DNA of 64,000 nucleotides, from assembly GCA_038087875.1 (NCBI GenBank), contig CM075978.1, positions 152,830,001-152,894,000 of the forward strand, given 5' to 3'. Below, piece by piece: positions 1-64,000 of this stretch (positions within the stretch are counted from its first letter, which is position 1; every line of letters begins with the position of its first letter). The stretch is from Malacoraja senta (lineage: Eukaryota). The notes below the pieces were generated by a model that had not been told where the DNA came from, made no database searches, and saw nothing but the letters and a program-made list of their open reading frames with translations. The translations under genes and the position numbers were made by a program.

Positions 1-1548
1 AGTCAGGGAACTACAAGCAGGTGAGCCTAACATCAGTGGGAGGGGGCCGGGGGGTAACATCATTGGAAGAGGTTCAGAGAGGAAGCATCCATCCGCATTT
101 GGAAAAACAAGGACTGATTAGGGATAGTGAGCAAGGGAAATCGTGTCTTACCAATTTGGCCAAGTTTTTTTGAAGAGATGACGAAGAGGATTGATAAAGG
201 CATGGTGGTATAAGCTGTCTGCACAGAGTCCAACAAGGTTTTTGACAATGTCCTACCAGGTAGGTTAGATCATATGGGAACCAGGATGAGTTAGCCAGTT
301 GGATACAAAATTAACTTGATGGAAGGAGGTGATGGTAGTGGAGAATTATTCTTCAGATCGGAGGTCTCTAACCAGTGTAGTGCCATTGTGATTGGTGCTT
401 GGCTCCCTGCCATTTGTCATATAGATTAACAATATGGATGAGAATGTAGGTGGCATTAACTGCAAGTCTGAGGATGACACCAAACCTGGACGGTGAAGAA
501 AATTGTCCACGGTTACAATAGGATCTGGATCAACTGTGAATGTGAGCGAAGAAGTGACAGGTGGAATTGAACTCAAACAAGAGCAAAGTAATGCATTTTG
601 TGAAGTTAAACCTGGGCTGGGCATGCACCATGTACGACAGGGCCCAGGGTGTATAGATTAGAGATTAAAGATACTTTGGGATACAAGTACATAATGCTCT
701 GCAAGTAGTGGCATGGAGAGACAAGGTAGTAACTCCAGCATTTTGTGCCTGCCTTCGATTTAAACCAGTTCTTTCCTACGCAGTTTGAGGCTTGCTTGTT
801 TTCACTGGACAGAGTATTGAATATACATGTGGGTACATCATACAACAACTGAACAAAATGGCGGCAAGTCTACACACGCTTAATATGAACAGCTCTGGTC
901 TCCGTACTATAGGTGTGATTAAGCTAGGAAGGTTGCAGAAAACACAAGAAAGTGTTTGTGGCTAGAGGGTTTGAGTTATACAGAGGGACTGAAAAGGCTG
1001 GCATTATTTTTCCTGAAAAAAGCCAATGGGCGACCTTACAGAAATTCATAAAATCATGATGGACATAGGCAAGGTGGCTGATCACACATTCCGTTCCCCA
1101 GGTTAGGAGAATCTAAAATAGGAAGATGCAGATTGAAGGTGAGAAAGGAACGTTTTAAAGAGAACCTTTTGCACGGGTGTCGGGGGTTATGGGGAGAAGG
1201 CAGGAGAATGGGGTTAGGAGGGAGAGATAGATCAGCCATGATTGAATGGCAGAGTAGACTTGATGGGCTGAATGGCCTGATTCTGCTCCTATCACTTATG
1301 ATCTTGTAAGAACCCGAGGGGGAAGTTTTTTCACATAGAAGGTGGTGGGTATATGGAACGTGTTGTAAGGGGAAGTGATGGGGGCCGGCACAATTGCAAT
1401 GTTTAAGAGAGATTTGGACAGGTTCATTCATAAGAAACATTTAGAGGGATTTGGGCCAAATACAGGAAAATGGAACAATCTCAGGAAGGCCCCATGGTCA
1501 GTGTGGATGAATTAGACTGAACGCTCTGTCTCCAAGCAGTATAACTAT
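1..1548 (+). mobile_element. Degenerate CR1/HER1-like LINE (RT region to 3' end) with small nested inserts
   Basis: Remnants of NYxxVSLTS, KSCLTNL..FFEE, SVLGxLxFVIxIN and DDTK, plus a CR1-type 3' UTR. Many stops and indels. Confidence 0.75.
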
Positions 1549-1797
1549 CACTCAAAGGGTGAATTAATCCTTACTTTATTTAACTAGGTGAACGAAGTAC
1601 CTTAATTGAAATAAACTTCAAAGTACAGTACAATATTGCCATAAAGACAAACAAAAGCACCATTCATTCATCTGAGAAAAAATGTTGTATAATACTATCC
1701 TGCAACCATTTTCTTGCATTCATCATAAAGAATCAATGTTGCCATTATTTATCTATCAAGAACTTAATTTTCATTGTGGATATCGATAACCTGGTTA

Positions 1798-2192
1798 AGG
1801 GCCTGTCCCACTTTCACGACTTAATTCAAAACCTCTGCCAAGTTTAAAGGACCTAAAACAAATCAAGATCGTGGTAATCTACGAACTCCTATGACCTTCC
1901 ACGACTATGTTCACAAACTCTGTCTTCGAATTCCCACGACTAATTTGATACCCTCCTTACGAGTAAAAAAATCCCGACCATTTTTTTACTCGTGGACATT
2001 TTTTATCGAGCTGGAAAAAACGTCCCGACTTACCTGATGCCACGAGTGCCTACGGCTAGCATAACGAGCCGCTACGATATATCTACGAACTCCTACGACC
2101 TCCCACGGACTTGTTACAAACATTCTGCGAGTTTGAATCAAGGGGAAAACTCGGGAGAATTCATGAATAACTCGTGAAAGTGGGACAGCCCT
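1798..2192. mobile_element. PIF/Harbinger-type MITE
   Basis: Terminal inverted repeats (TIRs) agggcctgtcccactttcacga and tcgtgaaagtgggacagccct. TTA TSD on both sides. Confidence 0.85.
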
Positions 2193-3156
2193 TTACAAGG
2201 ACCAGGTTTGTCACCCAAGCAAGAGCAAGGATCGATTAAAGTAACTTCCATTTATCGTCCAGAACCAGGAGATAAAGGGCCAAAACCTCCTGCAATGGTT
2301 GCACATATTATCCCTACACTTATGACATAAACAAAATTCAAGTAACACATGTGACCTTTAATATAATGACCTTATCAAAACAAAGAAACGTTTTAGATTG
2401 CAAAGAGGGAGGGTGGACAGAACAAAAGGGAAGTCTGTGAGAGGCTGAAGACCGAGAGGGATTGAATAACTCAGGTCATGGTGGTGGTGATCATTGCTGA
2501 TCGGTCTGAAGAAGTAAATAAGAAATTAAAGAAAACAATGGAGAGGGAAAAAGTGCTGGAGCCATGAGTTTGAAAACATGTTAGATATGGACAGAGAAAT
2601 AAAACAAGTGGTGAAATTATTCAGCAGATAATGCAGCATCTGCAGAGAGAAAAACACAAAATTGAACTGAAATAAAACTCCACCACATTAAAATTATAGA
2701 CTAGAGTACAAGAAATGTTTTGGAAACTAATTTTTGATTCCACTGTACAACTCGGGTATCTCCACTATTAAAGCTTTTGCAGAAAACAATTTGCTGAAGG
2801 TTTCAGGGTGATCCCTGAGCTTTTCTATGTCTGGGCTGCCCATTGCTGAAGTAGTACACAAGTCAAGGCTTCTGGGAGCAAGCACACTGACCCAGTGGAT
2901 GTAACTGAAAGGAGTGATGAATCGGTTGAGACACAACAATGTACGCCAATGATTAAAGCACAAGGATAGACACAAAAACCTGGAGTGACTCAAGCAGCAT
3001 CTCTGGAGAGAAGGAATGGGTGATGTTGCGGGTCGATACCCTTCAGAGTATTACCAAATATGACTAAAACATTCTGAATACATGTTTTGTTCTCCCATTT
3101 AGGCAATTCCACTTTTGCACATACTGTCTGTTATATAATTTCACTTTTGCCCATAC

Positions 3157-3269
3157 CTGACAATATCTGCCTCTGTACATCTTGATGCTGGTACTGATCC
3201 TCAGCCTCCGAACAAAGTAGGCACAAGTTGTCAAACAGCCAGCGTACCTCAAAGGTCACATCAGGATTA
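3157..3269 (-). CDS. FANCA: FANCA coding exon 7 (NPDVTFEVRWLFDNLCLLCSEAEDQYQHQDVQRQILS); gene continues beyond the left edge
   Basis: aaacag|...G|gtatgg, 113 nt, phase 2 to 1. Resembles human [37 protein letters not shown]. Confidence 0.93.
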
Positions 3270-3674
3270 CTGTTTGTAACACAGAAACATCAGAGTTTAT
3301 TCTCCTTCAATCAATCCAGGGGTTCAGATTTAAACATCCTCTGCAATTTTCAAATGATAGTGTATTATTATTCAAGCCACTGGAGGGGGGGGGGGTGCAA
3401 GAAGGGGAAAGAGGGGGGAGAGGTGTAGTAGCTACGTTGAAAATGCAGTGGAGGGCAACATGACATTTTCCTCCCCTTGACAAAACCAGTTTCATGGATC
3501 ACCAAAGCTACTTTCCAGTACCGTCGCAAAGAGGGAGGAGAATCTATGAAGTTGAAAATAATCTAGAAGACTTCAACCAGTGTTCGGAATCATTCGTTAT
3601 AAATTAAGATAAGTTGTGAAAGGAAAAAGACAAAGAGAACCATTTTCCCTTCAATGACATTCAAATATCATGAG

Positions 3675-3774
3675 GTAGACAAAAATGCTGGAGAAACTCA
3701 GCGGGTGAGGCAGCATCTATGGAGCTAAGGAAAAGGCGACGTTTCAGGTCGAGAACCTTCTTCAGACCTGCCCG
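3675..3774 (-). mobile_element. 100-bp PLE pseudo-LTR-derived element with hammerhead core
   Basis: Minus strand reads CTGAAGAAGGTTCTCGACCTGAAACGTC. Perfect 14-bp TSD tcaaatatcatgag at 3661-3674 and 3775-3788. Confidence 0.85.
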
Positions 3775-4744
3775 TCAAATATCATGAGATTTTTTTCATT
3801 TATTCTAGATATCGCCAGCATTTATTCCCATCTCTAATTGAGAAGGTGTTGAGCCACCTTCTTGAAACACAGTAGTCCTTCTGTTGACATCGCTCCCAGA
3901 GTGATGCAAGAAAGGGAATTCCAGGATTAAGGCACACTATTGAGGAGGAAATAGTGAAATACCATAAAATTGCAATAAATCATGATCCAATGATTCAGAA
4001 ACTCCAATGATTTGGAATTTGGATCACCAGGTAATGTTTACCGTGCTTCTTTTAAACACATTGGCACCAAAACCTCATACCTTTCCCCGAATAGATTGGA
4101 AATAATAATGTGAAGCAATCTGAAATGGCAGTCAAGTGAGAGAATGTGTACATTTGCATTACATTTGACTAACATTGGCAAGGGTAGCTTGCACCAGTGT
4201 GAGACAAGGCAGATTTATCCTCCTGCCATATCCGACAGCATCCAAGGGAATAGAACATTAAATGTTTGAGATCGAAGAGACTTTTTTTCAGCATCTGCAG
4301 TTTTTTCTTAAACATTAAATTAGGAAAATCTTTTTCACCCAGAGATTTGTGAATCTGTGGAATTCTCTGCCACAGAAGGCAGTGGAAGCCAATTCACTGG
4401 ATGTTTTCAAGCGAGCGTTAGATTTATCCCTGAGGGCTAACGGAATCAAGGGATGGGGGGGGGGGGGGAAAGCTGGAACGGGGTACTGATTTTCTCCTCC
4501 TGCCATATCATTTGCAATTAAAGCAGAACATTATCGCTAACATATCACGATTCGGAGCTCAAAAAATAAATTAGTGCCTTCAACATTAGAGCAAATATAT
4601 ACAGTTTTACAAAATTAAATGGCAACAAAAAGAAAACACTCAGCCATTGAAGTAATGCAGATAAATATGAGAATGTTATAGATATGTCCACATCACACAT
4701 TTTTGGGGAAAAGAGATCATGGACAAAGGAAGAGTATTTACAAT

Positions 4745-4995
4745 ACACACAAAATGCTGGAGTAACTCAGCGGGACAGGCAGCATCTCTGGTGAGAAGGA
4801 ATGAGGACGTTTCAGGTCGACACCATTCTTCAGACTGAGAGTCAGGGGAGAGGGAGATACAGAGATAAGGAAGGGCAAGGTGTGAAAATGAGACATCAGC
4901 AGACGAAGCTCAATGAAAATGTAAAATAGATCATTGTTAGCTATGGGAAGGTGACAACACAGCATACAGAGATAACATGTAATCAGGAGGACAGT
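4745..4995 (-). mobile_element. PLE-derived 3' end fragment (subfamily B) with hammerhead-like core
   Basis: acacaaaatgctggagtaactcagcgggacaggcagcatc...gacgtttcaggtcgacaccattcttcagac. Related copies at about 2965-3050, 5537-5625, 8297-8390, 8632-8720, 10000-10120, 11320-11390, 27650-27885, 29240-29320 and 30920-31135. Confidence 0.8.
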
Positions 4996-6009
4996 CCAAC
5001 GGGTCTGTACTGAATAGTACAGGTCATCAGCAATAAAGGATGATCTTTCCTTCCAGCTCTATTAACCATTTGATGCTCACTCGTATCAAACTGATTTTGC
5101 TCAGCTGTGAAGAATAGAGAACAGTTCAGTACAGGAACAGGCCCTTCGGCCCACAATGCCATTATCATACCTGACCCCACCACCACCCCCGGCAATGCGA
5201 ACCAGGCACTCACCAGCCAGTGTGTAAAATACTTGTCCAGCACATCTCATTTAAACATTGCCCCTCTCATCGAAAGCTATGCCCTCTAGTATTTGATATT
5301 TCCATCCTGGGAAAAAGATTCTGACGGTCTACACTCCGTCTCTCACTATTTTTTACACTATCATGCCTCCCCTCACCCTCCAGCTTCCCAGAGAAAACAA
5401 TTCAAGTCTGTCCAATCTCTCTGTGTGGCCAGTAATCCCTGATCCAGGCTTCATTCTGGTGAACCTCCTCTGCGTCCATTCAATAGCCCCCATATTGAGG
5501 CAATACTCCTAACGTAGCCTGACCAATTTCCTATAAACACAAAATGTTGGAGTGACTCAGTGGGGCAGGCAGCATCTCTGGAGAGAAGGAATGGGTGACA
5601 TTTCGGGTCAAGACCCTTCTTCATGTCCGCCGACCCTCGCCTCTCCACCGGCCACCAGCGGGCCAGAGCCGTCACCTCACCAGAGTTCCAGGCTCAGCAC
5701 CAGGCCCACAACCTCCACGATGCAGGCAGCACGTGGTCCGACTCTGCTGGGTCCTATTGCTCCCCCCCCCCCCCCCACAGGGAACCTCAGTAGTAGTGAT
5801 GGGTCTTCCCTTTCCCACTCTTTCAGCCATGTTCCCCGACCATACACCCGCAAGTCTAAATTAAATTTTGGGGGGGGGGGGGGGGGTTTAAACAGAGGTG
5901 CCGGAGTGGCGCTCCAGTGTGGTCCGGCAGCACTGCATCCTTGGACATGACAATAAAACACTCTTGACTCTAGAATGCACGATGCTATCTATATGTTCAA
6001 TGGACATAC

Positions 6010-6083
6010 CTTGTTACAAGCTCTTCCAGGCTCACAATATTCTCCTTCTGCAAATGCCAAACAACTTCCAGCATGGGTACTTC
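6010..6083 (-). CDS. FANCA: FANCA coding exon 6 (EVPMLEVVWHLQKENIVSLEELVT-S)
   Basis: ttgaag|...AG|gtatgt, 74 nt, phase 0 to 2. Resembles human [23 protein letters not shown]. Confidence 0.93.
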
Positions 6084-9000
6084 CTTCAAAAGAATAAGGA
6101 ATTTTGTAAATGTCAACAAAAAATTGCATTCATCAGAATATGCAGTCTTTAACATTGAAATTTACCAGATGTAGAACATTTAACAATGACCCAAAAAGTT
6201 AACTGGAATCAGATAATTACTCTTACTTTTAATTATTTTGGCAAGAAAGCAGAAAAAAGGTTTCACTTATTTAGTGTTGAGATACAAGCTAATGAGGAGC
6301 AAGAAGCAAACTGCTGGAGGAACTCAACAGGGCAAGCAACATCAGTGAGGGGTAGAGGCTGAAGGGCAACAATTATGTTTTGGATCAAAACCTCCACAGA
6401 TGCTGATCGAGCCACCGAGTTCCTCCAGCAGTTTGCCTTTACTCCAGATTCCCGAGTCTGAGGAAGGGTCTCGCCCCAAAACCTCGCCTATTCCTTCTCT
6501 CATTAGATGCTGCCTCACCCGCTGAGTTCCTCCAGCATTTTTGTCTACCGTCAATTTTTCCAGCATCTGCAGTTTTTTCATTAAATTAAATTAGGAAAAT
6601 CTTTTGCACCCAGAGGGTTGGGAATCTGTGGAATTCTCTGCCACAGAAGGCAGTGGAGGCCAATTCACTGGATGTTTTCAAGAGTTAGATTTATCTCTTC
6701 GGGCTAACAGAATCAAGGGATATGGGGGGGATAAGCAGGAACAGGGTACTGATTTTGGATGATCAGCCATGATCATATTGAATGGTGGTCCTGGCTCGAA
6801 TGGGCGAATGGCCTTCTCCTGCACCTATTTTTCTATGTTTCTAATTCATGTTTTGGTGCTAGAGAATCTTTTCATCTTTAAAAGAGCTCTTTGCAAATGT
6901 GCTGAGTACATATACTTTTTCTGAAATCAACATATTGTTCCAGACAATGGCACAAAGGAATGTATTTGAAGTAGCCTACATTGATACCAGCAAGAATTTA
7001 GACAAGTCTTGCAGGCAGCCAGGTCAACGTTACATGCCCATGGGAATGTGGTAATTCGTACCCAAAATTTGCTCAGCAGGTCAAAGTGAAGAGTATACGA
7101 TACGATAAGATAGAACTTTATTTATCCCAGGAAGGAAATTGATCAGCCAACAGTCATAAAACACAAGATACATGAAACATGAAATGCAAGTGATGAGTGG
7201 AAAGGATTGGGGATGTGCAAAGATAAGGGGGGGGGGGGAAGGAAAGAGTCAGTGTACCCCACGACAGAAGGGGGAGGAGTTGTACAGTTTGTTTGCCACA
7301 GGGAAGAAGGATCTCCTGTGGTGTTCTGTGCTGCATCTTGGTGGAACCAGCCTGTTGCTGAAAGTGCGCCTCAGGTTGTTCAGTTTGTCATGGAGGGGGT
7401 GAGCTGTATTGTCCAAGCATCAACTGATGGATGAGATTGTGATTTTATGGCCGTTTGCAGTGGGCTCAGATCCAGTCCCATGCATGCGCTTACACACACT
7501 AATTACTTAGATAGAAATGTGGAGGCTTGTAAGCTCACAGGCAATGTGATTGACTGGAATGAGGAAAGCTTTCAACTTCCTGATGGATACAGATTGCATC
7601 GTCATTTGGGCAGAGGAAACGTAAACATAATTGAACACAAATGCAAGGCAGTCTATCTGAGGAAGTGCAATAATGCAACAGAACATACAATAAGTAGGAG
7701 AACTTTGAGAAGCGTGGCAGAACAGAAGAAGCCTGAAGTATATGGTTATAGATTTTTATAAACGCAGTAGGACAAGTAGGTAAAGGTAGTTTACAATGCT
7801 CATGTGATGCCTTATTTTATTAGCAGAAACACAGAATGCTCCTTAGGTAATAGGCCCAGTACTGTATACAGTCCTGATCACCATTCTCCAGAAACAACAT
7901 TGAATAGTACAGCACAGAAACAGGCCCTCAGTACTCAATATCCATGCCAAACATGATGCCGTTAAACTGATCTCCTCTGCCTGCACGAGATACATATCAG
8001 ACTATTCCCTGCATATCCATGTGTCTATTGAAAAGTCCCTTAACATACACACACAAACATTCCTTATAACCTGAAGAAATGCACACAGCAGGTCAAGCAA
8101 ACTTCTCAAATCAGTTACCATAACTGCAGAACTGAGTGCATCCAACACCTTTAATGGCTTAACTCCTCACCATTGATATCCTGTGAATGACCACTGATCA
8201 GAAATGTTACTGGATTAGCCATGAAAGGTCTTGCCCTTCACCCCTCCAAAAGATTTGGCCCATACACAAGATACAAATCAAGAGAATGACAGTATGACAC
8301 AAAAAGCTGGAGCCACTCGGTGCGTCAGGCAGCATCTCTGGAGAAAAGGAATAGGTGACATTTCGGAGTGGAATCTTCTTTCAGACTGAATTATATAGAA
8401 GGCCAAAACAAAATAGGGCCAGTAACAGATGACCTCAGGAAGGGCGGAGTCCAACAATGGCCCATTGTGGCTGGGGAAGATGTTCTATTGACAGGGAAAC
8501 GAGGATACGAACAGTGGAACTAGTAGGCCGACTAGGGTAGGGTGGGTATGATGCAACATCCTCGTCACCCGAACGACTGCAGCTCCAACAACACTCAAGA
8601 AACACAACTCACATTTGAATTACACATAACTTAGACACAAAATGCTGGTGTAACTGCTGGAGCATCTCTGGCTGGAAGGAATGGGTGATATTTCAGGTCA
8701 CGACCCTTCTTCAGACTGATGACTGTTTGAATTACACATCATCTATCTCTCTGAACATTTACTTCCTCAACTATCACCATTACAACACTGAGGGTCATCC
8801 ACAGAAAATAAAAACTCATACTGTAACAACAAATCAAGATTTATTGGACAATATCATAATGGAATAGATTTAGGGCTAAATAAAACTTGATGAACTGATA
8901 TTTTTGGCAATAAATTGACTATTCGCTTGACCTTTGAATTCCTGACTGCGACATAAGAATGCAGCTATGCGACTATATAATTATGAAGCATTTCTCTCAC

Positions 9001-9096
9001 CTTTGCTTTCCAAATCTCCTCCCTGAATTGCAACCGGCTGAGCATTCCAGTAGACATCAGTTCTCGCAAACTCTGCAGTAAACAGACAAGTTTACT
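9001..9096 (-). CDS. FANCA: FANCA coding exon 5 (SKLVCLLQSLRELMSTGMLSRLQFREEIWKAK)
   Basis: ttacag|...AAG|gtgaga, 96 nt, phase 0 to 0. Resembles human [32 protein letters not shown]. Absent from the ORF track. Confidence 0.92.
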
Positions 9097-9536
9097 CTGT
9101 AATAGAACAAGCCAAGTCAGTGTTACCAAATGGTGGTATCAGGAAATTAAAGTAAGCACATCTGCTTGGTCCCACAAGATTAAAAAAAACATTTTATTCT
9201 TCATTTTGTATATTGTGCACAGTTTCTACCTCTTTTGATTATCTGTGAAAAAACAAAATCTATAATTTTTTACTTTCCAATCATTCTTTTTATGTTTTAA
9301 AAACTGAGAGTGTGATCATTCCATTCCTTTCAGAATTAATAATCACTATAAAAAAAAATCAGTAAAAGCATTGCAGATCTATTTCCGTCCTGTATTTTGG
9401 TTATTGTCTGTACTTAACAAGAGAAGACAATCTCTCCTTTTTCGATACTGAAAAGATTTATTGAAGTAAAAGTGTTAACTTCCATCTCTTATATTTGGAA
9501 ATCTGTCTTTTAGTCTACAAATCTGTCTTCCTCAGT

Positions 9537-9564
9537 CTGAAGAAGGGTCTCGACCTGAAACGTC
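9537..9564 (+). ncRNA. Minimal hammerhead ribozyme core motif (putative)
   Basis: CTGAAGA-A-GGGTC-TC-GACCT-GAAA-CGTC inside a ~100-bp PLE-derived element at 9531-9630. Confidence 0.65.
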
Positions 9565-10154
9565 ACCTATTCCTTCGCTCCATAGATGCTGCCTCACCCG
9601 CTGAGTTTCTCCAGCATTTTTGTCTACCTTTGTCTTTTAAGCAAGATTCCATAGAGAAGAGAAGGAATGGGTGACGAATCTGAAGAAGGGCCTCGACCCG
9701 AAACAGCTAAGGTTGCAGATCAAAGAAAAATGATAACTCCTTCTCTTTCCTCGGGATCTGTCCGACTGTCAGTGTTCCCAGCAGCTTCTGTTCTCATCTG
9801 AGAACAACATGGCCCTGAGTATTCGTAAAGTACACAAACTAACTATTGGCTAAGCAGTGATAAACATCCAAACATTTCTACCCCCTAACTTCATTGATAT
9901 AAACCTTTTCCAAGACGACCAACATTACAATTTGGCAGCTTCAGATCCATGCATTGCACAAGACTTAACTGTGATAACCAACAAAAGAAAGTTTTCTATA
10001 GGAAGGAACTGTAGATGGTGGTTTAAACCAATGATAGACACAGAATGCTGGAGTAACTCAGCAGGACAGGCAGCATCTCTGGAGGGAGGGTGACATTTCG
10101 GGTTGAAAACCTTCTTCATACAAATGTTTTCTTCTGAGTTGTGCTATTTACTGC

Positions 10155-10452
10155 CGTTTAGTTTAGTTTAGAGATACAGCGCGTAAACAGGCCTTTCGGC
10201 CCACCGGGTCCGTGCCGACCAGCGATCCCCGCACATTAACACCATCCTACACCCACTAGGGACAATTTTTACATTTACCAAGCCAATTAATCTACAAACC
10301 TGTACGTCTTTGGAGTGTGGGAGGAAACCGAAGATCTCGGAGAAAACCCACGCAGATCACAGGGAGAACGTGCAAACTCCGTACAGACAGCACCCGCAGT
10401 CGGGATCGAACCCGGGTCTCCCGCGCTGCATTCGCTGTAAGGCAGCAACTCC
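10155..10452 (-). mobile_element. V-SINE (HE1-like)
   Basis: (TTTAG)n tail, V-domain and B box on the minus strand. Confidence 0.85.
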
Positions 10453-10681
10453 AAGTCAGCCCATGCAGTAAAAGCTCAATTATTCAATGCTGGCCCACAC
10501 ACGCCCTCAGCGATGCTCCTAATGTAGCTGCACTTGATCTTCCCCTGCCCCAGGTCAGCCCATGTACTCTATCAATTCAGTCCCCAATACTGACGCCATT
10601 GATCCATCTCAGTTAGTGAAGCAGATCTTCTAATGAACTACTGATAACCAATTGAACACGCACAAAAATTAATTCACCTAC

Positions 10682-10824
10682 CCGCTGATCAGCATCCAAC
10701 ATAGCCGTGTGTCTGGGTGTAAGCCCAAGCTGCTCGATTTGCTGAATTTTCTCCACAGCTGTTCTGGCAGTCAAAAGCCCCGGAGGCACGTCCTTCAGTA
10801 AAGCTTGCTCACGAAACACCGAGG
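10682..10824 (-). CDS. FANCA: FANCA coding exon 4 (ASVFREQALLKDVPPGLLTARTAVEKIQQIEQLGLTPRHTAMLDADQR)
   Basis: tctcag|...CGG|gtaggt, 143 nt, phase 1 to 0. Resembles human SALQDQASRLGVPVGILSA...LLTVEQR. Confidence 0.93.
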
Positions 10825-10984
10825 CTGAGAACATACATCAGAAAAATACAAGTCTTTTAAATTTCTTAAGTGACTGAAAAGTAAAACAATTTTACACAGA
10901 TAATAATGATGGGTTTTTTAAAAACTATTTACGCATCATAATCAGCATCAGATAATCAATAATATCATGTTTTGCCCAAAACTA

Positions 10985-11283
10985 GTTTTAACTTAGTTTA
11001 CTTTAGAGATACAGCGCAGAAACAGGCCCTTCGGCCCACCCAGTCCGCACCAACCAACGCTCCCCGCACATTAACACTATCCTGCACTCACTAGGGGGCA
11101 AATTTTACATTTATACATTTATACCAAGTACGTCTTTAGAGTGTAGAAGATAACCGAAGATCTTGGAGAAAACCCATGCAGTCATGGGGAGAACGTATAA
11201 ACTCCGTACAGACAGCATCCGATCGAACCCGGGTCTCTGGCACTGTGAGCACTGCAAGGCAGCAACTCTACCACTGCGCCACC
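10985..11283 (-). mobile_element. V-SINE (HE1-like)
   Basis: Same family as 10155-10452. Confidence 0.85.
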
Positions 11284-12187
11284 CCTTGTGTAGGATAAAG
11301 ATTGATAAAAGATCTCTATCTGAAACGTCACCCAGTCCTTCTCTCCAGAGATGTTGCCTGGCCTGCTGATTTCCTCCAGCATTGTGTCTAATTTTAATTG
11401 GGTTCCACGGTTGCTGAAATGCTCAAGACCTGAAGGTCAGAGACAAGGCAGTAAATATACTCACTCACGTTTATCAATGACAACAAATGGCATTCAGCCA
11501 GTCTGTTTGTCCAAACATGACACACTGATGTTTCAATAATCCCTACAGCAAGCATTCACTTTATTTACATTTAACGGCAAGTACGGAAATTTCAATAATC
11601 ATAATGCTTCATGATCAATGATATTATTCACCAAAAGAGGAATAAAACGATACTGAGAGGTACTAGTTTCTGAGATGCCACTACTCAGTTACTCCAAATC
11701 CATTCATTGTTTCAGAGTGAGCTCGTCTGCTTACTTCATTGGCACGAACTGTTGCCCACCAAAGTGCTCAGTCAACATTGAGATGGAAGACCGGGAGAGT
11801 AAAGGTTGAATGCTATACAATTGCCAGATTGTAACTGAAGTTGTACCTCCTTTATAAGGTGGTGGAACAATTCATAGGCAAAAAAAAAAACCATGTTCAG
11901 TTCTTTAAATCATATTGCTTGGTGTTCATTTCTGAACACCAAGCAAATTCGAGCAACTTCAGGCTTGTTATTCTATACTGACAAATCAATGAATTTTATG
12001 AATAATTTGACCTTGCATGTAATATGTGGCTGCATGCTGTGCATGAATGTTAGTATGTGCTTAGTCAGTTTCTGCAGACAGTGGCTTTCCATCCATCCCG
12101 TTCCCTTGCTGGATGCCAACAATGACAAGATATTGACTGAAATTGTTAAAAAACAAAAATATTCTATGAGCAATGATATAAACTTAC

Positions 12188-12275
12188 CAATAAATGATCC
12201 CCTGGCAGGTGTACCAGCATTATGATTATCAGAGTCAACACCATCACATAAATGTTCAGTCCCTGACCCAGTAAC
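12188..12275 (-). CDS. FANCA: FANCA coding exon 3 (VTGSGTEHLCDGVDSDNHNAGTPARGSFI)
   Basis: ttgcag|...G|gtaagt, 88 nt, phase 0 to 1. Ends in SFI like human exon 3. Confidence 0.85.
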
Positions 12276-12431
12276 CTGCAAAGAAAATGATTTGTTATTT
12301 TCAAACTGAACTTCTTCATAATTTGAGAGTTATCTTTCCCGTGTTTAAAATGTAAACTGCTCACTGCTGTGCTCTTTTTATTTCCTAATTTAGCCGCTCG
12401 GAATATTGCCAAAGGAAGTGGAGTTGAGTAC

Positions 12432-12541
12432 CTCAAGGAGCAGATCACCAAGGTTCTGATGGTGCTTCATCAACCGAACTACAGCCTCGCGGGACACAAG
12501 GTCTGAAGAACATCTCCGCTTCTGTTTGCGTGATCTCGAAC
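12432..12541 (-). CDS. FANCA: FANCA coding exon 2 (SRSRKQKRRCSSDLVSREAVVRLMKHHQNLGDLLLE)
   Basis: ttcag|...GAG|gtactc, 110 nt, phase 1 to 0. Resembles human [20 protein letters not shown]. Length matches human exon 2 as I recall it. Confidence 0.92.
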
Positions 12542-12831
12542 CTGAAGGAATTAAAGATATTGTGGAATATCCTAACGTCACTTTATGACCACATCCGCAA
12601 ATCAGATTAATTTCGAACATCATTAAAAATAAAGTGAGAATTGGTTCCTGTGCTCACTTCATTCCCCAAGAAGCCCAATGAGATTACCCACAGTTGGAAA
12701 CATTCTTTTGTTATTATTACTGGAACAAAACGACTCCAGAAATCAATACGAATCAAATATTTAAAATGCAATACTCGGTTCCCATGATGTTAAACATTAA
12801 AAGAATTCTGTATCATCAATTAAATCAATGT

Positions 12832-15800
12832 CAGGATCAAGCTAGGTTGAGGGCGAAATGGATAGGTCAAACATACCATTCTTCATTTACTTCGAAATCT
12901 AGAGGTACGTCAATCATTATAAGAAAAGGTATACCATTTAAAGCAAAGAATATCATAACAGACATCGAAGGGAGATACTTAATAGTTAATGGAGAAATTC
13001 ATGATACTCCATTTACCTTGGTAAATATATATGCGCCTAACTTTGACAACCCTCATTTTTAAAATAAAATTTTGAACATAATTGCAGAGTCTAACTATCA
13101 AAATGTTATAATAGGAGGAGACTTTAACTGTGTTTTAGATCCGTATTTAGATAAATCAAGCCAAAAACAGAGAGGGAATATGAAATCCAAAACCGGTGAA
13201 CTTCTCGATACTTACATAAACAATACTAATATAGCAGATGTTTGGAGAATAGTTAATCCAACTGGCAGGGAATACTCGTTTTATTCAATGGTACACAAAA
13301 CATACTCACGTATAGATTATTTCCTGCTGGATACAAAATTAATCCCTCATAATTTTAACCCAACATACCATACAAATTCGATTTCAGACCATTCTCCACT
13401 AACTTTCTTTTTAAAACTGGAAGGAATGTCTAAGAATAAATCGTTTTGGAGATTTAATTCTCAAATCCTAAAAGATCCACAAGCGAGTATATATTTAAAA
13501 GAACAAATGGATGCCTTTTTTCAAATAAATGACACTCCAGATATATCGTCTACTGTATTATGGGAATCTTTTAAAGCATACATTAGGGGTATTATAATTT
13601 CATATCAAGCTTTTCAAAATAAAAAGAATAAGAATGAACAAAGACAGTTAGAAGAACTTATTAGACAAATGGATATAGATAATGCTAAAGATCCATCAAT
13701 AGATAAACATAATAAAATAATAATTTTGAAATTTAAATTAAATAAACTATTATCAGCCAAACTTATAAGACTTTTTCAAATTACAAAACAAGAGCACTTT
13801 GAATTTTGGGATAAACCGCATAAACCTTTGGCTCGCCAGCTAAAAAAACGAGAAAAAGAACATACTATCCCAAAGATTAAATCAGATAAAGGGGAATTAT
13901 TAACCACACCGAAGGATAATAATAAAAGATTTGCGCAATTTTATGAGAATTTGTATATCTAAAACTACAATTGATTCCAATAAAATCACAGAGTTTTTGG
14001 ATAATTGTAATCTTCCAAAGTTAGAGTTGAAGGAACAAGAGGAATTGGGGGCACAAATCTCAATTAAGGAATTAGAAGATTCAATAAACTCACTAAAGAA
14101 TGGAAAAACACCAGTCCTGATGGATTTACTAATGAATTTTATAAAAGCTTCTATTATAAAATTATACCAAGATTACAAAAAATGTACCAATATGCTTTTA
14201 AAAAACAAATACTACCTGATACATTAGCGGAATCAACGATTACACTAATACTTAAGAAAGACAAAGATTTAGAAGAACCGGGTTCATATAGAGCTATAGC
14301 ATTGTTAAACACAGATCAAAAAATATTAGCGAAAACATTAGCTAGAAGATTAAGTAAATATATTAGTAAATTAATAAACCCAGATCAGACGGGGTTTATC
14401 CCTAAGAGATACTCATCTAACAATATGAGACGTTTACTCAACATAATGCACTCACACAAATCTGAAGAACAAGAATTATCAATTATTTCGCTGGATGCTG
14501 AAAAAGCATTTGACCAAGTAGAATGGAATTATATGGATAAAGTATTACAAAAATTCCTACAGCTAGAATATTAACTGATAACATATTATCCTCGAAATTC
14601 CAACTATCAAGGGGAAATATACAAGGATGCTCATTATCACCACAGTTGTTTGCTCTTATTATTGAACCGCTAGCAGAAAAAATTAGAATACACCCTGATA
14701 TCCATGGGTATAATACTAAAGATTCAAATAATAAAATATCTTTATACGCGGATGATATATTACTGTACATTACAAAACCTCAAATCACTGTACCAAATAT
14801 ATTAAATTTAATTGAAGACTTTGGATCTTTTTCTGGATACAGAATAAATTGGAATAAAAGTGAAATTATGTCAATAAAACCGAAAGATTCAACACATCTT
14901 TTAAAATTCCCTTTTAAAATAGCTACAGAAAAATTTAAATACTTGGGAATCGAAATTACTAGAACATATCAAGGTATGTTTAAAGCAAATTTTGATCCCC
15001 TACTTAATAAATTAAACACACTAATTAAATTTTGGAAAACGCTCCCGATGTCTTTAATAGGCCGAATAAATGCAATAAAAATTATCTTTCTACCACAAAT
15101 TTTATACCTATTTCAATCGATTCCTATATACTTACCAAAGAAGTTTTTTTTTTAAACTGGACTCAGATATCACTAATTTTATATGGGACTATAAATCACA
15201 TAGAATACAAAAAACTCACTTGAATAAACCTAAAGTATTAGGGGGTTTAGCACTACCTAATTTCATGTATTATTATTGGTCAGTAAATATTAAAAATATG
15301 ATTCAACTGATGGATAACTCTTCCCAGCAAGTGGACTGGATTGTAATGGAGAAAGAGGATTGCTCCTCTGGAAACATTGGAGCGATCCTCCTCTCACCAA
15401 TGAAACTGAATAATATATATTATAATAAGAACCCAATTATACATAGCACAATCCTAATTTGGAAACAAATAAAACAAAATTTAAAGTTAAGAAATTTATC
15501 ACTTTTATCTCCCATAGTTAATAACCCTTCGTTTAATCCCTCTACTATAGATAAATCTTTCACACATTGGGATAGACTAGGAATTAAAACGTTCGGTGAC
15601 TTGTATGAAACTGGAAAATTACTTTCATTTCAACAATTACAAATAAAATATAAACTCGGAAATAATCAATATTTTAAATATTTTCAAATATGCGACTATT
15701 TGAAAAAATATACAAAAGATCATTATAATAGCCCAGCAGATGTATTGGATGATGCAATGCAGATAAAAGCTGAATCAGCAAACTTAATATCATATTTGTA

Positions 15801-16828
15801 TAATATTATCTTAAATGTAGAAATACCATCTACGGAGGGTATCAGAAGAGACTGGGAACAAGAGTTAGCTATTAAAATTTCAAAGGAAAGGTGGAATGAA
15901 CACTTATTAAACGTGCATAAATGTTCGATTAATGTAAGACACACTTTAATACAATTTAAAATTTTACATAGATTATATTATTCCAAAACTAAAATCCATA
16001 AAATTTTCCCAAATGTATCATCCATTTGTGATAAATGTCAATCCCAAGAAGCTACTATAGCGCACTCATTTGTTTTCTGTACAAAAATTCAAAAATTTTG
16101 GATTGAAATTTTCAAAATCTTTACAAAATTATTTAAAATAAAACTGATACCCAAAGCAGAATGGATTATCTTCAGAATAACGGAAGATGGTCCAGAACTA
16201 AATGTGTTTCAAAAGAAACTAATAGACTACGGGTTAATAACTGGAAAAAAGCTAATCCTAAAATTTTGGAAGGAGGCTCCAATACCAACTATAAACATGT
16301 GGATTTCAAATATGTTCGAAACATTACACCTAGAAGAGATAAGACTCCTCCTGGCAGGTAAACCAGATCACTTCCACCTGACGTGGTCTGCATTTATAGA
16401 ATTATTACAAATATAGGGTGCAAAGGTACCTTAAAAAAAAAAAAAACGAGGTCAGGTAAGGGGGGGATGAAAGTTGGAGAGTTGGTATGTCCCATTTGCG
16501 TAATGCTCATAAAAACTATTTGTTTTTCTCTTTTCCCTCTTTCTCTTTCTCCTTCTTTTCTAGGGTCTATTTCTTAACTCTTTTTCTTTTGTTTTTAATT
16601 TTGTTCTTATAGGGTCTTCGTTCTTTCTTGTCACATTTTCTACACTTTCACTTTTTCCTTCACTTTCTTCTTTCTCTCAATCTCATCCTTTCCCTTTACT
16701 AGTGTAAAAAACAAACGGAGTACATTAATTGTAAGAAGATATAAGTGACGAGTACTAATGTATGTGGTTGTAATGTAACGTACTTCTATTAAATAATTTT
16801 TTTTTTCAATAATAAATAAATAAATAAA
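12832..16828 (+). mobile_element. 5'-truncated L1-clade LINE with disrupted ORF2 (APE endonuclease, RT, C-terminal CCHC region), in a FANCA intron, antisense to the gene
   Basis: Motifs NIYAPN, GGDFN, YSRIDYF, SDHSP, SLDAEKAFD, SLYADD and CDKC...H...C are split over several frames. (AATA)n tail. 14-bp TSD aattaaatcaatgt at 12818-12831 and 16829-16842. Confidence 0.95.
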
Positions 16829-17129
16829 AATTAAATCAATGTTAGCAAATTATCAGTATTCCCAGAAATTAACATCACTAATTATGCAATTAGAATTAGT
16901 TATTTGTTGCAATTGATTTTAGTTGTCATTTCAAAGAACTATTTTAAAGAATATATCAACAGTAATTTAATTGCAATGTGGTGTTTTTTTAATGGAAAAA
17001 TGTCGCTTTTCCAAATGTGGCTTTAAAAAAATATAAAGGATTGAATTTCTAAGTGTCATTCTTGACCTCTGGACATCTAACCATGCTTTAGACCCAATGA
17101 AATATCTTGACATGCAGTCACTGTTGTTT

Positions 17130-17600
17130 TGCATGAACTGTAGCAAAGAGTTTTTACTTAGCACGTTCCCCTAAACAAGAATGTTATAATGATCAAATTA
17201 CATGTTTTAGTGATGTGACTGGTGCAGAAATATTAGTCAGCACACCTGAGAAGTCCACAATTCTGCGAAAGAGTCTTCAACCTGAAATATTAACAGTTTC
17301 TTTCTACATATGATACCCTGCAGTCTGCTAAACCAGTGTTTCCAGCGGGCTTTTTAAATTCCAGATTTCTAGCATTATCAGAGTTTTGATTTTCAACAGG
17401 AAGTTTGCATCCATTGATGGGATTTTGTATATCACTTTGATAAGACAGCTGTGATCTTAGTTTAATGGTGCAATCCAAAGATGACATGAGTGAGCCAAAA
17501 ACCACCGCCTCGGTACTGAGCGAGTGTTAGTTTAGATTTCTGAGTTTGCCTTCAGGACTTGGGCCACAGCTGCCAATGAAGAGGCAAGTGTCCAATAACT
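17130..17600 (-). mobile_element. Ancient DeuSINE (SacSINE1/AmnSINE1-like) remnant
   Basis: gtttaatggtgcaatccaaagatgaca...cctcggtactgagcgagtgttagtttagatt resembles the reverse-complement Deu-domain consensus as I recall it. A similar plus-strand piece lies at about 51775-51880. Confidence 0.45.
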
Positions 17601-17744
17601 TCATGCAACATCCATTGTGATGTCAAAGGCGGCAATGACCTGCATTATGAAAAACGAGTACCACCACTACCTGTATCTTTGTCCTCATAGCTTCCTGTAC
17701 AATAACTGGGGTATCCCGTGAGCTGCTACTACTGCATAAGTATT

Positions 17745-17955
17745 GAAGGTAGACAAAAATGCTGGAGAAACTCAGCGGGTGAGGCAGCATCTATGGAATG
17801 AAGGAATCGGTGACGTTTTGGGTCGAGACCCTTCTTCAGACTGATGGGGGGGGGGGCGGGAAAAAGAAAGGAAGAGGTGGAGGCAGTAGGCTGTGGGAGA
17901 GCTGGGAAGGGGAGGGAAGGAGGGAGAAAGCAAGGACTACCTGAAATTGGAGAAA
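17745..17955 (-). mobile_element. PLE 3' end fragment (subfamily A)
   Basis: Reverse complement of the 43410-43610 region. The core has GAAA changed to AAAA. Other subfamily A copies at about 6455-6580, 29580-29665 and 56785-56865. Confidence 0.82.
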
Positions 17956-18529
17956 TTGATTAGTACGGGTGCCAGGGGTTATGGGGAGAAGGCAAGCGAG
18001 TGGAGTGAGGAGGGAGAGATAGATCAGCCATGATTGAATGGCAGAGTAGACTTGATGGGCCAAATAGCCTAATTCTGCTCCTATCACTTATGAATTTAGG
18101 TCCTTTGTAATTGATTGTGTTTCCCTTTTGAGTTACATTGTAATTGCATTCTTTCAAAAGTTTGTTATTTTCTTCAAAAGTCTACACTTTGAAGTTACTA
18201 TACTTTCATCATTGTTTAATTAGCACATATCCTTCAGATCTTACTGATAATGCTGATTTACCACCCATTGAACCATCAGGAGAGTCTAACCACACATTTC
18301 AACAGCATTGCTATCACCAAGTAGCCAACCGTCAACAACCAGGACTCCCCACTGACAAGCTGCTCAACTGGACCAGCTACATAAACACTAACTGCAAAAA
18401 CAGGTCAGATTGGATGTCCAGCAACAAATCACTCACTTCCTTACCTAGCCCAATCCCCATATCTTCAAAACAAAAGGTGGGATCACGATGGAATATTCTC
18501 CATTTGCTCGATCAACACAATACCGGTTG

Positions 18530-19022
18530 CTCAACACTTTAACTCCCCCTCCCATTCCCACACTGAACCTTCAGTCCTGGGCCTCCTCCATTGTCAGAGC
18601 GAGGCCCAGTGCAAATTGGAGGAATGTTTCACTTGGGCATCTTACACCCCAGCGGTATGAACATCGACTTCTCTAACTTCAAGTAACCCTTGCTTTCCCT
18701 CTCTCTCCATCCCTCCCCCTTCCGAGTTCTCCGACCAGTCTGACCGTTCCCCCGATTACATTTTATCTGTTTGCTTTGTTCTCACTTTCTCCTCGCTAAC
18801 AATGATCTATTCTACATTTTCCTTGATCTTCATTTCTTTTGATCTCTTACACTTCCTGATCTCGGTGACTCCCTCTCCCCTGACTCTCAGTCTGAAGAAG
18901 GGTCTCAACCTGAAACAACACCCATTCCTTCTATCCAGAGTTGCTGCCTGTCCTGCTGAGTTACTCCAGTATTTTGTGTCTATCTTCAGTGTAAATCAGC
19001 ATCTGCAGTTCTTTCCAACACA
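18530..19022 (+). mobile_element. PLE 3' fragment (end of GIY-YIG plus pseudo-LTR, subfamily B)
   Basis: Similar to 43255-43420, followed by CTGAAGAAGGGTCTCAACCTGAAAC. Similar fragments at 32755-33090, 55185-55515 and 56100-56550. Confidence 0.82.
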
Positions 19023-19762
19023 ATATCAACATTACTTAAGAAACCTGATGCTATTCTACGATAAAGTGTTTCACTGACGTGCCATTCACATACCTATACC
19101 TTCACATGCACCAGGATGCTGTGCGTTCAACCTATAAATTGTACAGTAACGTTTCTACTAAGCAGTCAGAGTTATACACTACAGAAATAGGTCCTTTGAC
19201 CCAGCTCATCCATGCTGACCAAGATACCCCAACTAATGCAGTCCCATTTATCCTGACTTTGGCCCACATCTCCCCAAACCCTTCCTATCCATGTACCTGC
19301 CCAATTTTGTTTTAAATGTTGTTATCGCACCCACCTTAACTGGCAGCTTGTTCCATTTACCCACCACCATCTAGGTGAAAAAATTGGCCTTCATGTTCCC
19401 ATTAAATCTTTTCACTCGCACCTTAAACCTATGCCCTCTCGTAAACATTTCAGATATACTCAAGAATTCAAGAGAGTTTTATTGTCATGTGTCGCAGATA
19501 GGACAATGAAATTCTTGCTTGCTGCAGCACAACAGAATATGTAAACATAATACAGAACAGGAGGTAAAAGTTAGTGCATATAAAAATTAAGGATATAACA
19601 TTAATGCATACATGTTAACAGAATGTAAGGTCAGTGCAGATAAATGTACATATACCCTCTGCTTCACCTAACAAACATCAACAAACAATGCGTGGCAGAG
19701 TGTGTTTACTTTAATTCAACACATATTTTAAAAGACTGATTATAATCTCAGGAGAAACTCAC

Positions 19763-19829
19763 CCAACAATTGCGAGAACGTTTTTCTACGAGTGACATCA
19801 AATCGACAATCGGACGGAGCACTGGACAT
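19763..19829 (-). CDS. FANCA: FANCA first coding exon (MSSAPSDCRFDVTRRKTFSQLL-G); the exon probably starts at the acceptor at 19855
   Basis: ATG at 19829, 67 nt, phase-1 donor G|gtgagt. RRKTFSQLLG aligns with human RRRAWAELLAG and joins the next exon in frame. An upstream ctgcag| acceptor is present. Confidence 0.85.
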
Positions 19830-20254
19830 TCTGACCTTCGCATAAAAGAACAACTCTGCAGAGTATAAACTACACCTTGAATTCACAGCTGTCTGTACCT
19901 ATTTCATTCCTACTCCACTGTGAAACTGGGTCATCTTCCATAGTCGGAGACCACTAATCACTGCAAGCATTAATACATAGCGGGAAATGGTGTATGATAG
20001 TAATATCATCAACTGTGCCTTGTGTACGTACGAATGGGTTCGTTTCTACAAATGGACAGAGTGCTGGAGTAGTTCAGCTGTACCAGCTCCACTGCTATTT
20101 GTGACCCTTAATCACTGGGTAATTGTATTGTAAATAACTGCAAAGATGTGCCATGAACAGCAGATTACTTGCTTCTTGTGCTGATGATCTTCATGCTACA
20201 TCTGCTGGGGTGCAGTGAACACACATGACAATACAGTGGTCTCATTGCTCCTGC

Positions 20255-20420
20255 CTTCATCTTTCCCGCCCTCTTCTTCTCCAGTCCACTTCCGCATTCG
20301 CGCTGGACCCGCCCCCCTCCAGCTGTCTGATTGGACGGCTCGTCCCCGGAAATGGCTGCTGATTTGCGGTCGGCGTTTGATTGACGTTGCGGTTGAGTGA
20401 CCCGCCCCCTTTGCCTGGAG
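20255..20420 (-). promoter_or_regulatory. Putative TATA-less FANCA promoter / transcription start region
   Basis: Local CpG/GC peak about 0.45 kb upstream of the first coding exon. Motifs: E2F-type TTTCCCGC (20262-20269), ETS-type CACTTCCG (20287-20294), GC boxes (20308, 20401), CCAAT on the minus strand (20330-20334), YY1-like AAATGGC (20350-20356), TGACGT (20382-20387). Confidence 0.7.
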
Positions 20421-21199
20421 TTGCCATCACTCTGCTGGCCAAAGATTATAGCTCCTCTAGTATAGTGTTAGTGTTAGTGTTAGACACAGCAAACCCACCT
20501 TTACAGCCCTCGTCTTTCCAAACTTAACAGAACAACTTGTAATGGAAAGAAAATGTGCAGCAAGTGAGTGGTGTTTTACTTTTCTCAAAGTTGCAGTTTT
20601 CCAGAATAAAAGGTTGTGTTTTTTTCTGTGTCATTCACTCCAAATGATGAAGCAGCTAAAATGTTGCCCTTGCTTTCCACATAATACTCATAACAATGTG
20701 ATGGAGGTGTTGTGTATTTGGATAAATGTTCAGCCCACCTGTGGAAGAAAAAGAAGTTAGCTGTCCAGAATTTCAATCTGTGACTTTGATTTTTTTTGTT
20801 TTAGAACATATCCTTCCCCCCCCCCCCAATCTTTTCAGTTGTTTCAAACAGGTTGATGATTTGATCACAAAATGTTTAACATTGTCATTGTTTTAACACA
20901 TTTTAAGAGGCTGAGGGTGGTTAAATAAAAGGAGGTTAAATAAAAGGAGGAGGGAGGGGGGTAAGCAAATTTACTGATAGGGTTTCATTTCTGTTTGGGA
21001 AGGCAACAAGCATGCATTTATATGAATTGCCCTAAATATATCAAAGATTTAAGGAGAAACAGATGACAATGACAATGACAAGAGCATAAGCTTGGTATGC
21101 AAGGACAGTTAATAGGTGCAGAGGCCTTTGTAAAATGCCATAGTAAGCCTGCTCAACTATTCAGCTGTGTCTATCAGCAATTCAGTAAAGTGAACTTCT

Positions 21200-21379
21200 N
21201 NNNNNNNNNNNNNNNNNNNNNNNNNNNNNNNNNNNNNNNNNNNNNNNNNNNNNNNNNNNNNNNNNNNNNNNNNNNNNNNNNNNNNNNNNNNNNNNNNNNN
21301 NNNNNNNNNNNNNNNNNNNNNNNNNNNNNNNNNNNNNNNNNNNNNNNNNNNNNNNNNNNNNNNNNNNNNNNNNNNNNNN
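21200..21379. other. Assembly gap (run of N)
   Basis: 180 N characters. Confidence 0.99.
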
Positions 21380-23214
21380 AACATACTTCGGCGTTCATAG
21401 CCCCCTGGACCAGATAATTACAAATATTTGCTACTCTCCAAGTGATGAAATGATTCCTCGTCTCAATGATGGACTCTTACCCTGACTCTCTGAACCGCTG
21501 TTCTTGATATCCATCTGTGGTGACATATCTTCAGTATATCCCCTGTCTTGACTTTTAAGAATTCTTGATATTTAAGAATATTTAAGATTTAAGATATTGA
21601 ATATCCGCTGTTCCTTTCTTACTACGAAAGTTGATAATTGAACATTTCTCAGAATGTTACCTCATCTGCTGACATTTTGTCTTACGGGTTAACCAATCTC
21701 CCTTGTGGTTTCTCTGCATTTTCCCAATTTACTTTTATTCCTGGCTTTGTGTTTCTAATAAATGTGGTTGTATTGTTCTCAGTCCGTGGATGTATGTGAT
21801 GGCTGTAGCTCTGGCACTCCTCCTTGTGTCGTATTAACCCACAAAAAATATTAATTCCTTCTCTGCTTTCCTGCCTGTTAATCAATTCCCAATGCTATTT
21901 TGACCCAATCATGTGAGTCATTCCACGAGGCCTATTTGAGGAAAATCGGAGAACCATGAGGGAGTAATTTAGGGCGGCATGGTGTTAATGCGTGGGGATC
22001 GTTGGTCGGTGCGGACTCGGTGGGCCAATGGGCCTGTTTCCACGCTGTATCTCTAAAAGTTTTTAGAAACGATTATGTGTGTAACTAGGATTTAATGAAG
22101 GAATTGGGAGTGGCAACTGATGACATCTGTAGACCATTTGGGGTGAAAAAACAATTTATGTGCTTTGACTCAACGTAGATGCTAGGCTTGTCAAATAAGG
22201 CGTAACATTAACTCCAAATTCTGCCTCATGTCCTGCCTCATGGTTTGGATGCATGTTTAAACCAAAAGAAAATTATTTAATCCAAAACCAAAAACAATAC
22301 AAACATTGGGGGGGAAAAATACTATTTTTCCATGAAAGAAAAGATAAGGCTTTGGTGAATGTTTTAGGATTGATTACTTCATACATTTGCATAGTGTAGC
22401 TTTACTTCCTCTGTGTGCATCAGATAAATAGTGTTCAGGAAGAATGTTTTATTTACTTTATCCAAAAAGCCCACTACAACCACTGCAGCAGAGTTATCGT
22501 CATGTAAGGTTTGTAAGAAGACAACATGTGTGTGTTTGTTTGAATGGAAATAATTATCTTTAAACGTCTCGTTTTTTTTTTTAGATTACGTGTCATGGCC
22601 TGCTGCTAGGTTTCATACGGTGAAATTCAATCTAGTTCCAGGTTGCATGCATGCCATCGATCTAAGGTGTCAAATCCTGATATCATTTTACCTTGACCAT
22701 ATAAAGGTGGTTGTTGAAAAGCGTAACATCAATAGGTTTATAACGTACATTCATCAATAATTAATCCAAAAAAACATTCTTGGGACATATAGAAATAACT
22801 GGAATTAAGATATGTGCTTGACAAATTCAAATGGGCAAGCACCTTGTCAAAAAGGCCTCTGAGGTAATTGTATGAATTACAGACTCTTGAAGCAGATGTC
22901 AACAGTTGACAAATGATCGCAAAGTATTGGGAAAGGCTGGATATTTTAGAGTCACAGCACATAAACAGGCCCTTCGGCCCACCGAGTCAGCACCGGCCAG
23001 TGTTCCCCGCACACTAACACTAACCTACACACACTTTGGACAATTTACACATATTCTAAGCCAATTAACCGACAAACCTGTACGTCTTAGGATAATCAAT
23101 CAGCTAGGGAAATGTAGGGAGAGGGAGTAGGTGAGGATTTTGACAATTGAGCTTGATCTGGCATTTACATTAATTATCAGTTCTTCTTATTGAGCACACA
23201 CAAGATTAGAAGTT

Positions 23215-23878
23215 GTTCAAGATTCAAGAGTTTATTGTCATGTGTCCCAGATAGGGCAATGAAATTCTTGCTTTGCTTCAGCACAACAGAATATAGCAGG
23301 CATGAATACAGAACAGATCAGTGTGTCCATATACCATTATATAAATATATAGAGACATCAATAAATAAAACAGTTAAAGTGCAAATAAACAGATAATGGG
23401 CTATTAATGTTCAGAGTTTTGTTTGAGTTGAGTTCAATGGCCTGATGGCTGTGGGGAAGTAGCTATTCCTGAACCTGGGCGTTGCAGTCTTCAGGCTCCT
23501 GTACCTTCTACCTGAAGGTAGCGGGGAGATGAGTGTGTGGCCAGGATGATGGGTCCTTGATGATGCTGCCAGCCTTTTTGGGCAACGACAGCGATAGATC
23601 CCCTCGATGGTAGGGAGGTCAGAGCCGATGATGGACTGGGCAGTGTTTACTACTTTTAGTAGTCTTTTCCGCTCCTGGGCGCTCAAGTTGCCGAACCAAG
23701 CCACGATGCAACCGGTCAGCATGCTCTCTACTGTGCACCTGTAGAAGTTAGAGAGAGCCCTCCTTGACAAACCGACTCTCGTAATCTTCTTAGGAAGTAG
23801 ATGCGCTGATGTGCTTTCTTAATAATTGCATCAGTGTTCTCGGACCAGGAGAGATCTTGAGAGATGTGCACGCCCAGC
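23215..23878 (-). mobile_element. Rex/Babar-like LINE 3' fragment
   Basis: KKAHQRIYFLRRL, NFYRCTVESMLTGCIVAWFG, RFRNSYFPTAIR. (TCTTGA)-like tail. Confidence 0.85.
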
Positions 23879-26800
23879 CGGAGTTCAGCCAGAGCTGAAC
23901 ACACTTCTCGGCATCTGCATAGAATGATGTCTGTCTTGTCGCTTCTTGTGCTTCTTGGGCGGTGGAAAGATTGGTGGAAACAGGTCCGCGACAAGAACGC
24001 TCTTTCCTTGACCCCAACTGATCAGTTAGGAGTAACTCTGAAGATGTCCTGTCCTCAAATTTTTAATAGACCGAAACTGAGTTGCTGAGGAATTTGGTTC
24101 AGCAGGTAGAACGACTTATGAGTTAATATCAGTCCCTCTGACCATTGTTCCTAATGCTTTGCCTGCCTTGTTTGATGTCACTGACTGTACTGGCGGCTTT
24201 AATAGCTATGCCCAATACCCATATTACACAAGCCGTTCCATGGTGTTCGTTCACCTTGTAAATGAGTCATCGTTTCCAATATTAGTTCAGCCCCTTAATA
24301 TATTCTCAATTGCTCTGTATTTGCTTTGCTTTGTCTTTGCTGTATGCAATTTGTAAGAATTTTAAATATATTGCCTCGTGGTTTGGGGATGCATGTTCAA
24401 CAGTAATATTCTCAAGGGAGTTGGAAATATTCTCAAAGGAGAAATGCATAGAAATGGTAAAGAAGCAAGGAAATAATATTAACTAAGTTGCTCAAAGAAG
24501 AGACTGATGCAAAGGAAATTATTGCCTCTTAATTATGCGTATTTAAAAAACCACAGTGTTGTGGCTAAAACAGAATTGGGTATAGGAGGCTGTTTTTAAG
24601 ATTAATTACTGTACATTGAGAATAGAAAGATAGATAGGAAATGAATTTTGGACTGTTTATGATCAATATGAGTAGGAAGGAACTGATTTGCACAAGATAG
24701 ACACAAAAGATCTTTACCGAATATAGACACAAAAAGCTGGAGTAACTCGGCGGGTCAGACAGCATCTCTGGAGAAAAGTAATAGGTGACATTTTGGGTAG
24801 AGACCCGTCTGAAGAAGGGACTCGACTCGAAACGTCACCTATTTATTTCCTCCCGGGATGCTGCCTGACCCGCTGAGTTACCCCAGCATTTTGTGTCTAT
24901 CTATGGTAAATATGATATAGGTAACCTCCACCAGTGAAGATTGAACCTCAACCAAAGGTTTTATGGATCATGGCTGTTACTAATTACATCAGAACTGGCA
25001 TAATTCACTAGGTCTCAAAATTAAACTAGTGTGTGGAACTGGAAATCATGCTCTTCCCTCATAATAAGTTTTGTAAACAAATGTTGGAAAGATCTGGCTT
25101 CTGACTACCTGCAACCTATGGATAACATTCCTGTGAAATGGGAATATTAAACCACATGGATTCGAAAAACATCCTCACTTATTTTGTGAATTTCAGTTGC
25201 TATTTTCTATTTTTTATTAATGGGTAGTCTCAAACCTCTCCAATATAAATTCTTAGCAGCCAAGAAAGGGAAGACAATTTTGCAATTTCTAATTCCCTTC
25301 AATCATTCAGCGCAGCACTTAAGGCCATGATTTTATCAAATCATGCCTCCATTCACAATGCACATCTGAAGTGCCCAGATAAACAGTTAATTCTGTAACT
25401 TGGCAGCCTGCAACACTCCTCACTCGACTTCAGTAAATGTAATTTAGCTGCTGTAAGTAAAGTGCTGTAAAAGTTAAATTAAACATTTTTGAAATAAATA
25501 ATTGAATGTTGATAATTAGTAGCTCAAGATCCTGATGTGTACATGTCCTGCTGGTGCCCATTATGTCTTCAAGGGCAGTTTTGGACTGGAATGGAAGTGA
25601 ATACTTTATTGTCCCCCACGCCGCGTCCTCCATTGCTTAAAGAAATCTGTTATATTCTGTCATTTTCTTTTGATCTGAACTTTTGATTCTTTTGATCATT
25701 TTCTTTTGATCCCATTGTATGTTTGCCGGCTCTCAGAATCCTGCCTCCTATTTCCTTGCAATCTATTACACTGGACCTTTTGTTGGTGTTTATTATGGTG
25801 TTCACAAAGTATTACGTTTACCTGTCTGTGCTGCTGCTGCAAGTGAGAATTTCATTGTTCTGTTTCTGTTTGACAATAAAACAGTCTTGACACTTGACTC
25901 TCCTCATCTCCCCCCCCCCCCCCCCCCTCTGCCAGTCCTACAATTCTCCTGCCACCCATCTATCTGCACTTGGGGCAATTTACAGCTTCCAGTTAACCTC
26001 TCGATGTGTATTTGGGGTGTAGGAGGATGCCCAATGGTCATAGAAAGAATAGGCAAGGTCCACAACCACAGATCACCCTCGGTCAGATTTTGGCACGGGT
26101 CACTGGACCTTTTGGATACAACCATTTCTGCCACTCGCCCCATACCTTACATATAACTAGATTTAACCAATGTTTCTTCAAAACTATTTGACTCCTGAAA
26201 ATGTTCTTATTTTTAAACAGGTGTGAATTATCATTGTGTTTTTTAATTAATGCTGGTATTTTTAAGGATTTACCTTTTTTAATTGCTTTGGATTACAAAC
26301 AAGCAAATTATTTTGTCTACCCATGTTCTCCAGAGAGGCTCCCTGACCCATTTAATTACTCCAGCAATTTGTGTTGTTTTTTTGTAAACCAGCTTCTTTC
26401 TAAATTATATTTTTGATCATTTTTCCTCATTTTCCCTTCCATGTGGGCATTGAGGGTTGGGTATAAAACAAATGGTTAGATTATATATAGGTTAGGTATA
26501 AATGGTTAGGTATAAAATAAATTTGATACTTCAGATGAACTGTAAAGCAAATCCATCCTTTATAACTTCTGGTGGATATATCAATTCTGTTCCATTATTC
26601 AGAACCATTAAGGGCCAGTCCCACTTAAGCGATTTTTTTTTTAGATGACTACAGGCGACTGCCGAAAAATCGTTTTCACACCTTACCCTTCCATATCTCT
26701 CTCTCCCTTTCCCCTGACTCTGTCTGAAGAAGGATCTCAACCCAAATCGTCACCCATTTTGCACGTGCATTTTGCTCCAGAATCTCTCTATCATCCCTCT

Positions 26801-27398
26801 TGACCTCTGTGTCTTGTCAATGAGACCCATCTCTTGCTTCCCTGACCCTAATACTGTGAAATGGCTGATTACGTTTCCACTCTGGTCTCCAGATTGGCTG
26901 ATTATTTATTCTCAGCTATTGCCCCGCTCTCTTTCAAAAACAGCATCACATCAGCACATCGTTCAGAAAACACCTTGACTCCTCTACGCTTCCCAACTAA
27001 TTTACAATCTCTCAATTAGAGCCTCCCAAAGTTGTGTCCATCTTACCCAGCAAGCCTTACTTGAATTCACCACTCAAAGTGTTGTCCCTGTTATATCAAA
27101 TGAAACATCCATAACCAATGTCATTGAGGTACCTGGTGCAGATTTGACTAAGGTACCTGGATGAGACCATGGTTGTTAAGCTCTTCTTTTACCTCTCTAG
27201 TCTCGCCTACAATGGAATTGCATACAATGGCCACATTGCACCTTTTCCTCTGGTGGGTTCAGCATCATCATCGAACAATATAGACCACTGATAACATCAA
27301 CTTTATCTTCCTACTAATTTTTACCCTTCATTTCTTCGAAATTCTCAGACTGTTTGTCCAACAGTCATAGAGACACCTTGCGTAGCTTGTTTAATGTT

Positions 27399-27580
27399 TA
27401 AGAAGGAACTGCTGATGCTGGAAAATCGAAGTTAGACAAAAATGCTGGAGAAACTCAGCAGGTAAGGCAGCATCTATGGAGCGAAGGAAATAGGCAACGT
27501 TTCAGGTCGAAACGTTGCCTATTTCCTTTGCTCCATAGATGCTGCCTCATCCGCTGAGTTTCTCCAGCGTTTTTGTCTAC
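27399..27580. mobile_element. Fold-back (inverted pseudo-LTR) PLE-derived mini-element
   Basis: Inverted arms of about 70 bp meet at aacgtttcaggtcgaaacgtt. Direct repeat cgtagcttgtttaatgtt at 27381-27398 and 27581-27598. Confidence 0.88.
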
Positions 27581-28211
27581 CGTAGCTTGTTTAATGTTGT
27601 CTTTGTTGATGAGAACTAGGGATCACTGAAGTGACACCAGTAAGTAGCGGATAGACACAAAATGCTGGAGTAACTCAGCGGGACAGGCAGCATCTCTGGA
27701 GAGAAGGAATGGGCGACGTTTCGGGTCGAGACCTTTGTTCAGACTGATGTCAGGGGAGTGGGCGTTACATAGATAAGAAATTGTATAGATAAGGCAGTGT
27801 AAGGTGTGAACACAGGACAAAGGGAATGGAGATCAAGGAAAATGTAGAATGTAGATCATTGTTAGTTGGGAGAAGGTAACAAAGTTGGATCTTTGTGCTG
27901 AACATTGCAAATGGTTGCTTTCTGCTGGCCTTGTGACATTTGTAGCCATATTTGTAGTCATGATCCATGTGATCCAAATGAGACTGTTCTACTAGTTTGA
28001 TGACTAAGGGTAAATAGTAAGGGAGCTGTAAAAATGTTTTCAATTTGTTGTGAATTTGAACTAAAAATGAATTCAGCATTTTTAAATGTATTATTTCAAA
28101 ATACACTGATTGCAATTATAATTCCTCTGAATTAGGGAACTTTTGTAACTGGGAGAGGGAAGGCTGTTGGTGGAATAGGGAGCACAAGGATATCTTTATA
28201 TGCCAGCATAA

Positions 28212-28568
28212 AGCCCCTGTCCCACTGTACGAGGTAATTCAAGAGTTCTCCTGAGTTTTCCCCTGATTCGAACTCGGAGAATGTCCGTAGCGGGTCCGTA
28301 GGAGTTCGTGGATGTCTCGTAGCGGCTCGTACGAGTAAAACGTAACAATTTGTTTCATCACGAGTATTTTTTTACTCGTGGACATTTTTCACAGTGTTGA
28401 AAAAACGTCACGAGTTTACCGGATTTCCCGAGTACCTACCGTTACTCGTACGAGCCGCTATGAGACATTCACGAACTCCGACGGACCCGCTACGGGCGTT
28501 CTCCGAGTTCGAGTTAGGGAAAAACTCGGGAGAACTCTTGATTTACCTCGTACAGTGGGACAGGCCCT
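28212..28568. mobile_element. PIF/Harbinger-type MITE, largely palindromic
   Basis: Long inverted arms cctgtcccactgtacgaggtaa...gagttctcc and ggagaactc...ttacctcgtacagtgggacagg. TAA/TTA flanks. Interior related to 1798-2192. Confidence 0.85.
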
Positions 28569-30325
28569 TTAGGGTTGCACCAGAATGATCTGCTGCATGA
28601 TGACACTGCAGAGTAGTCTGTAACCAGCACAACTCAGGGAGTGGATTACACAGGAGCTACAAAGTGAAATCACGGGACATGGAGATTACAAAGACCAAAA
28701 CAGATATTGATGCTTGAAGTCAAGACGGGCATTTATCATCAAGGTAGGCAAAATGAAATGGGAAATGATTGCCCTGTTGATGGCAATGTATGAAACTTTA
28801 TGAAATGGTGATGAATATAATCACTCTCCTGTGACCACCATGATATTGTTATACATTCAAAAGATACAATGATGTCCTCCGTCCACGTAATTAAATGTAG
28901 TAAGCTGTACATGTTGTGTCTTTCAGTGCTGAGAAATTGCTTGCAGTAGAAGTTCTGTAATGTACCTGTGCCAAGTCATTTGCATTTTGTGTGACTAAAG
29001 TCGATTGGGATTACGGTACATCTGATTTTGACTTTGACCCCATAAAAAGAGGCCAGATGTAATAAATATAGACTAGATTCTGAAGTCGGCAGGAAATGGA
29101 GTTAAATACAGCCCAGTAGTGCACAATGGAGCTGGCCTTGCCCCTTTCTCCTCAGCTGTTGTTGTTGTTGAGGTTCAGCTCTGTTTGGGGATTTTGATCA
29201 TTGTTAGGTCATAAATGTTAAAGCATCCGAGGATGAATCTTCTGAAGAAGGGTCTCGACCGGAAGCATCACCCATCTATCCAGAGATGCTGCCAGAGTTA
29301 CTCCAACATTTTGTGTCTTATCTATTCTTCAACACCATGTTCACTTTAAAAGGATAGTCCACTGCAATTAAATTGAATGCCCAATTCACCCTGTCAATTC
29401 CCCAAAGGAGAACACTTGATACTTTCCACTATTTACTTCCAAAGGGGACAGAATAATCTAGGCAAGGAAGTGATGAATAGATCATACAGGCAGCACAATC
29501 TAGACTGAAATTAAATGAAAGCTTATTGGTATCTAAGATGTTTAAGAAAGAACTTAGGGTCTTAAGAAAGACCCTAGGATCTCGACCCAAAACATTACCT
29601 ATTCCTTCGCTCCATAGATGCTGCCTCACCCGCTGAGTTTCTCCAGCATTTTTGTCTATCTTTGATATCTACGATATTCTGTTTGTGGAACGACTGTTTG
29701 GGAAGGGTGTTGTGCATTGTAAATGCACTGGTGAGAGATTGAAAGTATTGCTCAGGATAAGACCTTTTGTTTTTCAGATGCTTTGAGTATTTAGTAAGAG
29801 CACACACACTGTAGGAGCATTGGGTGGTGTCTGCCATAATTAAGCCACCGTGTATCAACCAACTGGATATAATTCTGAGTTTTTACAAGAATGTCTGAAA
29901 TTATCCACTGTAATGAGTTCATTGTGATTATTAACTGCCAATGCTTGGTCTCCATTTTGCTCACTGCAAAACTAAACAAGCGAGCTTCTGATGCTGGAGC
30001 AAAACGACACCTCACACAGCTCACACCTTGGACTACCAAACATGCACCACCGCTAATATACCTGCTTACCCACTTGCCGGAGACAAGACAAGAGACAAGA
30101 GACATTTTTTGTCACATTCAGTGGTGCAGTGAAATGTGTGGTCACCATACAGCCATACGACTAAAATAAAGAACACAGAACACGATAGTCTTTAACATAA
30201 ACATCCCCACACAGCGGAATCAAAGTTTCCCACTGTGAGGGAAGGCACCAAAGTTCAGTCCTCTTCCTCTGTTGTCCTCCACTAAAGACCCGACCCCTTT
30301 TACACCCATAATTGAATAATCTCTG

Positions 30326-30523
30326 CAGGAAGGAACTGCAGATGCTGGTTTACACTGAAGATAGACACAATAATGCTGGAGTAACTCAGCAGGTCAGGCA
30401 GCATCTCTGGAGAGAAGGAATAGGTGACGATTCGGGTCTGAAGAAGGGTCTTGACCCTTTTCCTTTTCTCCAGAGATGCTGCCTTACCCGCCGAGTGACT
30501 CCAGAATTTTGTGTCTATCTTTC
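30326..30523. mobile_element. Fold-back PLE-derived mini-element, subfamily B
   Basis: Inverted arms around a CTGAAGAAGGGTC centre. TSD tgaataatctctg at 30313-30325 and 30524-30536. Further subfamily B fold-backs at about 24670-24905 and 35953-36141. Confidence 0.82.
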
Positions 30524-31139
30524 TGAATAATCTCTGATCCATAAAGTAGTTTTTAAATTATTTTTACCCGTTTAGGTAATGATTACAATGTTTTACAATT
30601 TACCCCGACCTCTCAAGGTATAATTTTAAAAGGATCTCCTAAAACTATCAACAGTTGGCATTCACTCTCTTTGGCATGTTGTGTAGTCGTTGGTGGTCCT
30701 GAGCCAGGATTGTGATGTGTAGGAAGGAACTGCCTTCAGCCTCGGATGTGTAGGAAGAAGAGACACAGATGCAAAGGAAATTACTGCCTCAATTCTGCAT
30801 ATATTGAGAACCACAATGTGTAGCTCATGCTAAATAGGATAAAGGAGGCTGTTTTTAAGATCAATCAGTACGTGAAGAATAAAATGGTAGATAGGAAATA
30901 TGGACTGATTATGGTCAGTATGTGTAGGAAGGAACAGCAGATGCTGGTTTACAAAGATAGGCACAAAGTAACTCAGCGGGACAGGCAGCATCTCTGGAGA
31001 GAAGGTATGGGTGACATTTCGGGTCAAGAGCCTTCTTCAGACTGAGCCAGGTGGAGAGGCTGATACAGAGACAAGGAAGTGTAGGGTGTGAAAACGAGAC
31101 AAAGGGGATAGTGTTGAAGGATAATATAGAATAGTGGCG

Positions 31140-31750
31140 AGTCGAGCAGTCAGGCTGCCAGTTCAGGGAGTACTTTTCTGAAAGGTGGTTTCTTGTGTTC
31201 TGGGCCGCCTGTGGTGTCTTGCCAGTGATTCCTCTTGTCCTCTGACTTCTCTCCTCCCACTCGGCAGTGTGTTTAGGAGACTGGGCTGGCCCAGAGCTAG
31301 AGCTGGGGCTGGCCGCCCGCCCATCACATGGTGCCTGCTGACTGACTGACTGAGACTGACACTGGATCTGCGGACCGGCGTTGCAGCGGGTTGCGTCGCT
31401 GGCTGTTGTGGAAACACAGGAGCAACGCTTGCCGAGTGGAGATGAGCTGGCGGCGGAGAGATGGCCAGGTCAGCCAGTGATGGGGAGCCCGAGCAGCCGG
31501 GCGCCGGCTCCGGTGAAGCGCTGGAGCCGCAGGTTCTCCCCTTGGACGAGATCCTGAGAGCGTACGAGCAGCCGATCAACGAGGAGCAAGCGTGGGCTGT
31601 GTGTTACCAATGCTGCCGCTCTCTGCGCACACACTGGCCCCGGGAACAGGTGCGGGTTGGCCGTGTCCGGGAGCTCGCAGCCATCCTCCTGCACCGGGAT
31701 GGCACCGTGTCCTTCTGCGGGGAACAGAGGAGCTCAGCACCTGCAGGTAG
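31140..31750 (+). promoter_or_regulatory. CpG-island-like promoter, 5' UTR and exon 1 region of SPIRE2
   Basis: High GC and CpG density against an AT-rich background. GC-box-like CCGCCCGCCC near 31312. Confidence 0.6.
31461..31746 (+). CDS. SPIRE2: SPIRE2 (spire-type actin nucleation factor) coding exon 1, N-terminal part of the KIND domain
   Basis: MARSAS...[27 protein letters not shown]...ILLHRDGTV is the Spire KIND motif. Strong Kozak gagATGg and phase-1 donor CAG|gtaggg. The MAR start and adjacency to FANCA favour SPIRE2 over SPIRE1. Confidence 0.92.
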
Positions 31751-31762
31751 GGAGCAAAGCAG

Positions 31763-32302
31763 CAGCTCACCACATCACCCCTTCAACACCCAGTCCCAAC
31801 ACACTGACACAGCTCACCACATCACCCCTCTAACACCCAGTCCCAACACACTGACACAGCTCACCCCTTCAACACCCAGTCCCAACACACTGACACAACA
31901 TCACCCCTTCAACACCCAGCCCCAACACACTGACACAGCTCACAACATCACCCCTCTAACACCCAGTCCCAACACCCTGACACAGCTCACAACATCACCC
32001 CTCTAACACCCAGCCCCAACACACTGACACAGCTCACCACATCACCCCTTCAACACCCAGTCCCAACACAGCTCACAACATCACCCCTCTAACACCCAGT
32101 CCCAACACACTGACACAGCTCACCCCTTCAACACCCAGTCCCAACACACTGACACAACATCACCCCTTCAACACCCAGCCCCAACACACTGACACAGCTC
32201 ACAACATCGCCCCTTCAACACCCAGTCCCAACACACTGACACAGCTCACAACATCACCCCTTCAACACCCAGTCCCAACACACTGACACAGCTCACAACA
32301 TC
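31763..32302 (+). repeat. CA-rich minisatellite (46-bp unit with shorter ~38-bp variants, about 12 copies)
   Basis: Unit cacagctcaccacatcaccccttcaacacccagtcccaacacactga. An orphan copy lies at about 32628-32710. Confidence 0.95.
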
Positions 32303-32965
32303 GCGGTTTAAATGAATACTTCTCATCTTTATTTATAATGGAGATCATGGAAGCGAAGGAATTAAGGGAAATGAATGGAGTTTAGGAATGTTTCCACATT
32401 ACAATGGAAAAGGTGTTGGTGGCCTTTAAGTGCATAAAGGTGGATAAGTTCCCAAGCCTGACCAGGTATATCCTAATATATGGTGGGAAACCAGGGAAAA
32501 AATGGCAGCAGCCCTGGCAAAGATATTTGCATCATCTTTAGCCATGGGTGAGGTACGAAGGCTGGAATTGTGGTGATATTGTGTCTTTATTTAAAAAGGG
32601 TGAGGATACAGATGTGGGTGAAAAAATACCCAGTCCCATCACACTGATACTGTTCACAACAGCTCATCACATCACCCCTTCAACACCCAATTCCCACACA
32701 CTGACACTGTTCTATATACCACAATTAAACATAATTCCCAGGGATATAAATATTGGTTCCTCTAACTCACCCCTGTATTCCCCCCCTCTCTCTCCACCCT
32801 CCCCCACCCAAGTCACACCAGCTTCTCGTTCTCACCTGGCAAACAGCTAACAATGGCCTGTTTCCTTTATCATCCTTACTGTTTTGCATCTCTTTAATTC
32901 ATTTCTATATATCTTTCCACATTGGCGTCTATAATCACTCGTTTCCCTCTCCCCTGACTCTCAGT

Positions 32966-32994
32966 CTGAAGAAGGGTCTCGACCCCGAAACGTC
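32966..32994 (+). ncRNA. Minimal hammerhead ribozyme core motif (putative), sense strand in SPIRE2 intron 1
   Basis: CTGAAGA-A-GGGTC-TC-GACCC-C-GAAA-CGTC inside the PLE-derived element at 32755-33090. Confidence 0.65.
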
Positions 32995-33825
32995 ACCCAT
33001 TCCTTCTCTCCAGAGATGCTGCCCGTCCCGCTGAGTTACTCCAGCGTTTTGTTTCCATCTTCGGTGTAAACCAGCATCTTTCCTACACACCAAAGATAAA
33101 ATCCCACCGATCAAATTAGCCAGTGGTGATCAGAAGCAAACGAGACCTAGTTTACAGCGATCTGCTTCTTCAGCCCCAGACATGATAGACGATAGCGATC
33201 CAGTTTTGGGGCCATTGGCTTGAGCGGCTTGACATTCATTCGCCTCGTTAATGCATCCGCTGCGCAGTACTTTACAATGGAGCTGAAGGAAGTGGAACCG
33301 CCGAGTCAAACACGGGTTCATCACTAGCTCCATGTGTGTACCACCACGCAAAGCAAAATATTGCCCGACATCACTGAGTGCCATGCATAATTCAAGCGCA
33401 GATTATTTTCAAACCAATTTCATACTTCAGGTTCCAGTGATTTCACTTCCAAGGATGTTTGGATTCCTAAACGCAAATGGATTTTTAACATGTAAATTAA
33501 TTGTTACTTCAATCTGCCAAAATTGACTCAGCATTTAAAATTCTTGATTCTATAAATCTTAGGCAGGGAATATATATATATATTTTTTAATCCAACTGTT
33601 TATTTTTTCTTAATTGATCTTTTATTTTTAATGTTGTGATATAAATGTTTTGTATCGATTTATTTTAATCTTATTAAACATTTATTTAATGTTTTTTTAA
33701 GAGATTTTAAGAGAATAGTAGTCCAGGCCAGCTCTTTACCCGAGTAGAGACCCAAGAAGAGATAATTTATGTGGAAGATCAGAGTTGTTTTGAAATGCTT
33801 TTGAAAATTATTTGTTCTCTTGAAT

Positions 33826-34125
33826 AACCATATAACCATATAACCATATAACAATTACAGCACGGAAACAGGCCATCTCGACCCTTCTAGTCCGTGCCGA
33901 ACACGTATTCTCCCCTAGTCCCATATACCTGCGCTCAGACCATAACCCTCCATTCCTTTCCCGTCCATATAACTATCCAATTTATTTTTAAATGATAAAA
34001 ATGAACCTGCCTCCACCACCTTCACTGGAAGCTCATTCCACACAGCCACCACTCTCTGAGTAAAGAAGTTCCCCCTCATGTTACCCCTAAACTTCTGTCC
34101 CTTAATTCTCAAGTCATGTCCCCTT
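33826..34125 (-). mobile_element. CR1-like LINE 3' end with (ATATGGTT)n tail
   Basis: KFRGNMRGNFFTQRVVAVWNELP. Tandem ataaccat repeats at 33825-33850. Confidence 0.85.
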
Positions 34126-34164
34126 GAATAGGTTGTTGTTATAAATTATATATTGTTTAAATAT

Positions 34165-34660
34165 TGTTGACAAGAGCTGGAAAGGGTACAGAGAAGATTT
34201 ACAAGGATGTTGCCAGGTCTAGAGGGTCTGAGCTATAGGGAGAGGTTGAGTACGCTGGGACTCGATTCCTTGGAGCGCAGGACGATGAGGGGTGATCTTA
34301 TGGAGGTGTATAAAATCACGAGAAGAACATATCAGGTAAATGCAGAGTCTCTTGCCAAGAGTAGGGGAATCGAGGACCAGAGGACATAGGTTTAAGGTGA
34401 AGGGGAAAGGGTTTAATAGGAATCTGAGGGGTAACTTTTTCACACAAAGGATGGTGGATGTATGGAACAAGCTGCCGGAGGAGGTAGTTGAGGGAGAGTC
34501 TATCGCAATGTGTAAGAAGCAGTTAGACAGGTACATGGATAGGACAGATATGGAAGGAAATGGGCCAAATGCAGGCAGGTGGGACTTGTGTAGTTGGGAC
34601 ATGTTGGCCAGTGTGGGCAAGTTGGGCCCTCGGGTCTGTTTCCACACTGTGACTCTATAA
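34165..34660 (+). mobile_element. CR1/HER1-like LINE 3' fragment
   Basis: LERVQRRFTRMLPGLEGLSYRERL, RTRGHRFKVKG...FFTQRMVDVWNKLP. Same family at 49765-50225 (-) and 35480-35690 (+). Older CR1 pieces at about 6590-6845, 7400-7900, 32310-32600, 41760-42540 and 59560-60960. Confidence 0.88.
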
Positions 34661-34824
34661 CACAGTTTGGGATTTAAGTATGGACACAGTTTGGGATTTA
34701 AGTATGGAATGGAGCTTAATGCGGTGGTACTTGTTATGTAACAGATTCACTCTCAGCAGGATTTGTGCTGCCCAGTCTAGGATGGCTGTACATCTGTTTG
34801 TGCATTTAATCCACCATGACTTGG

Positions 34825-35127
34825 AGTTTAGAGATGCAGCCCCATGGCCCATTGAGACCATGCTGACCATGAGTTACCTATTCACACTAATTCCACATTA
34901 TCCCACTGTCTCATCCACTCCCTACACACAAGGGCCCAGGTTTTTTTTCTTCCACATTAACTTCCATACCTGCATATCTTTAGGATGTTGGAGAAAACCA
35001 GAGCACCCAGAGGAAACCCACGTGGTCACAGGGAGAACATGCAAACTCCACACAGAGAGCACCCAAGATCAGGATTGAACCTGGCGTTGTGAGGCAGCAA
35101 CTCTACAAGCTGTGCCACAGTGCTGCC
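34825..35127 (-). mobile_element. Older V-SINE
   Basis: V-domain and tRNA-like head on the minus strand. Similar older copies at about 25940-26130, 51900-52120 and 55540-55860. Confidence 0.75.
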
Positions 35128-36561
35128 CTCATTTTGTTGACTTGCTTTGAGACTCCTGTCACTGATGCATTGAAAAATAACCACAAAGAAGTCTGTAGGG
35201 ATGACACATTTAACTTGGCCTTTAATTTCTTAAGCCGTACACTGCACCACCTTGCCCATTTACGGTTGCCCTTTCTGATAATACTCCAAACTTGAACCTT
35301 GCTGATGCCAAGAAGAAACAATAACTCATCTGTGCAATGGAAATCCCCAGCAACCTGCCACGGACTCTTGCAGCCTATTCAAGAGTATTGTTGCCAGAGA
35401 ACTGTGTGCATTGCTGGCCTCTTGGCAGCTGGATGTCTGGGAAACAGGAAGGAAATAAATAGATTCCATCCCCTGGAAAAAGAGTGGTGGGTGTATGCAA
35501 CAAGCTGCCGGAGGAGGTCGTTGAGGCAAGGACTATCCCAACATTTAAGAAATGGATAGAACAGGTTTGGAGGGATATTGACCAAATACAGGCAGGTGGG
35601 ATTAGTTTTGCTGGGACATGTTGACTGGTGTGGGCGTTGGGCTGAATAGCCTGTTTCCATGCTGTAACACTCTATGACTCTGTGACTCTATGAAAATTCA
35701 AATTATACTCCTTAACTCCAATTCTTCACTTTGCCGCCTGCATTATGGAATTGCATTGTTAAGCATAGTTGTTTCCTTCAGCTCTTGACAATGAATTTTA
35801 AAAAAAAGGTAAAGTTATATATTTTTAATGGCATTATTTGGAGCAATGTATTAGCATCCTGACACATGGTTCAATGGTTACGATCAAGTTTGTGCGATAG
35901 ATTTGGAGTCTGAGGTTTTCAAAATTCTGCTAACCCAACTCCAAGAAAATGATGTGTAGGAAGGAACTGCAAATGCTGGTTTACACCGATAGACACAAAA
36001 TGCTGGAGTAACTCAGCGGACAGGAGGCGTCTCCGGATAGAAGAAATGGGTGATGTTTCGGGTACTTCGCGTTCTTGACCCAAAAATCACCCATTCCTTC
36101 TATCCAGAGATGCTGCCTGTCCTGAGTTACTCCAGCATTTTGAAACTGTCCAAGAAAAGGATTCTGCAAAATGGACTAACGTTGGAATTTCAACTGCGCG
36201 TGTATTTCTATGTTTTGCCGTTTACTCTGGAATGTGGATTCTGGTATTTCTTTATGTAAGGTCCACACAGAAACCATGGCATTAACAAATATTGCCAATT
36301 GAAGTGGAAGCCTTATTAATACCAAACAAGTGACAAAACTAATTCACCCATGAATCTCTAGTTTACATCTTCTTTTGTTATGGATATTGCATCCGTACAA
36401 CTTTGTTCTTAAGTGTGAGTCAGTCAGTGTTCGATGTCCTCTTGTTTATATGTTCATCAGTGATGCCCTATAATAAGAAAATCTTCTTCACATATGTAAC
36501 TTTTGGCAAAATTTGTAAAAAAACGGTTGATTCACACTCATTATCCTGGAACTAGTATATA

Positions 36562-37890
36562 CTAGACGAAGTGGGTTGGGTCCCAGCATCACACGGGAGG
36601 GCTGGTCCCAACGCAATATTCCTCCTCTCCACCAATTCCAATATTGGTGGGCAGTGGGGAGGGGGAAGATAGGGGGGGGGGGCTTTCTGGAGCACTAGTA
36701 TGGGTGTTGTGGGCTGAAGGGACTGGTTTCCAGAGGGTTAGTATGGACATTGTGGGCCAAATAGATTCTTGTGCTGGCGGCTCAGTCACTCAAGCCTGTT
36801 GTGCTGGCAGCTCACTCACTCACGGCTGGTGGGCTGGCAGTTGACTCACGGCTATTCCTTTAAATTCCATTTCAAGCAGGGTGCAAAGCCACCAAATTCA
36901 AGTGCAGTTTCTTACCACTTCAAGCAGGGTGCAAGGCCACGAAATTCAAGTGCAGTTTCATACCATTTCAAGCAGAGTGCAAGGCCACTAAAGACAGCGA
37001 GTCGTGACCTCTCCCTCCTCCATCTTGCAGAGACTGAACCACGCCCACACTTCTGGGTTTTATAATCCCTCCCCCTACTACCAGAAGGGGCGTGGCCTTC
37101 ATGGCATGATTGGCAGGAGAGAGAATCTCAACATTTTTTAAACACTAATAACTGTTTTATTTTTCATCGATGGGAAAAATCCTCAGCACCTGATGAGCGG
37201 AGGGGGACTCTGAGTAAGATGGCCAAAAATCACAGCCGTACGTGGTAGTGTTTTTTCTAAAATTAATATAAAGCGCAACAGGAAGTGGTCAAGATTAGAC
37301 TTTTAATTATATAGAAGGCAAGGCAACTTTAATTAGGCAAGGCAACTTTAATTAGGCAACACAGCTTTAGCATTTCCAAAGCAGAGGCAACACAGCTTTA
37401 GCATTTCCAAACCAAAGGCAACACAGCTTTAGTATTTCCAAACCAAAGGCAACACAGCTTTAGCATTTCCAAACCAAAGGCAACACAGCTTTAGCATTTC
37501 CAAACTATATTTTCAAACCACATTAAGGGCACTGACAGGTCAGTAAAACCACTCACAGTTTAGTAGACATGTGTTCAGTGTTATTCACAGCTCAGACTGA
37601 GAGACGTGACCCTCTCGCTCCCCCATCTTGCAGAGACTGACTGAGGCACTCAACACTTCCGGGTTTTATAGTCCCTCCGGAAGAGGCGTGGCCTTCAGGA
37701 GAGAGAATCTCAACATTTTCTAAACACGAATAACTCTTTTATTTTTCATCGATGGGAAAAATCCTCTGGTCCTGCGCAGCGGAGGAGGACTCTGAGTAAG
37801 ATGGGCCAAAAATCACAGCCGTAAGTGGCAGCCTTTTTTTCTAAAATCAATATACAGAACTGGAAGTGGTCAAGATCAGACTTTTAGTTA
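36562..37890 (-). mobile_element. Non-autonomous Helitron-like element on the minus strand with a duplicated 5' module
   Basis: The 3' end cacttcgtCTAG|t matches the plus-strand element end cacttggtCTAG|t. 5' TCTATATAATTAAAAG at 37315. 37003-37310 is repeated at about 37605-37890. Confidence 0.65.
37316..37505 (+). repeat. 31-bp minisatellite (about 5 copies) inside the Helitron-like element; a 48-bp array of about 2.5 copies lies at 36865-36990
   Basis: ggcaacacagctttagcatttccaaaccaaa in tandem. Confidence 0.9.
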
Positions 37891-37906
37891 TCTATCTATC
37901 TATCTA

Positions 37907-40051
37907 TCTATATTTAAAACTCTGTGTGTGTGTGTGTGTGTGTCTGCTTGACTTGTGCCAGCCAGCAGCCTTTGATTCCTCGCTACGCCAACACCGCACG
38001 CAGAAACGCCTAGATTTTTTTTCCATTTCGTTAGAGATTTCACTTTTCTTTACGAGTAGCCGCTCCTGATTAAATTTCGTCGTGTTTATGTACACGTTTT
38101 TAATAAAATCCTTCTCCCCCCCCCCCCCACCCCCAAAATTTCAAAATGTTTTTTTTTAAACTCTCAGCCATAGAATGTTAAAGGTTCCGTCATGTGATGT
38201 CACAATTCCCAATGCTCACAGTTGTCAAATCGGAATGGATCCATTTACATATGGCTTTGCAGCAGCCCCCAGCCCCAGCCCCTCCCCCCACCCCTGCAGC
38301 CTGTGTCGAAGCGCGTCATCACGTATGTGGTAATAGAGGAAAGAGGAATAGGGGTGATAGGGAATGGGGAACAGATGGACTGTCCCTACCCCTCCCCCTT
38401 CCTCCTCCCTCCCCACTATTTCCCTCTCTCACCCCATCCCTCTCACCCCACCACTCTCCCCCTCCCTCCACACTCTTCCCCCTCCCTCCCCTACCCCATC
38501 TCCCTAATCCCCTCCCTCCCCCATCCCCCCCCTCCCCCACATCTCTCTCCCCTCCCCCATCCCTCTCTCCTCCCGTCCCCCTTCCCTCCCCCCGCCCCCA
38601 TCCCCCTACCCCTCTGTCCCTCTTCCACCACTCCCCCTCCCCCTCCCTCCCCACTCTTCCACTTTTCTCTCCCCGTACCACACCCCTCTCCCTCCCTCCC
38701 CCACCCCTCTCTCTCTCCCCCTCCCTTCCCCTCTCTCCCCCACCCCTTCCCCATCCCTGTCCCCTCTTCCACCACTCCTCCTGTCCCTCTTCCACCACTC
38801 CCCCTACCCCTCCCCCCTCCCCTCCCTCCCCACTCTTCCACTTATCTCCCCCTCCCCCTCCCACTCTCCCTCCCCACTCTTCCACTCTCTCCCCCACCCC
38901 ACTCCCCTCCCTCCACTCTTCTCACTCCCTCTCCTACCCCATCTCCCTCCTCCCCTCCTCCCCATCCCTCCTCCCCTCCCCCACACCTCTCTCCCCCTCC
39001 CCATCCCCCTCCTCCCGCCCCCCACCCCTCTCTCCTCCCCCTCTCCATCTCCCTCTCCTCACCCCTCTCCCTCTCCTCCCCCTCTCTCCCCCCCACCCCC
39101 CTTCTCCTCCACACCTCCCCTCCCTCCACACTCTTCCCCCTCCCTCCCCTAACCCATCTCCCTAATCCCCTGCCTCCCCCATCCCTCCCCCCTCCCCCAC
39201 ACCTCTCCCCCTCCCCATCCCTCTCTCCTCCCGTCCCCCTTCCCTCTCTCCCCCTCCCCCCTACCCCTCTGTCCTTCATCCACCACTCCCCCTACCCCTC
39301 CCTCCCCACTCTTCCACTTCTCTCCCCCTTATCCCACCCCTCTCTCTCTCCCCCTCCCTTCCCCTTCCCTCCCCTCTCTCCCCCCACCCCTTGGATGGGG
39401 GAGGGGGAGAGAGGTGTGGGGGAGGGGGGAGGGAGGGGATTAGGGAGATGGGGTAGGGGAGGGAGGGGGAAGAGTGTGGAGGGAGAAAGAGGAGAGACCT
39501 AAGAAGAAATAACTGAATATGACGAGGAACAACGAGAAAAAAAAAAGCACACACATGGAGCAAGAGACACAACAAAAATGAAAATAACTGAATACATTTT
39601 ATCTTACCATTCAAAGTGTTGTATTTTAAGTTATTTACATTTTAAGATTTAATAAATCACTTTTCCACTTGCAGCGCCTGTCAGCCGCTATCTCTCTGCT
39701 CTCTCTCTCTTTGATCTTTATCTTTTTCTCTGCTCTCTCTCTCTCTTCCACTCTGTCTGTGCACACTCTCTCTGCCCCCCTCCCCCCCTCTAGACGCACC
39801 TGAGAGGTGAGGGCTATTCGTCAGTGGATAGGGTGGAGATGGGATAAAAGAAGCCAATTAATAAAATTGAGATAATATCAAGGGGTGTGATGAGTGTGTG
39901 TGTTTGTGGGTGCAAGATTCCAACCCCGCAACAGTGCTTTGGAGGAACAGACCCAACGGCGGGGGGGGGGGGGGTTGGTTAGTGTGACGCCGCAGCCCCC
40001 CCGCAAACGCGCGTTGGGGAGACAGACCCAACGGGTCTGCACTTGGTCTAG
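37907..40051 (+). mobile_element. Non-autonomous Helitron-like element
   Basis: Starts a|TCTATATTTAAAA. Ends with hairpin cagaccc-aac-gggtctg (40023-40039), 12 nt before the end at CTAG|t. No TSD. Confidence 0.72.
38380..39495. repeat. Roughly 1-kb C/T-rich low-complexity tract followed by a ~100-bp inverted G-rich copy
   Basis: Pyrimidine-dominated, with an internal duplication (about 38460-38670 vs 39118-39330). 39393-39485 is the reverse complement of the ctccacactcttccccc...ccatccc module. Confidence 0.9.
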
Positions 40052-40374
40052 TATAGATATAAAAATATCAGATTGTAACCATGATAATATTGCATACGCT
40101 GATTATATTTTTGTATTTTATTAAAGATTTAACTATACGTGCCAGAGTTCCACGCGCTTAAAAAAAACTATTTGGAAGCATGTAAGAAATTCTTTGGGGC
40201 TGTCCTGTTATTTTAGGCTTTTGAGAGATTTTTTTGCAATTTTAGTGATATTTGGATTTTTTTTCAAACTGCTAATGCGAGATATCTAATAAAGGTTGTC
40301 CACTCTCTATAACCACACTAAGTATCAATGACTAAGCATTTTTGTTCGTGAAGATATCTTTAGTTTAGTTGATT

Positions 40375-41625
40375 TAGTTAAGTTTATTAATGTCACGTGT
40401 ATCGAGGTCCAGTGAAAAGCTTTTGTTGCATGCTATCCAGTCAAAGAATAGGTTATACATGGTAACAATCAAGGAGTCCACAGTATACAGATAGAGGGTA
40501 CAACATTTAATGCAAGATAGAGTTGGATTAAAGATGGTTCAAAGGTAGGTGGAAGGTTAGGACCGCACTCTAGCTGGTGAGAGGACTTTTTAGCTGCCTA
40601 ATAACAGCTGGGAATAAACTGAGGTTAGGACCGCACTCTAGCTGGTGAGAGGACTTTTTAGCTGCCTAATAACAGCTGGGAATAAACTGTCCCTGAATCT
40701 GAAGGTGTGTGTTTTCAAACCTGTACCTCTTGCCTGATTGAAGAGGGGAGAAGAGGGTGTGGCCAGGGTAAGAGTGGTTTTGATTATGCTGCTGGCCTTG
40801 CAGCGGCAGCATGGAGTAGATAGAATCCATGGAAGGAGGTTCCTTTGCGTGATGGTCTGGGTTACGTCCACAACTCTGCAATTTCTTGAGGTCTTGGATG
40901 GAGCTGTTCCCAAACCATCCTGTGATACGTCCAAGTAAAATGCTTTCTATGGCGCATCTGTGGACGTTAGTGAGCGTTGTTGTTGGGGGAAATGCCGATC
41001 TTCCTTGGCCGTCTGAGGAGGTTATGGTGTAGTGTGCTTTCTTGGTCATAGCTTCGATATTGCTTGTCCAGGACAAATTGCTGGTGATATTTATTTTACT
41101 TAAAGCTTTCAACCATCTCTACTTCGGGACAGTCAATGTGTACTAGGGTTTGTGTACTGCCTCACTTATGAAGTCAATCACTATCTCCTTTGTCTTGCTG
41201 ACATTGAGGGAGAGGCGTTGTTGTATTTGCACCAGGTTACGAGGTTCTCTATCTCCATCCTGTATTCCGTCTTGTCATTATTTAATATCCGGCCCACTAT
41301 GGTGGTGTCATCTGTGAACTTGTAGATTGGGTTGGGTTGGCATTTGGCTGCACAGTCATGAGTGTATAAGGAGTGTAATAGGGGGCTGAGAACGCATCCT
41401 TGCGGGGCACCAGTATTATTGTAGAGGATGATTTGTCAACTATCCTCATTGATTGTGGTTTGTTGGTCAGGAAGTCGAGAATCTGATTGCAGAGGGGAGT
41501 GCTGAATCCAAGTTCCACGAGTTGGAGATGAGTTTGTTTGGGATGATGGTATTGAAAGCAGAGCTGTAGTCGATGAATAGAAATCTGATGTGGGTGTCCT
41601 CCTTATCCAGGTGTTCCAGGGATGA
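40375..41625 (-). mobile_element. Degenerate Rex/Babar-like LINE 3' portion
   Basis: [35 protein letters not shown]. Microsatellite-like tail. Confidence 0.8.
40554..40689 (+). repeat. Exact 68-bp tandem duplication inside the LINE 3' region
   Basis: aggttaggaccgcactctagctggtgagaggactttttagctgcctaataacagctgggaataaactg occurs twice. Confidence 0.9.
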
Positions 41626-42729
41626 GTGTAGGTGTGTTTCTTCATAGGTAATATTTGATGAATAATCCAATCAATTATAAAAATCGCGATGTGCTAATTT
41701 TTTTGGCCATATCTGTGTAAATGTTGATGTATTTCTGTAAGATTATGATAAGTGAAATGAGTCATAGTTATACAGCATGAACAAGGGCCAATTGAGGAGC
41801 CTTTCTAAGCTGGCCCCTTTAAGCTGGCCCATACCCCACTAAATCATTCCCATGTAAGTACTTATCCATCGGTATTTTAAATATTGTTTTTATTGTATCT
41901 TCCCCTTTGTGTGGAAAATACTGTCTCTCGGGTCTAAATCTTTCCCTAAACCTATGTCCTCTATTTTTAACTCTGGGGAAAAAGACAATGACCATCCAAC
42001 TTACCTCAGTCCCTTATGATTTTATATAGCTCTATATGGTTACCCCTTTGCCCCTTAAGTAAACAATCCTAGCCTATCGAGTTTATCCTTATAACCTAAG
42101 CTCTGCAGTTCCAGCTACATCCGTGTGAATCTTTTCTCCATGTTCTCTACCTTGATTACATCCTTCCGTGGTGTGATGATCAGAGCTACAGTACTCGGTG
42201 TGGTATCACCAACGCCTTGTACACCTGCAACATGCCAACTAGCTCCAGCATTGAATGCACCAACCAACAAAGGCAAGGATGTGGTGTACCATCTTCAGGG
42301 AATTACGTACTTGTACTCCTAGGACTTTGCTCTACACCACACTGTGAATGGCAGAGCCCTGGGTAGTATGTCCTCCCCTGGGTTAACTTCTCAAAATGCA
42401 TCAGTTTACACATTCCATCACCAATCATGTGCCGACTGCCAGTATCTAGATCCTGTTGTATCCTGAGACAACCTTCATCAATATCTACTATATCACCACT
42501 TTTGGTATCAATCATTCCACTTATATTCTCATCCATATCATTAATACATGAGATTCAAGATTTATCCTTAAAGAAAAGATATCAGCTGAATGTGTATTCC
42601 TAGAAGTCTGCAGAGGTTATCCCGACATGGTCACAGTGGCACACCACCTTTGACCACCACCTACCTCTAGGTTTAGTGTTGTTCAGTGGCCGATGAAGTT
42701 TGAAAATTTGAAAATTCCCTTTACGACTA

Positions 42730-43645
42730 TAGATGAGGCTCTCACCAGGGTCTCCTCTATATCCCGCAGCTCCGCTCTCACTCCCCATCCCCCCACTCGT
42801 AACAAGGGATGAGCCCCCTTGTCCTCACCTTCCACCCCACCAACCGTCACATACAACAGATAATCCTCCGACATTTACGCCACCTCCAACGGGATCCCAC
42901 CACCGGCCACATCTTCCCATCTCCTCCTCTTTCGGCTTTCCTCAGAGACCGCTCCCTCCTTAACTCCCTGGTCAATTCGTCCCTTCCCACCCAAAGCACC
43001 CCCTCCCCTGGTACTTTCACTTGCAACTGCAGGAAATGCTACAATTGTCACTTTACCTCCCCCCTCAACTCCATCCAAGGACCCAAGCAGTCTTTCCAGG
43101 TGAGGCAGAGGTTCACCTGCACCTCCTCCAACCTCATCTATTGCATCCGCTGCTCTAGCTGTCAGCTGCTCTGCATCGGCGAGTCCAAGCGCAGGCTTGG
43201 CGATCGCTTCGCCCAACATCTCTGCTCGGTTCGCATTAACCAACCTGATCTCCCGGTGGCTCAGCACTTCAACTCCCCCTCCCATTCCGAATCCGACCTT
43301 TCTGTCCTGGGCCTCCTCCATGGCCAGAGTGAGTCCCACCGTAAATTGGAGGAGCAGCACCTCCTATTTCGCTTGGGCAGTTTACACCCCAGCGGTATGA
43401 ACATTGACTTCTGCAATTTCAGGTCGTCCTTGCCTTCCCCTCCCCTACCCAGCTCTCCCACAGCCTACTGTCTCCGCCTTTTCCTTTTTTCTTTCCGCCC
43501 CCCACCCCCACATCAGTCTGAAGAAGGCTCTCGACCCGAAACGTCACCTATTCCTTCGCTCCATAGATGCTGCCTCACCCGCTGAGTTTCTCCAGCATTT
43601 TTGTCTACCTTCGATTTTCCAGCATCTGCAGTTCCTTCTTAAACA
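42730..43645 (+). mobile_element. 5'-truncated Penelope-like element with GIY-YIG endonuclease and a terminal pseudo-LTR carrying a hammerhead motif
   Basis: PLVLTFHP, CxCxxCxxC linker, FTCTSSNLIYCIRC...LCIGESKRRLGDRFAQH...PVAQHF...GMN (GIY-YIG, with YIG changed to CIG). Followed by the hammerhead core at 43518-43545. Confidence 0.9.
43518..43545 (+). ncRNA. Minimal type I hammerhead ribozyme core motif (putative)
   Basis: CTGAAGA-A-GGCTC-TC-GACCC-GAAA-CG-TC. Conserved CUGANGA and GAAA boxes, imperfect stem II, palindromic ACGT stem III, GUC cleavage triplet. Confidence 0.65.
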
Positions 43646-44299
43646 TTTTCTGCACATCGTAACTGTTTATCGTGAACTTGTCATATAAACAACTCTAAAA
43701 TAGCAATTTAACATTCTGATCCAAACCCTGTAAATAAATCTTTTTGTTTTCAGTATATATTTGGATTGAATCAACATTCATGGATTGATGGACAGTTGGA
43801 ACATTAAAACCTGTTTTCCAACAGAACACCTTCTTGCTTGCATTTCACACTTGTCAACTATTATTATTTTACTTTCAGAACTGCTTTGCAAAGTTTAATT
43901 ACTGATTAATTATAAATAATTGCACCTTACAGTCATTATATCATAAACTTTATGAAGTAGTAATTCCATTAAAAAAAATATTCTGCAGAGTTTAGTTTGC
44001 ACTGTCAAGCTTCACCAGTCTGTTATTTGACTGAGTTTGCAGCAATAGCACTAAATAACTGGGATTTATTGTTATTACTGCATGTAACTGGGGAAAACAA
44101 TTGGGATTTCCATGCACGAGTTATTGAGCTCTGGAATGCCAAAGTTACTGCCTAGGGGTGCAGCGAACAATCTCAGTATGTTTGCAGCCTCCTTCACCAG
44201 CAGAACTGAGGGAAATGACTTGAAGTAGCGTATTCTTCAAGTTTCGCATAATAATCATATTATCCAACATCATAAAAACCTTGTACATAATTCAGAGAT

Positions 44300-46533
44300 A
44301 ATAATAATAATAATATATTTTATTGTCATTGCACAGAGGTACAACGAGATTTGGTATACAGTTTCTATCCGATGTAATAACTTAATTAACTAAACATTTA
44401 GACACCCAGAGTAAAACAGTAAAACAGTATAAAGTACAAATAGGTGTGTGCCGGGTCGATGTGCGAGGTCAGCAGGGCCGGTTCAGAGCAGCTATAGCTC
44501 TGGGGATTAAGCTGTTCCTAAGTCTGGAGATGCGGGCGTAGAAGGCCTTGTAACGTCTGCCGGAAGGTAGGAGTTCGAACCGACTACTGCAAGGGTGTGA
44601 GGAGTCTTTGTGAATGCTGATGGCCTTCCTGAGGCACCGTGTATTGTAGATGCCCTCCAAGGCTGGTAGCTGTGTCCCAATTATCTTCTGAACTCTGTGG
44701 ACGACCCGCTGAAGAGCTCCCCTCTCCGCCTCTGTGCAGCTGAGATACCACACAGAGATGCCATACGTTAGGATGCTCTCTGTGGTACAGCGGTAGAAGG
44801 TTGTCAGCAGCTGTTGGGGCAGACCAGTCTTTTTCAGTGTTCTGAGGAAGAACAGTCGTTGCTGTGCCTTCTTGACCAGCGCAGCGGTGTTGGTGGACCA
44901 TGTGAGGTCCTCTGTAATGTGAGTGCCCAGAAACTTAAAGCTGGACACTCTCTCCACACTGTCCCCGTTGATAGAGATTGGAGCGTATTCCTCATTATGT
45001 GTCCTTCTGAAGTTGATAATCAGCTCCTTGGTCTTAGAGGTGTTTAGGGACAGGTAGTTACGTGAGCACCAGTCCGCCAGGTTCCGCACCTCCGCTCTGT
45101 AGTTTGTTTCATCACCGTCGGTGATCAGCCCGATCACCGTTGTGTTGTCTGCAAACTTGACGATGGTGTTGGTGTTGAATGCAGGAACACAGTCGTGTGT
45201 GAAGAGGCATGGGGCTCAGTACACAGCCCTGTGGTGTGCCGGTGCTCAGGGTGATAGTGGAGGACAGGTGCGGGCCCAGTCTCACTGCCTGCTCCGTCAG
45301 GAAATTCAGGATCCAGTCGCATATCGACGAGCTGAGGCCTAGCTGGTGGAGTTTGGTGGTGAGCTTGGTGGGGATGACCGTGTTGAAGGCAGAGCTGCAG
45401 TCTATGAAAAGCATCCTCACGTACGTGCCCTGTCTTTCCAGGTGAGTCAGGACAGTGTGAAGAGCCAGAGAGATGGCATCCTCTGTGGATCTATTTGCCC
45501 TGTATGCAAATTGATGTGAGTCCAGTGAGGCAGGGATGCTGGATTTGATGTGTGAGAGGACCAGCCTTTCAAAGCACTTCATGGTTATTGGTGTTAAGGC
45601 AACCGGACGGTAGTCGTTCAGGTTGGTGATTTTTGTCTTTTTCGGCACCGGCACTATGGTAGCTGACTTCAGGCACTTGGGGACCGTTGCCAGAGATAGA
45701 GGCAGGTTAAAGATCCTGGTGAATACCTCAGCCAGCTGTACAGCACACTCCTTAAGTACCCTTCCTTGGACCGTCCGGGCCTGCAGCCTTGTGTGGATTG
45801 ATCCTACGCAGAGCGCACTGTACATCCTGTGTGCTCAATGTTAAGCCCTGTCCCTCCGCCATGGCCGGGGTTATTCCACTCCTGGTGGTGTTGCCAGTTT
45901 TGAAGCGGGCAAAGAAGGTGTTTAGCTCGTTGGCCAATGTGATATCACTGTGGGGGCAGGCAGGGCTGCTCTTGTAGTCAGTGATGTCTCTGACACCCTG
46001 CCACATGCTTCTGGTGTCTGCGCTATTGAAGTGGTCTTCCACCCTTTGCCTGTGGATGTCTTGTGCCCTTTTTGTACCTTTGTTCAGGATTTGACCTGGC
46101 GGCACTGTATGCTGAAATGTCACCGGATTTAAAGGCATTGTTGCGTGCCCTTAGCGGATTCTGAACCTCCTTGTTCATCCACAGTTTCCGGTTTGGGAAC
46201 ATCTTTATTTGCTTGTCCACTGTGACAGACTCCACACAGCAGTTGATGTAGGAGAGCACAGTGGATGTGTACTCCTCCAAGTCTACCTCTGTACCACAGG
46301 TTGCCTGTTGTGCAAACAGGTCCCAGTCGGTGCGATCAAAGCAGTCCTGGAGTTGTAGGGTGGCGTCCTTGGGCCATATTTTGACCGTCTTTATTGCAGG
46401 TTTGGTCTTGCGGATGAGGGGTTTGTATGCAGGCAGCAGAAACAGTGAGAGGTGATCGGATTGTCCCAGGGATGGGCCGGGGAGAGCTCTGTATGCGTCC
46501 TTGGTGTTGGTGTACACTTTATCCAGCGTGTTT
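44300..46533 (-). mobile_element. Rex1/Babar-clade LINE, 5'-truncated and frameshifted (end of endonuclease, RT, C-terminal domain)
   Basis: [26 protein letters not shown]...[43 protein letters not shown]. (ATT)n tail after AATAAA. Confidence 0.88.
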
Positions 46534-46949
46534 GAGATCTGAGTGAATTTGTGACTGTACCAGGCCATGAGTACTGCAGTGGAAGCTATCTGGTCCAAAA
46601 CACCTGATGAGATATATGTGCATTATTTCTTTATCTGGATATTTACCTGGATATTTAAAACAAGTCATTAAAATTGATGTATGATTTCTGTTTGAATGTT
46701 TATTGTCATTGATCGCTTACTCAGCCTTGTGAAGACACAACTGGTGTAGGCTAGGTATAAACCGGACCTGATGGCCGATGGTCACAGATATCTGTAAAGA
46801 GGAAGTTTTCACCACATAGAAGCAGATGCCCTTAAATTGGATAAATCTCCAGACCCAGGCAGGGCGTATCCTGAGGGAAGTAAGGGAGGATTTTACGGAG
46901 GCCGTGCCCATCTTTCAAAGATCTCTATGTTCAGGAGTAGTGTCTTTAG

Positions 46950-47228
46950 AATTTAGAGATACAGTGTGGAAACAGGCCCTTCGGCCCACCGAGTCCTCAC
47001 CGATTGCCCCGTACACTCGTACTATCCTGCACTCACTAGGGACAATTTACAATTTTACAGAAGTTAATTAACCGACAAACCTAAACGTCTTTGGAGTATG
47101 GGAGGAAACCAGTGCACCCAGAGAAAACCCACGCAGTCATAGGGAGAATGTACCAACTCCACACCGTAGTCGGGATCGAACCCGGTTCTCTGGCGCTGTG
47201 AGGCAGCAACTCTATCACCATGCCACCT
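46950..47228 (-). mobile_element. V-SINE (HE1-like)
   Basis: Same family. Partial copies at about 21970-22060 (+), 22960-23090 (-) and 58805-58950 (-). Confidence 0.85.
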
Positions 47229-49574
47229 TGCCACCCACTCCACTCTGTGCCAAGGGCTGGATAACTGCAGACATTACACCCTTTGTCAGAAAAGGTTTGA
47301 GGGACAAACCCAGTAGCTGCTGAACAGAGTGTTGTGGAGATTGCTCCAGATACAAAAATCAAGGCAGTGTAAGCAGCTATTGGATGTGTGGATTGATCAG
47401 AGAGCCTGCATTAAATTGTTAAACAAACATTACTAACTTTTAGACAGTTTTCTTTAAGTAGCTGCAAGGATTGACACGTGAAATGTCGTCAATATGGACT
47501 TACCATAAGGTGTATGGGGGAAAAAAATGATATTGTCTGGTTGGGGTAAGGAATGCATTGCCAAGAGTAATAATGGAGGCAGATTTAAGAGGAACTTGGA
47601 TGGGTAACTGAGGGGAAATTTTGGCTGCAGGGCAACAGTGACAGGCATGGAACGAGCTAGATTGCCCTTCGTACAGCTGGTACAGGTTTAATGGATCAAT
47701 TGACCTTTCTTCCTTCCTCCTGTGAATTGCAGACATAAGATTTCTGTGAGCGTTATTTTTGCAGTATCAGCAGAAGTTGCCTGTGCTTTCACTGACAGCA
47801 GAGTCTGATTCCAATCAAATTCTTTGCTTGACTTCTACATGTAGTTGTCCAAATACAGTCACATTTCAAAGATCAATATTGTAATGAAATACTCTCGAAT
47901 ACTCTTAAATATACTTTTTTTTTTAAGATGAAGAGATACTAATAGCAATGATTTACATTCTGCAATCAGACCTTTATTATTCATGAGAAACAATATGGTA
48001 TATTTTATAAAATGAGTGAAAAGTGAATCCTATTCCTTGGTTAGTGCAATCTGTTAAAGTGCTGAAAATACCATTTGAACAATTTTAATTAATGAAACCA
48101 TATTGATAGATGGGTTTCAGATAGTTGAGGTTGATTTTATTCTACATTGTCATTGGGAGAAGATTTAAAACAGGCCATCCATTTTGTCTGAGGGTGAACG
48201 TGGAGTTGTGTGTAATTTACAAAAATCATCCCTCAAACACAAGTTAGTCTCTGCTGCTCTTGCTTAGACTTGACCTCCAATCATGGCCGATGTAAGTGTT
48301 CAACTTGAAGAATTGTAAACTACGATTTCCAATGAAGAGGCAGCTATTGTTTTTCAAATTTATAGTTTGTATTTCTATCATGTCAGGTTGGGGGGAGTCC
48401 CCCCCCCCCCCCCGCCATGGGTACCATGTAATCCCGTGCTACCTGCTCCATGGTCGGACAGTCGGCGACTAAACCATCTCCCCCACCTGGTTTGCCAGGT
48501 GAGGAGGAGGCTGTGGACCCCCAACAGGACCAAAAACAAGACCTGTCAAAGGGCGGATGAGCTTCTAGCGAGCCAACAGCCATCTGCACTTCAGTAGAAG
48601 TTGTGATCACTGTCGTATATAGCATTGTAAGGAATGATGGTAAAGCCAAGATCCTATACTTCCAGCGGCTGAAGTCCGCAGGAACTGGACAGAGATGTGT
48701 GGTGCGTCCGTCACCATTCCCATCGGAAACCAGCACCACTGTGTCGCTAATGTTTTCAACGATGATGAATAAACTTCTATTACTGTAGGATGTTGATGCA
48801 CAACATCTAACTTGTGATAATGGAAGATAACTGCATCTTGTGCAAATGAAGTCGGCATCACATACTTTGTTGTTGGATACAATAAATTGCATACTCTTTG
48901 AAGCCCCTGGTCTGCTGTAGATATTATTCTGGTTAGAGTTTTCCAGGAGTCTAAGCAGAGTCCAATTGTCACCCTCAAATTATAATAAGTTTGTGACGAG
49001 GATAATCTTCTGTACGGACTTTGGGCGAAGTCTCCATGCTTGCAAGTTAAAATCAGTGCAAAAATCCCTTGAGCATCAAACTTCAAAGCGGGTGGAGGAA
49101 GAAGGGAAGAGAAAGTAAGAATGGTGTGCGTATGGGCAAAAACAGACCGTCTTCAGCTGCAACATTGTGAGGTTTTGCAGGGCACAAAGCACAACAACAA
49201 CAGAGGTTTGAGCTTGGTGCTATTATCTTGTAAAAAGAAATGGGTGTCTCCAGCAGATGTTAATGAGATGTGCCAAGGCATGAAGATCTTTGGCATCCTG
49301 CGTGGTAATGATGGCGATCCTTCTTCATGAGCACAAAAGTTCTTGATGGGGAAGAGAGTTCTGAGAACATGGTGGTGGCGTCACTAATGTTTCATTGCGT
49401 GGAGCACAGGACATCACGGGACAGCCCATCACATCAGCCCACAATGTCTCTGCCAAATATGGAATGCAGCCTTTTTTTTTAAACATAACTAACTTTGTCG
49501 TCCACTTTTGTGTAGCTGGAAGTGAATGAAGACAGACCAATCAAATGCTGTACTCATACACTAAATGCAATACA

Positions 49575-49762
49575 AATCCTCAAGAAAGATTTTCCAGTCC
49601 ACCAAAGATCTAATTTTTCAGGGCATTGACAATGCTTCGTACAGCCGTGATGATCTTCTCATTTATTTCTGGATTTTGCATTGCAATGATCACTGTATTT
49701 TGGAGGGAATATTGAAATGGTTCCGCCATCACGGGGTAAAATTGAGAAGATCCAGATGTCGT
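49575..49762 (+). mobile_element. Highly decayed Ty3/Gypsy-like reverse transcriptase remnant
   Basis: IFQSTKDLIFQGIDNASYSRDDLLI...ILEGILKWFRHHGVKLRRSRC resembles Gypsy FQRxMDxILQG...YLDDILI...L+xxL.RLxxxG+KLxxxKC. Ends where a CR1 fragment begins. Confidence 0.5.
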
Positions 49763-50590
49763 CAGAGTCATAGAGTGATACAGTGTGGAAACAGGCCCTT
49801 CGGCCCAACTTGCCCACAGCAGCCAACATGTCCCAGCAACACTAGTCCGACCTGCCTGTATTTGGTCCATATTCCTCCAAACCTGTCCATGTCCTATCGA
49901 AGTACCAGTCTGTTTCTCAAATGTTGGGATAGTTGCCTCAATGACCTTGTTCCATACACCCACCACCCTTTGTGTGAAAAAGTTACCCCTCAGATTCCTA
50001 TTAATTTTTTTCCCCTTCACCTTAAACCTATGTCCTCTGGTCCACAATTCCCCCACTCTGGGCAAGAGACTCTGCATCTACCCAATCTATTCCTCTCATG
50101 ATTTTATACACCTCCATCTGATCAGCCCGCATCCACCTGCACCCCAAGGAATAGAGTCCCTGCCTATTTAACCTGTCCTGATAGCTCAGACCCTCCTGTC
50201 CCGGCAACATCCTCATAAACCTTCACACTGCTCAAGATAATGTATCTTGGAATTAAAATAAAAGCTAGTGATTTGCAAATGTAAAATGCTGGAATCCAAA
50301 ATAAAAACAGAAAGTGACAGAAATACTTAGCAGGTTACACATCATCAGTGGAAAGCTGTGGAAAAACAATTTGTGCTGAAAGATTTAAGTACTCAATGTT
50401 GAGAAAACAAGTTTGTTTTAAGTTGCTCGGATGGTCGGGCAATGTAGGAGAGGAACAAGATCCTATTGTAAGGTGAAGATATGGTTACAGTGATGAAGCC
50501 ATCTGGTTGATATACTGTTATTTGAATTTGTGGTTAATCACATCTCTTCCGAATTTGTGATATCTGTAACCATTTTTCATTTTATTCTAG

Positions 50591-50634
50591 ATTCAAAGAT
50601 GAAGATTTCCCCTCCATTATGTACGGAAAGACAG
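50591..50634 (+). CDS. SPIRE2: SPIRE2 coding exon 2 (D-SKMKISPPLCTERQ)
   Basis: Pyrimidine tract plus ttctag| and ACAG|gtatgt. 44 nt, phase 1 to 0, in frame with exon 1. Size and xExQ ending fit human exon 2 as I recall it. Confidence 0.8.
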
Positions 50635-51213
50635 GTATGTACCTATCAATAACTGCATCGGACAGTGTATCTTACCTGTTAGTCATTTGGCAAAATGTTC
50701 TACTTTACAATTGTCATTTGGAATTGATGGAAATTAAACAGTACAGTTTGATAGTTTCTCCTCAATTGATGAGATTTAAGACATTAGCATTTGACTCATA
50801 ATTAATAAAAAATATCCCATCTGAAGGGTTTGGGAAGACAGTTGTGTTTTTGGTATTTTGCTATACGCTCCCCATCTCCTCTCCCCAAAATATTGATTTC
50901 TGCATGGTTCCGTGGACACATGCTAATTTCCAATACCTTGAACGATTGTGTGTGAGCTCAAACACTATTTGAGTAGGATATCATTTCACTTCCTGATATC
51001 CATAAGGGTTCATGTGCAGACAGAAGTTCTGAAGTGTGTCATTGGTACCACCGGTCCTATTTATTAATATCATCATATTAGTATCAGGAACTCAACCCTT
51101 TTAATCGATACCAATCTGAACTATGTACACTAATACCTGGCCACTGGAGGAAGCTAGCCCTGTCGCTAACAATCTATATTCTGAATCTGGAGCAGAAGCA
51201 CATCAGCCATATA

Positions 51214-51668
51214 GGGCGGCAAGGTGGCGCAGCGGTAGAGTTGTTGCCTTCCAGCGCCAGAGACCCGGGTTCGATCCTGATTACGTGTGCTGTCTATGCA
51301 AAGTTTGTACGTTCTCCCCATGACCTGCGTGGGTTTTCTCCGAGATCTTCAGTTTCCTCCCACGCTCCAAAGACGTACAGGTTTGTAGGTTGAGGAAGGG
51401 TTTCGACCCGAAATGTTGCCTATTTCCTTCGCTCCATAGATGCTGCCTCACCCGCTGAGTTTCTCCATCATTTTTGTCTACCTCGATTTTCCAGCATCTG
51501 CAGTTCCTTCTTAAGCAGGTTTGTAAGTTAATTGGCTTGATATAAATGTAAATGTATAATTTTCCCTCGTTTGTGTAGGATAGCGTTAGTGTGTGGGGAT
51601 CGCTGGTCGGTGTGGACTCTATGGGCCAAAGTGCCTGTTTCTGCGCTGTATCTCTAAACTAAACTAAA
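51214..51668 (+). mobile_element. Full-length tRNA-derived V-SINE (HE1-like) interrupted by a PLE mini-element at 51392-51515
   Basis: A box TGGCGCAGCGG (51225), B box GGTTCGATCC (51268), V-domain-like gggttttctcc...tttcctcccac, (CTAAA)n tail. The insert is flanked by caggtttgtaggtt and caggtttgtaagtt. Confidence 0.88.
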
Positions 51669-52189
51669 TTTGAGAGAGTTGATGATATCATCTGGTTGAT
51701 AGATCTGTACCTAAGAGGAAATCCAACACTGAGCAAAGCCCCATATTATGGAGGAGACACCAAGCTGTTTCACATGATAGTAAAATGTTCCATTGGAGGA
51801 GGAGTGGGGAGTTCTAAGCTTCTGGCTAACATTTATTTCTCCCTCAGCGTTATAAACAATAGATCATCTGGTTGTTAATCCCATGAAAACAGCAATGAAA
51901 CAAGCCTGTTGACCCACTGACTCTGTGCTGACTAACAAACACTCATTTTTCCACTGATCCTATCCTAACCCATTTTATTTTCTCCATATTCCCATCAACT
52001 ACTCCCAGATTCTACCTCTCACTGACATACCAGAGGGGTTTGAGATGTGGGGAGAAACCAAAACAGCCCCAGGGAAACTTGCAAAGTACACCCAGATAGC
52101 ATCCGAAGTCCATGTGCCACTGAGCCATCTTTATTGTTGTCTGTGAAATTGTGTGACGTATAAGCTGCCATGTTTACTTCTGTTGTCAT

Positions 52190-52716
52190 CAAGTCAAGAG
52201 AGTTTATTGTCATGTGTCCCAGATAGGACAATGAAATTCTTGCTTGCTGCAGCACAACAGAATATTGTAGGCATAAATACAGAACAGTTCAGTGTGTCTA
52301 TATAGCGTAGACCATATATATACACACATAAAGAAACAGATAAAGTGCAATAGGCTGTTTTAGTTCAGAGTTTGTTGTGGCTGTGGGGAAGTTGCTGTTC
52401 CTGAACCTGGATGTACCAGATCTCAAGCTCCTGTACCTTCTACCTGATGGTAGCGGAGAGATGAGTGTGTGGCCAGGATGGTGTGGGTCCTTGATGATGT
52501 TGGCAGCCTATTTGAGGCAGCGACTGCGATAGATCCCTTCGATGGTGGGGAGGTCAGAGCCAATGATGGACTGGGCAGTAGTCACAACTTTCTGCATTAT
52601 TTTCTGCTCCTGAACACTCAAGTTGCCGAACCAAGCCACGATGCAACCAGTCAGCATGCTCTCTACTGTGCACCTGTAGAAGTTCGAGAGAGTCCTCCTT
52701 GACATACCGACTTTCT
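52190..52716 (-). mobile_element. Rex/Babar-like LINE 3' fragment, same family as 23215-23878
   Basis: Near-identical NFYRCTVESMLTGCIVAWFGNLS segment and 3' UTR. Short ends of this family also lie at about 19465-19575 (-) and 25830-25900 (+). Confidence 0.85.
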
Positions 52717-53147
52717 GTCTTGTCGACGAACATTGCCAGGCTGAAGGGGAACGGTGAGCAGTGGGCCATTGAGAATCTAAAAGCAAATGATTTTATCATC
52801 TGAAATGTCGTCTCCTGCTTGGTGGCTTTTCAAATGGACTGATTTCGGGGGTTGAGAGTCAGACAGCATGCAAACAACCAGATGGCCCACCTCATCTGTG
52901 TTGATCAGAGTACTCATCTGGTTCATCCCATTTTCTAGCACTTGGCCCATAGCCTTTTAGCCTCAGCGACACTTGGTCACGTAGACTCTTAAATACTGCC
53001 AACGACTCTGCTTCCACCAGGTAAGTGCCACTTTCTGGGTGCAAAAGGTCCCCCTCCGATTCCGAATGAAGGTTATTCCCAACAGTGAAACAGTGAACAA
53101 GTGTTAGGCAATCGGAAAAATGCAAATCCAGCCCTGTTATAATGCTT

Positions 53148-53331
53148 GTTTAAGAAGGAACTGCAGATGCTGGAAAATCGAAGGTAGACAAAAATGCTGG
53201 AGAAACTCAGCGGGTGAGGCAGCATCTAAGGAGCGAAGGAAATAGGCAAAGTTTTGGGCCAAAACGTTGCCTATTTCCTTAGCTCCATAGATGCTGCCTC
53301 ACCCGCTGAGTTTCTCCAGCATTTTTGTCTA
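53148..53331. mobile_element. Fold-back PLE-derived mini-element with the same architecture as 27399-27580
   Basis: Inverted arms of about 70 bp with 3 mismatches. Direct repeat cctgttataatgctt at 53133-53147 and 53332-53346. Confidence 0.88.
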
Positions 53332-53641
53332 CCTGTTATAATGCTTATTTAGAGAATAATGTGAATGGGATGATTAAAAGGAGACTGGTTATGAATATTA
53401 ATTGTGTGGATATCATGTGCATATCATTCATGACATGCAATCATGAATATTTTTCTAGCATTGTCCTTGCATAAATATTTTCTCTTAACACCTTCAATTC
53501 AGAGTCCCATCATTCAGTAGTTGGGTTCTAAATTTAGACAAGTGCAAAGGTTGGACATTTGACTTTATTGCGAGAGGATTTGGACACAAGAGGAGAGATT
53601 CTTGTTCCAATCATACAGAGCTCGAGAAGGCCACATCGAGA

Positions 53642-54460
53642 TTTTTTATTTTTATTTGTTATTTTTAATTTATTTATTAGAAGCCGTGTACAAAAATATA
53701 ACCAGCGGCATATGACATAATACAGTTATTGTACGGCTTCAAATTTAATTTTTAGCCATAGTTAAGAGAAAAGAAGAGAGAAAAATTAAGAGAGAGAAGT
53801 GGAATGTGCAAGGATAGAACCCCTAGACTACCAAATTGGTGAAGCCAAATAGTGAGTAAGTAAAAGAAATTAGGAAGACGTCGAGAAATAAAAAGACAAA
53901 AACAGAAAGAAAAACAAAAGGTGATGATATACCTGCTTCGTATCCCTCCCCACCCATCACCCATCACCCAGCCCGTAATTAGATGTAATTCCAAAATTGT
54001 GTTGCACCATACTATCCTTGTAAGAAACCAATGAATGGTGTCCATGTCTTCGCAAAACGCTCTGGTTTTTCTGCTAAGACGAGTCTAATATTTTCAAGAT
54101 GTGGCGTCTCAGACATGTTTGTAATCCACATTTTAAGAGTAGGGACAGATGTATGTTTCCAAAATTTGAGTATAAGCTTTTTCACTGTTATCAGACCATA
54201 ATTGAGGAAAAGTCTTTGAAATATTGATAGCTCAGAGCAGGCTTCTGACGTACCTAGAATAATCTGTTCCGTGTCGGGGTCCAGTTTTGTTTTTAATGTT
54301 TTTGAGAGAATTTCAAAAATTTCTCTCCAAAAGTTATGTAATTTTATGCAAGAGGCGAAGGAATGTGTTCTAGTTGCTTCTTGAAGGAGACATTTGTCAC
54401 AAATAGGAGATACATTTGGAAAGATCTTATTCAGTTTAGACTTTGAATAGTAGAGTCTAT
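53642..54460 (-). mobile_element. L1-clade LINE 3' fragment nested in an older CR1-like fragment
   Basis: Minus strand encodes RLYYSKSKLNKIFPNVSPICDKC, similar to the C-terminus of the 12.8-kb L1. T-rich tail at the left end. TSD cacatcgaga at 53632-53641 and 54461-54470. Confidence 0.88.
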
Positions 54461-57375
54461 CACATCGAGAATCTTGTTCAAAAGTCCAAAGGAAAGATAT
54501 ACTTGAGAGAGAGGGAGTGAGTGAATGATCATTAGATTGAGTATTTGGCTGGTGAGTTGTTGCACAAGGGGAAATTAACCAGGTTAGGCCCGAATTCTGG
54601 AGACACGAGAGACTTCAGATGCTGGAATCGGAAGCAAAAGGCAAGCGGCAGCAGCAAGCCAGTGGGTTACACGGCATCTGTGCAGGCACAAGCATAGTCA
54701 ACATTTTGGGTTTGTACCCTGCATCTGGATACTGTCCAGACCCAAAATGTTGCCTCTCCTTTAGCCTCCACGTCTGCAGCCTAACCCGCTAGGCCTGTAC
54801 TCTGAGATGAGAAGAATGGAAATGATTTTCCTGAAATAGTCAACATTCTCAAGGTACTTCATAGAGTAGATGACTCGAATCATAGAGTCGATGAGCCGTT
54901 GATGTTTCCCTTGGGTGTGGTATCCAGAACCAGGGGTCACGGTGCCAAAATAAGGGGTTGTCCATTCAAGATCGATTCCATAACGATTTCTTTAGCCGGT
55001 GAACAGGCCATCTTTGAGATTCATTGTCCAACACTTGTGGAGACTCGGGTGCAGAGGAAATCCAAGACACTGATACAGCTTTTAATTATTAAAGGAATTG
55101 TGGGATAAGGTGTGTCCTTCTATTTCTGTCACTTACCAAGGTCCAATTGAGTGATAAAGCAGCATAAAGGGCAGCATGGAGGAACTGCAGCTTACAGCCC
55201 AGTGGTATGAATATTGATTTATCTCACCAGGTAACCCCGGCATTCCCTCTCTATCCCTCCCCCACCCAAGTCGCACTGGCTTCTCATTTCCACCCTACAA
55301 ACAGCTAATAATGGCCTTTCCTTTATCATCATTACTTTTTTTGCATATCTTTCATTCATTGTTCTTTATCTCTCCATATCACCGTCTATATCTCACATTT
55401 CCCTTATCCCAAACCAGTCAGAAGAAGGGTCTTGACCCGAAACGTCACCCATTCCTTCTCTCCAGAGATATTGCCTGTCCTGCTGAGTTTCTCCAGCTTT
55501 TTGTGTCTGTCTTCAGCATGAAGGGTCAGTTGGCTACTTAGTTTAGTTTAGAGATACAGCATGGGACTGGCGGCCATTCGGCCCATTCCATCCACACTGA
55601 CCATCGATCATGATGAGTGCACATTGGTTCTATGGGATCCCACTTTCCCATCCACTGCCTGCTCACTGGGGCAATTTACAGAGGCCAATTAACCAACAAT
55701 CCTACATGTCTTTAGGATGTGGGAGGAAACCAGAGCACCCGGAAGAAACTTGCGTGGTCACAGGAAGAATATGCAAACTCCACACAGACAGCTCCCGAGG
55801 TCAGGATTGAACCCGGGTCTTGGCACTGTGAGGCAGCAGCTTTACCAGCTGCACCACCCTGCTGCTACTCTTGTTTTATTTATTGTGATCATTCAAGAAA
55901 TGAAAGACATGCAATTTGCAGATGAAATATATATTTCGGTTTATTTGGCAAATAAAATCATGAAAGGCAGAAATGGGGTGAACACAACAGTCTTTACCTG
56001 AGGAAGGGGAAATGAAAACTCGCAGTGAGAAGGGAAAGATTTCAAAGGGACATGAGAGGCAACTTTTCACATAGAGGGTGGTGCTTATAAAACAAGCTGC
56101 TGGAGCACCTCATATTTTGCTTGGGCAGTTTACAACCCAGCGGTATGGATATTAATTTCTCTAACTTCAAATAACCCTTGATTTCCCTCTCTCTGCATGC
56201 CGCCCCCCCCCCCCCATCCAAGTTGTACCAAGTCATTGTACAAGCTTCAAAGTCGTCTTGTTGAGTTTCATTGTCTGTAACTCATTTTCACCTTTCCCGC
56301 AGCTCACAATGGCCTGCTACCTTTATCATCGTTCATTTTTTGCATGTCTTTCATTCATTTGTTCTGTATCTCTCTATATCACTGTCTTTTTCTCTCGTTT
56401 TCCTTTCCCCCGACTCTCAGTCTGAAGAAGCGTCTAGACCTGAATCATCACCTATTTCTTTTCTCCAGAGATGCTGCCTGACCCGCTGAGTTACTCCAGC
56501 TTTTTGTGGCTATCTTCAGTTTAAATCAGCATCTGCAGTTCCTTCCTACTCAAGCTGCAAGAGAAAGTGGTTGAGGCAGGCACTATAGCAACGTTTATAA
56601 GATACTTGGGCAGATACATGGAGAGAAAGGTTTAGACGTACAAGAGCTTGGCACAGCCAAATGAGGATGAACTTCTCTGGCTATCTTGGTCGGCATGGAC
56701 AAGTTTGATCAAAGGTCCTTTTTCTATGCTGTATCAATTTAAGAAATAAATAATTGTTGTGCTGTCTTGTAAATAAACCTCTGTCTTGACCTGAAACATC
56801 ACCTATCCCTTCGCTCCATAGATGCTGCCTCACCCGCTGAGTTTCTCCAGCATTTTTATCTACCTTCCATCTCTTTGGAGATTTATTTGAATGCATTCAG
56901 AAGAAAATAATGAATAGATTTAATCAACCTTATGATTAGCAAATGATTAAATCTTTATGATGGGATGAAAGAATGTTTTTTTTAATGATAGACAATATAA
57001 TTCTTTCATAAATAACTTTCGGTTATGCGTCACAAAGGGGTATTGCACCGTTTGTTCAGTTACATATGGATCTCTTTTGTTGCATTGATTGCTGGGGCAA
57101 AGTTTCAAGATGCTCTCGTGGAACAGCGTTGGATCCGAGAACACAGAAAGTGAAACATTGCTGTGTCATCTGGCCTTGCGTAACAATATTTGTCAGCAAA
57201 CTGCATTGGTCTAGATTTTGCAGTTAGCAGTGAAGCAACCGCCTTTCTCGCAGACTGGGAAATATTCCTCTCAAAGGTACACAGATCTTTGGGGGTGAGA
57301 ATAGTCACTGGCCTCTGCTGTCGGGTGCATGGGAACACTGACAATGACTTGTTCCTGAATGGTACAAACAAAGTC

Positions 57376-58747
57376 CTGTCTCTCTCTCTGTGTCTGTCTC
57401 TGTGCGTCTGTCTCTGTGCGTCTGTCTCTGTGCGTCTGTCTCTGTGCGTCTGTCTCTGTGCGTCTGTCTCTGTGCGTCTGTCTCTGTGCGTCTGTCTCTG
57501 TGCGTCTGTCTCTGTGCGTCTGTCTCTGTGCGTCTGTCTCTGTGCGTCTGTCTCTGTGCGTCTGTCTCTGTGCGTCTGTCTCTGTGCGTCTGTCTCTGTG
57601 CGTCTGTCTCTGTGCGTCTGTGTCTGTGTCTGTGCGTCTGTGTCTGTGCGTCTGTGTCTGTGCGTCTGTGTCTGTGCGTCTGTGTCTGTGCGTCTGTGTC
57701 TGTGCGTCTGTGTCTGTGCGTCTGTGTCTGTGCGTCTGTGTCTGTGCGTCTGTGTCTGTGCGTCTGTGTCTGTGCGTCTGTGTCTGTGCGTCTGTGTCTG
57801 TGCGTCTGTGTCTGTGCGTCTGTGTCTGTGCGTCTGTCTGTGCGTCTGTCTCTGTGCGTCTGTCTCTGTGCGTCTGTCTCTGTGCGTCTGTGTCTGTGCG
57901 TCTGTGCGTCTGTGCGTCTGTGTCTGTGCGTCTGTGTCTGTGCGTCTGTGCGTCTGTGTCTGTGCGTCTGTGTCTGTGCGTCTGTGTCTGTGCGTCTGTG
58001 TCTGTGTCTGTGCGTCTGCGTCTGTGCGTCTGTGTCTGCGTCTGTCTGTGCGTCTGTCTCTGCGCGTCTGTCTCTGCGCGTCTGTCTCTGCGCGTCTGTC
58101 TCTGCGCGTCTGCCTCTGCGCGTCTGCCTCTGCGCGTCTGCCTCTGCGCGTCTGCCTCTGCGCGTCTGCCTCTGCGCGTCTGCCTCTGCGCGTCTGCCTC
58201 TGCGCGTCTGCCTCTGCGCGTCTGCCTCTGCGCGTCTGCCTCTGCGCGTCTGCCTCTGCGCGTCTGCCTCTGCGCGTCTGCCTCTGCGCGTCTGCCTCTG
58301 CGCGTCTGCCTCTGCGCGTCTGCCTCTGCGCGTCTGCCTCTGCGCGTCTGCCTCTGCGCGTCTGCCTCTGCGCGTCTGCCTCTGCGCGTCTGCCTCTGTG
58401 CGTCTGCCTCTGTGCGTCTGCCTCTGTGCGTCTGCCTCTGTGCGTCTGCCTCTGTGCGTCTGCCTCTGTGCGTCTGCCTCTGTGCGTCTGCCTCTGTGCG
58501 TCTGCCTCTGTGCGTCTGCCTCTGTGCGTCTGCCTCTGTGCGTCTGCCTCTGTGCGTCTGCCTCTGTGCGTCTGTCTGCGTCTGTCTCTCTGCGTCTGTC
58601 TCTCTGCGTCTGTGTCTGTGCGTCTGTCTGTGCGTCTGTCTCTGTGCGTCTGTCTCTGTGCGTCTGTCTCTGTGCGTCTGTCTCTGTGCGTCTGTCTCTG
58701 TGCGTCTGTCTCTGTGCGCCTGCCTGCCTCTGTGCGCCCGTCTCTCT
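57376..58747 (+). repeat. 1.37-kb 14-bp-unit satellite (TCTGYGCGTCTGYS)n arranged in variant blocks
   Basis: Blocks of tctgtgcgtctgtc, tctgtgcgtctgtg, tctgcgcgtctgcc and tctgtgcgtctgcc, then a return to tctgtgcgtctgtc. Confidence 0.97.
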
Positions 58748-59793
58748 ATCCCGCATACTGCCCCACCCCAACTCACTTTTGTACAGTTTGGTGCACGGAC
58801 AACTTTAATTTAGTTTAGAGATACAGGGTAGAAACAGGCCCTTCGGCCCACCGAGTCCACACTGACCAGCACTTAACACTATACTACATACACAATTTTA
58901 CATTTAGTTTAGAGCCAATTAGCCTACAAACCTGTACGTCTTTGGAGTGAACTTCCTCAACAGTCTTTAAAATATGGTGGAACATAAACGATAGTTACTG
59001 CTGAGATGAGTTTATGCTGAGTGCAACTAACACCTCTTGTTTTAAAGAGGCAAAAACCCATTATGGGATTAAGTTCGAGACCCAGTGAGTCGCTTTGTAA
59101 GGATTGTATTTCTTTATAAATGTCTTCAACTGTTGCAATTGTGAAAAACTACTCTCAGCAAGAAGCTGATATTTGTAACCGTTTTAACTGTCTGGCGTCC
59201 TGTGGGACGGAGGTTGTGTGCATTTGATGAATGGAATCATCTCATGTGTCACTCCATCAGCTCTCTCGCTGAATAGTTTCCCTTCAGTAAGTGGAGACAA
59301 CCCATCCCCCCACCTTCAGGCCTGACCAATGGCGCCTTTGTGCCCATTCCACACTCTGATTTGAAAGGATGACGACAATGGAATTAATGGCTAGGGACCA
59401 ACTAAAAGCAACAACATTTCATCCTTTATCATTGCCGGATTACTTTTGTATGCAGGGTGTAAAATTCATAAAATTAACTTGGTAATGAAATATTCTGTTA
59501 TTTTCAGTCGTATTTATTTTATAACTAGAATTCTTGATGTGAAACAAGAGAATAAAGCATTCATAGGGTTATCAAGCACAGAAACAGCGTCTTATGCTCT
59601 AGTCATCCATTCTGATCAAGGTGTCTTCCTCAACTAATCCCATTTGCCTGCATTTGGTCTGTATCACTCTGAATGTTTCTTATCCATGTACTAATCCGAA
59701 TGTCTTTTAAATGTTGTAATTGTACCTACCTCTGCCATTTCCTCTGGCAGCTCATTCCATATAGCCACCACCTTCTGTGTAGAAAGAACTTAA

Positions 59794-60511
59794 TGGGCCT
59801 GTCACACTTAGGTGACTTTTTAGGCGACTACAGGAGACTATGCGGTCGCGGGTGGTTGTCGGGGAGTCACCTTCATGGTCGTGAGGAGTTCCCGCATTCT
59901 TGGAACTAGTCGTGGCTTCATTCTGGTCGCCGCTAATTTTTCAACATTTTGAAGCCGCCATGGAGAGTAGCGAGTGGTAGTGGATTGCCAGGAGGTCATA
60001 GGTTGTAGCCGGTGCTGACTTGTGAATTTCATTGGCACATTGGGAGAAAAAAATGTAAACAGTAGTTTTCAGAACCAAGGATACCGACCGGTAATGTTAA
60101 ATGTCTGCTGAGCTTCACAGCCATGTATCTCTGGCTTCTTAAAAGTTGTCTCCTTCTCGCCCTCCCCCCCCCCCCCCTTCTCTGCCCCTCTCCACACACC
60201 CCTATTTTAAAGGACTTAAGTGGCCCTTGCCGTACACTGTGCTTTCACCGTCTTAATTACAGCGCCAACCTTCCTGTTCATCGCGGTGTGTGTCTGTATC
60301 ACATTGGCTTTGCACCGTGTGAATTACACTCAGACAGCGCTCCCCCCGCTTGCCCTGTCCCCCACCTGCATAACGGGCTGGTGAAGGAAGGGATGTGTGT
60401 GTGTGTTCCACAATGACAGTTGCCGTTCCAGTCGCCGTTTTTTCAGCGACCTGCTACGACTTGACAGTCACCGGCAGTCACCTGAAAACTCGCCCAAGTG
60501 GGACTGGCCCA
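59794..60511. mobile_element. PIF/Harbinger-type non-autonomous element (second family), nested in CR1
   Basis: TIRs tgggcctgtcacacttaggtga and tcgcccaagtgggactggccca. TAA TSD on both sides. Confidence 0.85.
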
Positions 60512-60964
60512 TAACTCTCAGATCCCCTTTTAAATCTTTACCCTCTCACGTTAAAACTATGCCCTCGTATTTTAGATTATTCTTCCCTGGGGAAAAAGTC
60601 GACCTTTGATCTTGGGTAGATAATCGTGATTTTCTAAATCTCTACAAGGTCATTCCTTAGCCTCCGTCTCCACAGGGAAAACAGTCCCACCTATTCATTC
60701 TCTCTCATATACCCCTGCAGTTCTGTCAACAGCCTTGTGAATCTTTTCTGCACCCTCTCTTGGTTAATCACATCCTCTAGTGTATCTACAAGAACTGCAC
60801 ACAATGTTCCTGCTACAGTGCCACCAACATATTATTCAGCTGTAATATACATTTCCAGGGTTTGCACTCCATCTGATGAAGCCAAACATACCATGTACTT
60901 CTCCACCTGTTGCCTACCCTTGTCACCACTTTCATAAAATGGTGTACTTGATTCCCTAGTTCTT

Positions 60965-62652
60965 AGTTTGGAGAAAAAGCATGGAAATAAGCCCTTTGGC
61001 CCACCAAGTCTGCACGCGAGCACTATCCTCCAGACACAATGTTATCAAGCCGATTAACATACAAACCCGTACATCTTTGGAGTGTGGGAGGAAACCGGAG
61101 CTCCCGGAGAAAACCCACTCATGTCATGGGGAGAACGTGCAAACTCTGTGTAGACAAGCACCCGTAGTCAGATTTGAACCCAGATCTGTGGCGCTGCAAG
61201 GCAGCAACTCTACCGCTGCGCCACCATGCTGTCCCAGTTCTCTCTGTTCTACAGCACTCCCCAGGACCCTGTCTTTCACAGTGCACAGCTCTGATATATT
61301 CTCAAAATGTTCTCACTTCATACTTGTCGAAGTTAAAATCCATCTGTCATGCTTTGGCCCACTTTCTCAGTTCATCCCAAATCCTGCTATAGTCTTAGTC
61401 AACCTTTTTCACTGTCCACCACATCACCAATTTTGGTGTTATCAGCAATCATATTTCTCATGTCATCTGCATTCTGATCAAAGTCATTAATATATCGGAC
61501 AAACAACAGTGGATCCAGCAATGATCCCTGCAACACATCCCTAGGCCGAGACCATTGGTCTGAAAAAAAAGGACAACCTTCCACTACCATTCCCTGGCTC
61601 CTTCCACCAACCAATTTATGAATAATAGGCGAGCTCAGCCTGGATCTCATCTGATCTAACCTTGTAGATTGGCCTACCATGCAGGACCTTGTCCAAAGCC
61701 TTGCTCAAGTTCACATAGTCAATGTATAGTTTAGGCTTTATAGATACAGCGCGGATACAGGCCCTTCGGCCCACCGAGATCCCTGCATATTAACACAAGC
61801 CTACACACACTGGGGACAATTTACACTTACACCAAGTATACAAACCCAAGCCAATTAACTTACAAACCTGTACATCTTTGGAGTGTGGGAGGAAACTGAA
61901 GATCTCTGAGAATACTCATGCGGTCACGGGGAGAACGTACAAACTGTACGGACAGCACCTGTAGTTGGGATCGAACCCTAGTCTCCGGCACTGCAAGTTC
62001 TGCAAGGCAGCAACTCTATCGCTGCGCCACCGTGCCGCCCTTGTCCTCGTCAATCTCTTGGTCAGTTCTTCCAGAAGAATTTCCATCAAATTCATGAAAT
62101 ACAATTCTCCATATACAAAGCCATGCTGACTATCCCCGAACCCAGTCTTTGCTTCTCAATGCAGGTAGATTCTGACTTTTGGGCACTAATGGTGAAAATA
62201 CAGACAGTAAATGAATGCCGAAAGACTGTAAACACAAAGTCTGAAAATTGTGTTTTCTTTGTTCTGATTAAGGGTTCCAAACTTGCAATATTATCTTTCT
62301 CTTTCTACCAATTCTACCTGCTTCGTGTTTCCAGCAATTTTGTTTTTTATTTATAAAAAAAATAAACATTTAGTTTATTGATGCAGTGTGGAAACAGGCC
62401 CTTCGGTCCACCGAGTTAGCACCGAGCAGCGATCCCTGCACAGTAACGTCTACACACACCAGGGACAATTTTACCAAGCCAATTAACCTACAAACCTGTA
62501 CGTCTTTGGAGTGTAGGAGCAAACGTGAGCACCTGGAGAAAACCCACGCAAGTCGCGGGTAGAACATACGAACTCTGTGCAGACAGCACCCGTAGTCGGG
62601 ATCAAACCCCTGTCACTGGCATTGTAAAGCAGCAACTCTACCACTGTGCCAT
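60965..62652 (-). mobile_element. Three V-SINEs (60965-61228, 61730-62040, 62370-62652); the first two are inserted into an old CR1-like LINE
   Basis: Each copy has a tail, V-domain and tRNA-like head. Intervening DNA encodes CR1-type RT (QGSLLDPLLFVRYIND...IADNTKIG). Confidence 0.82.
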
Positions 62653-62921
62653 AACTTAGAACTTAAGCTTTGAGCTTTGTGTCTATAGTAGTTTGTCGTG
62701 GGGAGCCAACCACTGCGACTGTTCGTTCGCTCGCTCGCTCGTGTCAGTCGACGCATAGCTCACTGTTGGCTTCCGCCATCGTCGTGACTGTGAACAGTGG
62801 TGACTATGCATCCTGAAGGATTTGGAAAGGTAGTTGTAGAGAGTTGAATGTAAAACTAGATCACACCCTTCTTAAAAACTGGTGGTTGTCCATTTAAGAT
62901 GGAGATGATTTTGCTCACTCA

Positions 62922-63711
62922 AGGGCCTGTTCCATTTAGGCAACCTTTTAGGCGCGTGCAGGAGACTGCGCTCACCACATGATCTCCACATGGTCGCCAC
63001 ATGTTCGCTGGTGGTCTCTGGTGAATCTCCTTCATGGTCGCGAGGAGTTCTCGCATTCCCGCAAGTTGAAACATTTTCTGCAAACAGAAATTGGTCGCCA
63101 TGGAGAAAATCGATAATCCTGTAGTCGTAGGTGCAGTTGTAGTGGGGTCGCCATGTAGTTATGGGTAGTCGTAGGTAGTTGTAGTTAATCGCTCTTGCTG
63201 ACCGGGCATTTTCATTGGCTCACTGGGTAAAAATAACCGTAAGCACGAGTTTTCAGAACCAAGGAAAAACGACCGGTAATGTTAAATGTCCGCCGAACTT
63301 CACAGCCGTGTATCTCTGGCTTATTAAAAGATGTCTGGCTTATTAAAAGAGTCTCCACTCCTTCTCCCCCCCTCCTCCTTCCCCTCCTCCTTCCCCCCTT
63401 CTTCTCCCCCCCTTCTTCTCCCCCCCTTCTTCTCCCCCCCTTCTTCTCCCCCCCTTCTTCTCCCCCCCTTCTTCTCCCCCCCCTCCCTGCTATTTTAAAG
63501 GACATACCGTACGTACACTGTGCTAGCCGTCTTAACCTTCCTATTCATCACGGTGTGTGTCTGTATCACCTTGGCTTTGCACCGTGTGAATTTCAGACAG
63601 TGCTCCCCCCGCTTTCCCTGGCCCCCGCCTTTGCTGTGTGTGTGTGTGTTTGTTCCACTCTTGACACTCGCCGGCAGTCCGCTGAAAAATCGCCTAAGTG
63701 GGACAGGCCCT
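62922..63711. mobile_element. PIF/Harbinger-type non-autonomous element (second family) with an expanded internal C/T repeat
   Basis: TIRs agggcctgttccatttaggc and gcctaagtgggacaggccct. TCA TSD on both sides. Colinear with 59794-60511. A left-end fragment of the family is at about 26610-26672. Confidence 0.85.
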
Positions 63712-64000
63712 TCAGGATTGTGAATCGTTGCAGCTCAACGGGCACTGGGGCCAGAGTCTTTGAACATTTTGAAGGCGATGAAGAGATTTTTGATGTGAGG
63801 ATATGAACATTGCCCGGGGTAGCTGCAGCTCTGGAGCTGAGTTTACAAACTGGTCCCTCGTGGACTATTGAGTGGTCGAGTGGATTTGAAGAGCCAAATA
63901 GCTTTGCTTTGTTGCAAATTCATTTGTTCTTGAATTGAGGTAGATGGATTTGGATCAAAATGCACACTGAGTGTATGAATACTGTATGAATGCATGCAGC

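What the first reader, a model, noticed from the sequence alone, without database searches (positions are those of the whole stretch)
3675..56865. About 20 dispersed hammerhead-ribozyme-bearing mini-elements: a retrozyme-like family tied to a Penelope GIY-YIG element
Seen: one of the most frequent short repeats here centres on CTGAAGA-A-GGGTC-TC-GACCC-GAAA-CG-TC. The best copies are 9537-9564 (+), 24809-24836 (+), 32966-32994 (+), 43518-43545 (+) and ~3738-3765 (-). Degenerate cores lie near 4806, 5598, 6458, 8357, 8687, 9680, 10092, 17812, 18892, 26724, 27715, 29242, 30438, 31013, 51392, 55419 and 56422. The same motif ends the GIY-YIG PLE fragment at 42730-43645, and several 100-200-bp copies have their own 13-18-bp TSDs. 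Known: CUGANGA...GAAA...UH is the hammerhead core; PLE pseudo-LTRs carry minimal type I hammerheads whose loop-less palindromic stem III (here ACGU) implies dimer formation; an extra A after A9 occurs in some natural hammerheads. Inference: at about one copy per 3 kb, this is a very abundant ribozyme-containing non-autonomous family in two subfamilies that standard annotation would label as an anonymous repeat. Caveat: stem I is only about 2 bp (cagt/acc) in most copies, so activity is unproven.
Basis: partly seen in the sequence, partly recalled or inferred. Interest (0 to 1): 0.85.

Follow-up and report, generated by a model that had tools for sequence, protein, structure and literature searches.

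The report
Truncated Penelope ends carrying minimal hammerheads
The frequent short repeat is the 3' end of a Penelope-like retrotransposon, which carries the small hammerhead-ribozyme motif already known from such elements; it has been scattered as broken, mostly dead copies in what looks like a skate genome, so it is real but ordinary.

Summary
I count about 28 insertion units (33 arms), about 5.7 kb or 9% of the window. The assembly gap at 21200-21379 touches none of them.

The motif has the published hallmarks of the minimal type I hammerhead of Penelope-like elements (PLEs), described by Cervera and De la Pena in 2014. It has both core boxes, an extra base after A9, a G10.1-C11.1 pair and a loop-less ACGU helix III. 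Helix I is only 2 bp.

The "retrozyme-like mini-element family" reading is not supported.
- Copy lengths run from about 77 to 918 bp.
- Ten of 22 single units continue upstream into PLE 3'UTR or endonuclease sequence.
- Six units are head-to-head inverted pairs.
- Copies end at one of two sites 36-38 bp apart, the PLE-specific "tail".
- Eleven of 28 units have target-site duplications.
- There are no tandem arrays.

All of these are textbook PLE insertion features. Individual copies decay neutrally, mostly at CpGs, and only 5 still fit a hammerhead descriptor.

Cleavage remains untested. Rfam gives no hit, copies show no covariation, and RNA reads show no pile-up of ends at the cut site.

First-stage readers noted the same family in at least eight other windows of this genome.

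The parts
42815..43647 (+). Longest A-type PLE fragment. It holds a decayed GIY-YIG endonuclease remnant (42815-43423), a 3'UTR, a hammerhead at 43518-43545 (predicted cut after 43545), a first 3' end at about 43609, and a 36-nt tail to 43647.
   Evidence: The remnant is 61-65% identical to skate proteins whose relatives score Pfam GIY-YIG and RVT_1. The window's own ORF fails Pfam.
3675..3774 (-). A-type 100-bp copy without a tail. The hammerhead at 3738-3765 fits the descriptor. The TSD is 14 bp (3661-3674 and 3775-3788).
9529..9630 (+). A-type copy of about 100 bp without a tail. It holds the best hammerhead in the window (9537-9564), with one CpG change that turns G-C into G-U.
9650..9707 (-). 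Short B-type fragment whose 5' end is an inverted hammerhead piece (core at 9680-9707 on the + strand).
17742..17960 (-). A-type 219-bp copy that extends about 115 nt upstream of the hammerhead (17812-17839) into the PLE 3'UTR. G12 is lost to CpG decay.
6455..6585 (+). A-type copy with a decayed hammerhead at 6460-6487. Its tail-like end is fused to a LINE ORF2 3' fragment.
29540..29666 (+). A-type copy that is 5'-truncated inside helix II. It is preceded by a short (about 16 nt) inverted tail piece. The TSD is 14 bp with 2 mismatches.
56770..56870 (+). A-type copy that is 5'-truncated inside the hammerhead, so it has no CUGAAGA box.
51392..51515 (+). A2-type copy with a tail. It starts 2-3 nt inside the CUGA box. 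The TSD is 14 bp with 1 mismatch.
27393..27581 (.). A2 head-to-head inverted pair. The left arm is inverted and carries the tail; the right arm stops at the first 3' end. The joint lies in helix II/GAAA. The TSD is 14-18 bp.
53146..53334 (.). A2 head-to-head inverted pair with the same architecture as 27393-27581. The TSD is 13-20 bp. Rfam mistakes it for a generic miRNA-like hairpin.
24671..24905 (.). B2 head-to-head inverted pair. The left arm carries the tail. The hammerhead at 24809-24836 on the right arm fits the descriptor.
30328..30522 (.). B2 head-to-head inverted pair joined inside the hammerhead. The TSD is 13 bp.
35952..36142 (.). B head-to-head inverted pair joined inside helix II with about 10 nt of filler. 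The TSD is 14 bp with 1 mismatch.
18436..19015 (+). B-type PLE fragment. It holds an endonuclease remnant (18436-18680), a 3'UTR, a hammerhead at 18892-18919 and a tail. The TSD is 10-12 bp.
56104..56553 (+). B2-type 450-bp fragment with an endonuclease remnant (56103-56171), a decayed hammerhead at 56422-56449 and a tail.
55187..55516 (+). B-type fragment of about 330 bp. In its hammerhead (55419-55446) U4 is changed.
4743..5005 (-). B-type 263-bp copy, with the hammerhead at 4806-4833.
27650..27884 (-). B-type 235-bp copy. In its hammerhead (27715-27742) G8 is changed.
30920..31083 (-). B-type 164-bp copy with a tail. The hammerhead at 31013-31040 is CpG-decayed.
32942..33079 (+). B-type 138-bp copy. 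The hammerhead at 32966-32994 fits the descriptor, with one extra C in helix II.
26682..26758 (+). B-type copy cut off shortly after the hammerhead (26724-26751).
8625..8725 (-). B-type copy of about 100 bp. The hammerhead at 8687-8714 fits the relaxed descriptor. The TSD is 11 bp.
5533..5630 (-). B-type copy of about 98 bp with a decayed hammerhead at 5597-5624.
8296..8392 (-). B2-type copy of about 97 bp with a decayed hammerhead near 8357-8384.
9999..10127 (-). B-type 129-bp copy with a tail and a decayed hammerhead at 10092-10119.
29236..29323 (+). B-type copy of about 88 bp. The hammerhead at 29242-29269 has a decayed GAAA and helix III.
2965..3044 (-). Degenerate B-like fragment with a broken core box.
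11300..11398 (+). Degenerate B-like fragment with an unrecognisable core box.

Best explanation
These are dead-on-arrival insertions of the 3' end of at least two related lineages of a Penelope-like retrotransposon (reverse transcriptase plus C-terminal GIY-YIG endonuclease), in a genome whose closest annotated proteins are from skates. The lineages are A (with variant A2) and B (with variant B2).

Shown here:
- The shared unit is a 33-36-nt minimal type I hammerhead motif, then about 63 nt, then an optional 36-38-nt tail.
- It lies about 95 nt downstream of the endonuclease remnant.
- Copies end at one of two fixed 3' sites and are 5'-truncated to very different extents.
- Copies are often paired head to head, with the tail on one arm only.
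- Many copies are flanked by 10-14 bp TSDs.
- Copies decay neutrally after insertion.

Inferred from published PLE biochemistry (PMC11167929):
- The element's protein nicks both target strands with a stagger.
- Reverse transcription starts inside the RNA at either of two adjacent sites, which gives the tail-less and tailed ends.
- cDNA synthesis usually aborts early, here preferentially at or just past the hammerhead.
- When both nicks are extended, the two cDNAs meet and are joined inside the hammerhead region, giving the fold-back units.

The hammerhead is maintained in the master elements, not in the scattered copies. By analogy with other PLEs, it most likely acts as a weak ribozyme that needs a dimer or protein help, and processes multi-unit PLE transcripts.
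For: Motif and enrichment: 12 matches against 0 in shuffles. Five loci fit a minimal hammerhead descriptor, against 0.01 expected.

PLE identity: the ORF remnant at 42815-43423 hits skate proteins at E 1e-59 to 1e-72. Relatives score Pfam GIY-YIG above the cut-off, and one also scores RVT_1. Further endonuclease remnants lie upstream of the B and B2 copies.

Continuum of 5' truncation.

Tail: in-window copies end either near the position equivalent to 43609 or near 43647. In RNA reads from thousands of loci, the flanks become random exactly at 43609/10 and 43645/46. On a tail-less copy, most reads continue with the tail sequence.

Inverted pairs: all 6 have the tail on one arm only.

TSDs: 11 of 28 units, against 0.5% in controls.

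Neutral decay: non-CpG identity to the subfamily consensus is 91% inside the hammerhead and 89% downstream, and about 75% at CpG positions.

Constraint at master level: the A1, B and B2 consensuses are identical over the 36-nt hammerhead segment. They differ at 8 of 63 downstream positions and cannot be aligned upstream. The five A2 differences all keep hammerhead rules: U-A becomes U-G in helix II, a loop base changes, H17 goes C to U, 1.1 goes A to G, and 2.3 goes A to G.

Literature: minimal hammerheads in PLE terminal repeats, mostly found as single motifs from truncated PLEs, and also as opposite-strand pairs (PMC4209133). 5' truncation, an adjacent inverted copy and a 30-40 bp tail at one end (PMC8557442). 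Two internal reverse-transcription start sites, and nicking and extension of both strands (PMC11167929).
Against: - No full-length PLE and no reverse-transcriptase domain of this family lie in the window, so the pLTR or tandem context is not seen directly.
- The window's own endonuclease ORF does not reach any Pfam threshold.
- Nine of 22 single units start within 2-10 nt upstream of the CUGA box. That is more clustered than simple random truncation predicts.
- Ribozyme function is unsupported by direct evidence. Rfam hammerhead models give nothing even at E of 10 or less. Helix I is 2 bp. Copies show no covariation above shuffles. The minimum-energy fold pairs the purine-rich core with downstream pyrimidines instead. 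RNA reads show no accumulation of ends at the cut site.
Confidence: 0.8

Rival explanations
1. The 100-190-bp units are a true non-autonomous lineage (retrozyme-like or SINE-like). A short RNA starting just upstream of the hammerhead and ending at the RT start sites would be transcribed on its own and copied in trans by PLE protein.
For: Nine of 22 single units start 2-10 nt upstream of the CUGA box, and both inverted-pair right arms of B2 type start at -3. In the window, the A2 variant occurs only as short or fold-back units, and it is the commonest variant in RNA reads. In vitro, a short RNA around the RT start site is a sufficient PLE template (PMC11167929). A 2026 preprint derives animal retrozymes from PLE terminal repeats (10.64898/2026.07.22.740005).
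Against: There are no tandem arrays and no separate head or tRNA-like part. The sequence is the same as PLE 3' ends. Ten of 22 single units, and most transcribed copies, continue into PLE 3'UTR. Head-to-tail joints of about 98 nt appear in only about 1-5 reads per run, out of roughly 10,000-12,700 reads laid per run. Start points spread over about 9 nt rather than one site.
Confidence: 0.12
2. The hammerhead-like segment is conserved in master elements for another reason and does not cleave in vivo. For example, it could be part of the RNA fold bound by the PLE protein, or a palindrome that helps join cDNAs.
For: Helix I is only 2 bp and there is no covariation. There is no Rfam hit. The hammerhead fold is not the predicted minimum-energy fold. 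No read ends pile up at the cut site in three RNA runs. In Anolis, cleavage needed protein, was dispensable for insertion in vitro, and left no read ends (PMC11167929).
Against: All 11 invariant core nucleotides are kept in the consensus of A1, A2, B and B2. The extra base after A9, the G10.1-C11.1 pair and the ACGU palindrome are kept too, and the A2 changes avoid the core. Related PLE hammerheads do cleave as dimers or with protein (PMC4209133, PMC11167929). Oligo-dT and 3' single-cell libraries are poorly suited to detecting cleavage ends.
Confidence: 0.25
3. The repeats spread by segmental duplication or are a chance low-complexity motif, not by retrotransposition.
For: None beyond the simple presence of repeats.
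Against: Flanks are unrelated and each unit has its own TSD. Shuffles give 0 matches. Copies lie on both strands.
Confidence: 0.01

Closest known systems
Minimal hammerhead ribozymes of Penelope-like element terminal repeats (Cervera and De la Pena 2014, PMC4209133)
   Same: Type I order of the CUGANGA and GAAA boxes. An extra nucleotide between A9 and 10.1. A G10.1-C11.1 pair. No loop III, with a palindromic ACGU that implies a dimeric helix III. Location in the PLE terminal region. Thousands of dispersed single copies plus opposite-strand pairs. The same paper reports comparable motifs in fish Xena, Poseidon and Neptune elements.
   Different: Helix I is only 2 bp, against 4-5 bp in most metazoan examples; 2 bp was described for the D. 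virilis variant. Helix II is 4 bp with a CUCG or UUCG loop rather than 6-8 bp. I found no prior description in skates.
Canonical PLE insertion architecture: Penelope/Poseidon, Neptune (PMC8557442) and the Anolis Poseidon element PAc (PMC11167929)
   Same: Strong 5' truncation. An inverted 5'-truncated copy next to the direct one. A 30-40 bp tail at one end only (36-38 bp here). Two adjacent internal RT start sites downstream of the hammerhead. A GIY-YIG endonuclease. TSDs.
   Different: No full-length or tandem copy is present in the window. The clade (Poseidon or Neptune) was not determined. In PAc the ORF starts at helix II; here that could not be checked.
Metazoan non-LTR retrozymes (Cervera and De la Pena 2020, PMC7229834; Li et al. 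2026 preprint)
   Same: Non-coding, hammerhead-bearing, related to PLE terminal repeats, and probably dependent on PLE proteins.
   Different: Retrozymes are head-to-tail arrays of 170-400-nt units with canonical type I hammerheads, expressed as circular RNAs. Here the units are dispersed single or inverted copies with TSDs, carrying a minimal hammerhead. No arrays are present in the window, and back-joined reads are almost absent.

Membership tests
PLE minimal hammerhead (min-HHR) | CUGANGA and GAAA core boxes in type I order, with UH at the cleavage site. | tested here: met
   The consensus of A1, B and B2 has every core base. Twelve sites match within 3 mismatches against 0 in shuffles. Five loci fit the full descriptor against 0.01 expected.
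PLE minimal hammerhead (min-HHR) | An extra nucleotide between A9 and 10.1, and a G10.1-C11.1 pair. | tested here: met
   The extra A is invariant in 20 of 20 copies. Pair 10.1-11.1 is G-C in 11 copies and G-U in 5 of 20; the G-U cases arise from CpG decay.
PLE minimal hammerhead (min-HHR) | No loop III, with palindromic positions 15.1-16.1 (ACGU) for a dimeric helix III. | tested here: met
   The consensus is GAAA-CG-UC. Positions 15.2-16.2 are C-G in 10 of 20 copies, and most of the rest are CpG decay products.
PLE minimal hammerhead (min-HHR) | Helix I of about 4-5 bp. | tested here: not met
   Only 2 pairs (2.1-1.1 and 2.2-1.2) are paired in most copies. The next two are unpaired in 16-18 of 20. 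The literature allows 2 bp in the D. virilis variant (PMC4209133).
PLE minimal hammerhead (min-HHR) | Self-cleavage after H17. | tested here: inconclusive
   No excess of read ends appears at 43545/46 or 9564/65 in three RNA runs, but those libraries are oligo-dT or 3' single-cell. The energy model does not favour the fold. No bench test was possible.
Rfam hammerhead families (type I, II, III, HH9, HH10) | A score against the curated covariance models. | tested here: not met
   No hammerhead match at the gathering score or at E of 10 or less. This is expected for a motif without helix III.
Penelope-like element insertion | An ORF with a reverse transcriptase and a GIY-YIG endonuclease. | tested here: inconclusive
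   Only the endonuclease end is present. It is 61-65% identical to proteins that score Pfam GIY-YIG, and one relative also scores RVT_1. The window copy itself fails Pfam, and no RT of this family is in the window.
Penelope-like element insertion | An optional 30-40 bp tail, present at one end of the unit. | tested here: met
   Two 3' ends lie 36-38 bp apart in the window and in reads from thousands of loci. The tail is on one arm only in all 6 inverted pairs.
Penelope-like element insertion | A high degree of 5' truncation, with an adjacent inverted 5'-truncated copy. | tested here: met
   Unit lengths run from about 77 to 918 bp. Six head-to-head pairs share one TSD each.
Penelope-like element insertion | Partial tandem arrangement forming pseudo-LTRs. 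| tested here: not met
   None in the window. Only rare reads join the element end to a 3'UTR plus hammerhead (table 5c).
Non-LTR retrozyme | Head-to-tail tandem repeats, each unit carrying a hammerhead. | tested here: not met
   TRF finds no array of the unit. 'Goes back 98' joints appear in about 1-5 reads per run, out of roughly 10,000-12,700 reads laid per run.
Non-LTR retrozyme | Accumulation as small circular RNAs. | not testable with these tools
   Only poly(A)-primed libraries were offered.
SINE | A pol III-type head (tRNA, 5S or 7SL) with a LINE- or PLE-derived tail. | tested here: not met
   No tRNA-like sequence is in the window. Short units have no common sequence upstream of the hammerhead.

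The most novel reading that the evidence does not exclude
The hammerhead segment may be the preferred end and joining point of PLE cDNAs, rather than a passive passenger. Nine of 22 single units begin 2-10 nt upstream of it. All six inverted pairs are joined inside it. In every pair, the inverted arm carries the tail and the direct arm does not.

This would fit either of two readings. In the first, the RNA 5' end (promoter start) lies just upstream of the hammerhead, and reverse transcription starts at the promoter-proximal start sites. In the second, two cDNAs made from the two nicked strands anneal through the palindromic helix II/GAAAC segment; in A2 this is a natural 7+7-nt palindrome.

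Either way, the roughly 100-190-bp unit would be a self-sufficient minimal PLE template that amplifies as such.
Probability: 0.2. Interest if true: 0.5.

Novelty: new member of a known kind. Interest (0 to 1): 0.2.

Why it matters
For annotation, about 9% of this window is PLE 3'-end debris, and judging by other windows this probably holds for much of the genome. It should be labelled as Penelope-like, not as an anonymous repeat, a miRNA-like hairpin or a new ribozyme family.

For PLE biology, the copies give a clean natural record of the two internal reverse-transcription start sites (the tail) and of double-strand priming (the fold-back pairs), both so far shown only in vitro for a lizard element. 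A genome-wide census in this species could test these quantitatively.

It adds nothing new in kind to ribozyme biology.

Tried and rejected
- **Rfam.** Searches at gathering score and at E of 10 or less gave no hammerhead. The only hits were generic miRNA-like scores on a CT-rich palindrome at 39352-39437 and on the fold-back PLE pairs, for example 53204-53313.
- **Covariation.** Twenty hammerhead-bearing copies showed none above shuffles. The variation is post-insertion decay, so this test cannot confirm or deny structure.
- **Copy-level conservation of core versus flank.** There is no difference: 91% against 89% at non-CpG positions.
- **Energy folding of monomer and dimer.** The hammerhead fold is not the minimum. 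An alternative helix pairs GAAGAAGGG with downstream CCUAUUCCUUC.
- **Pfam on the window's ORF.** No GIY-YIG hit; the domain was recovered only through homologues.
- **RNA read ends at the cut site.** None were found.
- **Strand bias in 10x reads.** Reads are 3-6 times more antisense than sense, and more so over the hammerhead. I considered this as a sign of sense-strand cleavage and set it aside. The step at 43551/9570 is explained by A2-variant reads being clipped there, and orientation bias of repeats in genes is common.
- **A tRNA-like head for a SINE reading.** None found.
- **Organism names.** Run names are coded, so the many 'organisms' holding about 60% of the words of the PLE fragment could not be interpreted.

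Full report

Yes.

A self-comparison used the sequence downstream of the endonuclease remnant (43400-43700) as query. It finds 33 oriented arms of one repeat. Every coordinate in the finding is among them.

A 37-nt stretch from the body of the unit, downstream of the hammerhead, matches 22 places against 0 expected.

Grouping arms that share one pair of flanks gives about 28 insertion units. Together they cover about 5.7 kb, or 9% of the window.

The assembly gap at 21200-21379 lies between units. The nearest are at 19015 and 24671, and the gap's flanks contain no element sequence. Continuity across the gap therefore does not affect anything below. At most, unseen copies could lie in it.

**2. 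What the unit is**

The longest A-type copy runs from 42815 to 43647. Its parts are:
- an ORF remnant at 42815-43423;
- about 95 nt of pyrimidine-rich 3'UTR;
- the hammerhead-like segment at 43518-43545;
- about 63 nt ending near 43609;
- a further 36 nt ending at 43647.

The ORF remnant itself does not reach any Pfam threshold. It is, however, 61-65% identical over 89-99% of its length to predicted proteins. Those that carry a source name come from the skates Leucoraja erinacea and Rhinoraja longicauda. Several of these relatives score Pfam GIY-YIG above the curated cut-off, and one combines RVT_1 with a weak GIY-YIG match. The remnant also shows the expected pattern of a cysteine cluster followed by an LIY...IGE...R...QH motif (read by eye).

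tblastn with these proteins finds two more endonuclease remnants, at 18436-18680 and 56103-56171. Each lies upstream of a B-type hammerhead unit.

The repeat is therefore the 3' end of a Penelope-like element (PLE) with a C-terminal GIY-YIG endonuclease. No reverse-transcriptase part of this family lies in the window.

**3. Subfamilies**

The alignment and consensus building separate four groups:
- a young A1 group, 92-95% alike;
- an A2 variant;
- an older B group;
- a B2 variant.

A1, B and B2 consensuses are identical across the 36 nt from 5 nt upstream of CUGA to 3 nt past the cut site. They differ at 8 of the next 63 positions and cannot be aligned upstream, where both are merely pyrimidine-rich.

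In the window, A2 occurs only as copies truncated inside the hammerhead. RNA reads supply its full motif. It differs from A1 at five places, and all five are allowed by hammerhead rules:
- 11.4 changes A to G, so U-A becomes U-G;
- one loop II base changes, giving a UUCG loop;
- H17 changes C to U;
- 1.1 changes A to G, still pairing with U2.1;
- 2.3 changes A to G, creating a third helix I pair.

None of the invariant core bases is touched.

**4. Does it qualify as a hammerhead?**

It meets the features that Cervera and De la Pena (PMC4209133) list as emerging independently of their search descriptor:
- an extra base between A9 and 10.1, an A in 20 of 20 copies;
- a G10.1-C11.1 pair;
- a palindromic 15.2-16.2 with no loop III, so that ACGU can only form helix III between two molecules.

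It fails one usual feature. Helix I is 2 bp. The same paper reports 2 bp for the D. virilis variant.

Several other tests give no support:
- Rfam's hammerhead models give nothing, even at E of 10 or less. This is expected for a motif lacking helix III.
- A relaxed descriptor of my own is met by five loci (3738-, 8687-, 9537+, 24809+, 32966+), against 0.01 per shuffled window.
- The energy model does not favour the hammerhead fold. The purine-rich core pairs with the pyrimidine-rich stretch after the cut site.
- Across 20 copies there is no covariation above shuffles.
- Non-CpG positions are as conserved in the hammerhead (91%) as downstream (89%). The three CpGs of the motif (loop II, C11.1-G12, C15.2-G16.2) account for most losses.

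The scattered copies are therefore decaying neutrally. Whatever constraint exists acts on the master elements, as the identical consensus across subfamilies suggests.

**5. Why these are truncated PLE insertions and not a retrozyme-like family**

(a) Lengths form a continuum. Of 22 single units:
- 10 continue 24 to more than 700 nt upstream of the hammerhead into PLE 3'UTR or endonuclease sequence;
- 9 start 2-10 nt upstream;
- 3 start inside the hammerhead or at an unclear point.

(b) Copies end at one of two fixed sites 36-38 nt apart. In RNA reads from thousands of loci, the read consensus turns random exactly after 43609/10 and after 43645/46. On a tail-less copy, about 2,000 reads per run continue with the tail sequence.

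This is the PLE-specific optional 30-40 bp tail (PMC8557442). Frangieh et al. traced it to two adjacent internal reverse-transcription start sites (PMC11167929).

(c) Six units are head-to-head inverted pairs, each with a single TSD: 24671-24905, 27393-27581, 29540-29666, 30328-30522, 35952-36142 and 53146-53334. In all six, the inverted arm carries the tail and the direct arm does not.

An adjacent inverted 5'-truncated copy, and a tail at only one end, are both described as typical of PLEs (PMC8557442). Nicking and extension of both target strands was shown in vitro (PMC11167929).

(d) Eleven of 28 units have flanking direct repeats scoring 10 or more, against 0.5% of mismatched flank pairs.

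(e) The features a retrozyme or SINE would need are absent:
- TRF finds no array of the unit.
- There is no tRNA-like head.
- In reads, head-to-tail joints of about 98 nt occur in about 1-5 reads per run, out of roughly 10,000-12,700 reads laid per run.

(f) Most reads that cross the 5' side of the hammerhead continue into A-type or B-type PLE 3'UTR (loose ends before 9531-9533).

Dispersed single minimal hammerheads, and opposite-strand pairs 100-700 bp apart, were already attributed to truncated PLEs in 2014 (PMC4209133).

**6. Mechanism, with what is shown and what is inferred**

Shown here:
- two 3' ends;
- TSDs;
- 5' truncation;
- inverted pairs with asymmetric tails;
- junctions of all inverted pairs inside the 33-nt hammerhead segment;
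- neutral decay of copies.

Inferred from PLE biochemistry:
- staggered nicks on both strands;
- internal initiation at either start site;
- frequent early termination;
- joining of the two convergent cDNAs when both nicks are used.

My own inference is weaker. The helix II hairpin and its flanks are a stop or annealing point. In A2 these form a natural 7+7-nt palindrome, GUUUCGG-C-CCGAAAC, and the two A2 pairs are joined exactly there. This would explain the cluster of 5' ends.

The role of the hammerhead itself is taken from the literature and not tested here. That role would be weak processing of multi-unit transcripts, dependent on a dimer or on protein.

**7. Expression**

Three RNA runs of one coded organism, two oligo-dT and one 10x, were laid on 43350-43700. 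A second 10x run was added on 9500-9660.

Depth rises from about 10 to thousands exactly over the unit. Of the reads, 90-100% run on into unrelated sequence. The signal is therefore mostly passive transcription of many dispersed copies.

No position shows an accumulation of read starts or ends. This matches the negative result for Anolis (PMC11167929). It is weak evidence, given the library types.

The 10x reads are 3-6 times more often antisense than sense. I do not read this as cleavage (see Tried and rejected).

**8. Comparison and novelty**

The closest known things are the minimal hammerheads of PLE terminal repeats and the canonical PLE insertion architecture. This is a further example of both, in a skate-like genome.

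I found no prior description for skates. PLE hammerheads in fishes, coelacanth, amphibians and reptiles are published.

It is not a member of the retrozyme class as defined, because tandem units and circular RNAs were not met in the window or could not be tested.

First-stage readers flagged the same family in at least eight other windows of this genome. That agrees with its abundance but is not independent evidence.

**9. Verdict**

It is a new member of a known kind, and interest is low.

The points worth keeping are the natural record of tail usage and double-strand priming, and the clustering of cDNA ends and joints at the hammerhead.

Noticed in passing
window 4283-4493 and 6555-6756: A 33-nt PLE-tail-like stretch is fused at the same point to a roughly 180-bp 3' fragment of a LINE ORF2 (reading ...FTQRVVNLWNSLPQKAVEA...). 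It is 91% like 43615-47 and shares a CC-to-TT change. The two copies are 87% alike over 211 bp, including the junction. This could be a chimeric retro-copy that was itself copied, or repeated PLE insertion at one preferred site in that LINE.
   Followed up: partly
window 6300-6450: A more divergent fold-back relative of the same unit sits directly upstream of the A-type copy at 6455. Its arms resemble the GCTGAGTT.CTCCAGCA part but with CAGCAGTTTGCC. This suggests further, older PLE subfamilies that BLAST with A or B does not collect.
   Followed up: no
window 43350-43700 and 9500-9660 (RNA reads): In two 10x single-cell runs, reads carrying the unit are 3-6 times more often antisense than sense. 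The imbalance is strongest over the hammerhead. The bulk oligo-dT runs are unstranded. The cause is unknown; it could be orientation bias of insertions in genes, variant clipping, or sense-strand instability.
   Followed up: partly
window 27381-27398 with 27581-27598, and 53133-53152 with 53332-53351: At both A2 fold-back insertions, the target sequence just past the TSD resembles the element's own tail end (TGTTTAA / TATTTA). This hints at microhomology-guided priming, or at endonuclease preference for tail-like AT-rich sites.
   Followed up: no
window 24671-24760: The tail-bearing arm of the 24671-24905 pair contains an internal restart. A first 3' end plus partial tail is followed by a second copy of the last roughly 13 nt plus a full tail, as if reverse transcription had initiated twice.
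   Followed up: no
window 39344-39445 and 38200-39500: A long CT-rich/GA-rich low-complexity tract with a perfect-looking palindrome gives many sub-threshold miRNA-family scores in Rfam at the E-value threshold. These are artefacts of composition.
   Followed up: no
window 31461-31700: An ORF start reading ...[27 protein letters not shown]... looks like a host-gene exon with a KIND-domain-like N-terminus. It is followed by a 47/126/259-bp tandem array at 31763-32302.
   Followed up: no
window 12694-16416 and 44469-46598: Two LINE-type retrotransposon bodies lie here. One is an L1-like endonuclease plus RT on the + strand. The other is an RT with the FIDxSSAFNT motif on the - strand. Both are unrelated to the PLE family.
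   Followed up: no
window 57378-58722: A 14-bp satellite (GTCTGTCTCTGTGC) of about 96 copies creates long spurious ORFs in all frames.
   Followed up: no
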